Source: Candidatus Babelota bacterium | Lineage (GTDB): Bacteria; Babelota; Babeliae; Babelales; Vermiphilaceae | NCBI GenBank assembly: GCA_039809905.1 | Contig: JBDHVY010000001.1 | Span: 420,001 to 452,000 of the forward strand | Direction: 5' to 3' | DNA: 32,000 bases | Shown here: positions 1 through 32,000 of the stretch, in pieces | How the letters are laid out: every line of letters starts with the position of its first letter | Numbering within the stretch: position 1 is the stretch's first letter | Made by a program: the position numbers and the translations under genes | The notes under the pieces: generated by a model | What the model was told of the DNA's origin: nothing | The model's input: the letters and a program-made list of their open reading frames with translations, nothing else | The model's database searches: none

Positions 1-46
1 CAGTCCAATTTGATAAAACATGCTGAATAGAAAGACTTATAGAACA

Positions 47-99
47 AGATAGAATTAAAGAACGAGGGGTCGGCGTGTGTAGAAAATCGAAACATGGGG
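47..99. repeat. Two degenerate units of the dispersed GC-rich hairpin repeat family
   Basis: atagaattaaagaacgagggg-tc-ggcgtgtgtagaaaatcgaaacatgggg aligns with 9781-9838 (aaagaatgaaggacgggg ... aaagaaaatcggaacgtgt) and with 26702-26730 on the opposite strand. It ends in the family flank ATGGGGTTAAAA. Confidence 0.5.
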
Positions 100-181
100 T
101 TAAAAATCTTGATTTGACCTTTTTTATTATGATATATTCAAGTTGAATTTGTAAAAAACAAGAAGTAAAAAAGGTATTACC

Positions 182-841
182 ATGAAGAAAAACTATAAAG
201 AAGCTCTGGCAGCATTTATTATTCTTTATAGCCTTATGGTACCAACATATCTAACTCCTAAAGGCGGCCGAGCACAAGTTGCTGCAGTTAGTGCAAAAAC
301 ACCACAACCTATTGTTCAAAAACCACGTAAAATAGAAAAACCATCAGAAGAAGAACAATCAGAACCAGAAATTATTTCCAATGCAAAACAAATCAAGGCT
401 TTTGTTCCTCAACCAGGAATATTTACGCGTATGTATTTGGGCTTCACTCCAATAATTTTGAGTAGTCTTAATACTGCAATTGGAGCAGGAATTGCTGCCG
501 CAACCAAAGTGGTTCTTGCTGGTTTTCTTGAAGCTCGCCAATATACACTCGCTAAAAAAGCTGCTCAGGAATATGCAAAAGATGAAATTCAAAAAGGTCT
601 TTTTAGTGGAGCACAATTCGCTCAATTTACTCCACAACAAAAAATAGATCTTGCAACAGAAACTATTTTAAAGTCAAACAAAATAAATATGGCTGAAATG
701 GATGCGAGTACATCATACTCTGCTCTTTTCAGCCAAGGACTTTATCCAGCTAAGCTCAACATAGGAGCTTCTCTGATCTCGGGATTTATAACAATGGGAG
801 TAGCTCTGCTGTTGCAAAGCTTAATGCCTCAATCTGAGTAA
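182..841 (+). CDS. Hypothetical secreted/membrane protein (219 aa)
   Basis: ATG with AAAGG 7 nt upstream. N-terminal hydrophobic signal-like segment (AAFIILYSLMV), Ala/Gly-rich hydrophobic core and C-terminal TM (GFITMGVALLLQSL). No family recognised. Confidence 0.6.
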   Translation: MKKNYKEALAAFIILYSLMVPTYLTPKGGRAQVAAVSAKTPQPIVQKPRKIEKPSEEEQSEPEIISNAKQIKAFVPQPGIFTRMYLGFTPIILSSLNTAIGAGIAAATKVVLAGFLEARQYTLAKKAAQEYAKDEIQKGLFSGAQFAQFTPQQKIDLATETILKSNKINMAEMDASTSYSALFSQGLYPAKLNIGASLISGFITMGVALLLQSLMPQSE

Positions 842-857
842 ATATATAATGGTTTTC

Positions 858-1217
858 TTATAACTCAGTATATTTTGTCCACTTACCCTTACTTTTTTCA
901 ATAGGGTATTTACGTGCTTTTTCAATTTGTTTATGCGCAAGAGCCTTGCTCAAATCAATCTTATTTTGATTACAAAAACACAAAAGCGCAAATGCAATAT
1001 CTGCTACTTCATCTTCAACATCTTGTCTACGTTTTTCTAATTCATCATATGAAGCTGCACTCTCGCACCATAAAAAAAGATCCATGAGTTCTGTGCTTTC
1101 TGAAACTAATGCCATACTCAAATTTTTCGGACTGTGAAATTGTTGCCATTCACGATCTTCAATAAACTTTTTAACATCCTTTTTTAAAGATTCTATTGTT
1201 GTTGTTACATCTGACAT
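858..1217 (-). CDS. MazG-like all-alpha nucleoside triphosphate pyrophosphohydrolase (119 aa)
   Basis: Pattern FIEDREWQQFHSPKNLSMAL..ESTELMDLF.W plus the acidic motif EDEVADIAF is typical of small MazG/dCTPase-type NTP-PPases. AAGGA RBS. Starts 9 nt after the stop of the upstream HEPN gene. Confidence 0.85.
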   Translation of the reverse strand: MSDVTTTIESLKKDVKKFIEDREWQQFHSPKNLSMALVSESTELMDLFLWCESAASYDELEKRRQDVEDEVADIAFALLCFCNQNKIDLSKALAHKQIEKARKYPIEKSKGKWTKYTEL

Positions 1218-1226
1218 GTAAAATCC

Positions 1227-1607
1227 TTATGCCAAAAATCTTATACGTTCTATTAATGCATTAAGCTCTCTAGAAAATGAATCAAATCCGGAAACAATTA
1301 CATCTACATTTTCTTGTTCATATGTATACGATGTTAGATGTCGTTTTTCTATAAAAGCAAACCACTCTTCTGGGTTATCAATCAATCGCGCAAGAGCAGC
1401 TTTTCGAAACACATCTCTAGGCGCGGTTGATTCTACACCTTGAGCAGTTAAAATGTGCTTCATTGTTTTCCATGATAATTCATAACAAACCTTAAAAGCC
1501 TGCACAGCCCCAGCCTTATCTCTATCAGTTATCATATCCTGGCGAAATCGCTCAAAAACTGATTGTGCTTTAAGTAAATTGCTAAAATCTGTCCCTAATT
1601 TTTCCAT
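1227..1607 (-). CDS. HI0074-family HEPN protein (nucleotidyltransferase substrate-binding type), no MNT partner adjacent
   Basis: 126 aa. AFKVCYELSWKTMKHIL..GVE..APRDVFRKA and KRHLTSYTYEQ match the family pattern FE.t.El.WK..K..L...G......pr.v.r.A and RN.tsHtYde. GAGGAA RBS. Confidence 0.85.
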   Translation of the reverse strand: MEKLGTDFSNLLKAQSVFERFRQDMITDRDKAGAVQAFKVCYELSWKTMKHILTAQGVESTAPRDVFRKAALARLIDNPEEWFAFIEKRHLTSYTYEQENVDVIVSGFDSFSRELNALIERIRFLA

Positions 1608-1635
1608 GCCCTATTCCTCGATGTTATGTATATTA

Positions 1636-2265
1636 TTATTCTTGTTGTTTATGATGTAAAAAATCTACGACAAATTGGCTCCAAGATTCCATGCATTCAC
1701 GTTGTGCGATACAATCTGCAAGCGAAACTAATGTACCACTTTTTAATTCTGATTTTATTGCAATATCAGCACTATCACCTTCAAGCAAAAATACAAATCC
1801 AATATGCACCTTGCCAACATCGTTGGAATCATCATTCAAAATGCCCAGAGGTTTTACATTCACTTTCCCTGCATAATCAACTTCTTCATGAAATTCACGC
1901 AATGCCCATGCAAAAAGCGAATCCTCTACCATATCTTCTTGCCGAATATGACCACCAATACCAAGTGTTAATTTATTGCGCAAACGAGCTTCTGAGGCAT
2001 CTGATTTTCGTTGCATCAAAAAATATTTATCATCATGAGTAAAAACAAGATAGGGAATAATTTGTTTATATCGAGGATCAACTTCCATCATTGAACGCGG
2101 TAAAAATTCTTTTTTATCATTAATTATGCTGACATAATGATCAAAATTGACTTCTTTTAATCCGTGCCATGCCTGTACATCATCAAAAAAATATTGCCTA
2201 GACATAACAAGAATAAGTTCATCCTGGATGTGCGCAGTGGGTTGTTGTGTATTCATTTGTGTCAT
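1636..2265 (-). CDS. Nudix-family hydrolase (COG4112/YmaB-like)
   Basis: 209 aa. Nudix-box-like GIGGHIRQE...REFHEEVDY, and an N-terminal segment EVDPRYKQIIPYLVF as in MutT-family predicted phosphoesterases. AAGGAAG RBS. Confidence 0.8.
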   Translation of the reverse strand: MTQMNTQQPTAHIQDELILVMSRQYFFDDVQAWHGLKEVNFDHYVSIINDKKEFLPRSMMEVDPRYKQIIPYLVFTHDDKYFLMQRKSDASEARLRNKLTLGIGGHIRQEDMVEDSLFAWALREFHEEVDYAGKVNVKPLGILNDDSNDVGKVHIGFVFLLEGDSADIAIKSELKSGTLVSLADCIAQRECMESWSQFVVDFLHHKQQE

Positions 2266-2367
2266 AAATTATCTTCCTTTTTCTAATGCAGCCATGGCAT
2301 GGCTTAAAATAATTTTCTTTATTTTTTATGCTTTCAGTATAAATCAGACACCCAGATTAGCAACCAA

Positions 2368-2397
2368 TTGACTTATACTTTTTTTGAGCCATACTAT
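2368..2397 (+). promoter_or_regulatory. Candidate sigma70-type promoter for the 2439 gene
   Basis: TTGACT (2368-2373), 18-nt spacer, TACTAT (2392-2397), about 40 nt upstream of the start codon. By-eye match only. Confidence 0.3.
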
Positions 2398-2438
2398 CAG
2401 CGTTGATTTGATGTACCATTTCACCCAAAAGGATGTTC

Positions 2439-2810
2439 ATGAAGAAAACGTTACTTACAGCAACTCTAGCAACTGCATTTTCAAGCATAAATTTTGCCAC
2501 TGAAACTCCACAAATAAACCATTTTGAAGAACTAACAAAATTAGTTGACCAATGCGAAAACAATCCTGCTGCACAGATGTGTCCAAAAATGGCAAAAGCT
2601 TGTCCTAAGCTCAAAGCAATGTTAGATGATGTAACAGAAAGATTAGAAAAAACTGGCGTGCCCGGATTTCTTGAAGAAGAAAAATCAAAAATTGAAAATT
2701 ATGTTGCCGCTACCTACCACAAACCAAAGCTGGATAATATCTTACCTGCAGAATTGCCAAACCTGTCTCAGATAATTAATTCTGTTTCTGCGCAACAAAA
2801 CCAAGAATAA
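2439..2810 (+). CDS. Small secreted Cys-motif protein (123 aa)
   Basis: The first ATG (2433) overlaps the AAGGA RBS, so ATG 2439 has correct spacing. Signal peptide MKKTLLTATLATAFSSINFA. Motif QCENNPAAQMC...CPKLKAML. Confidence 0.7.
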   Translation: MKKTLLTATLATAFSSINFATETPQINHFEELTKLVDQCENNPAAQMCPKMAKACPKLKAMLDDVTERLEKTGVPGFLEEEKSKIENYVAATYHKPKLDNILPAELPNLSQIINSVSAQQNQE

Positions 2811-2827
2811 AAAAACTCTTTTGGTAT

Positions 2828-2856
2828 AAAAAACCCTCTATTTGTAGAGGGTTTTT
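2828..2856 (+). terminator. Rho-independent terminator
   Basis: aaaaaa-ccctcta-tttg-tagaggg-ttttt, 18 nt after the stop codon. Confidence 0.8.
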
Positions 2857-2937
2857 GCATTATTGACTTATATTCATTTTGCAATATAATAATTAATGTA
2901 AATATGTTTATTAATTTTATACCAAAGGGACTGCATA

Positions 2938-3417
2938 ATGACTAACAGAAAATTGTTGCTGGCTTTCTTGAGTGTTTTTACTTCTAGTGTAATGTTGGCA
3001 GATACTCAAAGTAATAATGATACAAAAAAAACATTATCAATATTAAATTCTGAGCTAGGTCGTAGAGAGTGTCGCTTCCTTACTTATTCATGCGAAGAGA
3101 ACTTTATGCCAGAATGTATTCTTATCGGTGAATATTTACTTAAAGCTAAACAATTCCAAGCCGAAAAAGATAACATTTATGTTTTAACTAAGCAACTTGC
3201 CAACATCGAAAATCCTATTTGCAAAAAACCTGTTGAGCAAGATTTAAAAAAGGCAAAAGAAAATTGTCCAAATTTTGAAAAACTATATTGGAACACATTA
3301 ACAGCAGAACAACAAGAAAGCATAGCAAACGCTGTAGCTAATATTGTTAGATCAAAGAATAATTCTTATTCATATTCAGATTCAATGAATGCAGTGCATA
3401 AGGCACTAAATAAATAA
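2938..3417 (+). CDS. Small secreted Cys-motif protein (159 aa), likely paralog of the 2439 gene
   Basis: AAGGGA RBS. Signal peptide LLLAFLSVFTSSVMLA. Motifs SCEENFMPEC and ENCPNFEKLYW. Confidence 0.7.
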   Translation: MTNRKLLLAFLSVFTSSVMLADTQSNNDTKKTLSILNSELGRRECRFLTYSCEENFMPECILIGEYLLKAKQFQAEKDNIYVLTKQLANIENPICKKPVEQDLKKAKENCPNFEKLYWNTLTAEQQESIANAVANIVRSKNNSYSYSDSMNAVHKALNK

Positions 3418-3441
3418 CTTTTATACAAAATCAAATTAAAA

Positions 3442-3474
3442 AATAACCTCCACAATACTGGGGGTTATTTTTTG
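3442..3474 (+). terminator. Rho-independent terminator
   Basis: aataacctcc / gggggttatt 10-bp stem (one G-U), 8-nt loop, T6 run. Confidence 0.75.
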
Positions 3475-3583
3475 TCCATTTTTTTATACACATTCACAAT
3501 GCAATATGCTATGTATACAAAATATAATCTCATTCTCATATCAATACCCAATACACATTGAACTATAAAAAAAGGAGTCTCTT

Positions 3584-3976
3584 ATGATCATTAATGATAC
3601 CAAATTCAATTCCATTTGGACCATTTCAAAATATGTCTACGGCCTTGTTCCTGTGCTCATCGGCCTTGATAAATTTTCCTTTTTCATTGTTGATTGGAAT
3701 ATGTATGTCAGTCCTTTTGCAGCATCCATTGTTCCCATTACAACTCTTGTTCCTCTTGTTGGTATTATCGAAATTGCAGCAGGATTGCTGATTCTGACTA
3801 AATATCCTCGTTTTGGTGCCTATCTTGTTGCTGCGTGGATTGGGATTGTTATTATTAATCTATTCATGATTGGTGGCCTTTACGATATTATTTTGCGTGA
3901 TATTGCCATTGCATTTGGTTACATTGTATTTGCAATGCTGACTGAAGTTAAAGAATCTGCTCAGACATCAATATAG
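3584..3976 (+). CDS. Small integral membrane protein, 4 TM (DoxX-like topology)
   Basis: AAGGAG RBS. Four hydrophobic helices. GLDKF...W and GIIEIAAGLLIL are reminiscent of DoxX-like proteins, but this family call is tentative. Confidence 0.6.
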   Translation: MIINDTKFNSIWTISKYVYGLVPVLIGLDKFSFFIVDWNMYVSPFAASIVPITTLVPLVGIIEIAAGLLILTKYPRFGAYLVAAWIGIVIINLFMIGGLYDIILRDIAIAFGYIVFAMLTEVKESAQTSI

Positions 3977-5222
3977 CCAATTTTTGTTTAATAGCTTCGT
4001 TAAAAAGCGGTTGAGTAATTTTAGGTAAATTTTGAACACGATTTGAAAGGGATATTTCTTTTATATCTTCATGAGTAAGAGCATTATTAATCGCTTTAAA
4101 GCACAATGTTAAATAGTTACTTGTGTAAGGACAATGAACTTCATTACTTTTTATATCTACCTGCAATGCCCGACTACTTAATCTTTTTGAATGTGTTTGC
4201 GGTAAGGGAAAATAAGCTATCATGATAGATGAAAGCTCTGTAATATCCCACAGATATGCTCTATTATTTTTACTTGAACAGGTAGTCATTAAAAAAGGTA
4301 CGTGATCGATTTCATCAAGTAAATGATTCCAGGAAACAAAACAAACCGGTTTTTCATGTGGTAAAATTTTAGTGATATATGTTTGAGAATTAAGAAGAAT
4401 TATATCATTGCTACCGTTAGCAATCGCAAGCCATTTTCCATCAGCAGAATGATCTATATCCGTTACAATTCCATCATAAACATATGTATGATCATATTTT
4501 CCCGTTTTCCAATTCCATAACCGTATTGTTTTATCATCTGATACGGTTACAAGAAGATGTTTTACATTTTTTGCATTATGCTTAACTGTATAGGATAAAG
4601 CAAAACGAACAACATCCGTATGTTCTTTCAATACATGATAATATGTTTTTCCGTTTATCTTATAAAAATCATCACTCACTTTTTTTAAAATATATTTTTT
4701 TATGCTCGGTACTAAATCTTCAAATGAATGTTCTGCTGATAGAACTGTATCGAGAGTTTTTCCGTTAACATTCTCCAGATCCATAGCCTTTTGATACATA
4801 CAGCGATCAATTAAAAACTTAAAAAGAGCATTCCTTTTTGTTAAAGCCGCAAATATTTGAGGCTGATCTAACTGTTTAATTTTATCAGGAATTAAGGGAT
4901 ATAATTTATTGAGAGCTTTTATTGATTGTTTATAAGCAGCAATAGGCTCTTCTTGCTGTAATTTTTCAATGGAATAGAATGAAGAATCTTGTTTTACAAA
5001 TTCATCAATTCGTTGAGAAAGCTCCCGACAATTTTTTATAGACTTGATTGGTCTTAATAGTGTTTCTTGACTAGAACGAAAGCTTTTTAAGAGTTTATAA
5101 GTATCTTCGTCAGTAAATGGAGACTTATCTTCAATCAACGGCACCTCCGGAAAATCCATAGACGATAAAGAAAGAATACTAAAGCACAACAACACCATAA
5201 GCATTCTTATTGTTTTATCCAT
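3948..5222 (-). CDS. Secreted WD40-repeat protein (424 aa)
   Basis: AAGGG RBS. Signal peptide MLMVLLCFSILSLSS. C-terminal half has WD40 signatures (LLVTVSDDKTIRLWNWKTGK; DGKWLAIANGSNDIILLN; NNRAYLWDI). The 3' end overlaps the convergent 3584 gene by 29 nt. Confidence 0.75.
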   Translation of the reverse strand: MDKTIRMLMVLLCFSILSLSSMDFPEVPLIEDKSPFTDEDTYKLLKSFRSSQETLLRPIKSIKNCRELSQRIDEFVKQDSSFYSIEKLQQEEPIAAYKQSIKALNKLYPLIPDKIKQLDQPQIFAALTKRNALFKFLIDRCMYQKAMDLENVNGKTLDTVLSAEHSFEDLVPSIKKYILKKVSDDFYKINGKTYYHVLKEHTDVVRFALSYTVKHNAKNVKHLLVTVSDDKTIRLWNWKTGKYDHTYVYDGIVTDIDHSADGKWLAIANGSNDIILLNSQTYITKILPHEKPVCFVSWNHLLDEIDHVPFLMTTCSSKNNRAYLWDITELSSIMIAYFPLPQTHSKRLSSRALQVDIKSNEVHCPYTSNYLTLCFKAINNALTHEDIKEISLSNRVQNLPKITQPLFNEAIKQKLAILMSEQIL

Positions 5223-5275
5223 AAGCTAACCCTTTATAGCAAACTTAGTTAATGTTGGCACAAGTATCATCTCAA

Positions 5276-5303
5276 CCCCATGCGCAAAGCATTGAGCATG
5301 GGA
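5276..5303. repeat. Hairpin repeat unit (single)
   Basis: ccccatgc-gcaaagcattga-gcatggga. It is near-identical in architecture to 14997-15024. Confidence 0.7.
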
Positions 5304-5390
5304 TTATAAAAAATGTTTCTACTATTATAAAGAATAGCTTATAGATAAAACCAGGGAATGTTGATCAATTGAGCCTATTTTTTATCTCAA

Positions 5391-5687
5391 TTATCTTTTT
5401 CTAAAGGGTGATGGTGACCGTGAACTATGCTTGAAAGTTTTAAGCATTTTATTTTGTATGGCAATAACAGTTTCTCTATCTTTTCGGCTTCGTCTTTGAG
5501 AACGAGGAGCATCTGTTAGGGGCTTGAATATCGTGTGCTGCTCTTCAATAATAACGCGCTGTTGCTCTCGGCTTAATCTTTTTGTGTTTGGAGCATTGAA
5601 CATAGCAGGATCTCCGCCAGAACCTGCCATAAGAAATATATTTAAAAGAAGTGTAGCGATTGGCATCAAAATCATATTTTTCATCAT
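5391..5687 (-). CDS. Small secreted, highly basic protein (98 aa)
   Basis: AAGGA RBS. Signal peptide MILMPIATLLLNIFLMAGSGG. Arg/Lys/Ser-rich mature part (RSQRRSRKDR, SSRSPSPFRKR). Confidence 0.6.
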   Translation of the reverse strand: MMKNMILMPIATLLLNIFLMAGSGGDPAMFNAPNTKRLSREQQRVIIEEQHTIFKPLTDAPRSQRRSRKDRETVIAIQNKMLKTFKHSSRSPSPFRKR

Positions 5688-6148
5688 AGAAAATTCCTTA
5701 ATGTAAAATTAAATATGTGATATACCCTCTACAACAACTGATTTTATACTATTTTTTATTGCCAACATCAAGTTTTTCAAGAAATAGTGACTTTTCTGAA
5801 AAGTTTGCAATGCTAGACTTGTTTTTCACCCTTTTTTATGTATTATTAGTAATAATATTATTATCATATTGTCCTTTTGAGGATTTCGTATGTTTACTTC
5901 AGCTGTTTCCGTGGATGCTTTTGCATTTCAACATCAATATCCCGTTGCTATGTTCTTTTCTCTTGTTTCTCCTATTCTTTTATTGTCTTTATCTATTACT
6001 CTCTTATACCTGCTGCTCGGCAGTCTATAAAATTCTGGCATAAACGCCTATTAATCACTCTTTTTTATCCCTATTTTTTATTGAATTTATATGTTTTTGC
6101 ATAGCTATTAGTTATAACTATGTTTATTTTTACCTATAAGGATTTTCC

Positions 6149-7120
6149 ATGTCATCAAAAAACACATGGGCTTCAAATATTGGATATATTTGGGCCATGA
6201 TCAGTTCGGCTGAAGATTTTTTCATGAATATAAAACAAATGATAATTCCTATTTTTATAATTATTATGGGAATAACAAAAAATTCATTTTCTATGAATAA
6301 AAGCAACATTATCAAAGCTGCAATTTTACCCACTTCAGGAGCAATTATTAGCGCTAAAAAGTATCGCGATTATAAACAAGACCTCACCGGAACAATAACT
6401 GAATATCGATGGCCTCAACCAGCAATAAGCTGGATTGAAAAAATCAAGCATAATGTAGATATAAAATTGCCGACAGAATATGTACGTTTCAATAAGTCCG
6501 ATGGACATCCTTCCGGTTTTTATACTATAAAGGATCATATAATAGCAGCAGACTATGAAACAGTAGAGAAAATAAATAACTTCGTCAAAAAACCAATAAA
6601 CACAGATAGAGATCATGAAGAGCTTGCAACTGAATCTGTACTTATAAAGCATGAATTTGGACATATAAAAAGTAATGATTCTTGGAAAAAAATAAAGGCT
6701 TCTTTTGTAATACCAACAACTATTCAGACAGGATTTTCGGGAATATATTACTGCTTTGATAAAATATTTCCTTCAAGAAAATCTCCAACAAAAATCAATG
6801 CATATACCAAATCAGCTGCAGCAATAATAGCTTTATGGATAAAAATAATTGTTTGGGATATCAGTGAAAAAACTTATTATAGATACTTAGAAAAAAATGC
6901 CGACCAATTTGCACTTGAACATGCAACTCAAGAGGAAATTGCTGCATTTATAAAAATCATCAAAAAAAATGAAGAAGAAATGTTACAACATCCTGATTAC
7001 AAAGATATAGCACATGATGAAACAGAAATAAGAAAAACATTTTTCTATGGAAAAGATCCGCATTCTTTTCCTGCCGACCGTATTGCAATGGCAGAAAAAT
7101 ATTTGAAGAAAACTGAATAA
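6149..7120 (+). CDS. Zinc metallopeptidase-like membrane protein (M48/M56-type HExxH)
   Basis: HEFGH (HExxH) followed about 90 aa later by LEKNADQFALE, which fits the M48 third-ligand E...AD pattern. Hydrophobic N-terminal and central segments. AAGGA lies 6 nt before ATG 6149; an alternative start is ATG 6224. Confidence 0.6.
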   Translation: MSSKNTWASNIGYIWAMISSAEDFFMNIKQMIIPIFIIIMGITKNSFSMNKSNIIKAAILPTSGAIISAKKYRDYKQDLTGTITEYRWPQPAISWIEKIKHNVDIKLPTEYVRFNKSDGHPSGFYTIKDHIIAADYETVEKINNFVKKPINTDRDHEELATESVLIKHEFGHIKSNDSWKKIKASFVIPTTIQTGFSGIYYCFDKIFPSRKSPTKINAYTKSAAAIIALWIKIIVWDISEKTYYRYLEKNADQFALEHATQEEIAAFIKIIKKNEEEMLQHPDYKDIAHDETEIRKTFFYGKDPHSFPADRIAMAEKYLKKTE

Positions 7121-7146
7121 CTGAATAGATAATGCACATATAAAAT

Positions 7147-7180
7147 AAAATGTTTATACTGTAAAATATAAACATTTTAC
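7147..7180 (+). terminator. AT-rich hairpin, probable terminator
   Basis: aaaatgtttata / tataaacatttt perfect 12-bp stem, 8-nt loop, ending in tttt, 27 nt after the stop codon. Confidence 0.5.
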
Positions 7181-7198
7181 TCGAATTAAGGAATTGCA

Positions 7199-9655
7199 AT
7201 GAGTTACGATTTTGTATCAGTTGAAAAAAAATGGCGTAAAAGTTGGCATGATTCTTCAGCCAGGGTCCTCATGAGTAATAAAATGGATCATGAGGTTAAA
7301 AAATTCTACTGCCTTGATATGTTTCCTTATCCATCAGGAAGTGGATTACATGTGGGTCACTGGCGAGGGTATGTTCTTTCAGATGTTTATACACGCATCA
7401 AATGGCTTGAAGGTTATGATATCCTGCATCCTATGGGATGGGATGCTTTTGGTCTTCCAGCAGAAAATGATGCCATAAAAAAAGGTATTCATCCAAAAGT
7501 TGGAACCGCTACCAACATTGCCAATTTTAAAAAACAACTTCATGAAATTGGTGCTTTATATAATTGGGATAAGGAACTTGATACAACAGATCCTAACTAT
7601 TATAAATGGACTCAGTGGATTTTTTTACAAATGTTTAAAGCAGGTCTTGCGTATGAAGATATGGCCCCAATCAATTGGTGTCCTTCATGTCTCACAGGTC
7701 TTGCAAATGAAGAGGTTGTTGATGGCAAATGTGAACGCTGTGGATCAGAAGTTGTTCAACGAACCATCAGACAGTGGATTTTAAAAATTACCGCGTATGC
7801 TGAGAAACTTTTAAATGGCCTCGATAAACTTGAGTGGCCAGAAAAAGTTAAATTGATGCAACGCAATTGGATTGGAAAAAGTGAAGGTTTAATCTTTTCT
7901 TCTCCAGTAAAAGATTCTCATCTAGTACTTGAAACATTTTCAGCTCACTTTGAAGCATTCTGCGCCGATACCTTTTTAGTTATTGCCCCTGATCATGAGC
8001 TTTTACCATATCTTGTTGAAAAGGTATCAAATCGTGAAGAAATTTTGGCCTATGCTCAAGAACTCGTACATGAGCGTTTGCGAGATAAAGGGGCCGCAGG
8101 GCATGAACCCAAAGGCATCTTTACCGGTTGTTATACGATAGATCCTGTTGGCAATGGTGAATTGCCAATCTGGGTTGCAAGCTTTGCACTTGCCGATTAT
8201 GGAACTGGTATCATTAAATGTTCTGCACATGATGAACGCGATTTTGCATTTGCAAAAAAATACGGTATTAAGCTGAAAGCTGTTTTATTTCCTGAAGATC
8301 CAGCTCTACGTAAACAAGTAGAAAATTTTGATATTTGTTATACCGATATGAAGAAGGGTATCTTAGCAGAACCATCAATATTAGCAGGCAAAAAAGCTGG
8401 TGATGTACGTGGTGATATTGTTGAATACTGCGAAAGAAATAATCTCGCACGTCGCACAACCAATTATAAATTACGCGATTGGGTATTTTCTCGCCAACGT
8501 TATTGGGGCGAACCAATACCATTAATTCATTGCAAAAAATGTGGTATTGTTCCTGTTCCGGAAGATCAATTACCGGTGACACTACCAGAAATTGAACAAT
8601 ACGAACCAACAGGCACCGGTGAATCGCCACTTGCGGCAATTCATGAATGGGTGCATGTTGCATGCCCACAATGCAATGGACCAGCAGAGCGAGAAACTAA
8701 TACCATGCCTCAATGGGCTGGATCATGTTGGTATTTCCTGCGCTATCCAAATCCACATTTAAAAGATAAACCTTGGGATCCTGCTGATATGAATTATTGG
8801 ATGCCAGTAGATTTATATGTTGGTGGAGTTGAGCATGCAATTTTACATTTACTCTATGCACGTTTTTGGGTAAAAGTATTATATGATTTGGGACATTTAC
8901 CATTTGATGAACCATTTAATCATCTTTTTAATCAAGGAATGGTATTAAAATATTCAGAAAAATCAGGCCTTGTTGAAAAAATGTCTAAATCAAAAGGTAA
9001 TGTTGTTAGCCCTGATGATATGGTTGCAAAATATGGTTCTGATGTATTGCGCATGTATATTCTTTTCATGGGGCCACCAGAACTTGATTGTGAATGGCAA
9101 GATAGTGGTATTGAAGGTGTTAAACGCTTTGCAAACCGCGTGTATGATTACTTAACAAAACCGGCCACAATATTGCCGCAAGGCGAACAAGAAGATATTT
9201 CTGTTACACGCCGTACCCATAAATTGCTGCAAGATTTTCAAGAACGCATTGATTTATTTAAGCCAAATACAGCGCTTTCTGCATTTATGGAATGGATCAA
9301 TGATGCAACTGCCGCTTCAATGAAATTGAGCAAAGATTCTGCAGAAAAAATAATTATCGTACTTTCTGTTATGGCTCCGCACATGGCAAGTGAACTGCTT
9401 GAGCAGTTGTTTAGCAAACAATTGCAAGATTGTTCTTGGTCGTATGCAAATCCAGAATATACGTATGAAGATCACGTAGAAATAATTATTCAGGTGAATG
9501 GCAAACATCGTAGTAGCGTTACCGTTAAACGTAAAGCTGATCAAGATGTTGTTGAACCATTAGCACAACAAGCTATTGCACAATGGCTTGAAGGCAAAGA
9601 AATAATCAAAGTAGTTTTTGTAAAAGATCGTTTGATTAATTTTGTTGTAAGATAA
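7199..9655 (+). CDS. leuS: Leucine--tRNA ligase
   Basis: 818 aa. HIGH-type motif (GLHVGH), KMSKS motif (KMSKSKGN), CxxC zinc pairs (CPSC..CERC, CKKC..CPQC) and overall bacterial LeuRS layout. AAGGA RBS. Confidence 0.97.
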
Positions 9656-9662
9656 AAAAAAA

Positions 9663-9697
9663 GAAGGCGTGTTTATCATGGCACGCCCTTTTTTTAT
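9663..9697 (+). terminator. Rho-independent terminator of leuS
   Basis: aaggcgtg / cacgccctt stem followed by T7, starting 8 nt after the stop codon. Confidence 0.75.
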
Positions 9698-9838
9698 CCC
9701 CAGCTCCGTTTCTCTACGCTGTGGTCATCGATAGCCCAGTATCTATCCCCAATTCCGCTTCTCTTCATTGGGGTCCCCGTACAAAGAATGAAGGACGGGG
9801 TAAAAGTAATGGGTAATAAAGAAAATCGGAACGTGTAA
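9698..9838. repeat. Cluster of four hairpin repeat units
   Basis: Units at 9698-9724 ccccagctccgtttctctacgctgtgg; 9747-9773 ccccaattccgcttctcttcattgggg; 9775-9800 ccccgtacaaagaatgaaggacgggg (opposite loop polarity); and 9812-9838, a degenerate unit similar to 71-99. Confidence 0.8.
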
Positions 9839-9894
9839 GACAATATTTGTACAAACGTTAACAAAACTTACTACACTTTAAAGAAGTTCTATTC

Positions 9895-10467
9895 ATGAAA
9901 AATAAACAAATACTTGTAGCATTAGTCATTATATCTCTCAACTCTCATATCAAAGCAATAGATCCACTCTCTCTGGCTTTATCTGCAGGAAGTAGCATAG
10001 TTGCAAAAATAGTCTTTGATCAGGCAAAAGAATATTATTACGCTGAAGAAAATAGAAATAAACAAACACTCAAAAAACATCTTATTTCAAATGATTTTCG
10101 CTCAGCTATTGTAGATGGGTGTAATGAAAATTTCACCTCAGATTGCACTCAATTTGCCCAAGCTCTTCAAGCAATGGAAAAATATTATGCCGAATATAAT
10201 TTGACATCCTATCTCATGCAGGCAAAAGATGTTTTAAAAAAAGACAACAATAATATTACTAACCCTATTGTGACTGATAAAATTGAGTTCGATAATCCTT
10301 TAACTATTGAATGGTCTTATTTTCAATCATTACCTCTCTCTGAACAAAAAGATCTTTTAGAGCTGCACAGAAAATTAGTTATAACGCATACCCAATCCAA
10401 GAACTATAGACAAGAATTGGAAAATTTTCATATAATTTTTAACGAAAGAAACAAAACAAGGCAGTAA
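9895..10467 (+). CDS. Secreted Cys-motif protein (190 aa)
   Basis: Signal peptide ILVALVIISLNSHIKA. Motif GCNENFTSDC resembles SCEENFMPEC in the 2938 protein. Confidence 0.65.
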   Translation: MKNKQILVALVIISLNSHIKAIDPLSLALSAGSSIVAKIVFDQAKEYYYAEENRNKQTLKKHLISNDFRSAIVDGCNENFTSDCTQFAQALQAMEKYYAEYNLTSYLMQAKDVLKKDNNNITNPIVTDKIEFDNPLTIEWSYFQSLPLSEQKDLLELHRKLVITHTQSKNYRQELENFHIIFNERNKTRQ

Positions 10468-10482
10468 AAAAATACATAAAAA

Positions 10483-11373
10483 ATGAAGAGACAAATACTC
10501 ATTATCATGCTTTTTATCTTTGAGGCAAGGATTAATGGAATGCAGAGCCTATTAAGCAATACAGAAGTATTTTCATCCATAACTGAACAACTGTGCATTA
10601 TTAATAAATGGAGTCCTAAAAAAATAAAACATCATGTGAAAAACTTGGCATGCTGCAGCAAATTTTTACATCTCCATTATATGGCTGAAAATACTGCTAA
10701 AGAAATTATTAGAAAAACAGGCTTACACAAGAACAAAGATGATTTAACAATCGCAAAATTATTCTGTCATAAAATTATCATTGATAAAATAGAAAATCTT
10801 TTCGGTAAACCACCAAAATATACTCTCAATTTCTGTCCTGATGACTTAAAAGATGGTTGGTATCTCAATGCTACAACTTCTTTTCCACTCGTTGAACCTG
10901 AACAACAAACATTATTGCTTCGAGCAATTGAATTTATTGATATCAATAAAATAACAATGTTAATTAATGCAAAAATAAATCTTCGCTCTAATCGTTGCGA
11001 AAACCCTTTACGATTAGCCTTTCGACGCTATTTTTGCGGAAATAATCCACAAGAAAAGAGTGATTTATTTTGCATTATCACATTATTGCTTGAAAATAAT
11101 TTAGACCCTGACATCACAATTAATATGAAACAAAAGGAAATAACACCATTAATGCAAGCTGGCCTAACAGGTAATCAAAAGCTTGCTGGTTTATTAATGC
11201 AATATGGAGCAAATCCTTATGAAACAATAATATGCCAAGATGAAAAAGATTCTAAAAATAAAATCCTTGTAAACTGTTTTGAATTAGAACAAAGTGTTAC
11301 TTTTCCTTTTCTTGCTAAAGGGTGGCTCAAAACAATGTATAATGAAATTCAAGGCTACAAAAATAAGGGCTAA
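10483..11373 (+). CDS. Ankyrin-repeat protein with N-terminal signal-like sequence (296 aa)
   Basis: KEITPLMQAGLTGNQKLAGLLMQYGANPYE and NPLRLAF...IITLLLENNLDPDI fit the ANK consensus (TPL..A...G......LL..GA.p). Confidence 0.7.
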   Translation: MKRQILIIMLFIFEARINGMQSLLSNTEVFSSITEQLCIINKWSPKKIKHHVKNLACCSKFLHLHYMAENTAKEIIRKTGLHKNKDDLTIAKLFCHKIIIDKIENLFGKPPKYTLNFCPDDLKDGWYLNATTSFPLVEPEQQTLLLRAIEFIDINKITMLINAKINLRSNRCENPLRLAFRRYFCGNNPQEKSDLFCIITLLLENNLDPDITINMKQKEITPLMQAGLTGNQKLAGLLMQYGANPYETIICQDEKDSKNKILVNCFELEQSVTFPFLAKGWLKTMYNEIQGYKNKG

Positions 11374-11377
11374 GTTT

Positions 11378-12988
11378 CTAAAACAGCTCATTCACTAACT
11401 GATCAATCTGCTGCGCAGTAACTTCATCTGCCATACATGCATAAAATTTTTCATCATATTCACGCGTTTGAACAACGACCGGCATTGTTACTGCATGTCC
11501 CAATAATAATGCCTGTTTTTTTGTATCCAATGAAGCTAAAATTGACCGCAATGCTGTTGCGCCATTTACACCAGTTAGCACTGCCTGAATATCTTTTTCA
11601 TCATTTAATTGCGCAACAATCTTGGTACCAATTTGAGAAATTATTTCTTGATCAATCCCTGAAGGTCGCTGATCTACCACAAGCAATGAAACATAATATT
11701 TACGCATTTCTCGTGCAATAACGCCAAAAATCGTTTGGCGTGCAGCTTGTGGATTTAAGAATTTATGCGCTTCTTCGATAGTAATCAATAATTTTTTTGG
11801 TTCATCTTCTTTGCGTTGTGATCCCAAAAACTTTTCAGTTTTAGCAACATATTCTGTATGAATACGACGTGAAATAATATTGGCAATAAGCAGATAAACA
11901 AAGGTAGAAGTATAATTACCAAATTCAACAATAACGCTGATTCCTTTATCAATAAATTCCATCATTTGATCAATGACAGGTACATGTGCACCTTGGTGCA
12001 ATGGTTTAAAAAACGGTAAACGCTCAATGCGCTTTAATTTTCTATATAAGGCAGCAATTGATTCTGGATGTGCTCCAATTGATTGGGCAAATTCTTTTAA
12101 ATTCTCACCCTGATTTAATAGCACATACAACCAATCCTGCTTGTATTGGGCAACAATTAAATAGGCAGCTTCGATCGCCGTTGAATGTAAATTCAATTCA
12201 TCTTGTAGTGAAAGTAAATCTTCTACTTGAATGGAATTATATGCAAGAACAATCTCTACATCAGGCGATCCACCTCGCCTACGCGTAGAATCAGGATCTA
12301 AAGAAAATATAGCAACTCGATGAGGAAATAATGTTTTAAGCCCTTTAACAAATGATTGATGTTCTGATTCTTTACGTGCTTGCAAACCGTATTCACTGTG
12401 CATATCAAAAATTAAATTAATTGCTTTATCATTTTTGATAAGTCCTGCAAGAACAAGACGGGTGATAAATGTTTTTCCTGTTCCTGTTTTACCAAAAATA
12501 CCATTACTTCGCTCGGTTAATCTTTCCAAATCAATACACACAGGAGTATTCATATCAAGAGGACATCCAATACTAAAATATTTTTTACTTGGATGAATTT
12601 CATCACCAAAAATTAATGCTACATCTTTTTTATCTGCATCGTATACATACGTAAAATGAGCGGGAATCGTTTTGACCGGAGATGGCTTATTATCTTTGGT
12701 AAGCATCAGCATTGGTTTAAGAACTGCTGTTGCATAGATATCTTTTTGTTTCAACAATGCAGTAAGCAAAGTTTCCTCCGGAGTAGGAGGAAACAATAAA
12801 ATATCAGGATGAGTAACTTCAAGCGCAAGATCTGTAATGAGAGAAAAAAATGTATGTGTCTTACCCACAATCGAAACAAATTTTCCCGTTTTTATTTCTT
12901 CCAATGCAATATCAGGAGAAATACGGATAACAAGACCTTCGGTAAGTGAACCGGATACTATGTGACCAAGAATGCGCTTTAGCCCCAT
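11378..12988 (-). CDS. HerA-like (DUF87) P-loop ATPase
   Basis: 536 aa. Walker A GKTGTGKT, Walker B LLITIEEAHKF and an N-terminal barrel-like region (GHIVSGSLTEGLVIRI...GKFVSI). The start ATGGGG is preceded by GGGGTAAAAAC. Confidence 0.8.
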   Translation of the reverse strand: MGLKRILGHIVSGSLTEGLVIRISPDIALEEIKTGKFVSIVGKTHTFFSLITDLALEVTHPDILLFPPTPEETLLTALLKQKDIYATAVLKPMLMLTKDNKPSPVKTIPAHFTYVYDADKKDVALIFGDEIHPSKKYFSIGCPLDMNTPVCIDLERLTERSNGIFGKTGTGKTFITRLVLAGLIKNDKAINLIFDMHSEYGLQARKESEHQSFVKGLKTLFPHRVAIFSLDPDSTRRRGGSPDVEIVLAYNSIQVEDLLSLQDELNLHSTAIEAAYLIVAQYKQDWLYVLLNQGENLKEFAQSIGAHPESIAALYRKLKRIERLPFFKPLHQGAHVPVIDQMMEFIDKGISVIVEFGNYTSTFVYLLIANIISRRIHTEYVAKTEKFLGSQRKEDEPKKLLITIEEAHKFLNPQAARQTIFGVIAREMRKYYVSLLVVDQRPSGIDQEIISQIGTKIVAQLNDEKDIQAVLTGVNGATALRSILASLDTKKQALLLGHAVTMPVVVQTREYDEKFYACMADEVTAQQIDQLVNELF

Positions 12989-12995
12989 GTTTTTA

Positions 12996-13046
12996 CCCCA
13001 GCTTCGTTGCTCTTTGCTGGGGACCCCAATAGAATAAAACCAAATT
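12996..13046. repeat. Hairpin repeat dimer (one intact unit, one decayed)
   Basis: ccccagcttcgttgctctttgctgggg (12996-13022) followed by accccaatagaataaaaccaaattc. Lies between atpC and the herA-like start. Confidence 0.8.
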
Positions 13047-13099
13047 CAAAATATTCACGTATGAGGCTCCATCAACAAACAAGCAATTAAACCAGCTTA

Positions 13100-13354
13100 T
13101 TATTTTTCATCCTGCCCAATTAATGCCATTGCGCCTTTTCGCGTTATTTCCAAAAAACCTGGACGCTCAAGATGAATAACTCTTTTTTCATCGGTAGATT
13201 CTAGCACAAATGAAAAATCACTACCAGCAGAAAGAGACATAATAATAGGCGCATGATCGGGTTGTATAATAAGGGCACCCATTGGAGTTTGTGCTTCAAT
13301 CCACCGCACTGTATATTCATGCTCATGTTGCGGACTAACTATGGTAAGCTTCAT
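13100..13354 (-). CDS. atpC: F1 ATP synthase epsilon subunit, short form (84 aa, beta-sandwich domain only)
   Basis: L.IVSP......V..IEAQTPMGALIIQPDHAPIIMSL.AG matches the epsilon N-terminal domain. Starts 6 nt after the atpD stop. No C-terminal helical hairpin is encoded. Confidence 0.8.
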   Translation of the reverse strand: MKLTIVSPQHEHEYTVRWIEAQTPMGALIIQPDHAPIIMSLSAGSDFSFVLESTDEKRVIHLERPGFLEITRKGAMALIGQDEK

Positions 13355-13360
13355 GAACCA

Positions 13361-14869
<1,509 letters not shown>

Positions 14870-14910
14870 TTAACCTAAACCATGTACGTTTCTTTGTAAA
14901 GAAAGAGCCA

Positions 14911-14947
14911 TAAAAAAAGATCCTGCATATAGAGCAAGACCTTTTTT
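14911..14947 (-). terminator. Rho-independent terminator after the 15030-15485 gene
   Basis: On the minus strand: aaggtcttgc-tctatat-gcaggatctt followed by T7. The two G-U pairs become mismatches on the plus strand, so it is minus-strand specific. Confidence 0.55.
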
Positions 14948-14990
14948 GTCTTTTTTTGTAATATTAGCAAAAATCATTTAAATCTTTTAT

Positions 14991-15024
14991 GGGGTTACCC
15001 ATGCGAAAAGCACTGAGCATGGGG
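14991..15024. repeat. Hairpin repeat unit with decayed partner
   Basis: ggggtt-acccatgc-gaaaagcactga-gcatgggg, directly after the stop of the 15030 gene. Confidence 0.75.
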
Positions 15025-15029
15025 TATAA

Positions 15030-15485
15030 TTATTGAGCTTCACGCAATCCCTTAAGAAATCTATCATTTGTAGCATTACGCGCAATACCTTTAGTTAAAC
15101 TCATCAGACGACTCAAATACCATTCATCATCACGACTGGCTTCTCTTTTATCATAGTTTCTCACGTGCTGGACAAGCACTAACCATCCTTTTTTCTTGCT
15201 CATTTCGCTCGGTTCAAGTTCTGATAAAATTAATGGCCATATGTTAGTTTTAAAGCCATCAATTAATTTTTGAATATCACCCTCAGGAGCAGAAGTACTC
15301 ACTAATATATCATAAACGTCGATACTAGATGCTATCGCTTGCATGAGTTTGTCAAAATCTTCACGCAAAGCTTTTTTACGATACCCACGCTCTTCCTGCG
15401 GTAACTTTGTTCTGTGCGAACCATAACTTTCCTGCGCACCAAATAAGCAACAGAACACACTAGCCATTACAATAAATCTTTTCAT
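15030..15485 (-). CDS. Hypothetical secreted protein (151 aa)
   Basis: Signal peptide MKRFIVMASVFCCLFGAQESYG. G-rich RBS (AAAGGGGG) 7 nt upstream of the ATG. Confidence 0.6.
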   Translation of the reverse strand: MKRFIVMASVFCCLFGAQESYGSHRTKLPQEERGYRKKALREDFDKLMQAIASSIDVYDILVSTSAPEGDIQKLIDGFKTNIWPLILSELEPSEMSKKKGWLVLVQHVRNYDKREASRDDEWYLSRLMSLTKGIARNATNDRFLKGLREAQ

Positions 15486-15488
15486 GAT

Positions 15489-15543
15489 AAAACCCCCTTT
15501 TTAATAATATATCCAATTTGAATATTATCAAAAAGGGGGTTTT
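15489..15543 (-). terminator. 22-bp hairpin (terminator-like) overlapping the RBS of the 15030-15485 gene
   Basis: aaaaccccctttttaataatat / atattatcaaaaagggggtttt with one mismatch and an 11-nt loop. On the minus strand it ends GGGGGUUUUAUC-AUG. Confidence 0.7.
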
Positions 15544-15569
15544 AATAACAAGAATTATTTTTTATAGCA

Positions 15570-16313
15570 TCACGATCTATCAAGATTCGCATCAAAAGTA
15601 ATCTTGTTTGCTAAATTATCTTTTTCATACAGAGTAACGGTAAAATCGGATCGATAATCAGAAGACTTTACAAAAATAAGACCTTCGTATTTCTCTCCAG
15701 ATTCAACAACTATGTTTCTATCAATTATTTTAGCTTGAAGATCATGATGTATACGACGGTTCATAACAATAGATTTAATACCACCGCCTAAGAACGCAAG
15801 AGACGTTATATATGAAGCAACACCAACACATGCCGCGACTGTTGCTAATGGTAAAACTATAACACCTGTCATAACCGAAACAGCTGGAGCAGTAAAAAGC
15901 ATGTTAATTGTTGCAGCCGAAGTAAAAGATACGGCTTTTGCACCAACAGCTCCTGTTAAACGACCAAAACTACTTGTTTTTTTAGTTTTTTTAACAAGAT
16001 CTGTGTACGAAAGATATGGGATATTAATATCTTCAGGGGAAATGATATAATCACGCGAATTTATATTATAAACCGTAAGATAAATGATCTGCGTATCAGA
16101 TAAGTTTTTAATACGATCATCAAATATATAGCTCGCTTCAGCACGATTTAATCGTTTAGCAGAAACAGTAATTCCTTTGTGTGTACTTGTATAAGCACAA
16201 TTATTTTTAAATATATGCAATGGCTTTGATCTATACGTTGGTACACGAACACATCCCGGCAATATCACCAACCCGGCTAAAAAGAGCCCCATACTGACTT
16301 TATTTATTTTCAC
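15570..16313 (-). CDS. Putative lipoprotein with internal Gly/Ala-rich hydrophobic region (247 aa)
   Basis: GTG start with AGGGGG 5 nt upstream. Lipobox-like LVILPGC. Long hydrophobic segment GAVGAKAV...VGVASYITSLAFLGGG. Confidence 0.6.
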   Translation of the reverse strand: MKINKVSMGLFLAGLVILPGCVRVPTYRSKPLHIFKNNCAYTSTHKGITVSAKRLNRAEASYIFDDRIKNLSDTQIIYLTVYNINSRDYIISPEDINIPYLSYTDLVKKTKKTSSFGRLTGAVGAKAVSFTSAATINMLFTAPAVSVMTGVIVLPLATVAACVGVASYITSLAFLGGGIKSIVMNRRIHHDLQAKIIDRNIVVESGEKYEGLIFVKSSDYRSDFTVTLYEKDNLANKITFDANLDRS

Positions 16314-16500
16314 AGCAACCCCCTAAAAATTACTTATTGAATTCTAAGTAAAACTATAATTTACAATATTTGTTATTTATAATACATCAGGTGGCTGGCA
16401 AGCGCAAAAGCCCCCATTAAATGGAGATATCTGTTAAAATTGTGCTTGAAACTGAAATAAGATAAGCTTGAGCGCAAGGAAATGATTAGCAATAAAAATC

Positions 16501-16544
16501 CTATTACTACGGGATCCCCATTCGATATACAATGGAAAATGGGG
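16501..16544. repeat. Hairpin repeat (decayed unit plus intact unit) in the pgi leader
   Basis: ctattactacggga-t-ccccatt-cgatatacaatggaa-aatgggg. The left flank matches cattctattacgggatcccc found upstream of the MCE gene. Confidence 0.7.
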
Positions 16545-16561
16545 TTGAAAAAAAGGAAAAA

Positions 16562-17884
16562 ATGAACTCTCTAACCTTCGACTACCAAAACACCTGCCAA
16601 ATCAACGAATCGGAGTTGAGCCTTACATTCAATGAGCTTCTACCAGAAATTGACCGTATTACTGCCTCTAGCTCCAATTACACAACAGACTATGGGTCAA
16701 CTCATCTTCCTTTTGATGAAGCATTATTAAAAACCATAATGGCAACCGTTAAAGAAAAAAAATCACTTCACCCAACCACATTGGTAGTAATTGGAATCGG
16801 CGGATCAAATCTTGGAACAATAGCAGTGCTTGAAGCATTGAGGGGAAAGTTTTACAACGAGCATCATGCAACCAAGGTTTATTTTGCAGATACTGTTGAT
16901 ACTGATAATATTTCTGATATCGCGCAATTAGTTGAACATCAGCTAGCAACTGGTCACAACATCATAATCAACGTGATTAGTAAATCAGGAACAACAACGG
17001 AAACCATCGCTAACCTTGAGATATTTCTTGAAATACTCAAAAGTCATCGCCCATATAATTACCAAGACTTTGTTGTTGCTACAACCGACGGCGGATCAGC
17101 TCTTTATAAGCTTTGCCAACAAGAGGAATTTTCTGTTCTAGAAATTCCATTACATGTCGGCGGCAGATATTCAGTATTTTCTGCAGTAGGATTATTTCCA
17201 CTTTGCTTTTTAGACATTGATTGCAAGCAGCTTCTTCAGGGAGCACGAATTGGTTTTGAGCTTTGCACACAAAAGACGATGTATGAAAACTACGCTGCAC
17301 TGAGCGCCATTATTATTGCTGCCCACTACAATAAAACTCGTATTATTCATGACACCTTTTTATTTTCAGTTGCTCTTGAAAGTTTAGGCGCATGGTATCG
17401 GCAACTATCAGCAGAGAGCCTTGGTAAGGCTTTCGATAACAAGAATAACAAAATTAATATTGGATTATTACCAACTATTTCTATCGGTAGCACTGATTTG
17501 CACTCTGTTGCACAACTTTATTTAGCCGGTCCCGATAATAGATTTACTACATTTTTAACTATTGCTCAGTCAAAAACAAATCTTTTATTGCCAGAATACC
17601 ATGAATACGAATCTCTGGTAGAACATATCCAAGGAAAATCACTTTCCACTATCATGGATGCCATTTTACAAGGAACAAAACAAGCATACCTGAAAGACAA
17701 GCGCCCATTTGTATCATTTATTTTGCCTGAAAAATCTGCTTTCTATATCGGCGAATGTATGCAAATTAAAATGATTGAAATAATGTACGTAGGATTTTTG
17801 CTTGATGTTAATCCTTTTGATCAACCAGAAGTGGAAAAATATAAAAAAGAAACAAGAAATTTACTTAAAAACTTAGCCTTATAA
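16562..17884 (+). CDS. pgi: Glucose-6-phosphate isomerase
   Basis: VVIGIGGSNLG and VISKSGTTTET SIS-domain motifs. N-terminus MNSLTFDYQN is as in short bacterial PGIs. AAGGA lies 5 nt before ATG 16562; the in-frame ATG 16532 sits inside the repeat and lacks an RBS. Confidence 0.93.
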   Translation: MNSLTFDYQNTCQINESELSLTFNELLPEIDRITASSSNYTTDYGSTHLPFDEALLKTIMATVKEKKSLHPTTLVVIGIGGSNLGTIAVLEALRGKFYNEHHATKVYFADTVDTDNISDIAQLVEHQLATGHNIIINVISKSGTTTETIANLEIFLEILKSHRPYNYQDFVVATTDGGSALYKLCQQEEFSVLEIPLHVGGRYSVFSAVGLFPLCFLDIDCKQLLQGARIGFELCTQKTMYENYAALSAIIIAAHYNKTRIIHDTFLFSVALESLGAWYRQLSAESLGKAFDNKNNKINIGLLPTISIGSTDLHSVAQLYLAGPDNRFTTFLTIAQSKTNLLLPEYHEYESLVEHIQGKSLSTIMDAILQGTKQAYLKDKRPFVSFILPEKSAFYIGECMQIKMIEIMYVGFLLDVNPFDQPEVEKYKKETRNLLKNLAL

Positions 17885-18299
17885 AAAATGAGGCGCACAA
17901 GGCAGCCAATAAATTACTGGCTAGGGAAAGTATAAAAAAATGTGCCACAAAAAAAGGGCGCCAATAATTAATAATACAGTAAAATAAGCCTTGTAATAGC
18001 GATAAAATACCACCCAAGATTAATGATGCATCAAGAGGATTATAAACATTTGGCACGCCACCACCTATAAATTTCCAATGAAAAAAATTAATCAAAAGAC
18101 ACGAAACAAAAATAAAATAAGTAATAATAGCAAATGCATATGATCCTATTGTTAGAAAAAGTGCAGATAAAAGACGCATACGCGCCATTAAAATAAACAT
18201 GAACCAGGTAAAAATAAGTCCCAAGGTAAGTTGGTACCATCCCCATGCCATCATCCACAATAGTTCATCTACAAAAAATGTTACACATTCTGTTATCAT
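17865..18299 (-). CDS. Hypothetical integral membrane protein (about 4 TM)
   Basis: Strongly hydrophobic ORF. The track start at 18338 is a TTG; the first ATG is 18299. The 3' end overlaps pgi by 20 nt. No family recognised. Confidence 0.5.
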   Translation of the reverse strand: MITECVTFFVDELLWMMAWGWYQLTLGLIFTWFMFILMARMRLLSALFLTIGSYAFAIITYFIFVSCLLINFFHWKFIGGGVPNVYNPLDASLILGGILSLLQGLFYCIINYWRPFFVAHFFILSLASNLLAALCASFFIRLSF

Positions 18300-18444
18300 T
18301 ATATTTCCAATTTTTTTAAAAAATAAAAAACCTATCAATCCGCCGTCCCCACATGAAGTATCACATAACGTGGCTACACATACTTGTCAAACAATAAAAA
18401 TTATTAGTATCTTATATCAGCTTTCATTAAAAAAGGAACCTCTC

Positions 18445-19212
18445 ATGTGTAATTTTAAAATTCGTCCATTTTTTTTATCACTATTACTGTTACCTCCATT
18501 ATATGTACGCGCTAATGACCTGACAATAGACAGAATAGCCCCTTATAATAATGGCAACACAGTAAATGCATCACCAGTATTTAATACAGAAATCAAACCA
18601 AAATTTGTCACCCACACTAATTCTATCATCAATGCAATCGGCATAAAGGTAGGAGATATTTATGTTTTTTTTTCAAACATGGCACGAGAAACAATAACAA
18701 AAGATAATTATGAACTCCTAAAAAAAGTTATTAAAGAATTATTATGGCAAAATCGTTATAAAATTGCCGGGGGCACTGTGTTAGGATCATACAGCACTGC
18801 AAGTCTATTATTGATTAACGATTACCATCAATTAAATAACAATATGTTTTGGGCTCAATGGAAAAGACAATCTACATTTGAAGATTTGTGCGCAATTCCT
18901 CAAAAAGAACTTGCAAAAGAGCTTCTGCTTGCAATTGGACAATACCACTATAATAAAGATAATCCAACAGATCTTGCATATCCACTTATTACCTTTATCA
19001 AAGATATTGATTGGGAAATAAATACTATCAAGCGTTACATAGCAACTACAAAAACGATAAAACAATTATGCCTCATGCCATTATTTCCCACCAATGATCA
19101 TAAACTTAATAGAGCTACAAAAATGCTTGAACGAGCATTATTTATCAAACATATCTTTTTATCATGGCTTGCTGATTATAATTTAACTAATACGGAAAAA
19201 TTGAATGGATAA
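18445..19212 (+). CDS. Hypothetical secreted protein (255 aa)
   Basis: AAGGA lies 7 nt before ATG 18445. Signal peptide FFLSLLLLPPLYVRA. The upstream part of the track ORF overlaps the minus-strand membrane gene and looks non-coding. Confidence 0.65.
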   Translation: MCNFKIRPFFLSLLLLPPLYVRANDLTIDRIAPYNNGNTVNASPVFNTEIKPKFVTHTNSIINAIGIKVGDIYVFFSNMARETITKDNYELLKKVIKELLWQNRYKIAGGTVLGSYSTASLLLINDYHQLNNNMFWAQWKRQSTFEDLCAIPQKELAKELLLAIGQYHYNKDNPTDLAYPLITFIKDIDWEINTIKRYIATTKTIKQLCLMPLFPTNDHKLNRATKMLERALFIKHIFLSWLADYNLTNTEKLNG

Positions 19213-19225
19213 AATAATTATTTAA

Positions 19226-20509
19226 TCACAAACTCCCAACAGCTAAAAAGTTTGATAAAGCGAAAGTTAGTTTCGTTCCCAAAATTCTTTGCGTAACTGA
19301 TCCAAGCTTAAATGATCTATACGGTGAAAGATATGCATCAAATTCAGTATTATTATTTATAATACGATCAGCGCAATGCGTGCCTAATGCTGCTGCCACC
19401 GGCAACCCACATGCACCTGCAATATAATAAACAGATGGCATTTTTTCATCAAAACCTGCAACGGGAAAAACATCTTTACTAATTCCCACAATACCTGGCC
19501 AAATATATTCAAATTCAAGATTGGCTGATGGAAAATGTTTATGAGCATATGCAATTAATTTTTTTGCCACTCGCGCATTATTGTGCGATTCATTCATATA
19601 GGTATAAAACAAATCAGATCCACCAAGCATTAATCTCTTATCACCGGTTAAGCGATAATAGTTATAAATCATATCAGTATCCCAGACCATAAATGATTTG
19701 GTAGGAAAAATGCTTTTAACTTGTGCATCTGAAAGTGGTGTGGATACCATCAAAAATGTTTGTACATGATATATTTTATCCCACAAACTTTGTGATAGTG
19801 CTGGCTCAAAACGATCAGTACACACAACAATATGATCTGCTTTAATTGTTGCATACGGCGTAGTTACTTTTTTTTCCGCAATATGTGTTGCTGGTGTTTC
19901 CTCATAAATCTGCATACCTTCTTTTTGTAAAACTTGTTTCATTTCAAGACAATAATTATACGCTCTGATACCAAAAGTATTTCCGTATGCTATGCCACCC
20001 ATATAATTTTCAGAACCAATAACAGAACTTAGCGCATCTTGCGTATACAAAGTACTGGTGTATCCTGATTGCTGACGGTTGTGGTATTCTTTTTGTATAT
20101 CATTTTTAAATGCGCGAGTAGTAGTTGCTAAAATAAGCGTATCTTGCAGTTGATAATCACAATCGAGATTATATTTTTTAATGTTACTTTCTATCGTATT
20201 AACACCAGAACTTATCAACTCCCATAATTTTTTTCCCGCATCATTGCCAAACATATTTTGCAATTCAAATAACGACAATTCTGAATCAGGAGTTATAAAA
20301 CCAGAACTTTTACCTGAAGCACCGGCTCCACAGCAATTTTTTTCAATCAATACAACTTTGCGACCTTTTTCATGAAATGCCTGAGCAGTAGTAATTCCTG
20401 CCATTCCTCCGCCAATCACCAGAACATCTGTAGAAATATCATGAGTAAGCGGTTGGGCTTTTGTGGTGTTAAGGTACCAAAATACTTGATCTTGCGGTAA
20501 AAGTTGCAT
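19226..20509 (-). CDS. FAD-dependent oxidoreductase (DAO family)
   Basis: DVLVIGGGMAGITTA...KVVLIEK Rossmann motif followed by GASGKSSGFI. AAGGA lies 7 nt before ATG 20509; the longer track ORF start has no RBS. Confidence 0.88.
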   Translation of the reverse strand: MQLLPQDQVFWYLNTTKAQPLTHDISTDVLVIGGGMAGITTAQAFHEKGRKVVLIEKNCCGAGASGKSSGFITPDSELSLFELQNMFGNDAGKKLWELISSGVNTIESNIKKYNLDCDYQLQDTLILATTTRAFKNDIQKEYHNRQQSGYTSTLYTQDALSSVIGSENYMGGIAYGNTFGIRAYNYCLEMKQVLQKEGMQIYEETPATHIAEKKVTTPYATIKADHIVVCTDRFEPALSQSLWDKIYHVQTFLMVSTPLSDAQVKSIFPTKSFMVWDTDMIYNYYRLTGDKRLMLGGSDLFYTYMNESHNNARVAKKLIAYAHKHFPSANLEFEYIWPGIVGISKDVFPVAGFDEKMPSVYYIAGACGLPVAAALGTHCADRIINNNTEFDAYLSPYRSFKLGSVTQRILGTKLTFALSNFLAVGSL

Positions 20510-20692
20510 AAATAAATCCTTTTTTTTACTTTTTTGAATGATATGAAATATCGATCCAGACATGCTTTTTATTATATTTATGTAAATTATCAATCAGATT
20601 AGCGGATTTGCAAGATTTTTACTAAATTGACAAATTGTCGATATTTGATAAGATTATAAATAATCAAAAACCTTCTACAAAAAGGATATTAT

Positions 20693-21253
20693 ATGAATAT
20701 TATACAAAAACAGTTGATACTTTTGCTGACGTTCAGTGCAAATATATTGCTACCTACCACTCACCCATTTCATGAATCTATTACAGATATTATCAGCAAA
20801 ATTCCTCATTTTAGAGCAACACATCCAGAATTAGTTAAACAATATGAAGCAGCACGCGAAATTGCTGAAAATTCTCCTTCTTATCGCGAATATAACTCAA
20901 CAGGGCACACATTAAAAAATTATCATAAGCAGATTATATCTCGTGCACAAGCATTACAACATGTTTGGTCAGGAGCATTGCCTTTACGTAATGTAATATT
21001 AAATAAATTAAGCGTTACGGATTTTTACGATAATTGCGAGCGCACTCGCCATTTCGGCACACCTCAATGCTTATTATATAATCAGTTAGCTACCGAATTT
21101 AGCGAAAAACATGCACAATTATTATCACAATATAGCGAATTACAAAAAGCTTATTTTGAAAGCGAAGAAGGCCTCAAGCTTAATGCATTAGCAGAACAAG
21201 TAAAAACCGAATACAAGAATCAAATTTGTTTTCCTAAATCTCCTGAAAATTAA
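20693..21253 (+). CDS. Secreted Cys-motif protein (186 aa)
   Basis: AAGGA RBS. Signal peptide LILLLTFSANILL. Motif NCERTRHFGTPQC followed by a helix-like segment. Confidence 0.65.
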   Translation: MNIIQKQLILLLTFSANILLPTTHPFHESITDIISKIPHFRATHPELVKQYEAAREIAENSPSYREYNSTGHTLKNYHKQIISRAQALQHVWSGALPLRNVILNKLSVTDFYDNCERTRHFGTPQCLLYNQLATEFSEKHAQLLSQYSELQKAYFESEEGLKLNALAEQVKTEYKNQICFPKSPEN

Positions 21254-21290
21254 CAAAAACATATAAACAATTAAATAAATTCAATAAAAA

Positions 21291-21329
21291 ACGCAGACTT
21301 CTTGATATATTTCAAGATCTGCGTTTTTT
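21291..21329 (+). terminator. Rho-independent terminator
   Basis: acgcaga..tcttga-tatatt-tcaaga-tctgcgt followed by T6. Confidence 0.8.
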
Positions 21330-21378
21330 ATTGTTCATTTATGAGCCTGTATGCTAATAAAAACAAAAAGGGTTTTGT

Positions 21379-22281
21379 ATGAAACATACCAAAAAAATTT
21401 CATTATTTTTACTCACCAACATATCTCTTTTTTTATATACCACTCCACTACAATTATCATTCACCCTTCCTTTTACCATAACAGGCAAAGCGGATAAAAC
21501 CACCTTTTTCCTGCAAGATGCCGCACATAAGGAATTTGTTTTAAAATATCATCCCCGAGGCCCAAGGCGTGCAATTCATGATACACTTGGCGCACAGATA
21601 GGAAAATCTATCGGTCTCAACATTAATGAAGTAGAAATATTTTCACCTGATGACCAATTCAATCAATTATTTAATGATATAAAACCGATATCACCAGCAC
21701 ATACAGGTATAACCACCTTACATTCACGCGTGCCTGGCAAACAAATTAAAGATATTAAATACATGAATGATGATATTTATATAAAACATGGATTATGTAA
21801 AGAAAAGCATTTGAATAGCATCATCCATTACAAACAATTATGTGATATTGTTGCGTTTGATTTATTTATTGATAACACTGACCGCAATAATCGCAACTTT
21901 TTTTTTGATGAAACAACCGATGAATTTTATGCTATCGATATGGATCATGGATTTAAATCAGCCTATGCATTAGTAATGACCAGCAATGAATATGATTTTG
22001 ATACACTTGCTACGCGCGCTTATGATTTTATAAAGAAATTCAAAAAACGACCTTTATATTCCCAAGAAATTAAAGCACTCAAACGTGTTAAACATACCTT
22101 AGAAATACTTGTTCATCGCAATAGCCCTGAAACCATATTCACGCAATGGATGGAAATTGCAGATAAAGCTGACTATGTTTATACCTCACGAGAGCAGGAA
22201 AAGATTAAAAAATACCTTGAATATCACCTCATTCAGATCAATCGCTTAGTTGCCTTGCTTAATGATATCATGAGTACATAA
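21379..22281 (+). CDS. Secreted atypical kinase-like protein (PI3/PI4-kinase or HipA-like catalytic motifs)
   Basis: Signal peptide ISLFLLTNISLFLYT. FVLKYHP (candidate ATP-binding Lys), LFIDNTDRNNRNFFF (compare GDRHxxN catalytic loop) and FYAIDMDHGF (compare HIDFGH). Confidence 0.45.
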   Translation: MKHTKKISLFLLTNISLFLYTTPLQLSFTLPFTITGKADKTTFFLQDAAHKEFVLKYHPRGPRRAIHDTLGAQIGKSIGLNINEVEIFSPDDQFNQLFNDIKPISPAHTGITTLHSRVPGKQIKDIKYMNDDIYIKHGLCKEKHLNSIIHYKQLCDIVAFDLFIDNTDRNNRNFFFDETTDEFYAIDMDHGFKSAYALVMTSNEYDFDTLATRAYDFIKKFKKRPLYSQEIKALKRVKHTLEILVHRNSPETIFTQWMEIADKADYVYTSREQEKIKKYLEYHLIQINRLVALLNDIMST

Positions 22282-22384
22282 ACCCTTATTATTAGTCATT
22301 TTTATAAAATTTATTTATTTTCAGATGTAATTTTTTATATAATGAGCATGAGAAACTAACTCTCATTAAAAATTATAAGGTTTT

Positions 22385-24631
22385 ATGATGAAAATAAGTA
22401 AAAAAACCGCTATTAAAGCTATAATCATAGCTATATGCACGGCTTTTTCGGTACAAATCATGCCTATGTCTCGAGCATCGCAAATGTTAACTCCTGAGCA
22501 AAAGCGCGCACTTATCGCCAAACGGGCTGTATTTAATAAGGCAAAAGCAACTGCTGCAGCTTCCGCCGTACAAAATCCTATATGGATACGTACAAATGAT
22601 AATAATGTCATTGCAATAGCTCAATGGAAAATAAATGAAATGACGGAACTTTCATCATTAGTAAAAGATCAAGATGGCAAAAACAGCCAAACTAACCCGA
22701 CTAACGTATCCATGCTAACCAGATCTGATTTAGAATTACTTTCAACTGCTCTAGATAAAATATCATCTGGTCAATTTGATCAATATTATGAAAGTCTAAA
22801 ACCAGAATATGTAAAAAGTCTTACCGATAAAAATGTTGGCCCAGGACAATTGCGTAATCTTATTACTCTGGCAGGCACAATCAAAGCAACTACGCTTTCT
22901 GCATTTTTAGCTTCTTATTTTTTACCTAATGATATGCAAAAATATTTAATGGTTCCACAAATTGTATCTCCTGTGGCTGATTACTTAAAAAGCGAAATCG
23001 TGAAAAAAAATAGACTTCATCAAGCGCCTCTCATTGGCCATGAAGGAAAACTCGTCAACGTGGAATTTAGTAAAGATAGCACCGTTGCAGTAACAAGTGC
23101 AGAAGGAGAACATAATAATATTATTACCTGGAACATACCAGCAGGTCAACAATTGCAAACTTTTACTATTTCAGAAGGCGAGATAGATGGCGTACAAATC
23201 AATAACGACGGAAGTAGAATTGCAGCAATTGTATCAAAGAATTTTGAAATGCAAGAATTATTTAATAAGAATGAACAACCAACAACTGAAACAAAAGAAA
23301 TTCTTATCTTATGGGATGCAAAAACAGGCAGACAAATTAAGATCTTTGATAATTTACCCGATACCACCATCTTTTTCATAGAATTTAGTAGCGATGGAAA
23401 AAGAATAGTGATTCCAGTTGGACATGAAGTTACTGTTACAAATCCTGAACAAGAAGAAAAAGGATATATCATAATTGCTGATAGTGAAACAGGCAATATA
23501 ATTGCAACTCATGAAGTAGCAAATAACTATCCAGATGTCCAACCTAATCCTAATGGCAATACCTTATTAGCAAGATCAGAATCAGACCTTATTCTTTATG
23601 ATATTAACACAGGTCAAAAAATCAAAAAATTGGATGGGCCTACTGAAATAATTTATGATGCGAACTATAGCGGAGATGGAACGAAAATAATTGCACGTGA
23701 TTTTACAGCTCAAACAATTTTTATCTGGAATGGAAATACCGGAGAACAAATAACACAATTTAATAATATTGTTCCAAATGCATTTGCGATCAATCATGAT
23801 GGAACAAAAATGGCTACGGTTTCTCTATCCGAAACTACTGACACTATTTCTATATGGGATGTTGCAACAAAAACCGTAACTCATACTATTGATAGTAAGC
23901 AAACTGAAGTTACCTCTACACAATTTAGTCCTGATAGCCGAATGATTATTTCAACAGGTCTTGGTGATAAAAATATAATTTTATGGGATGCTCTTACCGG
24001 AAAGCAATTACACGCACTCAATCATAGTAACAACCTTCCTGATGTTAACTTTAGTTCCGATGGAAAACGCATTAAATCTCATTCTAGCCCGGCAATAGGT
24101 GAAGAAAAATGCACTACAATGTTATGGAATACTGACACAGGAAAAAAAATACACACATTTATTGCAGAACATGATTTATTAGAAGAGGATTCAAATTTTA
24201 TTAATATAATAAGTCCTGATGATACAAATAATCGCAACTTTATTCTCTGGACATCATTAAGTAAGGACGAACGCAATACTTTAGAAAAAATAGAAAACAA
24301 TCTGAATATCGATCAAGCACATTTATTGTATCAGTTGTATATGGCAAAGATCAGTAACACTCTTATTTCTCTCTCTGATAAGCAACAACTAGCAAGCCTT
24401 CCAGCTGATATTCTTAGCATAGTAAATACATACCTTAAGCCAACTCCATTGCCAAAAGCTACTTTAGCATTAAAACCACAACCGTTTGAACAACCTGCTA
24501 TGGTAACAACGTTATCAAAAACAGCTCCTGTAAAATCACAACCACTTAAGCAACCAGCAAAGCCCATACAAGAACCAGAAATACGAAAATCACAAACATG
24601 GGCTGATTGGGCACGTAGTTGGTGGAAGTAA
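22385..24631 (+). CDS. Large secreted WD40-repeat protein (748 aa)
   Basis: Signal peptide AIKAIIIAICTAFSVQIMPMSRA. At least 7 WD-like repeats (IITWNIPAGQQ, ILILWDAKTGRQ, LILYDINTGQK, IFIWNGNTGEQ, ISIWDVATKT, IILWDALTGKQ, TMLWNTDTGKK). Pro/Gln/Lys-rich tail ending WADWARSWWK. Confidence 0.85.
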   Translation: MMKISKKTAIKAIIIAICTAFSVQIMPMSRASQMLTPEQKRALIAKRAVFNKAKATAAASAVQNPIWIRTNDNNVIAIAQWKINEMTELSSLVKDQDGKNSQTNPTNVSMLTRSDLELLSTALDKISSGQFDQYYESLKPEYVKSLTDKNVGPGQLRNLITLAGTIKATTLSAFLASYFLPNDMQKYLMVPQIVSPVADYLKSEIVKKNRLHQAPLIGHEGKLVNVEFSKDSTVAVTSAEGEHNNIITWNIPAGQQLQTFTISEGEIDGVQINNDGSRIAAIVSKNFEMQELFNKNEQPTTETKEILILWDAKTGRQIKIFDNLPDTTIFFIEFSSDGKRIVIPVGHEVTVTNPEQEEKGYIIIADSETGNIIATHEVANNYPDVQPNPNGNTLLARSESDLILYDINTGQKIKKLDGPTEIIYDANYSGDGTKIIARDFTAQTIFIWNGNTGEQITQFNNIVPNAFAINHDGTKMATVSLSETTDTISIWDVATKTVTHTIDSKQTEVTSTQFSPDSRMIISTGLGDKNIILWDALTGKQLHALNHSNNLPDVNFSSDGKRIKSHSSPAIGEEKCTTMLWNTDTGKKIHTFIAEHDLLEEDSNFINIISPDDTNNRNFILWTSLSKDERNTLEKIENNLNIDQAHLLYQLYMAKISNTLISLSDKQQLASLPADILSIVNTYLKPTPLPKATLALKPQPFEQPAMVTTLSKTAPVKSQPLKQPAKPIQEPEIRKSQTWADWARSWWK

Positions 24632-24637
24632 GATTTA

Positions 24638-24958
24638 TTAATCTTTTAAAGAATGCGTATGTTTGCTGCCATCAGATAAATCAATATGCAAAACTTCTTT
24701 TTCGTCCAAACGCATATTGCGTACAGGCTTGCCATAGTTAAGCAAGGCAGTTTTTTCTCGACAGGAATCATATACAAAGATTGGATACATAACCTGAAGC
24801 TTCGGTACAGATATTGTGCGTTTACCATAATAATTCGCAGAGACATCTTTGTTAAATTTAACGGAAAAAGGTTTGCTAGCATCTTCACTCGCATTCAACA
24901 AAAAACTTACACAACAGCTAACTATCGTTAATATTTTAACTCTATTTCTTAAAAACAT
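24638..24958 (-). CDS. Small putative lipoprotein (106 aa) downstream of the MCE gene
   Basis: AAAGGGGGG RBS 4 nt upstream of the ATG. Signal sequence with lipobox-like LTIVSC. Confidence 0.55.
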   Translation of the reverse strand: MFLRNRVKILTIVSCCVSFLLNASEDASKPFSVKFNKDVSANYYGKRTISVPKLQVMYPIFVYDSCREKTALLNYGKPVRNMRLDEKEVLHIDLSDGSKHTHSLKD

Positions 24959-24994
24959 TTTTCCCCCCTTTGATTATTTATATAGCAATCATTT

Positions 24995-26707
24995 TTATGT
25001 TTTCATCAAACCACTTGCACCCGATAAACTACCAAGAACATATTTCACGTCTTCATCACCAAATCGCATGCCAAGTCCGACAAATATATTAGCATTCTGT
25101 TTACTCACAAAATCATCCGCACCGAAGGTGAAATAAATATTGCGCATTACATACATTCTATTAAGCCACTTAAGGTGTGGACGTTTATCTTGATGGAATT
25201 TAGTTGGTCCTCTGCGATTAAAGCCACGGAAATCAAATCCTTCAAACGTTGTTACCCAACGGAATTTATCATTTTTGAATGGAAACTCATAATCAGCGCC
25301 AAGACCTGCAAACCCATCCATTAATCCAATACGTAATGCAACATCTCCAAATATTTTACCAAATTGCAACCCAATACGTATGCCATTGCGATCAAACCAT
25401 AATTTTTGCTGACGATAAACTGGTTTTAATTTTTCTTCTGATACTAATGTATTTTCATAAAAATTATCCGATAATAATTGTGGCCGAGCATCTGCAGCTG
25501 CTGGTGGATTAAATTGTTTTGCTGGATCAATGAAATCAAGATTATCATTGGTATAGACATATTCTTTATCTCTACGATATGCAAAACCTTTTTCAGAACT
25601 GGTTATTTGTATTAAATAAAAATGTTCTTCATTCGGGTGAACTCGAATATCAAAATATCCTTTTGAATCTTCATAGCGATAATTTTCCGCCGGACGGTGC
25701 ATCGTTTCAAAATGCGTATCAAATAAAATTTGCAAACGATCAAGTTTGCTTACATAATTTTTAAAGCCCGATACGGCAACTTTAAGATCTCTATAGGTTT
25801 CATCTTCATTAACGAGTTTACCCAGTAGACCTTTTCCTTCATCAATTTTTTCTGCAACAGAACTAACACTACGCAATCCATCACGTGCTTGTGCAGCCGC
25901 TTCTTCAAGTGCGTCAGTTGTTACTTCAACTCTTCCTGCTATGCGTCCAAAATCACGATCAAAGACATTTGATATTTTTTCGATACTTTCTTGAAACGAA
26001 GGAAACACATTATTTTCTAAACGATCAGCGAGCATACGTACATTTGTACCAATTTCTAAAAATGCATCAATATTTTCTTCATTACGAACAAACGAACGCT
26101 CAATAACATTTGTTACGGTAGAAAATTTTTCTGCGGCATTATCAAGATTAGTGATAAATGATTTGAGCTGGTCAACTCCTTGCGGTCCTGCTAATGCTTC
26201 TTTAACCGATTCACTTACTTCACGTACATTTCCAGCAATTTCTCTAAATTCACGCAATAAATCATCAAGATCAACAGGATCCATTGTTGATTTTTGCAGA
26301 GCTTCACCTTCACTGAGCGTACGCAATAATGAATCACCCGGAACTAAATCTATGTATTTTGGCCCTAAAAGACCATCTTGACGAACAATAGCACATGCAT
26401 TTTGATATAAAGGATATTCAGCTGAAACCATTGCTATGGCTTCCGCTTTTGCTTCAGTTTTTGAATCGGAACTAGAAAGAAGCGTTATTTCTTCTACCCA
26501 ACCAACTTTTACTCCAGCAATTTTTACCGCAGCTTTACGCGATAATCCTGAAATATCATGGAAATATAATACGTATTTTGTATATTGTGCGCGATCAAAA
26601 CGAAATGCTCCAATTTTAAAGCCCATATAACCAAAAACGGCAAGTGCTATTAAAACAAAGATTCCAACACGCGTCTCTATTTTACCTTGCAAACTAATAT
26701 TCCCCAT
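24995..26707 (-). CDS. MCE/MlaD-domain protein, long form (570 aa)
   Basis: N-terminal TM VGIFVLIALAVFGYMGF, then an MCE domain (YVLYFHDISGLSRKAAVKIAGVKVGWVEEI...VRQDGLLGPKYIDLVPG), an approximately 250-aa helical region and a Gly/aromatic-rich C-terminal domain. Confidence 0.85.
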   Translation of the reverse strand: MGNISLQGKIETRVGIFVLIALAVFGYMGFKIGAFRFDRAQYTKYVLYFHDISGLSRKAAVKIAGVKVGWVEEITLLSSSDSKTEAKAEAIAMVSAEYPLYQNACAIVRQDGLLGPKYIDLVPGDSLLRTLSEGEALQKSTMDPVDLDDLLREFREIAGNVREVSESVKEALAGPQGVDQLKSFITNLDNAAEKFSTVTNVIERSFVRNEENIDAFLEIGTNVRMLADRLENNVFPSFQESIEKISNVFDRDFGRIAGRVEVTTDALEEAAAQARDGLRSVSSVAEKIDEGKGLLGKLVNEDETYRDLKVAVSGFKNYVSKLDRLQILFDTHFETMHRPAENYRYEDSKGYFDIRVHPNEEHFYLIQITSSEKGFAYRRDKEYVYTNDNLDFIDPAKQFNPPAAADARPQLLSDNFYENTLVSEEKLKPVYRQQKLWFDRNGIRIGLQFGKIFGDVALRIGLMDGFAGLGADYEFPFKNDKFRWVTTFEGFDFRGFNRRGPTKFHQDKRPHLKWLNRMYVMRNIYFTFGADDFVSKQNANIFVGLGMRFGDEDVKYVLGSLSGASGLMKT

Positions 26708-26756
26708 GTTTCATTTCATTCCACACGGGGATCCCGTAATAGAATGAGAAACTGTT
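26702..26756. repeat. Hairpin repeat dimer overlapping the MCE start codon
   Basis: ccccatgtttcatttcattccacacgggg (26702-26730) followed by at-cccgtaatagaatgagaaactg (decayed). The first 6 nt are the complement of the ATGGGG start of the MCE gene. Confidence 0.75.
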
Positions 26757-27859
26757 TAAAGCCAGTATAATTTTTTTATTATAACATCATATTCAATATT
26801 ATCACCTTGTACACTCTTATTTCTCTCCAAAATCGCGTATACATTTTGTGTCATGTTGCCAACGGTAGCTTGTACACGTACAGAAAAATATTTTGGTGCA
26901 AATGTTGTACTCAGCATTGAGTCTATATTTTTAGGCAAAGTCCGCAACTCTTTCCCATATATTGGCATCAAAATTGTTTGCCAATCCTGTTGCCAATTTG
27001 ATCGTTCTTTAAAATTCTTGAGCCAACCTTCAGTTTGCTCTTTTCTTTTTTTTATATCATCAACTTCTACTCGTGGCAATCCTAATAATCCATTTATTGA
27101 ATCTGAAAAAAGCCATGGCTCAATTTTATCAGAACTCGACCATACCGTAAAAATATCTGTTAAATAAATAGTATCTTGTTTTTTTATTGTTGGAGGTTGA
27201 TAAAACAATATATCTTTGAAAGAATTAAATTCCTTTCTTACTATTAATTCTGTTGCATCATTAAAAGGATATTGCATTTCTTTTATTATTTTTTCAAATG
27301 CAGGAAACAAATCTGATGTTTTGGTAATGCGCTCAATTGATTTACATAGTTCCTGCATTATAGCTTTCCAGCCTGATTTTTCAGTTCCGTAAAATGCATT
27401 TTTCTTAAAATCAATAATACGATTTAAATTAATTTTTCCCTCTTCACACATCAAACATATGCTTATTTTCCCATCAATACCGTCTACATTTTCTGATAAA
27501 TCAAAATCTTGCCAACGATTGAGACTTGGTAATATGCGTGATAAAAATTCTTTTTCCGGATTATTTTTTGACGAGGTTTTGCCACCTGATTTCTCTTCTT
27601 CTTTTGGCTGCTCTTTTTCTTGTTTCGTAGGTGATTGCGCTAATTGCGCAATTGCCACTTGAACACCGCTGAGCGCTAACGTTTTTGCTTTTTCACGTTC
27701 AATAATCATATGTGAAAATGGCATATAATATGATCCACGATGTCCCACATAGGTAGCAACTACCATTGCTGCTCCAATGGCAAGAAATGTAAAAATCATT
27801 ATGTAGCCGGGGTTGGCTTTTTTAGGCTTATGCCCCTTAAGAAACTTATTTAATTTCAT
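26756..27859 (-). CDS. gspK: GspK-like minor pseudopilin
   Basis: N-terminal hydrophobic helix PGYIMIFTFLAIGAAMVVA without Glu+5, a following ...KAKTLALSGVQVAIAQL, and a GKINLN motif. Position after gspJ. Confidence 0.65.
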   Translation of the reverse strand: MKLNKFLKGHKPKKANPGYIMIFTFLAIGAAMVVATYVGHRGSYYMPFSHMIIEREKAKTLALSGVQVAIAQLAQSPTKQEKEQPKEEEKSGGKTSSKNNPEKEFLSRILPSLNRWQDFDLSENVDGIDGKISICLMCEEGKINLNRIIDFKKNAFYGTEKSGWKAIMQELCKSIERITKTSDLFPAFEKIIKEMQYPFNDATELIVRKEFNSFKDILFYQPPTIKKQDTIYLTDIFTVWSSSDKIEPWLFSDSINGLLGLPRVEVDDIKKRKEQTEGWLKNFKERSNWQQDWQTILMPIYGKELRTLPKNIDSMLSTTFAPKYFSVRVQATVGNMTQNVYAILERNKSVQGDNIEYDVIIKKLYWL

Positions 27860-27868
27860 AAATCATAA

Positions 27869-28942
27869 TCACATACTTTTTAAAAGCTTTGTTAAACTGC
27901 CCAATGTGTTGGTGAGTGTTTCAATAACAACCGTTTCCTTTGTTACCATTGGATTACCTACATTACCATTGCGAGCAACCATCTGCCCTGGTTTGTTTGG
28001 TTTATTTTCAGGCTTTTCCGATTTTGGCTCAACCTTTTTTTCTTGTTGTGGTTGTTGTTCGTTTTCTTGTTGCGCATGTAAAGAATCAACAGGAATCTCA
28101 CAGACAATAGTAAATTCTTCATCTTTTGTATGCAGTTTATCCCATAACGTTATTTTAAATTCAACCGCATAAGGAATTCGCGGAAATTCTGGTTCTTGTT
28201 TTTGATCAGCTTGTTTATTCTTATCCTTTTTTTGTTCGCTTATCCATTCTGGCTGAACTTTATATTCATATGATATTTTTTGCTTGTCGTGCGATTTTTG
28301 TTCAGCTTTTTTCTCTTCTTTTTTTTCAAGACGTGCCGTAAAACTCACCGTTATTTTTTTTATACCACCAATAATTTCATATGGCCGAACATTTTTATAA
28401 TCAGCCAGATCAAGTTCATTACCTTCTTGGCGAAACAGTGCATAAGAATCTTTTATACCTTGTTCTGGTTTTACGGTATATTGCACGCGAACAACTTTTG
28501 GTTTTACCGTACCAACATCTTTACCAACAAAAACAACCAATGGATTATTGGTCACGAATGAAAGTGTATCAAGCATGCCATTTTTATTGGTGCTATAAAA
28601 TATTTTTTCTATTGGCTTTGCTTGTTTTTTTTGGCCTTCTTTTTGGCCACCTTGCGCAGCTTGGGATGTATCAGGTTTCTCACCAGCAGAAAGAGCTTCT
28701 TCTATATCACCTTCTTCAGCTTGTACAGGAACAAATGAACCTGCTAAATCTTTTTCTAATTGATTGGCAACAATAGCAATACGTTCTGATGTACTAATAA
28801 GATCATCCACAAAAGCCTGAACCTTATTTCCTTGATACAATGCAGTTAAAAGAACAGTACTTACCATTGATGCTATTAACGTAGCAACGATAAGTTCAAT
28901 CAACATGAAACCAGACAAACTGTTTTTTTTTATTTTTGTCAT
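27869..28942 (-). CDS. gspJ: GspJ-like minor pseudopilin, expanded (357 aa)
   Basis: Prepilin motif SLSG|FMLIELIVATLI. SERIAIVANQLEKDLAGSF resembles the GspJ helix. Three K/E/Q-rich low-complexity inserts. Confidence 0.6.
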   Translation of the reverse strand: MTKIKKNSLSGFMLIELIVATLIASMVSTVLLTALYQGNKVQAFVDDLISTSERIAIVANQLEKDLAGSFVPVQAEEGDIEEALSAGEKPDTSQAAQGGQKEGQKKQAKPIEKIFYSTNKNGMLDTLSFVTNNPLVVFVGKDVGTVKPKVVRVQYTVKPEQGIKDSYALFRQEGNELDLADYKNVRPYEIIGGIKKITVSFTARLEKKEEKKAEQKSHDKQKISYEYKVQPEWISEQKKDKNKQADQKQEPEFPRIPYAVEFKITLWDKLHTKDEEFTIVCEIPVDSLHAQQENEQQPQQEKKVEPKSEKPENKPNKPGQMVARNGNVGNPMVTKETVVIETLTNTLGSLTKLLKSM

Positions 28943-29355
28943 AATTTTTTCTGCTCTGGTTTTTTATACACAAAAGCCACTAATTGTTCTTCTTTTTTCT
29001 GCCGATCTTCCATCCATGAAATCGTAACAACTTCTCTATGAAGCCCTTCCAACGATTTCAATGTTGATTTTTGATCGACACCTTTTTCAAGAGAATAGGT
29101 AAGCGTTGTATCAAAAGCAACCTCTTTTTTTTCAAGCGAAAAACTTTGTGCTTGTGGCTCTTGTTTTTGATGCGCTTCTTGTAAAAAATTTTTACACAGT
29201 ATAATCAAATTATATGAACGAGATGAACTGCTTACTCGTTGCATTATCATGGTATACATAAGAGAAATGGGAGAAAGAAGCAATGCAGCGATCAGCACTG
29301 ATAACATAACTTCAATTAAAGTAAAGCCAACTTTATGGTTTTTGGAATGTATCAT
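28939..29355 (-). CDS. gspI: GspI-like minor pseudopilin
   Basis: Prepilin motif HKVG|FTLIEVMLSVLIAALL. ATG 29355 gives a 10-aa leader; the track start 29373 is a GTG. The stop overlaps the gspJ start (ATGA). Confidence 0.6.
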   Translation of the reverse strand: MIHSKNHKVGFTLIEVMLSVLIAALLLSPISLMYTMIMQRVSSSSRSYNLIILCKNFLQEAHQKQEPQAQSFSLEKKEVAFDTTLTYSLEKGVDQKSTLKSLEGLHREVVTISWMEDRQKKEEQLVAFVYKKPEQKKL

Positions 29356-29890
29356 ATGCTTTAAACTGCGCACTAAAAGGGTTAAGTACTAGTCCTATAG
29401 GACGAACATGATCATTCAAAAGGTCTTTTGTATCATTAAAATTAATAACCACATTCTGCACCATGCCATCAGGGATAATATAAAACCAAACAGATGCCGT
29501 TTTGCTTTGCGCAAACTTTGCCATCATATCAAATCCTTCAATAAAAAATTGTTTGATAACAATCTGATCAGGAATAATAAATGATGCATCTTGAACAGGA
29601 TTAACTAATGGCTTAAATAGACCTTCTCCCGATTTATCTTTTTCATTGGATTCAACGGTTAACGAAATTTCTTTTTTGCCAACATCAACGGTAACACGAT
29701 GTGTTTTATGAGTAAGCAATCCTTGTTGCCAACCAAATTGAACCAGACTATTGAATCGCGCTATAAACGATTCCCGTTCATAGCGCGGCGTTGATCGTTG
29801 AAAATTGGGTACTATCATAGTACCTAAAATACCAATAATCATAATCACTATCAGCAATTCTAACAAAGAAAAACCACTATATTTATTCAT
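29333..29890 (-). CDS. gspH: GspH-like minor pseudopilin
   Basis: Prepilin motif KYSG|FSLLELLIVIMIIGILG. Size (185 aa) and position after gspG fit GspH. Confidence 0.6.
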   Translation of the reverse strand: MNKYSGFSLLELLIVIMIIGILGTMIVPNFQRSTPRYERESFIARFNSLVQFGWQQGLLTHKTHRVTVDVGKKEISLTVESNEKDKSGEGLFKPLVNPVQDASFIIPDQIVIKQFFIEGFDMMAKFAQSKTASVWFYIIPDGMVQNVVINFNDTKDLLNDHVRPIGLVLNPFSAQFKAYDTFQKP

Positions 29891-30335
29891 CCCAAACGCT
29901 TATCCATTCCTCTTTTGGAGAACCTTTACCATTTGGACCGTAGGATAACAACTCATATGGTCTCTTGGATCCTTCTGGATTCACTTTATAAGAATACTTA
30001 TTGCTCCACGGATCTTCTGGTGCTTCTTCTATTTCAACATATGGCCCTTGCCATTTTTTGGAAGCACGTTCATCTTTTGGTCGCTTACCTAGATCCATTA
30101 GTTTTTGAGGAAGAACACCAGTATGTGTTTTATACATCATAATAGCATCTTTAAAACTCTTCATTTCAGTCCGAGCCGTTGTTTTTTTTGCATTATCAAG
30201 CATTTGAAAAACTTTAGGACCAACCAATCCCGCAACAAGACCCAAAATCATCACTGCAATCATAATTTCCATTAAAGAAAATCCAGCACGTGCATACCGA
30301 TGCACATTATTATCAGCGTATGACACAGTTGCCAT
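29883..30335 (-). CDS. gspG: Type II secretion major pseudopilin GspG
   Basis: AAAGGAG lies 5 nt before ATG 30335. Leader ...YARAG|FSLMEIMIAVMILGLVAGLV. Core DPWSNKYSYK...LLSYGPNGKGS matches the GspG pattern DPWGN.Y.Y...S.G.DG. Confidence 0.85.
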   Translation of the reverse strand: MATVSYADNNVHRYARAGFSLMEIMIAVMILGLVAGLVGPKVFQMLDNAKKTTARTEMKSFKDAIMMYKTHTGVLPQKLMDLGKRPKDERASKKWQGPYVEIEEAPEDPWSNKYSYKVNPEGSKRPYELLSYGPNGKGSPKEEWISVWDE

Positions 30336-30358
30336 AAAAACTCCTTTGTTAATAATTA

Positions 30359-31570
30359 TCATCCAATATTTTCAAGTTGTCCCATCATTGGCAATGCAAT
30401 TGCAAGCACAATGAATCCAACAATCACCGCCATAACCACTAACATCAGTGGCGAAATAAGCCCAGTTAATGTATCAACCAACTCAACATAATCTTTTTCA
30501 TACGTATCGGCAACAGTCAAAAGCATAGCATCTAATTGACCTGTTTGTTCACCCGTTTTAATCAGATAAATTGCAATCGGAGGAAACATGTTTGTTTGTT
30601 GCAAATATTCTGCAATTTTACCTTCCTTAACAATATTATCACGCGCAGTACGCAAGGCTTGCGCAAGTACTTTATTATCAATAACACTTACTACGATATC
30701 AAGCGCATCGGCAATGTTAACACCACCTTCTAATAATAATCCCAATGTATAGCTAAACTGCACTACCGCATTCATTTTAGAAAGATTTTTAATGATAGGT
30801 ATACGCAATTTTAATTGATCATATTGTCGTCCACCAACAGCACTTGATTTCCAAACTTTAAATAAGCTTACAAGAGCAATGAGCACTCCAATCATTGCAA
30901 TAAAATGATCCACCATAAAATCAGAAAGTGCCATAACAAATGCTGTCGGACCCGGTAATTCTTTTTTTTGTGATGCAAAATTTTTCGCCATATTTGGCAC
31001 CACTTTTACAATCAAGACCACTATAACAACAATTGCAACAACCAATTGTATCAGTGGTTGTTGCAATGCGCCTTTTACCTTTTTGGAAATTGCTTCTCGA
31101 CGTTCCAGAAACATCGTAAGCCGTTCAAGAATAGTGTCTAATTTACCCGTTGCTTCACCTGCTCGCACCAATTGAATATAAATATTTTCAAATACCTTGG
31201 GATATTTTGCGAGAGCATCTGCGAGAGAAATACCTTCTTTTACATCATCCTTGATGCGTACAAGCATATTTTTCATTCCACCTTCAAACTGCTCAATCAG
31301 CAATTCAATTGCTTGCAAAATAGGGACACCCGATTTAAGTAAAATAGCAAATTGTTTAGTGAAAAGAATTTTATCTTTAGCTGTCGGTTTTTTTTCAAAC
31401 AATCGTGCAAAAAAACCAGCCGTTGAAGTACCGCCAGATAATTCAATTTTAGTTGGAAACAAACCTTGACGAGCCAAAAGCTCTTTTAAAGCATCGGCTG
31501 ATGGCGCATCAATAATGCCGTGCACTTTTTTACCATCTTTTGAAAAGCCTTCATACGAGTATAATGCCAT
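30359..31570 (-). CDS. gspF: Type II secretion / type IV pilus platform protein GspF
   Basis: 403 aa. Duplicated T2SSF motifs (LLKSGVPILQAIELL; LLEGGVNIADALDIV), three TM segments, AAGGA RBS. Confidence 0.92.
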   Translation of the reverse strand: MALYSYEGFSKDGKKVHGIIDAPSADALKELLARQGLFPTKIELSGGTSTAGFFARLFEKKPTAKDKILFTKQFAILLKSGVPILQAIELLIEQFEGGMKNMLVRIKDDVKEGISLADALAKYPKVFENIYIQLVRAGEATGKLDTILERLTMFLERREAISKKVKGALQQPLIQLVVAIVVIVVLIVKVVPNMAKNFASQKKELPGPTAFVMALSDFMVDHFIAMIGVLIALVSLFKVWKSSAVGGRQYDQLKLRIPIIKNLSKMNAVVQFSYTLGLLLEGGVNIADALDIVVSVIDNKVLAQALRTARDNIVKEGKIAEYLQQTNMFPPIAIYLIKTGEQTGQLDAMLLTVADTYEKDYVELVDTLTGLISPLMLVVMAVIVGFIVLAIALPMMGQLENIG

Positions 31571-31601
31571 AAAAAATCCTTAAAAAACTCTATCTTTTGA
31601 T

Positions 31602-31631
31602 TTGATCAATTATTTAGCTTTGTGATAAAAT
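31602..31631 (+). promoter_or_regulatory. Candidate sigma70 promoter for the 31679 gene
   Basis: TTGATC (31602-31607), 18-nt spacer ending in TGa (extended -10), TAAAAT (31626-31631). Confidence 0.35.
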
Positions 31632-31678
31632 AAACAATCGAACAGGTTTGATCTACCATTTTTATACGGAGTTAAATC

Positions 31679-32000
31679 ATGATTTATAGATTTATTACAC
31701 TGTTATCAGTATACACTCTTTTCATTCATAGTATAAATGCTCATCCTTTTCAAGGAAAAGATGCTGATATACAAAACCAAAGTAATCATATTGCAGCAAT
31801 TCAACATGAATTAAAACATCCTCGCTATGCAAAAGATATTTTACCATACGATCTTTCTCACATTGTCCAACTATTGAGCTTTGGTAATACACAAAATCAA
31901 TCACCTCTTTATGCTCGTTCAGTATTACAATCTTTCAGCACTATACTCAAGCGTTCTCATTGTGTCAGTGCTCATGCATTTTCTGAACTGCTTGAAGAAT
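31679..32000 (+). CDS. Hypothetical secreted protein, 5' partial (runs off the window)
   Basis: Not in the ORF track because no stop falls within the window. ACGGAG RBS 8 nt upstream of the ATG. Open frame for 107 codons. Signal peptide MIYRFITLLSVYTLFIHSINA. Confidence 0.6.
   Translation, partial: MIYRFITLLSVYTLFIHSINAHPFQGKDADIQNQSNHIAAIQHELKHPRYAKDILPYDLSHIVQLLSFGNTQNQSPLYARSVLQSFSTILKRSHCVSAHAFSELLEE

Follow-up and report, generated by a model that had tools for sequence, protein, structure and literature searches.

A lineage-specific family of GC-clamped hairpin repeats in a Dependentiae (Babeliales) genome, with features of a non-autonomous mobile element

Hairpin repeats in the window

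The stretch of DNA analysed here (the window) is 32 kb of a Dependentiae (Babeliales) genome, and lying between and within its genes are copies of an undescribed GC-clamped hairpin repeat family of ~50 bases per copy (Table 1). We denote as R the strand on which the loop is purine-rich, and as Y the opposite strand. An element consists of a T-rich TTTAA flank, a hairpin of the form CCCC-A-(2-3 covarying bp)-(13-15 nt loop)-T-GGGG, a single base, and an inverted partner unit that is either complete or 5'-truncated. Read along the R strand, the layout is 5'-[partner, complete or 5'-truncated, ...TCTTaann-GGGG]-T-[CCCC-A-(2-3 covarying bp)-GRAAYRnARTGnAR loop-T-GGGG]-(T)TAAAA-3'. Most copies are followed by a conserved half-unit, A-CCCC-R-nnn-AAGA..., and the shared flanks noted in a preliminary description of this DNA are real, its attctatt-GGGG being this half-unit and its GGGG-T-TAAAA the T/A-rich flank.

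Table 1. Copies and fragments of the hairpin repeat in the window. R1 is the covariance model built from the hairpin units; the window was scanned with filters off.
Feature	Coordinates	Strand	R1 match or other evidence
Decayed copy	52..107	-	59-107(-), 13.2 bits, E 0.088
CCCATGCTCAaTGCTTTgCGCATGGG-subfamily unit, hairpin 5276-5303	5258..5311	-	13.7 bits, E 0.056
In-frame leuS copy, codons 18-35, R orientation in leuS	7249..7303	-	59.9 bits, E 7e-20
Decayed unit CCCCAGCTCCGTTTCTCTACGCTGTGG	9690..9724	+	Not detected by R1; 22/27 identical to unit 12996-13022
Full two-unit dimer, the only one in the window	9739..9808	.	9739-9791(+), 27.0 bits; 9757-9808(-), 28.2 bits
Trailing fragment taatgggtaataaagaaaatcggaacgtg, no more than a partial right arm (ATGGG)	9809..9838	+	No R1 match; weak evidence
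Composite copy	12983..13040	+	33.7 bits, E 9e-10
Unit 14997-15024 with half-unit 14979-14996	14979..15032	-	27.5 bits
Unit 16516-16544 with half-unit 16498-16515	16498..16552	-	58.9 bits, E 2e-19
Unit 26702-26730 with half-unit 26731-26748	26694..26748	+	52.7 bits, E 4e-17

The eight units previously given as intact are all correct in position and sequence; one of them (9698-9724) proves to be a decayed relative of the 12996 unit. Copies are indeed present at the loci listed, and the one lying in frame within leuS had been missed. Of three supposed head-to-head dimers, that at 9747-9800 stands as a full dimer and the other two are a unit with a truncated partner: what had been taken for decayed second units at 13024-13046 and 26733-26756 is the conserved half-unit, and 9812-9838, also called a decayed unit, is a partial arm only.

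The first copy in the window was rightly called decayed (as 47-99). On the strand given it reads TTTTAA-CCCCATGTTTCG...CACACGCCG-A-CCCCTCGTTC (Y orientation), and its right arm is mutated (GCCG), so that it no longer folds (0 to -4 kcal/mol, not better than shuffles); it has CCCCATGTTTC and CACAC in common with the 26702 unit. The unit at 5258..5311 lacks a half-unit and sits between two minus-strand genes, 88 nt past the 5391-5687 stop codon and 53 nt ahead of the start codon of a WD40 gene (3948-5222). Its perfect stem (-18.5 kcal/mol, z = -4.1) belongs to a unit that matches unit 14997 at 23/26 positions and differs hardly at all from 7641-7668 of the Babeliales locus L081. In the full dimer, a unit with a pyrimidine loop on the plus strand (9747-9773) is followed by T, an inverted unit (9775-9800) and TAAAAG; because their arms are unlike (CCCCAAT and CCCCGT), the two units fold separately, and the MFE structure consists of two separate hairpins. 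At the place in the L081 dimer equivalent to the trailing fragment, the sequence is GGGGTAAAAGCATGGGGC.

The composite copy comprises a partial arm CCCCATGTTTTTA (12983-12995), unit 12996-13022 and a half-unit ACCCCAATAGAATAAAAC (13023-13040). The copy at 14979..15032, which folds on both strands, lies upstream of a conserved atpD promoter block, and that at 16498..16552 lies 18 nt before the likely start codon of pgi (16563), in a divergent region where the pgi transcript would carry it in R orientation. The last copy lies between two minus-strand genes. Stem position 5 of its unit is A.C on the plus strand and G.U on the minus, and the minus (R) strand is predicted to fold at -14.4 kcal/mol, the plus strand at -9.0 kcal/mol.

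The position of some units might suggest that they are unusual intrinsic terminators or attenuators working without a U-tract. GC-clamped hairpins with predicted energies of -9 to -18 kcal/mol across units are often found downstream of stop codons (5 nt after the 15030 stop of gene 15030-15485, as well as after the 5391 stop). However, neither strand carries a T-run, as the preliminary description correctly observed, and a 13-15 nt loop is atypical for terminators. Units are also present ahead of start codons, within ORFs and between divergent genes. Moreover, canonical hairpin-plus-T-run terminators adjoin units: the leuS terminator found by scan (9666-9697), whose T-run is directly followed by the 9690..9724 unit, and another at ~14905-14945, downstream of the 14979..15032 copy. 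That copy is absent from the equivalent L081 region, and in loci L083 and L086 only hairpin-plus-T-run terminators are present there, upstream of atpD. Because such terminators adjoin them, we agree that the units are not classical terminators and regard a terminator role as very improbable.

The repeats form a real and abundant family

Since the window holds merely 27 CCCC and 24 GGGG sites in its 32 kb, the events are few, and the rare C- and G-runs of an AT-rich genome might be thought to pair by accident. The dinucleotide-shuffle test fails to reproduce the hairpins: five perfect CCC...GGG hairpins with stems of at least 7 bp were observed, compared with a mean of 0.05 and a maximum of 1 in 300 dinucleotide-preserving shuffles, and CCCC-N15-25-GGGG occurs five times against 0.30. 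R1 gave seven strong matches in the window (starting at 7249, 9739, 9757, 12988, 14979, 16498 and 26694; 27-60 bits, E 4e-7 to 7e-20) and two borderline ones (5265 and 59). A scan for more copies found them in relatives and metagenomes, with 26 matches at E<0.01 across 158 kb of Babeliales DNA and 152 additional matches in metagenomes, where 66 of the loci are contigs with 30-41% GC; the low-GC contigs account for more than 100 added copies. Across 80 unrelated genomes (1.51 Mb) there were zero matches at E<1. The shuffles, the conserved flanks and loop, the specificity of the model and the hundreds of related copies elsewhere together refute a chance or compositional artefact, to which we assign practically no probability; the repeats are a real, abundant and lineage-specific family. 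Unit density is 0.3-0.5 per kb in the clade of the window, falling to 0.04 per kb among more distant relatives, per-genome copy numbers being extrapolated from partial sequence and not from complete genomes.

Matches to R1 are concentrated outside genes, with 85% falling in the non-coding 15% of the sequence. The neighbouring genes show the baseline mix of divergent, convergent and co-directional spacers, and unit orientation in the window has no bias relative to GC skew (5 vs 5). Relative to transcription there is a mild excess of the R orientation (39 vs 24, p = 0.08). Unit arrays and tandem duplications were observed, as were units flanking tmRNA, SRP RNA and tRNA genes.

The stem varies while the purine-rich loop GRAAYRnARTGnAR is conserved, and the compensatory changes in the arms that had been named as a check are present. 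Stem cells are paired in 92-95%, compared with 27-61% in slid controls, and those changed on both sides number 28 against 7.7 in shuffles, or 125 against 40 in a larger set (0/500 shuffles reach either). Among 81 units oriented by flank only, wobble is confined to one strand: A.C-type mismatches, read as G.T on the R strand, number 14 and those of the opposite kind 0 (p = 1.2e-4). This asymmetry is independent of the direction of the host gene. A second repeat family was found inserted within the loop of a unit.

Copies within genes and at gene starts

Most surviving units lie between genes, but some persist in frame where they encode surface loops of essential proteins, and others sit at gene starts and donate start codons. 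In-frame copies are present in four genes (leuS in the window, gpmI, mnmE and a Fic gene), each unit contributing about 45-55 nt (15-20 codons). The leuS and gpmI copies are not pure insertions, since each stands in place of a segment of comparable length (+3 and +9-10 codons). Orthologous intact leuS copies occur at 10051-10105 of L081 and 8656-8710 of L084; the copy is absent from the LeuS of L082, L083, L086 and ~100 other Babeliales, which read ...HPIAKTKPAGSGKK.... At gene starts, the partial arm at 12983-12995 supplies, on its minus strand, the ATG and first codons (MGLK) of a HerA-like gene (11378-12988), whose product begins MGLK(R/K)... in the window and L084 and MKKI(L)... in L083, L085 and L086. 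Similarly, the first ATG of an MlaD-domain ORF (26705-26707, minus strand) lies within an arm of the 26702 unit (CATGGGG).

The genic copies also bear on whether the repeats are maintained. In the leuS copy (-10.6 kcal/mol) the clamp has changed compensatorily from CCCC/GGGG to CCTC/GAGG, and the orthologous gpmI copy of L233 likewise has a compensatory clamp change, the gpmI changes being synonymous. Between the gpmI orthologues of L123 and L232, which have 76% protein identity, the unit is identical at 40/40 nt, compared with differences at 7/54 positions in the flanking codons (p ~0.005). The two clamp changes, the gpmI identity and the conserved loop provide some evidence of maintenance rather than junk, although they would also fit host function or gene conversion.

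Accordingly, one may ask whether the units are host-functional RNA or DNA hairpins, recruited as cis-elements and kept by selection with dispersal secondary, which could act as mRNA 5' or 3' stabilisers, processing sites or binding sites of a loop-specific protein. The conserved loop with its covarying stem, the one-strand wobble, the evidence of maintenance in leuS and gpmI, the units flanking RNA genes and the mild R excess would all be consistent with such a role. Against it, units occur in either orientation relative to genes and in spacer types at baseline proportions, the wobble asymmetry is not tied to transcription direction, and in-frame copies lie within leuS, gpmI and mnmE. Density differs more than 10-fold between close relatives, orthologous spacers vary in presence or absence, several orthologous copies have decayed, and arrays and tandem duplications occur. 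We therefore consider host function unlikely as the primary explanation.

Probable mobility of the element

Among close relatives, units occupy non-orthologous sites. Compared with relatives having 90-91% LeuS identity, presence or absence differs upstream of pgi, atpD and an NTase_sub_bind gene; the 16498..16552 unit, for example, is absent upstream of pgi in both L081 and L085. The sequence of the 9747 dimer is found at 8245-8314 of L081, upstream of leuS and so on the opposite side of that gene from the window, and the dimer CCCCAATTTCCACTCCGTTCCAATCGGGG-T-CCCCATCGAAAGAAACTGAAGATGGGG occurs at no fewer than eight loci with unrelated flanks. Orthologous copies have also decayed, as seen at window 47-99 and at L084 13142-13209, a partly decayed ortholog of the 12983..13040 copy. 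No clean pair of empty and filled sites was found among the compared relatives.

Neither terminal inverted repeats in the units nor target-site duplications at any of at least eight insertion sites were found. A T-T-T-A/T-A motif is conserved at positions -5 to -1 of units, and the 3' junction lies at ancestral A-runs in leuS, herA and gpmI. Truncation of the partner is always on the R-strand 5' side, leaving fragments of 16-21 nt in leuS and gpmI, compared with complete partners in full dimers.

We think it probable that the units are a lineage-specific, non-autonomous mobile (selfish) palindromic element, REP/BIME- and RPE-like, copied via a strand-specific single-stranded intermediate. Mobility is supported by the presence/absence differences, the dimer recurring at unrelated loci and the density range of 0.04 to 0.5 per kb, and selfish behaviour by the non-coding bias, baseline gene orientations, in-frame copies and decayed orthologous copies. 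The R strand, in single-stranded form, would be the source of new copies, with a trans-acting enzyme presumably recognising the GC clamp, stem geometry and conserved loop. The most likely candidate would be an HUH-type nuclease (a Y1 RAYT/IS200-like or rolling-circle enzyme) placing the copy beside TTTAA-like or A-run sequences, a reading suggested by the missing inverted repeats and target-site duplications, the T-T-T-A/T-A motif, the A-run junctions, the conserved loop with variable stem and the repeat inserted in a loop. Effects on the host (new protein loops, new N-termini, mRNA hairpins) would then be by-products of selfish mobility.

The truncation pattern raises a different possibility, that of a retro-mobile element: a reverse transcriptase primed from nicked T-runs (target-primed) would copy an R-strand RNA that has hairpin-UUAAAA at its end. 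By analogy with SINE/LINE 3'-stem-loop recognition, this predicts 5'-truncated copies ending at A-runs. Truncation on the R-strand 5' side, the 3' end always abutting an ancestral A-run, tolerance of G.U on the R strand and a conserved loop in the 3' stem-loop would all fit. However, target-site duplications are missing, the A-rich tail is short with a fixed TTA/TA prefix rather than a variable poly-A, and ~520 kb of Babeliales loci showed no reverse transcriptase, a weak check with precomputed Pfam annotations covering L081-L086 only. We know of no bacterial precedent for an element of this kind, and rate it as quite improbable.

For the favoured single-stranded route, the preliminary description proposed a search for a RAYT/IS200-like transposase, and an IS200/IS605 transposase family is multicopy in Babeliales. 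IS200/IS605 and Y1 (HUH) transposases, including RAYTs, share with the units strand-specific, hairpin-guided movement, no inverted repeats or target-site duplications, and insertion beside a short specific motif. The sole HUH gene found on a unit-bearing contig encodes an IS200/IS605 TnpA (L219; Pfam Y1_Tnp, E 4e-41), 1.3 kb from the nearest unit. However, the family is unlinked to units: the 20 kb around seven copies of L219-type TnpA contain zero units, the IS copies have no adjoining unit, and their end hairpins (GGCTT-TTTA-AAGCC and GGGGGCTTTTAAGCCCCC) are unrelated to ours. No mobilising enzyme was identified for the units; no RAYT was found, and none of the Y1 genes seen was flanked by units.

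Relation to known repeat systems

Rolling-circle HUH elements (IS91/ISCR, Helitrons) have one fixed end, marked by a subterminal hairpin, and another that varies, and they lack target-site duplications and inverted repeats; they are kilobases long and encode Rep/helicase proteins. By description the units may resemble them, although no Rep/helicase gene was seen. Classical MITEs (Correia, ERIC, RUP, Nezha and others) are likewise small, non-autonomous and dispersed, sometimes with in-frame fusions or altered expression, but have terminal inverted repeats derived from DDE transposons and target-site duplications, neither of which is present here.

The impression of an unrecognised dispersed family resembling REP/BIME, MITE or RPE elements is supported. 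REP/BIME/REPIN sequences are palindromic repeats carrying GTAG and CGTC tags (Di Nocera et al. 2013, PMC3733652; Bertels and Rainey 2011, PMC3116915). Like them, the units are short GC-clamped hairpins of high copy number, mostly extragenic and occasionally intragenic, which occur singly, clustered or as inverted dimers with different arms (cf. the Y and Z REPs of BIMEs); both comprise lineage-specific families with very different copy numbers between relatives and subfamilies with compensatory stem variation, and lack inverted repeats and target-site duplications. Unlike them, the units have no characteristic tag (GTAG in 2/93, CGTC in 1/93), no RAYT that we could find, a conserved 13-15 nt loop where most REP loops are 2-5 nt, and an asymmetric structure with the truncated partner on a fixed side, and their AT-rich Dependentiae host belongs to a phylum outside those surveyed for REPs.

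Rickettsia palindromic elements (RPEs; Ogata et al. 2000) are known to us as summarised in PMC10969869 and PMC3733652. They have no sequence similarity to the units and come from a different phylum; RPE-4 and RPE-6 have a CGTC tag (PMC3733652), absent here, and RPE-1-type elements, as far as these summaries go, are longer (about 100-150 bp). RPEs, like the units, have no known mobilising enzyme. They too are palindromic repeats of an obligate intracellular bacterium, both intergenic and genic, and their in-frame copies in unrelated housekeeping genes give the products extra hydrophilic peptide loops, a likeness made apt by the leuS, gpmI, mnmE and Fic copies.

A family of GC-clamped hairpins in Babeliales

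All eight CCCC...GGGG hairpin units listed as intact in a preliminary description of the window were present where it had placed them, at frequencies beyond chance: the window (34% GC) contains 5 perfect CCC...GGG hairpins with a stem of at least 7 bp, compared with a mean of 0.05 (maximum 1) in 300 dinucleotide-preserving shuffles, and 5 occurrences of CCCC-N15-25-GGGG, compared with 0.30 in shuffles. On folding, each intact unit formed the hairpin predicted for it, whichever strand was used, with energies from -9 to -18 kcal/mol, and the two units of the full dimer in the window (see table) formed separate hairpins.

The gene content of the window is consistent with Babeliales (WD40 proteins, a HepT/MNT-like pair, a MazG-like protein, an MlaD-domain protein, a T2SS/T4P-like cluster, ATP synthase and pgi). 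Its LeuS shares 91% identity with proteins from large metagenomic contigs, and remoter LeuS matches bear the names Candidatus Babeliales or Dependentiae. Dependentiae (TM6), mostly known through metagenomes, are widespread and live as obligate parasites of protists. We compared the window with the leuS neighbourhoods of six relatives (LeuS identity: L081, 91%; L084, 90%; L082, 86%; L083, 83%; L086, 80%; L085, 77%), in which similar hairpins recur, frequently at other places; a dimer downstream of leuS in the window has a near-identical counterpart in L081 that lies upstream of leuS. The window gave no tRNA in a tRNA search and no match to Rfam 15 at the gathering score, and across seven unit-rich or look-alike loci Rfam 15 matched tmRNA, tRNA and SRP RNA only.

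Alignment of 22 copies in one orientation gave the consensus TTTTTTAA-CCCCAT..(pyrimidine-rich loop)..ATGGGG-A-CCCCnnTnAAGAAT, which amounts to a unit followed by a single base and then the start of a second, inverted unit. A covariance model of 55 positions (R1), built on eight units whose hairpins measure 29 nt, matched 26 times in 158 kb of Babeliales sequence (E<0.01) and, at E<1, nowhere in 1.51 Mb from 80 unrelated genomes, these being the returns of an ATP synthase beta search at 60-65% identity. With filters off, R1 found 7 strong and 2 borderline matches in the window.

The two arms of the stem covary. In an alignment of 30 sequences (A5), 92.4% of cells were paired, with 28 both-side changes compared with 7.7 in shuffles; in one of 115 distinct sequences (A6), the figures were 95.4% and 125 compared with 40. 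None of 500 shuffles reached the observed value in either case. Because both alignments were fitted to the model, they are biased towards the structure, but a model-free scan and controls with slid registers, in which pairing fell to 27-50% (A5) and 37-61% (A6), are independent of that fit. RNAalifold predicted no structure from a plain MAFFT alignment of the units because arms of unequal length were misaligned, a problem solved by the equal-length units of the covariance model.

A pattern scan of metagenomes (GGGGTCCCCAN{17,21}TGGGGN{0,1}TAAA) matched at least 120 loci. Among the matches listed, 66 loci were low-GC (30-41%) contigs bearing the family signature, some of them other stretches of the 444-kb contig that supplied L081, and R1 matched 152 times on the metagenome loci listed.

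Anatomy and strand asymmetry

We profiled 93 non-redundant copies, oriented with the pyrimidine-rich loop strand (Y) uppermost, and set the ends of the element by the decay of the consensus and by comparison of coding flanks. The hairpin is 25-30 nt long, most commonly 29 or 27, with a 7-bp stem. Upstream lie T at -5 to -3 (81-87%), A or T at -2 and A at -1, the motif TTT(A/T)A standing at 58-87% per position; downstream are A at +1 (81%) and CCCC at +2 to +5 (90-95%), and the flank stays purine-rich up to about +17, past which it is background. Full inverted dimers make up about 15% of copies and were found at at least 8 metagenome loci in addition to those tabulated, while most of the other copies have a partner that is truncated, and the side on which it lies never changes. 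On the opposite, purine-rich loop strand (R), the 29-nt units have the consensus CCCC-A-nnn-G-R-A-A-Y-R-n-A-R-T-G-n-A-R-nn-T-GGGG; positions of the 13-15 nt loop are 84-94% conserved, and stem positions 6-8 are free to vary.

One subfamily, the dimer CCCCAATTTCCACTCCGTTCCAATCGGGG-T-CCCCATCGAAAGAAACTGAAGATGGGG-TTAAA, was aligned in twelve copies together with 75 nt of sequence to the left and 45 nt to the right, and showed neither terminal inverted repeats (TIRs) nor target-site duplications (TSDs); at least 8 of the twelve copies have unrelated flanks. Some copies of the CCCCAATTTCCACTCCGTTCCAATCGGGG-T-CCCCATCGAAAGAAACTGAAGATGGGG dimer sit within an outer GCGCTCG...CGAGCGC inverted repeat.

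Imperfect pairs in the stem reveal which strand matters. When 81 unique units were oriented solely by the GGGGACCC flank, leaving the stem out of the decision, stem positions 5-7 held 208 Watson-Crick pairs and 14 A.C-type mismatches, which on the R strand are G.T or G.U; G.T-type mismatches on the Y strand were absent (14 versus 0, p = 1.2e-4). Since wobble is confined to the R strand irrespective of how the host gene reads the unit, R is the single strand on which structure matters. Wobble pairs that tracked host transcription would have pointed to an RNA function, but they do not track it (12/52 versus 10/33, p = 0.46); the asymmetry is independent of whether the host gene reads R or Y, and host transcription is therefore not its explanation.

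Placement among genes and transcription signals

Of 149 R1 matches, 127 (85%) are intergenic, though open reading frames span 85% of the 521 kb examined (crude longest-ORF calls). Co-directional, divergent and convergent neighbours occur in the same mix as the baseline, and units lie about as far from stop codons as from start codons. Their density per kb is 0.28-0.50 in the window, L081 and L084, 0.18 in L086 and 0.04 in L082, L083 and L085, copy numbers per genome being extrapolated from partial loci. This spread of more than 10-fold among close relatives means that comparative genomics could reveal the responsible enzyme.

The view that units are not classical terminators is borne out, and we reject them as intrinsic terminators: no U-tract directly follows the hairpin, the right flank being A-CCCC and the T-rich left flank lying upstream, the loop is long (13-15 nt), and canonical terminators adjoin the units. 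The leuS terminator, for example, is directly followed by a decayed unit, and the unit at 14997 has a stop codon on one side and a canonical terminator on the other; L083 and L086 have canonical terminators only at the equivalent spot. Simple terminator and promoter scans gave the same counts as shuffles. R-oriented units as Shine-Dalgarno/start-codon modules (GGGGTAAAAACATG) were likewise rejected, as the L084 case is a unit-unit junction with no gene start and unit-to-start-codon distances are broad.

Positions of the features discussed
Feature	Locus	Position
Decaying copy, folding lost	window	47-99
In-frame copy near the 5' end of leuS	window	7249-7303
LeuS hot-spot segment	window	7250-7300
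leuS terminator (hairpin and T-run)	window	9666-9697
Full inverted dimer	window	9747-9800
Full inverted dimer	L081	8253-8306
Full inverted dimer	L086	9390-9443
Conserved block upstream of atpD	window	14831-14900
Conserved motif upstream of pgi	window	16400-16425
atpD and herA, called split/frameshifted	L082	17913-19242
Unit within atpD N-terminal fragment	L082	18993-19043
Unit with palindromic insert in its loop	L084	7207-7292
IS200-type TnpA	L219	342-734(-)
tmRNA gene	L122	5723-6097
Triplicated segment, tRNA gene and units	L164	247-516, 472-567, 717-805
Second repeat family	L085	10034-10084
Second repeat family	L086	17350-18170, 9915-9929
Second repeat family	L219	1-240
Second repeat family	L177	10345-10474
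Second repeat family	L233	gpmI
Second repeat family, proteins	P0005, P0012, P0016, P0034, P0242, P0250-P0253, P0261, P0263	
Third repeat family	L083	18480-18660
Third repeat family	L219	2180-2400

Copies within coding sequences

Some units lie within genes. An in-frame copy lies near the 5' end of leuS in the window, L081 and L084; some 100 further LeuS proteins from Babeliales read ...NPVAKTKPTGSGKK... at this point instead. Further in-frame copies, all read as R, occur in gpmI (L123), mnmE (L118) and a Fic gene (L139), and an 818-aa ORF of L208 contains a full dimer, again read as R. In GpmI the unit-derived LSTSQ(P/L)GSPSKGTEDGVKK replaces the ancestral KQDGPYETWE across a clade of at least 9 protein clusters. 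The unit-derived segments of in-frame copies are absent from homologues and from relatives in the PDB. Units also supply starts: HerA begins MGLK(R/K)... in the window and L084, with its ATG from the unit arm, and MKKI(L)... in L083, L085 and L086, and the first ATG of the MlaD ORF lies inside a unit arm.

In the coding copies the 3' junction is always GGG-GTT-AAA-AAA, running into an ancestral A-run, and a fragment of the partner, 16-21 nt long, makes up the 5' side. One-sided truncation and A-run junctions would suit copying of the units from an RNA template, which could be how they spread.

Several copies appear to have been kept intact. In the leuS copy of the window the clamp has changed from CCCC/GGGG to CCTC/GAGG, and in the gpmI copy of L233 to CTCC/GGAG, both of the latter changes being synonymous; pairing is restored in each. 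The gpmI units of L123 and L232 are identical at 40/40 nt, whereas flanking codons differ at 7/54 positions (p ~0.005). Other copies are decaying, namely the herA-proximal copy of L084 and the first copy in the table. Maintenance could come from selection on the hairpin, gene conversion between copies or templated repair within the palindrome. A function of the units for the host is possible and would be in keeping with the conserved loop and compensatory changes.

The LeuS segment that follows EKKWxKxW (residues ~18-35; ~120 homologues) is a hot spot, in which at least four different repeat-derived peptides have been substituted in different Babeliales lineages. Such peptides could mislead alignments of LeuS as a marker protein, and more generally the repeats put spurious-looking insertions into the phylogeny markers LeuS, GpmI and MnmE.

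Comparison with known elements and candidate mobilisers

Two super-families of REP elements are defined by their GTAG and CGTC tags (PMC3733652). The units resemble REPs (20-40 bp) in being short GC-rich stem-loops in many dispersed, mostly extragenic copies, and BIMEs and REPINs in their frequent inverted dimers or clusters, but the tag is absent: within 8 nt of the hairpin end GTAG occurs in 2/93 copies and CGTC in 1/93, and the consensus of the two flanks reads TTTAA and A-CCCC instead. Like Rickettsia palindromic elements (RPEs), they insert in frame into unrelated conserved genes (leuS in three orthologues, gpmI, mnmE, Fic and the 818-aa ORF), but RPEs are ~100-150 bp long with a Rickettsia host, and the units are ~45-55 nt long with a Babeliales host. 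DDE-derived MITEs have TIRs and TSDs, and the 12 copies have neither. Membership thus fails on the tag for the REP super-families, on size and host for RPEs, and on TIRs and TSDs for MITEs. The observations are consistent with a mobile, non-autonomous palindromic element that behaves as REP/BIME and RPE elements do.

Because TIRs and TSDs are missing, the flank motif is short and fixed, the hairpin is strand-specific and the loop is recognisable, we infer that the units may be mobilised as single strands by an HUH-type enzyme. Judged from sequence, the signatures that they share with IS200/IS605-type HUH elements are one-strand wobble, lack of TIRs and TSDs, and a fixed short motif beside the unit. 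We searched the 551 ORFs of 521 kb of Babeliales loci by phmmer with approximate sequences of IS608 TnpA and E. coli RAYT. These queries gave one match, an IS200-type TnpA in L219 (Pfam Y1_Tnp, E 4e-41) that is not flanked by units, and no unit-flanked RAYT in these loci. Close homologues of the TnpA number more than 1,400; many bear the names Babeliales or Dependentiae, and most sit on contigs shorter than 3 kb, in line with a multicopy IS. The element itself is ~620 bp long, TATTTAAYTGAGCAG ... TGTTTTTTAC (L219, L225-L231), with ends defined from five insertion sites and end hairpins, CTCTGGCTTTTTAAAGCCGGAG and GGGGGCTTTTAAGCCCCC, unlike the units. We reject this TnpA as the mobiliser of the units, given that the hairpins at the IS ends are unrelated to them and that the 20 kb around seven IS copies held none; an HUH enzyme family occurs in Babeliales, yet without a link to the units. 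L231 carries four other transposase fragments besides its IS200/IS605 copy.

On the most far-reaching reading, the units might constitute a new super-family of strand-specific hairpins (CCCC/GGGG clamp, conserved purine-rich loop of 13-15 nt, TTTAA flank), copied from the R strand, maintained after insertion and donating loops and start codons, although we consider it rather improbable that this holds in full. The R strand would be copied by a type of enzyme new to REP-like repeats, perhaps on RNA templates, which would be the source of 5'-truncated copies ending at A-runs; once inserted, copies would be kept up actively, through selection or hairpin gene conversion, and would renewably furnish the proteins of a reduced intracellular parasite with surface loops and start codons.

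Intragenic REPs, inverted dimers and RPEs are already well known in other bacteria. Our full-text literature search returned nothing linking Dependentiae with REP, REPIN, RPE or MITE elements, and one Dependentiae genome paper mentions ankyrin repeats as its only repeats; the units would be the first REP/RPE-like system for Dependentiae. Rickettsia is known for elements that colonise essential genes in frame, and such colonisation has arisen anew in an unrelated intracellular lineage. With its conserved loop, covarying stem and one-strand wobble, the family is apt for mechanistic work.

Other repeats, look-alike hairpins and conserved blocks

A second GC-rich Babeliales repeat family, unrelated to the units, has a core like CCTTCGACAAGCTCAGGATGAGCG / CTTCGCCAAGGCTACGGCGGACAAG and yields in-frame peptides such as LRQAQDER, FDKLRMNG, SFAKASADK and SPRLRRTG. 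In other lineages it fills the same N-terminal loop of LeuS and the same loop of GpmI, and in L233 it is inserted within the loop of a hairpin unit. The loop of one unit of L084 is likewise interrupted, by a palindrome of 30 nt (TCTACTTCGCATAAAGCTTCGTAGAATAAACCG), and the two cases suggest that unit loops are preferred targets of other small elements. A third family is a long intergenic palindrome, ACCCTTCGATACATTCTAYTACG...CGTAGAACACTCAGGGYGAGCGG, present on two different contigs. Assemblies of Babeliales genomes are probably fragmented by the units and by the GC-rich families that reside alongside them.

Non-Babeliales matches of the metagenome pattern were rejected as family members, being GC-rich hairpins whose flanks the pattern itself dictates. 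Other organisms have multi-copy GC-clamped hairpins of their own (L182, L186, L142, L184 and L196, 45-51% GC; L107, L146 and L190, human gut, 46-47% GC), in which GGGG(T/A) precedes the hairpin; examples are GAGGGGCTTTTTACCCCACAAAAACAAAGTTTTTGTGGGGACCCCGTATTCGCC with CCCCTTCCCCTTnnnnAAGGGGAAGGGG, and CCCCACAAGATACTGTGTACTTGTGGGG, found 6-8 times per 10 kb. Among IMG/VR contigs (L087-L104; 4.4-6.5 kb and larger), fifteen viral contigs have TTTTACCCCACTAAATCTGCGATTTAGCGGGGACCCCAAATAAAACC in common, a 12-bp hairpin with one A.C mismatch and no Rfam match, which lies at the junction of two ORFs in L099; several of the contigs are only 4-6 kb long, the size of Microviridae genomes. Its flanks are those of the Babeliales units but its hairpin design is different, and the likeness is probably a coincidence of the search pattern between unrelated hairpins.

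Units also lie beside RNA genes. In L164 an 89-bp segment consisting of one hairpin unit and the 3' part of an SRP RNA gene is tandemly triplicated next to a tRNA gene that itself has units on either side, and in L122 three units flank the tmRNA gene. The split atpD and herA of L082 could be assembly errors or real pseudogenes. Upstream of atpD in the window, a block reading TCTTTACAAAG..ACATGGTTTAGGTTAAAT..TTTAACAnTATTTTATGCACAAGGTGCA is strongly conserved in L081, L083, L085 and L086, well above other intergenic DNA, and probably serves the atpDC operon as promoter and leader; the motif GCGCAAAgGCCCCCATTAAAT upstream of pgi is kept in L081, L085 and L086 (77-91% LeuS identity).

Follow-up and report, generated by a model that had tools for sequence, protein, structure and literature searches.

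The closest described relatives of the locus reported here are the HepT-MntA pairs of toxin and antitoxin (TA systems of type VII) from Shewanella (SO_3166/SO_3165), Aphanizomenon and Legionella (8xdj/8xeh), mobile two-gene modules in which a HEPN toxin, HepT, is paired with an MNT antitoxin, MntA. HEPN RNase sites are built across the dimer. The catalytic residues of the toxin are disputed between studies: RX4H was taken as the RNase motif in the work on Shewanella and Aphanizomenon, whereas in the Legionella HEPN Glu47 forms a Mg2+ site that is needed for RNase activity and toxicity, both of which are abolished by an E47A replacement, while an H103A variant is still toxic (PMC11586414). MntA AMPylates the HepT tyrosine that corresponds to Tyr96 of the protein described below (PMC7641770). 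HEPN families with a relocated His have also been described (PMC3710099), and for catalytically inactive HEPN domains, e.g., the Swt1 HEPN, a role as sensors or RNA-binding modules has been put forward (Anantharaman et al., 2013; PMC3710099).

The window, which is the whole 32-kb stretch of DNA analysed (32,000 nucleotides), carries on its minus strand a Nudix gene (positions 1636-2265, 209 aa), followed by a HEPN gene of the HI0074/HepT type (1227-1607, 126 aa) and, last in the operon, a MazG-like gene (858-1217, 119 aa). The spacers between them measure 28 nt (Nudix-HEPN, 1608-1635) and 9 nt (HEPN-MazG, 1218-1226), the latter lying where relatives have their MNT gene and containing no MNT remnant; open reading frames and spacers were identical to those given in the preliminary description. 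An AGGA-type ribosome-binding site precedes each of the three genes, no terminator-like site was found within or after them in a scan of this AT-rich DNA, and the HEPN gene resembles its neighbours in codon composition, including a GC3 of 0.22 vs. 0.23 and 0.22. A candidate sigma-70-like promoter (TTGCTA-16-TATACT, minus strand, 2336-2363) is located about 70 nt upstream of the Nudix start codon, the evidence for it being weak as it comes from a consensus scan only, which in this AT-rich DNA returned 12 sites vs. 7.7 ± 2.6 expected. The HEPN gene is probably co-transcribed with both hydrolase genes.

The absence of an MNT near the HEPN gene, pointed out previously, was borne out across the 32-kb window, where a six-frame hmmsearch with MNT and HEPN profiles detected neither an MNT (best E = 0.36) nor a second HEPN. 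A homologue search with the MNT of a related locus, L038, gave no match on the 1,228,744-nt contig of the window genome, a search that also missed the query's own entry.

The middle gene belongs to the HI0074-type HEPN proteins, since both PF08780 (NTase_sub_bind; 88.5 bits vs. a cut-off of 31.8, E = 4.6e-25) and TIGR01987 (HI0074; 70.2 bits vs. 55.8, E = 1.6e-19) scored above their curated cut-offs and the fold agrees. The AlphaFold model (pLDDT 84) forms the five-helix HEPN bundle shared with the type VII toxins, and its top PDB matches were 8xdj, 8yuf, 1wty and 1jog (TM 0.74-0.82), the best of them being the Legionella HEPN toxin 8xdj (TM 0.82). When the window HEPN was searched against a contig collection that does not include the window genome, only two distant loci were retrieved, a cyanobacterial and a gammaproteobacterial HEPN-MNT.

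The motif KRHLTSYTYEQ, in which the His of RX4H had been described as replaced by Tyr with a new His beside the Arg, was confirmed at residues 88-98. Arg89 (CGA, 1343-1341, minus strand) and the AMP-acceptor Tyr96 (1320-1322, minus strand) of RX4HXY are retained, as in type VII toxins, and were invariant in 98 of 98 close homologues; the motif as a whole is absent because the catalytic His position is occupied by Tyr94 (1326-1328, minus strand), whose TAT codon is one C-to-T change away from the CAT of relatives. His90 (CAT) is adjacent to Arg89. The position of the Legionella Glu47 is taken by Lys39 (AAG, 1491-1493, minus strand), in a register that derives from the phmmer alignment to 8xdj and was checked on R98/H103/Y105. 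The window HEPN thus differs from type VII toxins at both residues implicated in catalysis, and lacks an MNT.

Tyr at the His position was found in 29 of the 98 close homologues (His in 65), and the homologue alignment makes the exchange a fixed feature of the clade. Among 140 diverse cluster representatives Tyr is uncommon (9, about 6%, vs. 121 with His) but recurrent. His90, derived from Asn90, is fixed in a crown clade comprising 25 of the 98 sequences; in the Tyr94 proteins that do not belong to it, position 90 is Ser, Tyr or Asn.

With regard to the flanking genes, the Nudix protein scored below the Pfam NUDIX threshold (PF00293; 15.8 vs. 21.1 bits, E = 0.014), yet its identity was upheld by a match to PDB 3e57, the putative Nudix hydrolase TM1382 (E = 1.2e-24), by its fold and by the REFHEE catalytic helix (REUxEE type, residues 123-128), which was invariant in 24 homologues. 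A fold search with its AlphaFold model (pLDDT 85.7) returned 3e57 first (E = 4e-17, TM 0.76); at E ≤ 0.001 it also matched over 200 other PDB chains, of which the listed ones have the Nudix fold. A total of 2404 homologues was found, the top 120 at 66-94% identity, with Candidatus Babeliales among the names; close homologues carry the JGI label 'predicted NUDIX family phosphoesterase', and a dNTP pyrophosphohydrolase activity has been reported for B. subtilis YmaB. The last gene is, as first described, a small all-alpha MazG, which scored above the cut-off of PF12643 (MazG-like; 35.9 bits vs. 27, E = 9.2e-9) and has 4qgp (7e-17) and DCTPP1/RS21-C6 (2e-16) as PDB relatives; its ExxE...ExxD metal-binding motifs are present, with ESTE and EVAD aligning with those relatives. 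Values of dN/dS were 0.08-0.19 for Nudix and 0.035-0.17 for MazG. Matching the TM1382 and DCTPP1/RS21-C6 enzymes, with catalytic motifs kept and strong conservation, the two hydrolases look like ordinary house-cleaning enzymes. That they share an operon, separated by a TA insert, characterises the window's lineage.

Comparison of syntenic loci, located near LeuRS, M48 peptidase and WD40 genes in relatives that are probably Babeliales (Dependentiae), revealed a series of gene orders. In two complete-size genomes (L041 and L042) Nudix and MazG are directly adjacent without a HEPN. Nudix-HEPN(His)-MNT-MazG occurs in two to three lineages (L038/L039 and the P0238 locus), and Nudix-HEPN-MNT was found in L035. 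Nudix-HEPN-MazG without MNT is present in 12 lineages (the window, L003/4, L006, L007, L010, L013, L015, L017, L021, L034, L036/37 and L043), so the trio is conserved in relatives, and no MNT-like fragment was detected in any trio at E ≤ 1. One lineage has the order Nudix-HEPN(Tyr)-HEPN(His)-MNT-MazG. The spacing in L038, HEPN-(2)-MNT-(16)-MazG, places the MNT exactly where the window has its 9-nt spacer, and HEPN-MazG spacing is 1-18 nt across all loci. The MNTs of the relatives carry the canonical GSX10DXD motif and their HEPNs read RNLTxHTY, so that a full type VII pair occupies the same chromosomal site in sister loci; free HEPN-MNT modules are also common in the related genomes. This series shows the hydrolase pair to be the conserved element, into which a HEPN, accompanied by an MNT or not, is variably inserted; the form seen in the window is the one with the MNT deleted.

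The same comparison does not support the suggestion that the hydrolases replace the MNT as the counter-activity, since in L038/L039, P0238 and L035 they flank a canonical HEPN(RX4H)-MNT(GSX10DXD) pair; nor does a new hydrolase-countered module agree with Nudix and MazG occurring without any HEPN in L041 and L042. The hydrolases are therefore not dependent on the TA parts, nor do they take the place of these. A cognate MNT beside a second HEPN copy, which had been named as the sign of a mere decayed remnant, is partly borne out, as L005, L011 and L012 carry a canonical HEPN-MNT pair directly downstream of the Tyr-variant HEPN; the conclusion attached to it fails, because the HEPN gene is under purifying selection (see below).

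All MNT-less operon copies carry the Glu-to-Lys change at the E47 site, the His-to-Tyr change in RX4H, or both, the window having both. K39 and/or Y94 was found in all 14 MNT-less copies and in none of the 3 operon copies with a linked MNT (Fisher p = 0.0015), a value that reflects only about two independent events. Lys39 is present in every MNT-less operon copy except L015, and L017, L021 and L043 keep His94 without a linked MNT. Lys39 as a strict mark of MNT loss was ruled out by P0042/L044, whose HEPN combines Lys39 and His and yet has an adjacent MNT; as the L018 HEPN has Y94 with an adjacent MNT, neither residue is a strict marker.

In the HEPN tree, operon-embedded HEPNs, that of the window among them, are separated from free HEPN-MNT pairs (clade with 100% bootstrap). 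MNT-bearing forms with Glu and His branch at the base of the operon-embedded group, the next being a Lys39 clade (68%), and the crown consists of forms with both Lys39 and Tyr94 (96%). From this order we infer the direction of evolution at the locus, with Glu changed first and His later, a point of relevance to the dispute on which of the two, the Glu metal site or the His of RX4H, is the catalytic one in HepT. In the concatenated Nudix+MazG tree the deep nodes were poorly resolved (bootstraps 18-63), so this tree cannot tell an ancestral Nudix-MazG arrangement from secondary loss.

The HEPN gene is not decaying. Full-length copies with an intact frame occur in no fewer than 12 lineages, among which dS is saturated; the HEPN dN/dS was 0.09-0.37 with upper bounds of the confidence intervals below 0.6, and within the clade there is little or no variation at Tyr94, Lys39 and 24 further positions. 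HEPN and neighbours have equal dN/dS in the L007-L013 and L003-L007 comparisons. Between the window and L006, which form the closest pair, HEPN identity was 78% vs. 92% and 97% for the neighbours, and dN/dS was 0.37 vs. 0.12 and 0.035. Constraint as strong as that on the housekeeping neighbours implies a function.

On balance, we consider it probable that the HEPN is a former HepT-MntA toxin residing in an ordinary Nudix-MazG operon, which lost its antitoxin and its catalytic residues and was kept by selection; the hydrolases themselves would form, with the same degree of confidence, a conserved operon of two genes devoted to nucleotide house-cleaning, in a bacterium whose genome is small and low in GC and which probably belongs to the Babeliales (Dependentiae). 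In the ancestor, a type VII HepT(HEPN)-MntA(MNT) cassette would have come between Nudix and MazG. In the window lineage the MntA gene would then have been cleanly deleted while HepT stayed, co-transcribed with the hydrolases. The retained protein carries Lys at the metal site and Tyr in RX4H. Loss of toxicity and of RNase activity is predicted from K39 and Y94, and a protein with both changes would most likely have no need of an antitoxin. The gene appears to have been passed down vertically with its neighbours under purifying selection, with Tyr94 and Lys39 fixed, which argues that HepT may have been exapted, either as a non-catalytic HEPN dimer binding RNA or nucleotides or as a dominant-negative partner of incoming HepT toxins. 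Of the two readings offered in the preliminary description, that of a domesticated, inactivated HEPN fits the data best, given the dN/dS range and the replacement of both RNase-implicated residues; a domesticated, non-toxic orphan HepT is accordingly the interpretation we favour, and hold to be somewhat more probable than its negation.

Whereas type VII HepT-MntA is mobile, the window HEPN is vertically inherited inside its housekeeping operon. With inactive HEPN domains such as that of Swt1 it shares a fold that selection has preserved beyond the loss of the Rx4-6H catalytic His; those domains, however, are fused to other enzymes and belong to other HEPN families, whereas the window HEPN stands alone and derives from a TA toxin. 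Like orphan toxins and 'anti-addiction' TA relics, it shows a deleted antitoxin and substituted functional residues, but relics of this kind usually decay while the window HEPN is conserved, with dN/dS down to 0.09 and its replacement residues fixed across lineages. The locus offers a natural series of five states, in which the site lacks a TA insert, holds a complete HepT-MntA, has lost the antitoxin, shows replaced catalytic residues or has been re-invaded by a second pair. It is hence a clean system to study how a toxin gene persists once the antitoxin has gone and how a HEPN acts after domestication.

A rather improbable alternative is a single functional module for stress or defence, centred on nucleotides and made up of all three (or four) genes. 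The HEPN would work together with Nudix and MazG in it, e.g., as a subunit that senses nucleotides or RNA, or by having its activity or AMPylation set by a nucleotide pool under the hydrolases' control. The tight HEPN-MazG spacing conserved at all loci, the vertical inheritance of the HEPN at the site over saturating divergence under purifying selection, and the recurrence of HEPN-MNT at this same intergenic site in several lineages, with a second, foreign pair in L005, are consistent with such a module. Yet the hydrolases are adjacent without a HEPN in two large genomes, the Nudix family with its 2404 matches by far exceeds in size the clade of operon-embedded HEPNs, which has tens of sequences, and an MNT of its own is still required in the four-gene form. 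Moreover, none of the three proteins matched a defence model in PADLOC-DB v2 at E ≤ 0.01, and a literature search found neither HEPN, Nudix and MazG as one system nor Dependentiae with a HEPN in this arrangement. The locus reveals no new defence system.

It is very unlikely that the HEPN has remained an active RNase toxin, with His90 compensating for the lost His94 and control exerted in trans by an unlinked MNT or otherwise. Such activity would agree with the fixation of His90 in the crown clade, with the invariance of Arg89 and Tyr96 even where no MNT is linked, with the known HEPN families having a relocated His, and with the persisting toxicity of the Legionella H103A variant. The metal-site residue equivalent to E47 is, however, lost as well, and no MNT of the subfamily was found on the window genome's contig in the search that also missed its query's own entry; since Tyr94 members outside the crown carry Ser, Tyr or Asn at position 90, His90 is not required for retention. 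Slightly less probable still is a neutral, functionless TA remnant kept merely by lying between two needed genes, which would account for the loss of the MNT, for the fact that one transition each, in an AT-rich genome, changed the two candidate catalytic residues (GAA to AAG/AAA, CAT to TAT), for the faster evolution of the HEPN between the window and L006 and for its complete absence from some lineages, but not for an intact frame in at least 12 lineages, the low dN/dS and the invariance or near-invariance of Tyr94, Lys39 and the 24 others, which is unexpected for a site released from constraint.

If the protein is indeed a domesticated, non-toxic HepT, one conceivable though unlikely role is that of a resident 'vaccine', whose dead K39/Y94 subunit could neutralise an active HepT on its arrival by heterodimerising with it, no antitoxin being needed. 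This would explain the purifying selection on a toxin lacking its antitoxin, the fixed replacement residues and the L005 locus. In a variant of the same idea, the dead HEPN could be a regulatory subunit of the Nudix/MazG pair. At L005, the foreign HEPN-MNT pair lies directly beside the resident Tyr-variant.

The three minus-strand genes encode a Nudix protein (1636-2265, 209 aa), a HEPN protein (1227-1607, 126 aa) and a MazG-like protein (858-1217, 119 aa), each with an AGGA-type ribosome-binding site 5' of it and separated by gaps of 28 nt (Nudix/HEPN) and 9 nt (HEPN/MazG), in exact agreement with the preliminary description. Profile searches assigned the middle protein to the HI0074/NTase_sub_bind HEPN family (PF08780, 4.6e-25; TIGR01987, 70.2 bits for a cut-off of 55.8), and the MazG-like protein is an all-alpha pyrophosphohydrolase (PF12643 above cut-off; DCTPP1/RS21-C6 relatives at 2e-16). 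The first operon protein falls below the Pfam NUDIX threshold and has a match at 1e-24 to TM1382 (3e57), a putative Nudix hydrolase; its AlphaFold model (pLDDT 85.7) finds 3e57 and then numerous Nudix enzymes, and its REFHEE catalytic helix does not vary among homologues. It also matches phrog_8902, a phage family of unknown function (4e-29), and the window MazG matches phage pyrophosphatase families, so both hydrolases have relatives in phages. A comparison with PADLOC defence models gave no match for any of the three proteins, and a literature search returned no description of a HEPN-Nudix-MazG system.

We fetched 40-odd related loci (L-numbers), classed their ORFs by phmmer, and found a shared syntenic site near LeuRS, M48 peptidase and WD40 genes. 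Two genomes, 1.05 and 1.35 Mb in size (L041, L042), have the Nudix and MazG genes directly adjoining without HEPN. The MNT, the HI0073-like nucleotidyltransferase antitoxin of HepT-MntA pairs, is present in Nudix-HEPN-MNT-MazG (L038/L039, P0238 locus) and Nudix-HEPN-MNT (L035) arrangements, in which the HEPNs carry canonical RNLTxHTY and the MNTs GSX10DXD. The trio itself, Nudix-HEPN-MazG without MNT, is conserved in 12 distinct lineages, the window among them, and L005, L011 and L012 show Nudix-HEPN(Tyr)-HEPN(His)-MNT-MazG. Hydrolase-free HEPN-MNT pairs are common in the set (L016, L018, L019, L022, L023, L025-27, L030, L031). What varies is thus the insert, a HEPN alone or together with an MNT, and what is conserved is the pair of hydrolases around it; the hydrolases need no HEPN and do not replace the MNT, and the earlier proposal that they do so is not supported. 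A profile search over all six translated frames detected neither an MNT nor a second HEPN in the 32-kb window, in line with the lack of MNT noted beforehand. In MNT-less trios HEPN and MazG lie 1-18 nt apart, and nothing of an MNT remains between them.

L035 has, at 4357-4994, a complete MNT and after it a further MNT-like fragment (E=4e-16) in the usual MazG position; no MazG was detected in that locus. Directly upstream of Nudix on the same strand, L038 (2665-3341), L041 (3324-3997) and L035 (2680-3353) have two more genes, one for a DUF5674 protein and one of 111 aa, which may extend the operon in these relatives; in the window they are absent and a divergent 125-aa gene (2433-2810) takes their place. 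Orphan HEPNs are not rare in the group, since those of L014, L020, L024, L029 and L032 are solitary, with no MNT, Nudix or MazG adjoining; in two, L020 and L024, the His is again replaced by Tyr. Three HEPN-MNT pairs occupy about 4 kb of a cyanobacterial MAG contig (L001, 1630-5650).

The window HEPN motif reads KRHLTSYTYEQ (residues 88-98), so Tyr94 (codon TAT, 1328-1326) occupies the His slot of RX4HXY, as previously reported. Among 98 full-length close homologues, Arg89 and Tyr96 are invariant (98/98) and Tyr94 occurs in 29, 27 of which also have Lys39. In a diverse set of 140 family members spanning the motif, obtained by searching 1.84 billion cluster representatives, position 94 is His in 121, Tyr in 9 and another residue in 10; Tyr is therefore the commonest non-His residue. 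Its rarity, raised beforehand, stands in that Tyr is uncommon across the wider family (about 6%), yet it is recurrent. The variant is a clade feature and no accident, and Tyr94, Lys39 and His90 are each fixed throughout a crown clade. The Lys39 and Tyr94 codons each represent one transition in the A/T direction, and genomic GC is 34%. His90 (codon 1338-1340), an Asn-to-His change directly after the motif Arg present in 25 of the 98 homologues, is also found in crown members keeping or regaining His94 (homologues P0025/L034 and P0034), and could be either compensation or coincidence.

In a bootstrapped NJ tree, the HEPNs of free HEPN-MNT pairs form a 100% clade together with the second HEPN of L005, and the remaining group comprises operon-embedded HEPNs. 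MNT-bearing Glu39/His94 forms (L038, L035) are basal in it, followed by a Lys39 clade (68%) that holds MNT-less His94 forms (L017, L021, L043) and the Lys39/Tyr94 crown (96%), which includes the window HEPN. L015, with Glu/Tyr, is an independent MNT loss. The L005 HEPN-MNT pair, given its grouping with free pairs, is a separate later arrival. At L005 (6001-7552; likewise L011 and L012) the foreign canonical HEPN(Glu/His)-MNT lies 106 nt downstream of the resident Tyr-variant HEPN, with MazG after it, so one intergenic site was occupied twice by HEPN-MNT cassettes. The Nudix+MazG tree has poorly resolved deep nodes that do not separate ancestral Nudix-MazG from secondary loss.

The closest characterised relative of the window HEPN is a Legionella HEPN (sequence, 3.6e-12; structure, TM 0.82), whose RNase activity and toxicity depend on a Mg2+ site formed by Q44/E47, with little effect from R98A and H103A (PMC11586414). 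In Shewanella HepT, RX4H is taken to be the RNase site, and MntA transfers AMP to the Tyr after it (PMC7641770). The window protein differs from both: Lys39 aligns to the metal-site E47 (register verified at R98, H103 and Y105), and Tyr94 replaces the RX4H His. Both candidate catalytic residues are gone, and judging from its sequence the window HEPN is probably disarmed as a toxin. Lys39, Tyr94 or both occur in 14/14 MNT-less operon copies vs 0/3 MNT-linked ones, representing only about two independent events. Lys39 in P0042/L044 and Tyr94 in L018 occur beside an MNT, so residue change with MNT loss is a tendency rather than a law.

Pairwise dN/dS of the HEPN ranged from 0.09 to 0.37, with bootstrap upper bounds below 0.6; it equalled that of the neighbours in the L007-L013 and L003-L007 pairs and exceeded it in the window-L006 pair (0.37 against 0.12 and 0.035). 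A decaying relic was rejected on these values, the crown-fixed residues and a HEPN GC3 close to that of flanking genes; fixation of Tyr94, Lys39 and His90 argues for new constraint rather than release. The reading of a domesticated, inactivated HEPN, one of two offered beforehand, is supported by the loss of both residues and the low dN/dS, and the description that fits the locus best is that of an orphaned, disarmed HepT kept by selection in a housekeeping Nudix-MazG operon. Two candidate roles lead: it may block incoming HepT toxins as a dominant-negative guard, or serve as an accessory RNA- or nucleotide-binding subunit; RNA binding by inactive HEPN domains is an established idea (PMC3710099).

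Elsewhere in the window, a 300-aa protein (21379-22281, plus strand) matches the HipA_2 HipA-like kinase family (PF20613, 1.6e-9) and may be another toxin-type product. Eukaryote-like WD40 beta-propeller proteins are encoded at 3948-5222 (minus strand) and 22385-24631 (plus strand), and ankyrin and F-box-like proteins at relatives' loci, consistent with an intracellular lifestyle of the Babeliales/Dependentiae kind. A HerA-like ATPase (DUF87, 1.4e-28, with a HAS barrel) is encoded at 11378-12988 on the minus strand.

Follow-up and report, generated by a model that had tools for sequence, protein, structure and literature searches.

A palindromic repeat as the very probable source of the translation start of a herA-like gene in a Dependentiae genome

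The start region of the herA-like gene

How does a strongly conserved gene come to begin in the flank of a repeat, and did the repeat provide the signals with which its translation starts? The question is raised by a herA-like gene in a stretch of 32,000 nucleotides (hereafter the window) of a Dependentiae (TM6)/Babeliales genome. The gene (11378-12988, minus strand) encodes a 536 aa HerA-like ATPase with a HAS-barrel and the DUF87/HerA central domain, as indicated by Pfam and by matches to HerA in the PDB, and the protein shows 75-97% aa identity across Dependentiae. Upstream lies atpC (13100-13354, minus strand; Pfam), encoding an 84 aa epsilon subunit that consists of the N-terminal domain only, and this is preceded by atpD (13361-14830); the order atpD-atpC-herA is kept in relatives. 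Over the 4.6 kb compared, from 3 kb upstream of herA to the herA stop codon, the window agrees letter for letter with an independent Logan assembly (L170). A scan of positions 12800-15200 yielded no promoter or terminator site in the atpC-herA spacer (counts at or below shuffle expectation), and herA is thus presumably co-transcribed with atpDC. Judging from the sequence comparisons presented here, the end of a small palindromic repeat very probably became the ribosome-binding site, the start codon and the first two to three codons of this gene.

The first-pass annotation described the minus strand from 13046 to 12983 as attGGGGT-CCCCAGC-AAAGAGCAACGAA-GCTGGGG-TAAAAAC-ATGGGGCTAAAGCGC, and this is what it reads. 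A hairpin scan places a 7-bp stem with a 13-nt loop at 12996-13022 (minus strand; predicted fold of -12.9 kcal/mol), composed of the 5' arm CCCCAGC (13022-13016), the loop AAAGAGCAACGAA (13015-13003) and the 3' arm GCTGGGG (13002-12996). The GGGG of the 3' arm (12996-12999, minus strand) is the sole Shine-Dalgarno-like motif and stands 7 nt upstream of the herA ATG, with the element tail TAAAAAC (12989-12995, minus strand) as the spacer from G-run to start codon. Its duplex with the anti-Shine-Dalgarno, for which the canonical sequence was assumed, amounts to -6.0 kcal/mol and falls within the range of the window's other genes, whose Shine-Dalgarno sequences are AAGGA, AAGGG or GGGGG, 6-8 nt before the start. 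As GGGG, GGGGG and AAGGG at that distance are usual in the window, the hairpin arm is the credible Shine-Dalgarno sequence, as proposed at first reading; a GGGG at 7 nt is of normal geometry for this genome. The ATG at 12988 is the first in-frame ATG, GTG or TTG past the upstream stop. The next canonical start is a TTG at codon 29, within the HAS-barrel domain (residue 8 onwards), so that ATG 12988 is the only usable canonical start and the repeat-derived codons would be translated.

A palindromic repeat family and its composite form

The source genome carries a REP/MITE-like family of palindromic repeats, to whose 3' arm and tail the herA start region ATGGGGCTAAAG fits. The basic unit is GGGG(T/A)-CCCCnnn-(purine-rich 12-15-nt loop)-nnnGGGG-TWAAA, a consensus drawn from few copies within about 45 kb of the roughly 1.2-Mb source genome. 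Units are found as singles, as back-to-back inverted doublets and as a composite of about 120 nt ending ...GGGG-TAAAAnn-ATGGGK-nn-TAAAG. The window holds seven intact and two decayed hairpins, all intergenic. Hairpins of the CCC...GGG type with a stem of at least 6 bp number six, all of them intergenic, vs 0.7 in shuffles, and GGGRTCCCC at no more than one mismatch occurs 8 times vs 1.65 expected. L168 holds further copies, and among relatives only the close ones have them. Across 17 family copies, stem positions 5-7 covary (AT/GC/GT, TA/AT/GC and TA/GC/CG pairs), with 48 of 51 paired vs 32.8 ± 2.7 with shuffled partners, a count in which the search for the copies itself accounts for part of the pairing at positions 5-6. 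These pairs were counted from the stem ends by script; MAFFT alignments of the units brought the 3' arms out of register, as loop lengths differ, and tool-based covariation counts and a covariance model were dropped. Rfam gave no relevant match, either for the whole window at gathering thresholds or for 9600-13200 at E ≤ 1. The scanned ORFs of the window contain no detected transposase domain, and about 45 kb of source-genome sequence showed no RAYT gene.

Single hairpins occur in several gene contexts. The copy at 66-105 (plus strand) has a decayed 5' arm and ends ACATGGGGTTAAAAATCTT; compared by eye, it shares about 79% identity with the hairpin at the herA start of the relative L171, the 3' halves being identical. 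The copy at 16511-16550 (plus strand; GGGAT-CCCCATT...AATGGGG-TTGAAA) lies in the pgi 5' region, while that at 26702-26735 (minus strand; GGGAT-CCCCGTGT...ACATGGGG) lies near an MlaD-like gene, with its ATGGGG in frame with that gene and its GGGG 9 nt before the gene's canonical TTG. Two more are antisense to their flanking genes, one at 5277-5309 (plus strand; CCCATGC...GCATGGG-ATTATAAAAA) and one upstream of atpD (14991-15030, plus strand), where L036, L082 and L089 also have a hairpin copy in the corresponding spacer. Inverted doublets, joined by GGGG-T-CCCC with no spacer between the units, are found at 9747-9800 and in L036, L050, L089 and L168a. The doublet is an inverted repeat with TTTTA...TAAAA-like flanks; no clean pair of filled and empty sites with a target-site duplication was found, the 'empty' site of L081 being probably a deletion.

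The element upstream of herA is a composite (12977-13097, minus strand, about 120 nt) that fills the whole atpC-herA spacer and enters herA codons 1-4. Over its full length, through ATGGG-TAAAG, it aligns with a paralogous copy downstream of leuS (9698-9822, plus strand; hairpins at 9747-9773 and 9775-9800, tail, ATGGGT), with a score of 55 vs 20.2 ± 3.7 and a maximum of 36 in shuffles. It also aligns with the non-coding copy L168a, located upstream of ddl in the source genome outside the window. Its left-hand, inverted hairpin (13023-13049, minus strand) is decayed, ending ...ATTGGGG-T with the 5' arm degenerated to TTTGAAT, and aligns to the intact CCCCAAT...ATTGGGG at 9747-9773 and in L168a. 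Homology of the composite extends through the first 12 nt of herA: ATG GGG CTA AAG, codons 1-4 (12977-12988, minus strand), corresponds to its terminal ATGGGK...TAAAG, and the same segment is homologous to the 3' arm and tail of single hairpins.

It was also suggested at first reading that the element carries a portable module of hairpin, Shine-Dalgarno sequence and ATG. The layout GGGGTAAAAGTA-ATGGGT downstream of leuS (9797-9814), on which that idea was built, is real and opens a 9-codon ORF (9809-9838). A hairpin followed by GGGG, 6-8 nt and ATGGGK recurs in three other copies, namely the 9.7 kb copy, L168a and L174, the last reading GGATGGGG-TAAAAGC-ATGGGG-CTA (L174:13578-13608) with the same terminus. 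These three copies open ORFs of only 3-9 codons, and by its recurrence the module belongs to the element. Other composite copies have tails of the types TAAAAGTA, TAAGAGGA and TAAAAGC, and GGGGTAA-N3-6-ATGGG occurs twice in the window vs 0.00 expected. For the similarity of the tail alone (13 nt at an edit distance of 3) the empirical frequency is about 1e-3 per site, which by itself is suggestive, not overwhelming, and weaker than it looks by eye. The herA start context had been equated with the 3' end of three other copies. For 94-105 (ATGGGGTTAAAA) and 16539-16550 (ATGGGGTTGAAA) the match is exact, while 5298-5309 has two mismatches.

The atpC-herA junction in relatives and the origin of the start

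Alignment of orthologs, which the first-pass annotation had proposed as a check, revealed that the MGLK start is lineage-specific: about 100 Dependentiae orthologs start MKK[ILV]LGH, and an xGLK(R/K) N-terminus occurs only in the small sub-clade of the window. The most informative relatives are L171 and L172 (97% aa identity), in which the herA ATG lies within the 3' arm of a complete family hairpin. Their start region reads GGGGT-CCCCATGT-gaaaaggattgaa-ACATGGGG-TTAAAAAAAATC, with ATG-GGG-TTA-AAA formed by the 3' arm and tail and an AAGGA Shine-Dalgarno sequence within the loop; in L171, ACATGGGG-TTAAAAAAAATC encodes MGLKKI. Hairpins or their remnants at the corresponding place upstream of herA were also found in L082, L084, L089 and L050. 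The tree has the topology ((WIN,L173),(L171,(L091,L174))), WIN being the window, with 100% bootstrap and with L081 and L082 outside. Since xTG-GGR-YTR is present in the window, L171 and L081, it would be ancestral to the sub-clade. L173, the sister of the window, has a canonical ATG AAG CGC at herA, so that a minimum of one additional event, a 6-nt change or a rearrangement, has to be assumed.

The junction differs from one sister lineage to the next (the canonical ATG AAG CGC, an inserted 424 aa gene, or direct abutment on atpC), which marks the atpC-herA junction as a rearrangement hot spot, and junctions differ even between relatives that are 97% identical. Among herA genes 92-97% identical in protein, the start is ATG-GGG-CTA, an ATG in the hairpin arm, GTG, TTG or the canonical ATG. 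The inserted 424 aa gene is that of L091; we considered whether it was the 424 aa gene of the window (3948-5222) moved by repeat-mediated recombination, and found no real homology between them (BLASTP E = 0.01). Likewise, the inverted composites at 9.7 kb and 13 kb were considered as ends of an invertible 3.2-kb segment, and this was rejected as gene order is unchanged in L084, L170 and L171.

The explanation that we favour, and regard as likely, is that the 3' end of the composite was co-opted as the translation-initiation region of herA, with the competing hairpin as a tolerated by-product. The 3' arm of the last hairpin would have become the Shine-Dalgarno-like GGGG, the element tail the 7-nt spacer, and the terminal ATG-GGG-CTA the start codon and codons 2-3, while the place of the ancestral start, an ATG or TTG in other lineages, would now be taken by the Leu codon CTA. 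The proposal that the element donated or remodelled the 5' end of herA thus gains support from the lineage-specific MGLK, the L171 ATG inside a hairpin arm and the recurring module.

The direction of transfer may also have been the reverse, the copy upstream of herA being the source from which the copies elsewhere (9.7 kb, upstream of ddl, L174) took the first 12 nt or so of herA. Every composite copy bearing the ATGGGK terminus belongs to the one sub-clade whose herA begins xGL, the 9.7 kb copy appears young, as it is missing from the same leuS-downstream spacer in five relatives (L091, L050, L089, L001 and L084), and the copy at 66-105 continues ...AAAAATCTT, like the L171 herA codons AAA-ATC-TT. 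Yet among single hairpins unrelated to herA the most frequent 3' arm is ATGGGG (16539, 26707, L091:74-79, L089 and L168c), and in L168b it is merely the 5' flank of the next hairpin unit. Consequently, even under this reading, which we hold to be unlikely, ATG-GGG would be repeat-derived and only the few bases after it gene-derived.

A further possibility is coincidence, in which the GL extension and the xTGGGR codons arose in herA independently and the element was inserted later or adjoins them by chance. L081 (94% aa identity) speaks for it: its herA opens with GTG GGA TTG AAG CGC immediately behind the atpC stop, lacks the hairpin and has an AGGAG Shine-Dalgarno sequence inside atpC. Were this the ancestral condition, the GL extension would be older than the element. 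Nominally, L081 is the kind of repeat-free ortholog that the first-pass annotation had named as contrary evidence; overall the ortholog comparison favours the first-pass reading. The L081 start itself is more plausibly a remnant of a deletion, given that its atpC is about 3 codons shorter with the stop TAA aligning with the element tail, and given the tree and L171. Also in favour of coincidence, YTRAAR is of low information (Leu and Lys codons in an AT-rich genome), and the pattern ATGGGGYTRAAR is not enriched in the window at up to two mismatches (27 vs 18 expected). Against coincidence, exact matches to ATGGGGYTRAAR number 3 vs 0.08 expected, the GGGG-tail-ATGGGK terminus is common to four composite copies, and in L171 the same codons are base-paired as the 3' arm of a complete family hairpin, one whose 3' half equals the non-coding copy 66-105. 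Coincidence is therefore already disfavoured, and we give it little credence.

Under the favoured reading ribosomes would use the G-run as Shine-Dalgarno sequence, and the hairpin may compete with this use, keeping HerA synthesis low relative to ATP synthase. The GGGG is paired in the local fold and in the MFE and centroid folds of the surrounding 156 nt, and a lowering of herA translation by folding is predicted from such models only. A crude accessibility calculation over 15 orthologs did not single out the Shine-Dalgarno sequence of the window. Among relatives, L089 has only a weak hairpin upstream of herA (-5.5 kcal/mol), L082 and L084 have a decayed one, and L081, L173, L036, L088 and L090 lack it. 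Because sister lineages let it decay or lost it, any lowering of translation is probably a tolerated by-product and not an evolved switch. A 29-codon uORF (13082-12993) runs through the hairpin and terminates 4 nt short of the ATG, with GGAG 8 nt ahead of an internal in-frame GTG. That the element was selected to regulate HerA, as an RNA thermometer, a protein-operated switch or through coupling by this uORF, is very unlikely: the paired GGGG, the uORF with its GGAG, and the stable structures that also hold the start region in L171 and L084 would suit such control, but the hairpin is impaired or missing in the many relatives just named, the same hairpins stand in either orientation and in spacers without a nearby start codon, the 156-nt region has a folding z-score of -0.48, and an open frame of 29 codons would, by our own estimate, arise by chance with a probability of about 0.1 per frame given the base composition, nor is the uORF frame preserved in the 9.7 kb copy.

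Relation to known repeats and significance

REPs between operon genes act as mRNA stabilisers or attenuators, and the present element likewise lies between co-directional operon genes. The REP, BIME and REPIN sequences of Proteobacteria are repetitive extragenic palindromes mobilised by RAYT (PMC3116915, PMC3337134). Like them, this family comprises short imperfect palindromes of about 27 nt, multi-copy and intergenic only, with singlets and inverted doublets, occupancy of orthologous spacers in relatives and compensatory stem variation. It differs in phylum, in the lack of a visible RAYT gene in the 45 kb mentioned, in having 5' flanks of (A/T)TGGGGT, ACGGGAT or GGGGA instead of a GTAG-type 5' tetranucleotide, in the direct abutment of its doublet arms (GGGG-T-CCCC) without a spacer, and in its overlap with a start codon, which is not a classical feature of REPs. 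A MITE-like trait is presence/absence polymorphism among relatives at orthologous sites (the 9.7 kb composite, and the copy upstream of herA, patchy over the tree).

In-frame fusion with host ORFs is a feature of Rickettsia palindromic elements (RPEs) and of other MITEs (reviewed in PMC10969869; genomes of R. felis and R. bellii, PMC1166351, PMC1458961). By description our case is similar, as a palindromic repeat in a reduced intracellular bacterial genome adds codons to a conserved gene of housekeeping type and leaves it intact: repeat sequence lies within codons 1-3 of the conserved protein in the window (ATG GGG CTA) and, as arm plus tail, within codons 1-4 in L171. RPEs, however, are about 100-150 bp long, are inserted internally and add a peptide segment, whereas here only two to three codons are added and the element appears to supply the start codon and the ribosome-binding site. 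In Correia elements, ERIC and IS ends, the effects on the adjacent gene are promoters, transcription or RNase III processing of its mRNA. The herA element resembles these, Correia elements being those of Neisseria (PMC10969869), in that repeat DNA beside a gene would supply expression signals, but the signals donated here would be translational (Shine-Dalgarno sequence and AUG); the terms 'start codon' and 'Shine-Dalgarno' do not occur in that MITE review. With hairpins that sequester a Shine-Dalgarno sequence (RNA thermometers, attenuator-type leaders) it shares a G-rich candidate sequence forming the 3' strand of a stable stem just upstream of the AUG. It departs from them in that the structure is not conserved among orthologs, being absent or decayed in most, and is a generic member of a dispersed repeat with no Rfam match.

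The locus is a natural example of repeat DNA remodelling the 5' end of a gene; it is neither a new type of mechanism nor a new mechanism of gene expression. Literature searches yielded nothing specific on repeats in Dependentiae or on REP elements providing a Shine-Dalgarno sequence or start codon; the family, also lacking an Rfam counterpart, is described here for a phylum with very few cultured members. For annotation, gene callers misplace or vary starts near these repeats in Dependentiae MAGs: annotated herA N-termini begin V, L or MGGVI, and the extensions of the MlaD-like gene are variable. The case can be followed base by base, and it suggests that even an extremely conserved gene of essential appearance can have its ribosome-binding site and start codon replaced by a selfish palindromic repeat, at a junction that turns over between genomes otherwise about 97% identical in protein. 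A bolder and unlikely reading takes the composite for a mobile start cassette: its conserved 3' end would hold a Shine-Dalgarno-spacer-AUG ready for use, silent inside the hairpin, with which the element would repeatedly re-equip genes whose initiation region was destroyed by rearrangement. If true, this would explain the four to five coexisting herA start solutions and the in-frame ATGGGG of the MlaD-like gene and, were the element selected or mobilised by an enzyme preferring gene 5' ends, it would represent a new route of persistence for selfish repeats in streamlined intracellular genomes.

The herA-like gene and its start codon

The AT-rich window (~34% GC) is placed by protein matches in the Dependentiae/Babeliales (TM6). 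On its minus strand, atpD (13361-14830) is followed by a short atpC (13100-13354) and by a HerA-like ATPase gene (herA; 11378-12988, 536 aa, HAS-barrel and DUF87 domains), whose usual place is directly after atpD-atpC. The atpC product has just 84 aa, the N-terminal beta-sandwich of epsilon without the C-terminal helical domain; an 80-84-aa form is present in all close relatives, and its last 3-7 codons differ with each junction rearrangement. The conservation of the HerA-like ATPase is unusual, with 75-97% aa identity across Dependentiae while the DNA is only 72-87% identical (11378-12988 against the fetched loci L001-L167), and proteins at ~50% identity occur in MAGs labelled Cyanobacteria, Chloroflexi and Rhodothermales. 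In the window, its neighbours include no NurA-like partner.

The sequence reported in the first-pass annotation for the minus strand at 13046-12983, attGGGGT-CCCCAGC-AAAGAGCAACGAA-GCTGGGG-TAAAAAC-ATGGGGCTAAAGCGC, is exact as written. At 12996-13022 it forms a hairpin of -12.9 kcal/mol, with 7 bp in the stem and 13 nt in the loop. Past the upstream stop, the reading frame first offers a canonical start at ATG 12988; it is the sole usable one, since the next (TTG, codon 29) already falls within the HAS-barrel, a domain that starts at residue 8. Over the 4.6 kb compared (herA and 3 kb upstream), an independent assembly (L170) does not differ from the window. Most window genes carry AAGGA, AAGGG, GGAG or GGGGG 6-8 nt before the start (e.g., aaaaaGGGGGttttatcATG and ttaGGGGGttgctGTG), a pattern that GGGG-7 nt-ATG of herA fits; its duplex with an anti-SD assumed canonical reaches -6.0 kcal/mol against a typical -4 to -6.5. 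Because no other SD-like motif lies upstream of the ATG, the 3' arm of the hairpin is the credible SD, as had been proposed.

The repeat family and its composite element

The repeat family is real. CCC...GGG hairpins (stem of at least 6 bp, loop 8-20 nt) number six in the window against 0.7 in dinucleotide shuffles, and the junction GGGRTCCCC is enriched as well (8 vs 1.65). Among Dependentiae loci its recurrence is almost confined to close relatives; many matches in cyanobacterial loci (e.g., L069) look unrelated. About nine units are present in the window, all intergenic, including one at 26702-26730 that pairs on the minus strand only, via G-U, and two decayed copies (66-105 and 9698-9724). 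The unit consensus is GGGG(T/A)-CCCCnnn-(purine-rich loop ending GAA)-nnnGGGG-TWAAA, with inner stem positions that vary yet stay complementary (AGC/GCT, GT/AC, AAT/ATT, ATGC/GCAT, GTGT/ACAT and others). At stem positions 5-7, 48 of 51 cells are paired against 32.8 +/- 2.7 with shuffled partners, an excess that is partly ascertainment, since several copies came from the hairpin scan. Units occur as singlets or abutted inverted doublets, in either orientation relative to transcription. Rfam gave no match to the repeat region, and no transposase domain was found in the window's ORFs.

The stretch from just past the atpC stop to herA codon 4 (13097-12977, 121 nt) aligns end to end with 9698-9822 downstream of leuS, with a score of 55 (shuffles 20.2 +/- 3.7, maximum 36). 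The atpC-herA spacer is thus a single composite element extending into the gene. A third copy (L168a) lies upstream of ddl, about 8 kb past the window end in the same genome, and a fourth 3' end was found in a related genome (L174). After the arm GGGG, tail and terminus read TAAAAAC and ATGGGG-CTAAAG at herA (13 kb), TAAAAGTA and ATGGGT-AATAAAG after leuS (9.7 kb), TAAGAGGA and ATGGGT-ATATAAG before ddl, and TAAAAGC and ATGGGG-CTAGGG in L174. The portable module of hairpin, SD and ATG that the first-pass annotation had suggested recurs as a GGGG-tail-ATGGGK terminus in four copies, non-coding ones included, where the ATG opens ORFs of just 9, 3 and 4 codons. GGGGTAA-N3-6-ATGGG occurs twice in the window (0.00 expected) and, among the 174 fetched loci, only in the window's own genome (L168, L170) and L174. 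A further copy, L168b, reads hairpin-CGTAA-ATGGGG-A-CCCC, which shows that ATGGGG is the next unit's flank, or arm. The 13-nt tail similarity has by itself an empirical per-site frequency of ~1e-3; the case for an element reaching into herA stands on the whole-length alignment together with the recurrence.

The leuS copy starts immediately 3' of a clean intrinsic-terminator-like hairpin (9664-9696, GGCGTG-tttatcatg-GCACGCC then T7) directly after leuS. A second, unrelated palindromic family (core CACTCAGGACGAGCGG / CCGCTCGTCCTGAGTG) forms tandem 57-nt repeats (L173:1-142) and a long hairpin (L171, about 5830-5890) upstream of herA in relatives, and flanks hairpins of the first family (L050:5968-5995 and L082:1005-1025). 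About 5 kb past the window end, a 540-nt gene-free stretch (L168:5069-5612) holds several G/C-rich stems, e.g., GGGGTTCTAGG...CCCCTAGG and CCCCAAC-ggtctaa-GTTGGGG, and could be the site of a structured RNA gene.

Orthologs and turnover of the atpC-herA junction

MKK[ILV]LGHI[IV]SGSL is the N-terminus of about 100 Dependentiae orthologs (75-94% aa identity), and the extra Gly-Leu is confined to the window's sub-clade; the check suggested earlier, whether the MGLK N-terminus is lineage-specific, thus comes out in favour. The 5' regions of the closest relatives were retrieved, and a codon-based NJ tree gave ((WIN,L173),(L171,(L091,L174))) at 100% bootstrap, WIN being the window, with L081 and L082 branching outside this group and L036 and the others farther out. 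The window has the hairpin, 7 nt and ATG GGG CTA AAG CGC. Its sister L173 (92% nt) starts ATG AAG CGC without a hairpin, behind the tandem 57-nt repeats. L171/L172 (97% aa) start within the hairpin 3' arm, 7 nt after an AAGGA in the loop (ATG GGG TTA AAA AAA ATC, MGLKKI). L091/L174 have a terminator and an inserted 424-aa gene after atpC (TTG TTA AAG CGC), and L081 starts GTG GGA TTG AAG CGC 1 nt past the atpC stop, without a hairpin. Farther out, L082 and L084 keep a decayed hairpin remnant and 5-6 nt (ATG AAA), L089 a weak intact hairpin and 7 nt (ATG AAG AAA), and L050 a double hairpin and 33 nt (ATG AAA AAA), with an in-frame ATG 6 nt past the hairpin; L036, L088, L090, L092-L094 and L001 have short repeat-free spacers and MKK (TTG in L036).

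In full, the L171 start region reads attGGGGT-CCCCATGT-gaaaaggattgaa-ACATGGGG-TTAAAAAAAATC, and the 15 nt of its hairpin 3' arm and tail (ACATGGGGTTAAAAA) are identical in the non-coding window copy 66-105; its Gly-Leu is unambiguously made up of the repeat's 3' arm and tail. Copy 66-105 runs on ...ACATGGGGTTAAAAATCTTGA, matching the L171 herA start ...ACATGGGGTTAAAAAAAATCTTAG past the A-run (window 66-115 vs L171:5973-6025), a hint that some copies may carry a few herA bases or that ATCTT is part of the element tail. As the window, L171 and L081 share xTG-GGR-YTR, their common ancestor most probably had it already. The most plausible reading of the L081 junction is then a deletion derivative: atpC there falls about three codons short of its relatives', and the TAA stop aligns with the TAAAA tail of the element. 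L173 and L091/L174 represent further rearrangements of the same junction.

In L084:2900-3020 and L089:3900-4010, the hairpin element separates the real herA start from a decayed duplicate (ggtgtggtcaATGAAAAAAAAATTGTTGGCCACATTG... and ggtgtggtcATGAAAAAAATTTTAACC..., respectively), leaving a pseudo-start uORF of 14-17 codons, whose end in L089 falls within the hairpin loop; it looks as if the 5' end of the gene took an insertion and was rescued by duplication of roughly 30 nt or more. In the lineage closest to L171 (L091:2642-3995 and L174:4645-5998), the intrinsic-terminator-like hairpin and 424-aa gene follow atpC, and the herA TTG is just downstream of, or overlaps, the stop codon of the inserted gene. 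The latter shows no significant similarity (E = 0.01) to the 424-aa WD40-like ORF that the window has at 3948-5222; among the few weak alignments is a WD40-like 'LW..KTG' stretch.

Expression, other genes and known elements

Since no promoter-like or terminator-like site was found in the atpC-herA spacer, herA is probably carried on the atpDC transcript. The G-run is paired in MFE and centroid folds, local and 156-nt, so initiation would compete with the -12.9 kcal/mol stem. Sequestration of an SD by a stem depresses translation, and the stem should lower HerA synthesis relative to the ATP synthase subunits; functional occlusion is a prediction from folding. Like a REP, the hairpin could also protect the atp message as a barrier to 3' exonucleases. 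We do not think that it is an evolved switch, because the same hairpins occur in start-less spacers and also antisense; the copy before herA is weak (-5.5 kcal/mol) in L089, has decayed in L082/L084 and has been lost from many lineages; folding of the 156-nt region is not better than that of shuffles (z = -0.48); and a crude accessibility comparison does not set the window apart. A 29-codon uORF (13082-12993) that spans the hairpin and ends 4 nt short of the ATG could couple translation to herA, but such an open frame is not unusual here and is not kept in the paralogous copy.

The MlaD/MCE-like gene (24995-26735, minus strand) is a second case of the hairpin-and-ATG layout. Its first ATG (26707) belongs to the ATGGGG of a hairpin 3' arm; most orthologs have (M/L)QGKIETRVG as their N-terminus, which makes TTG at codon 6, 9 nt past the hairpin GGGG, the canonical start. 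The N-terminal extensions given by gene callers in relatives are highly variable. The longest pgi ORF begins at 16532, in a repeat hairpin loop (16511-16565); the NCBIfam profile aligns from residue 11, and AAGGAAAAAATG at 16563 suggests that the real start may be there, 18 nt past the hairpin. Two eukaryote-like WD40 beta-propeller proteins are encoded at 3948-5222 and 22385-24631, and ankyrin-repeat proteins in the herA-leuS interval of relatives (L084); both types are typical of amoeba-associated Dependentiae.

The family behaves like REP/BIME/REPIN elements and MITEs. It is not filed as REP sensu stricto, since it lacks the GTAG-type flank, no RAYT gene was seen in the roughly 45 kb of the genome covered, and no target-site duplication could be defined. 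Descriptions of repeats in Dependentiae, or of start codons donated by REP-like elements, did not turn up in the searchable literature, an absence of evidence and no more. For repeat-derived coding sequence, the closest precedent is the Rickettsia palindromic elements (PMC10969869), whose insertions lie in frame inside genes. The association of hairpin arm, SD and ATG noted in the first-pass annotation is confirmed, and its reading as a repeat-donated 5' end is supported by the composite alignment and the orthologs. Unlike the Rickettsia elements, the herA repeat would give the initiation region itself, SD and AUG plus two more codons (GGG CTA).
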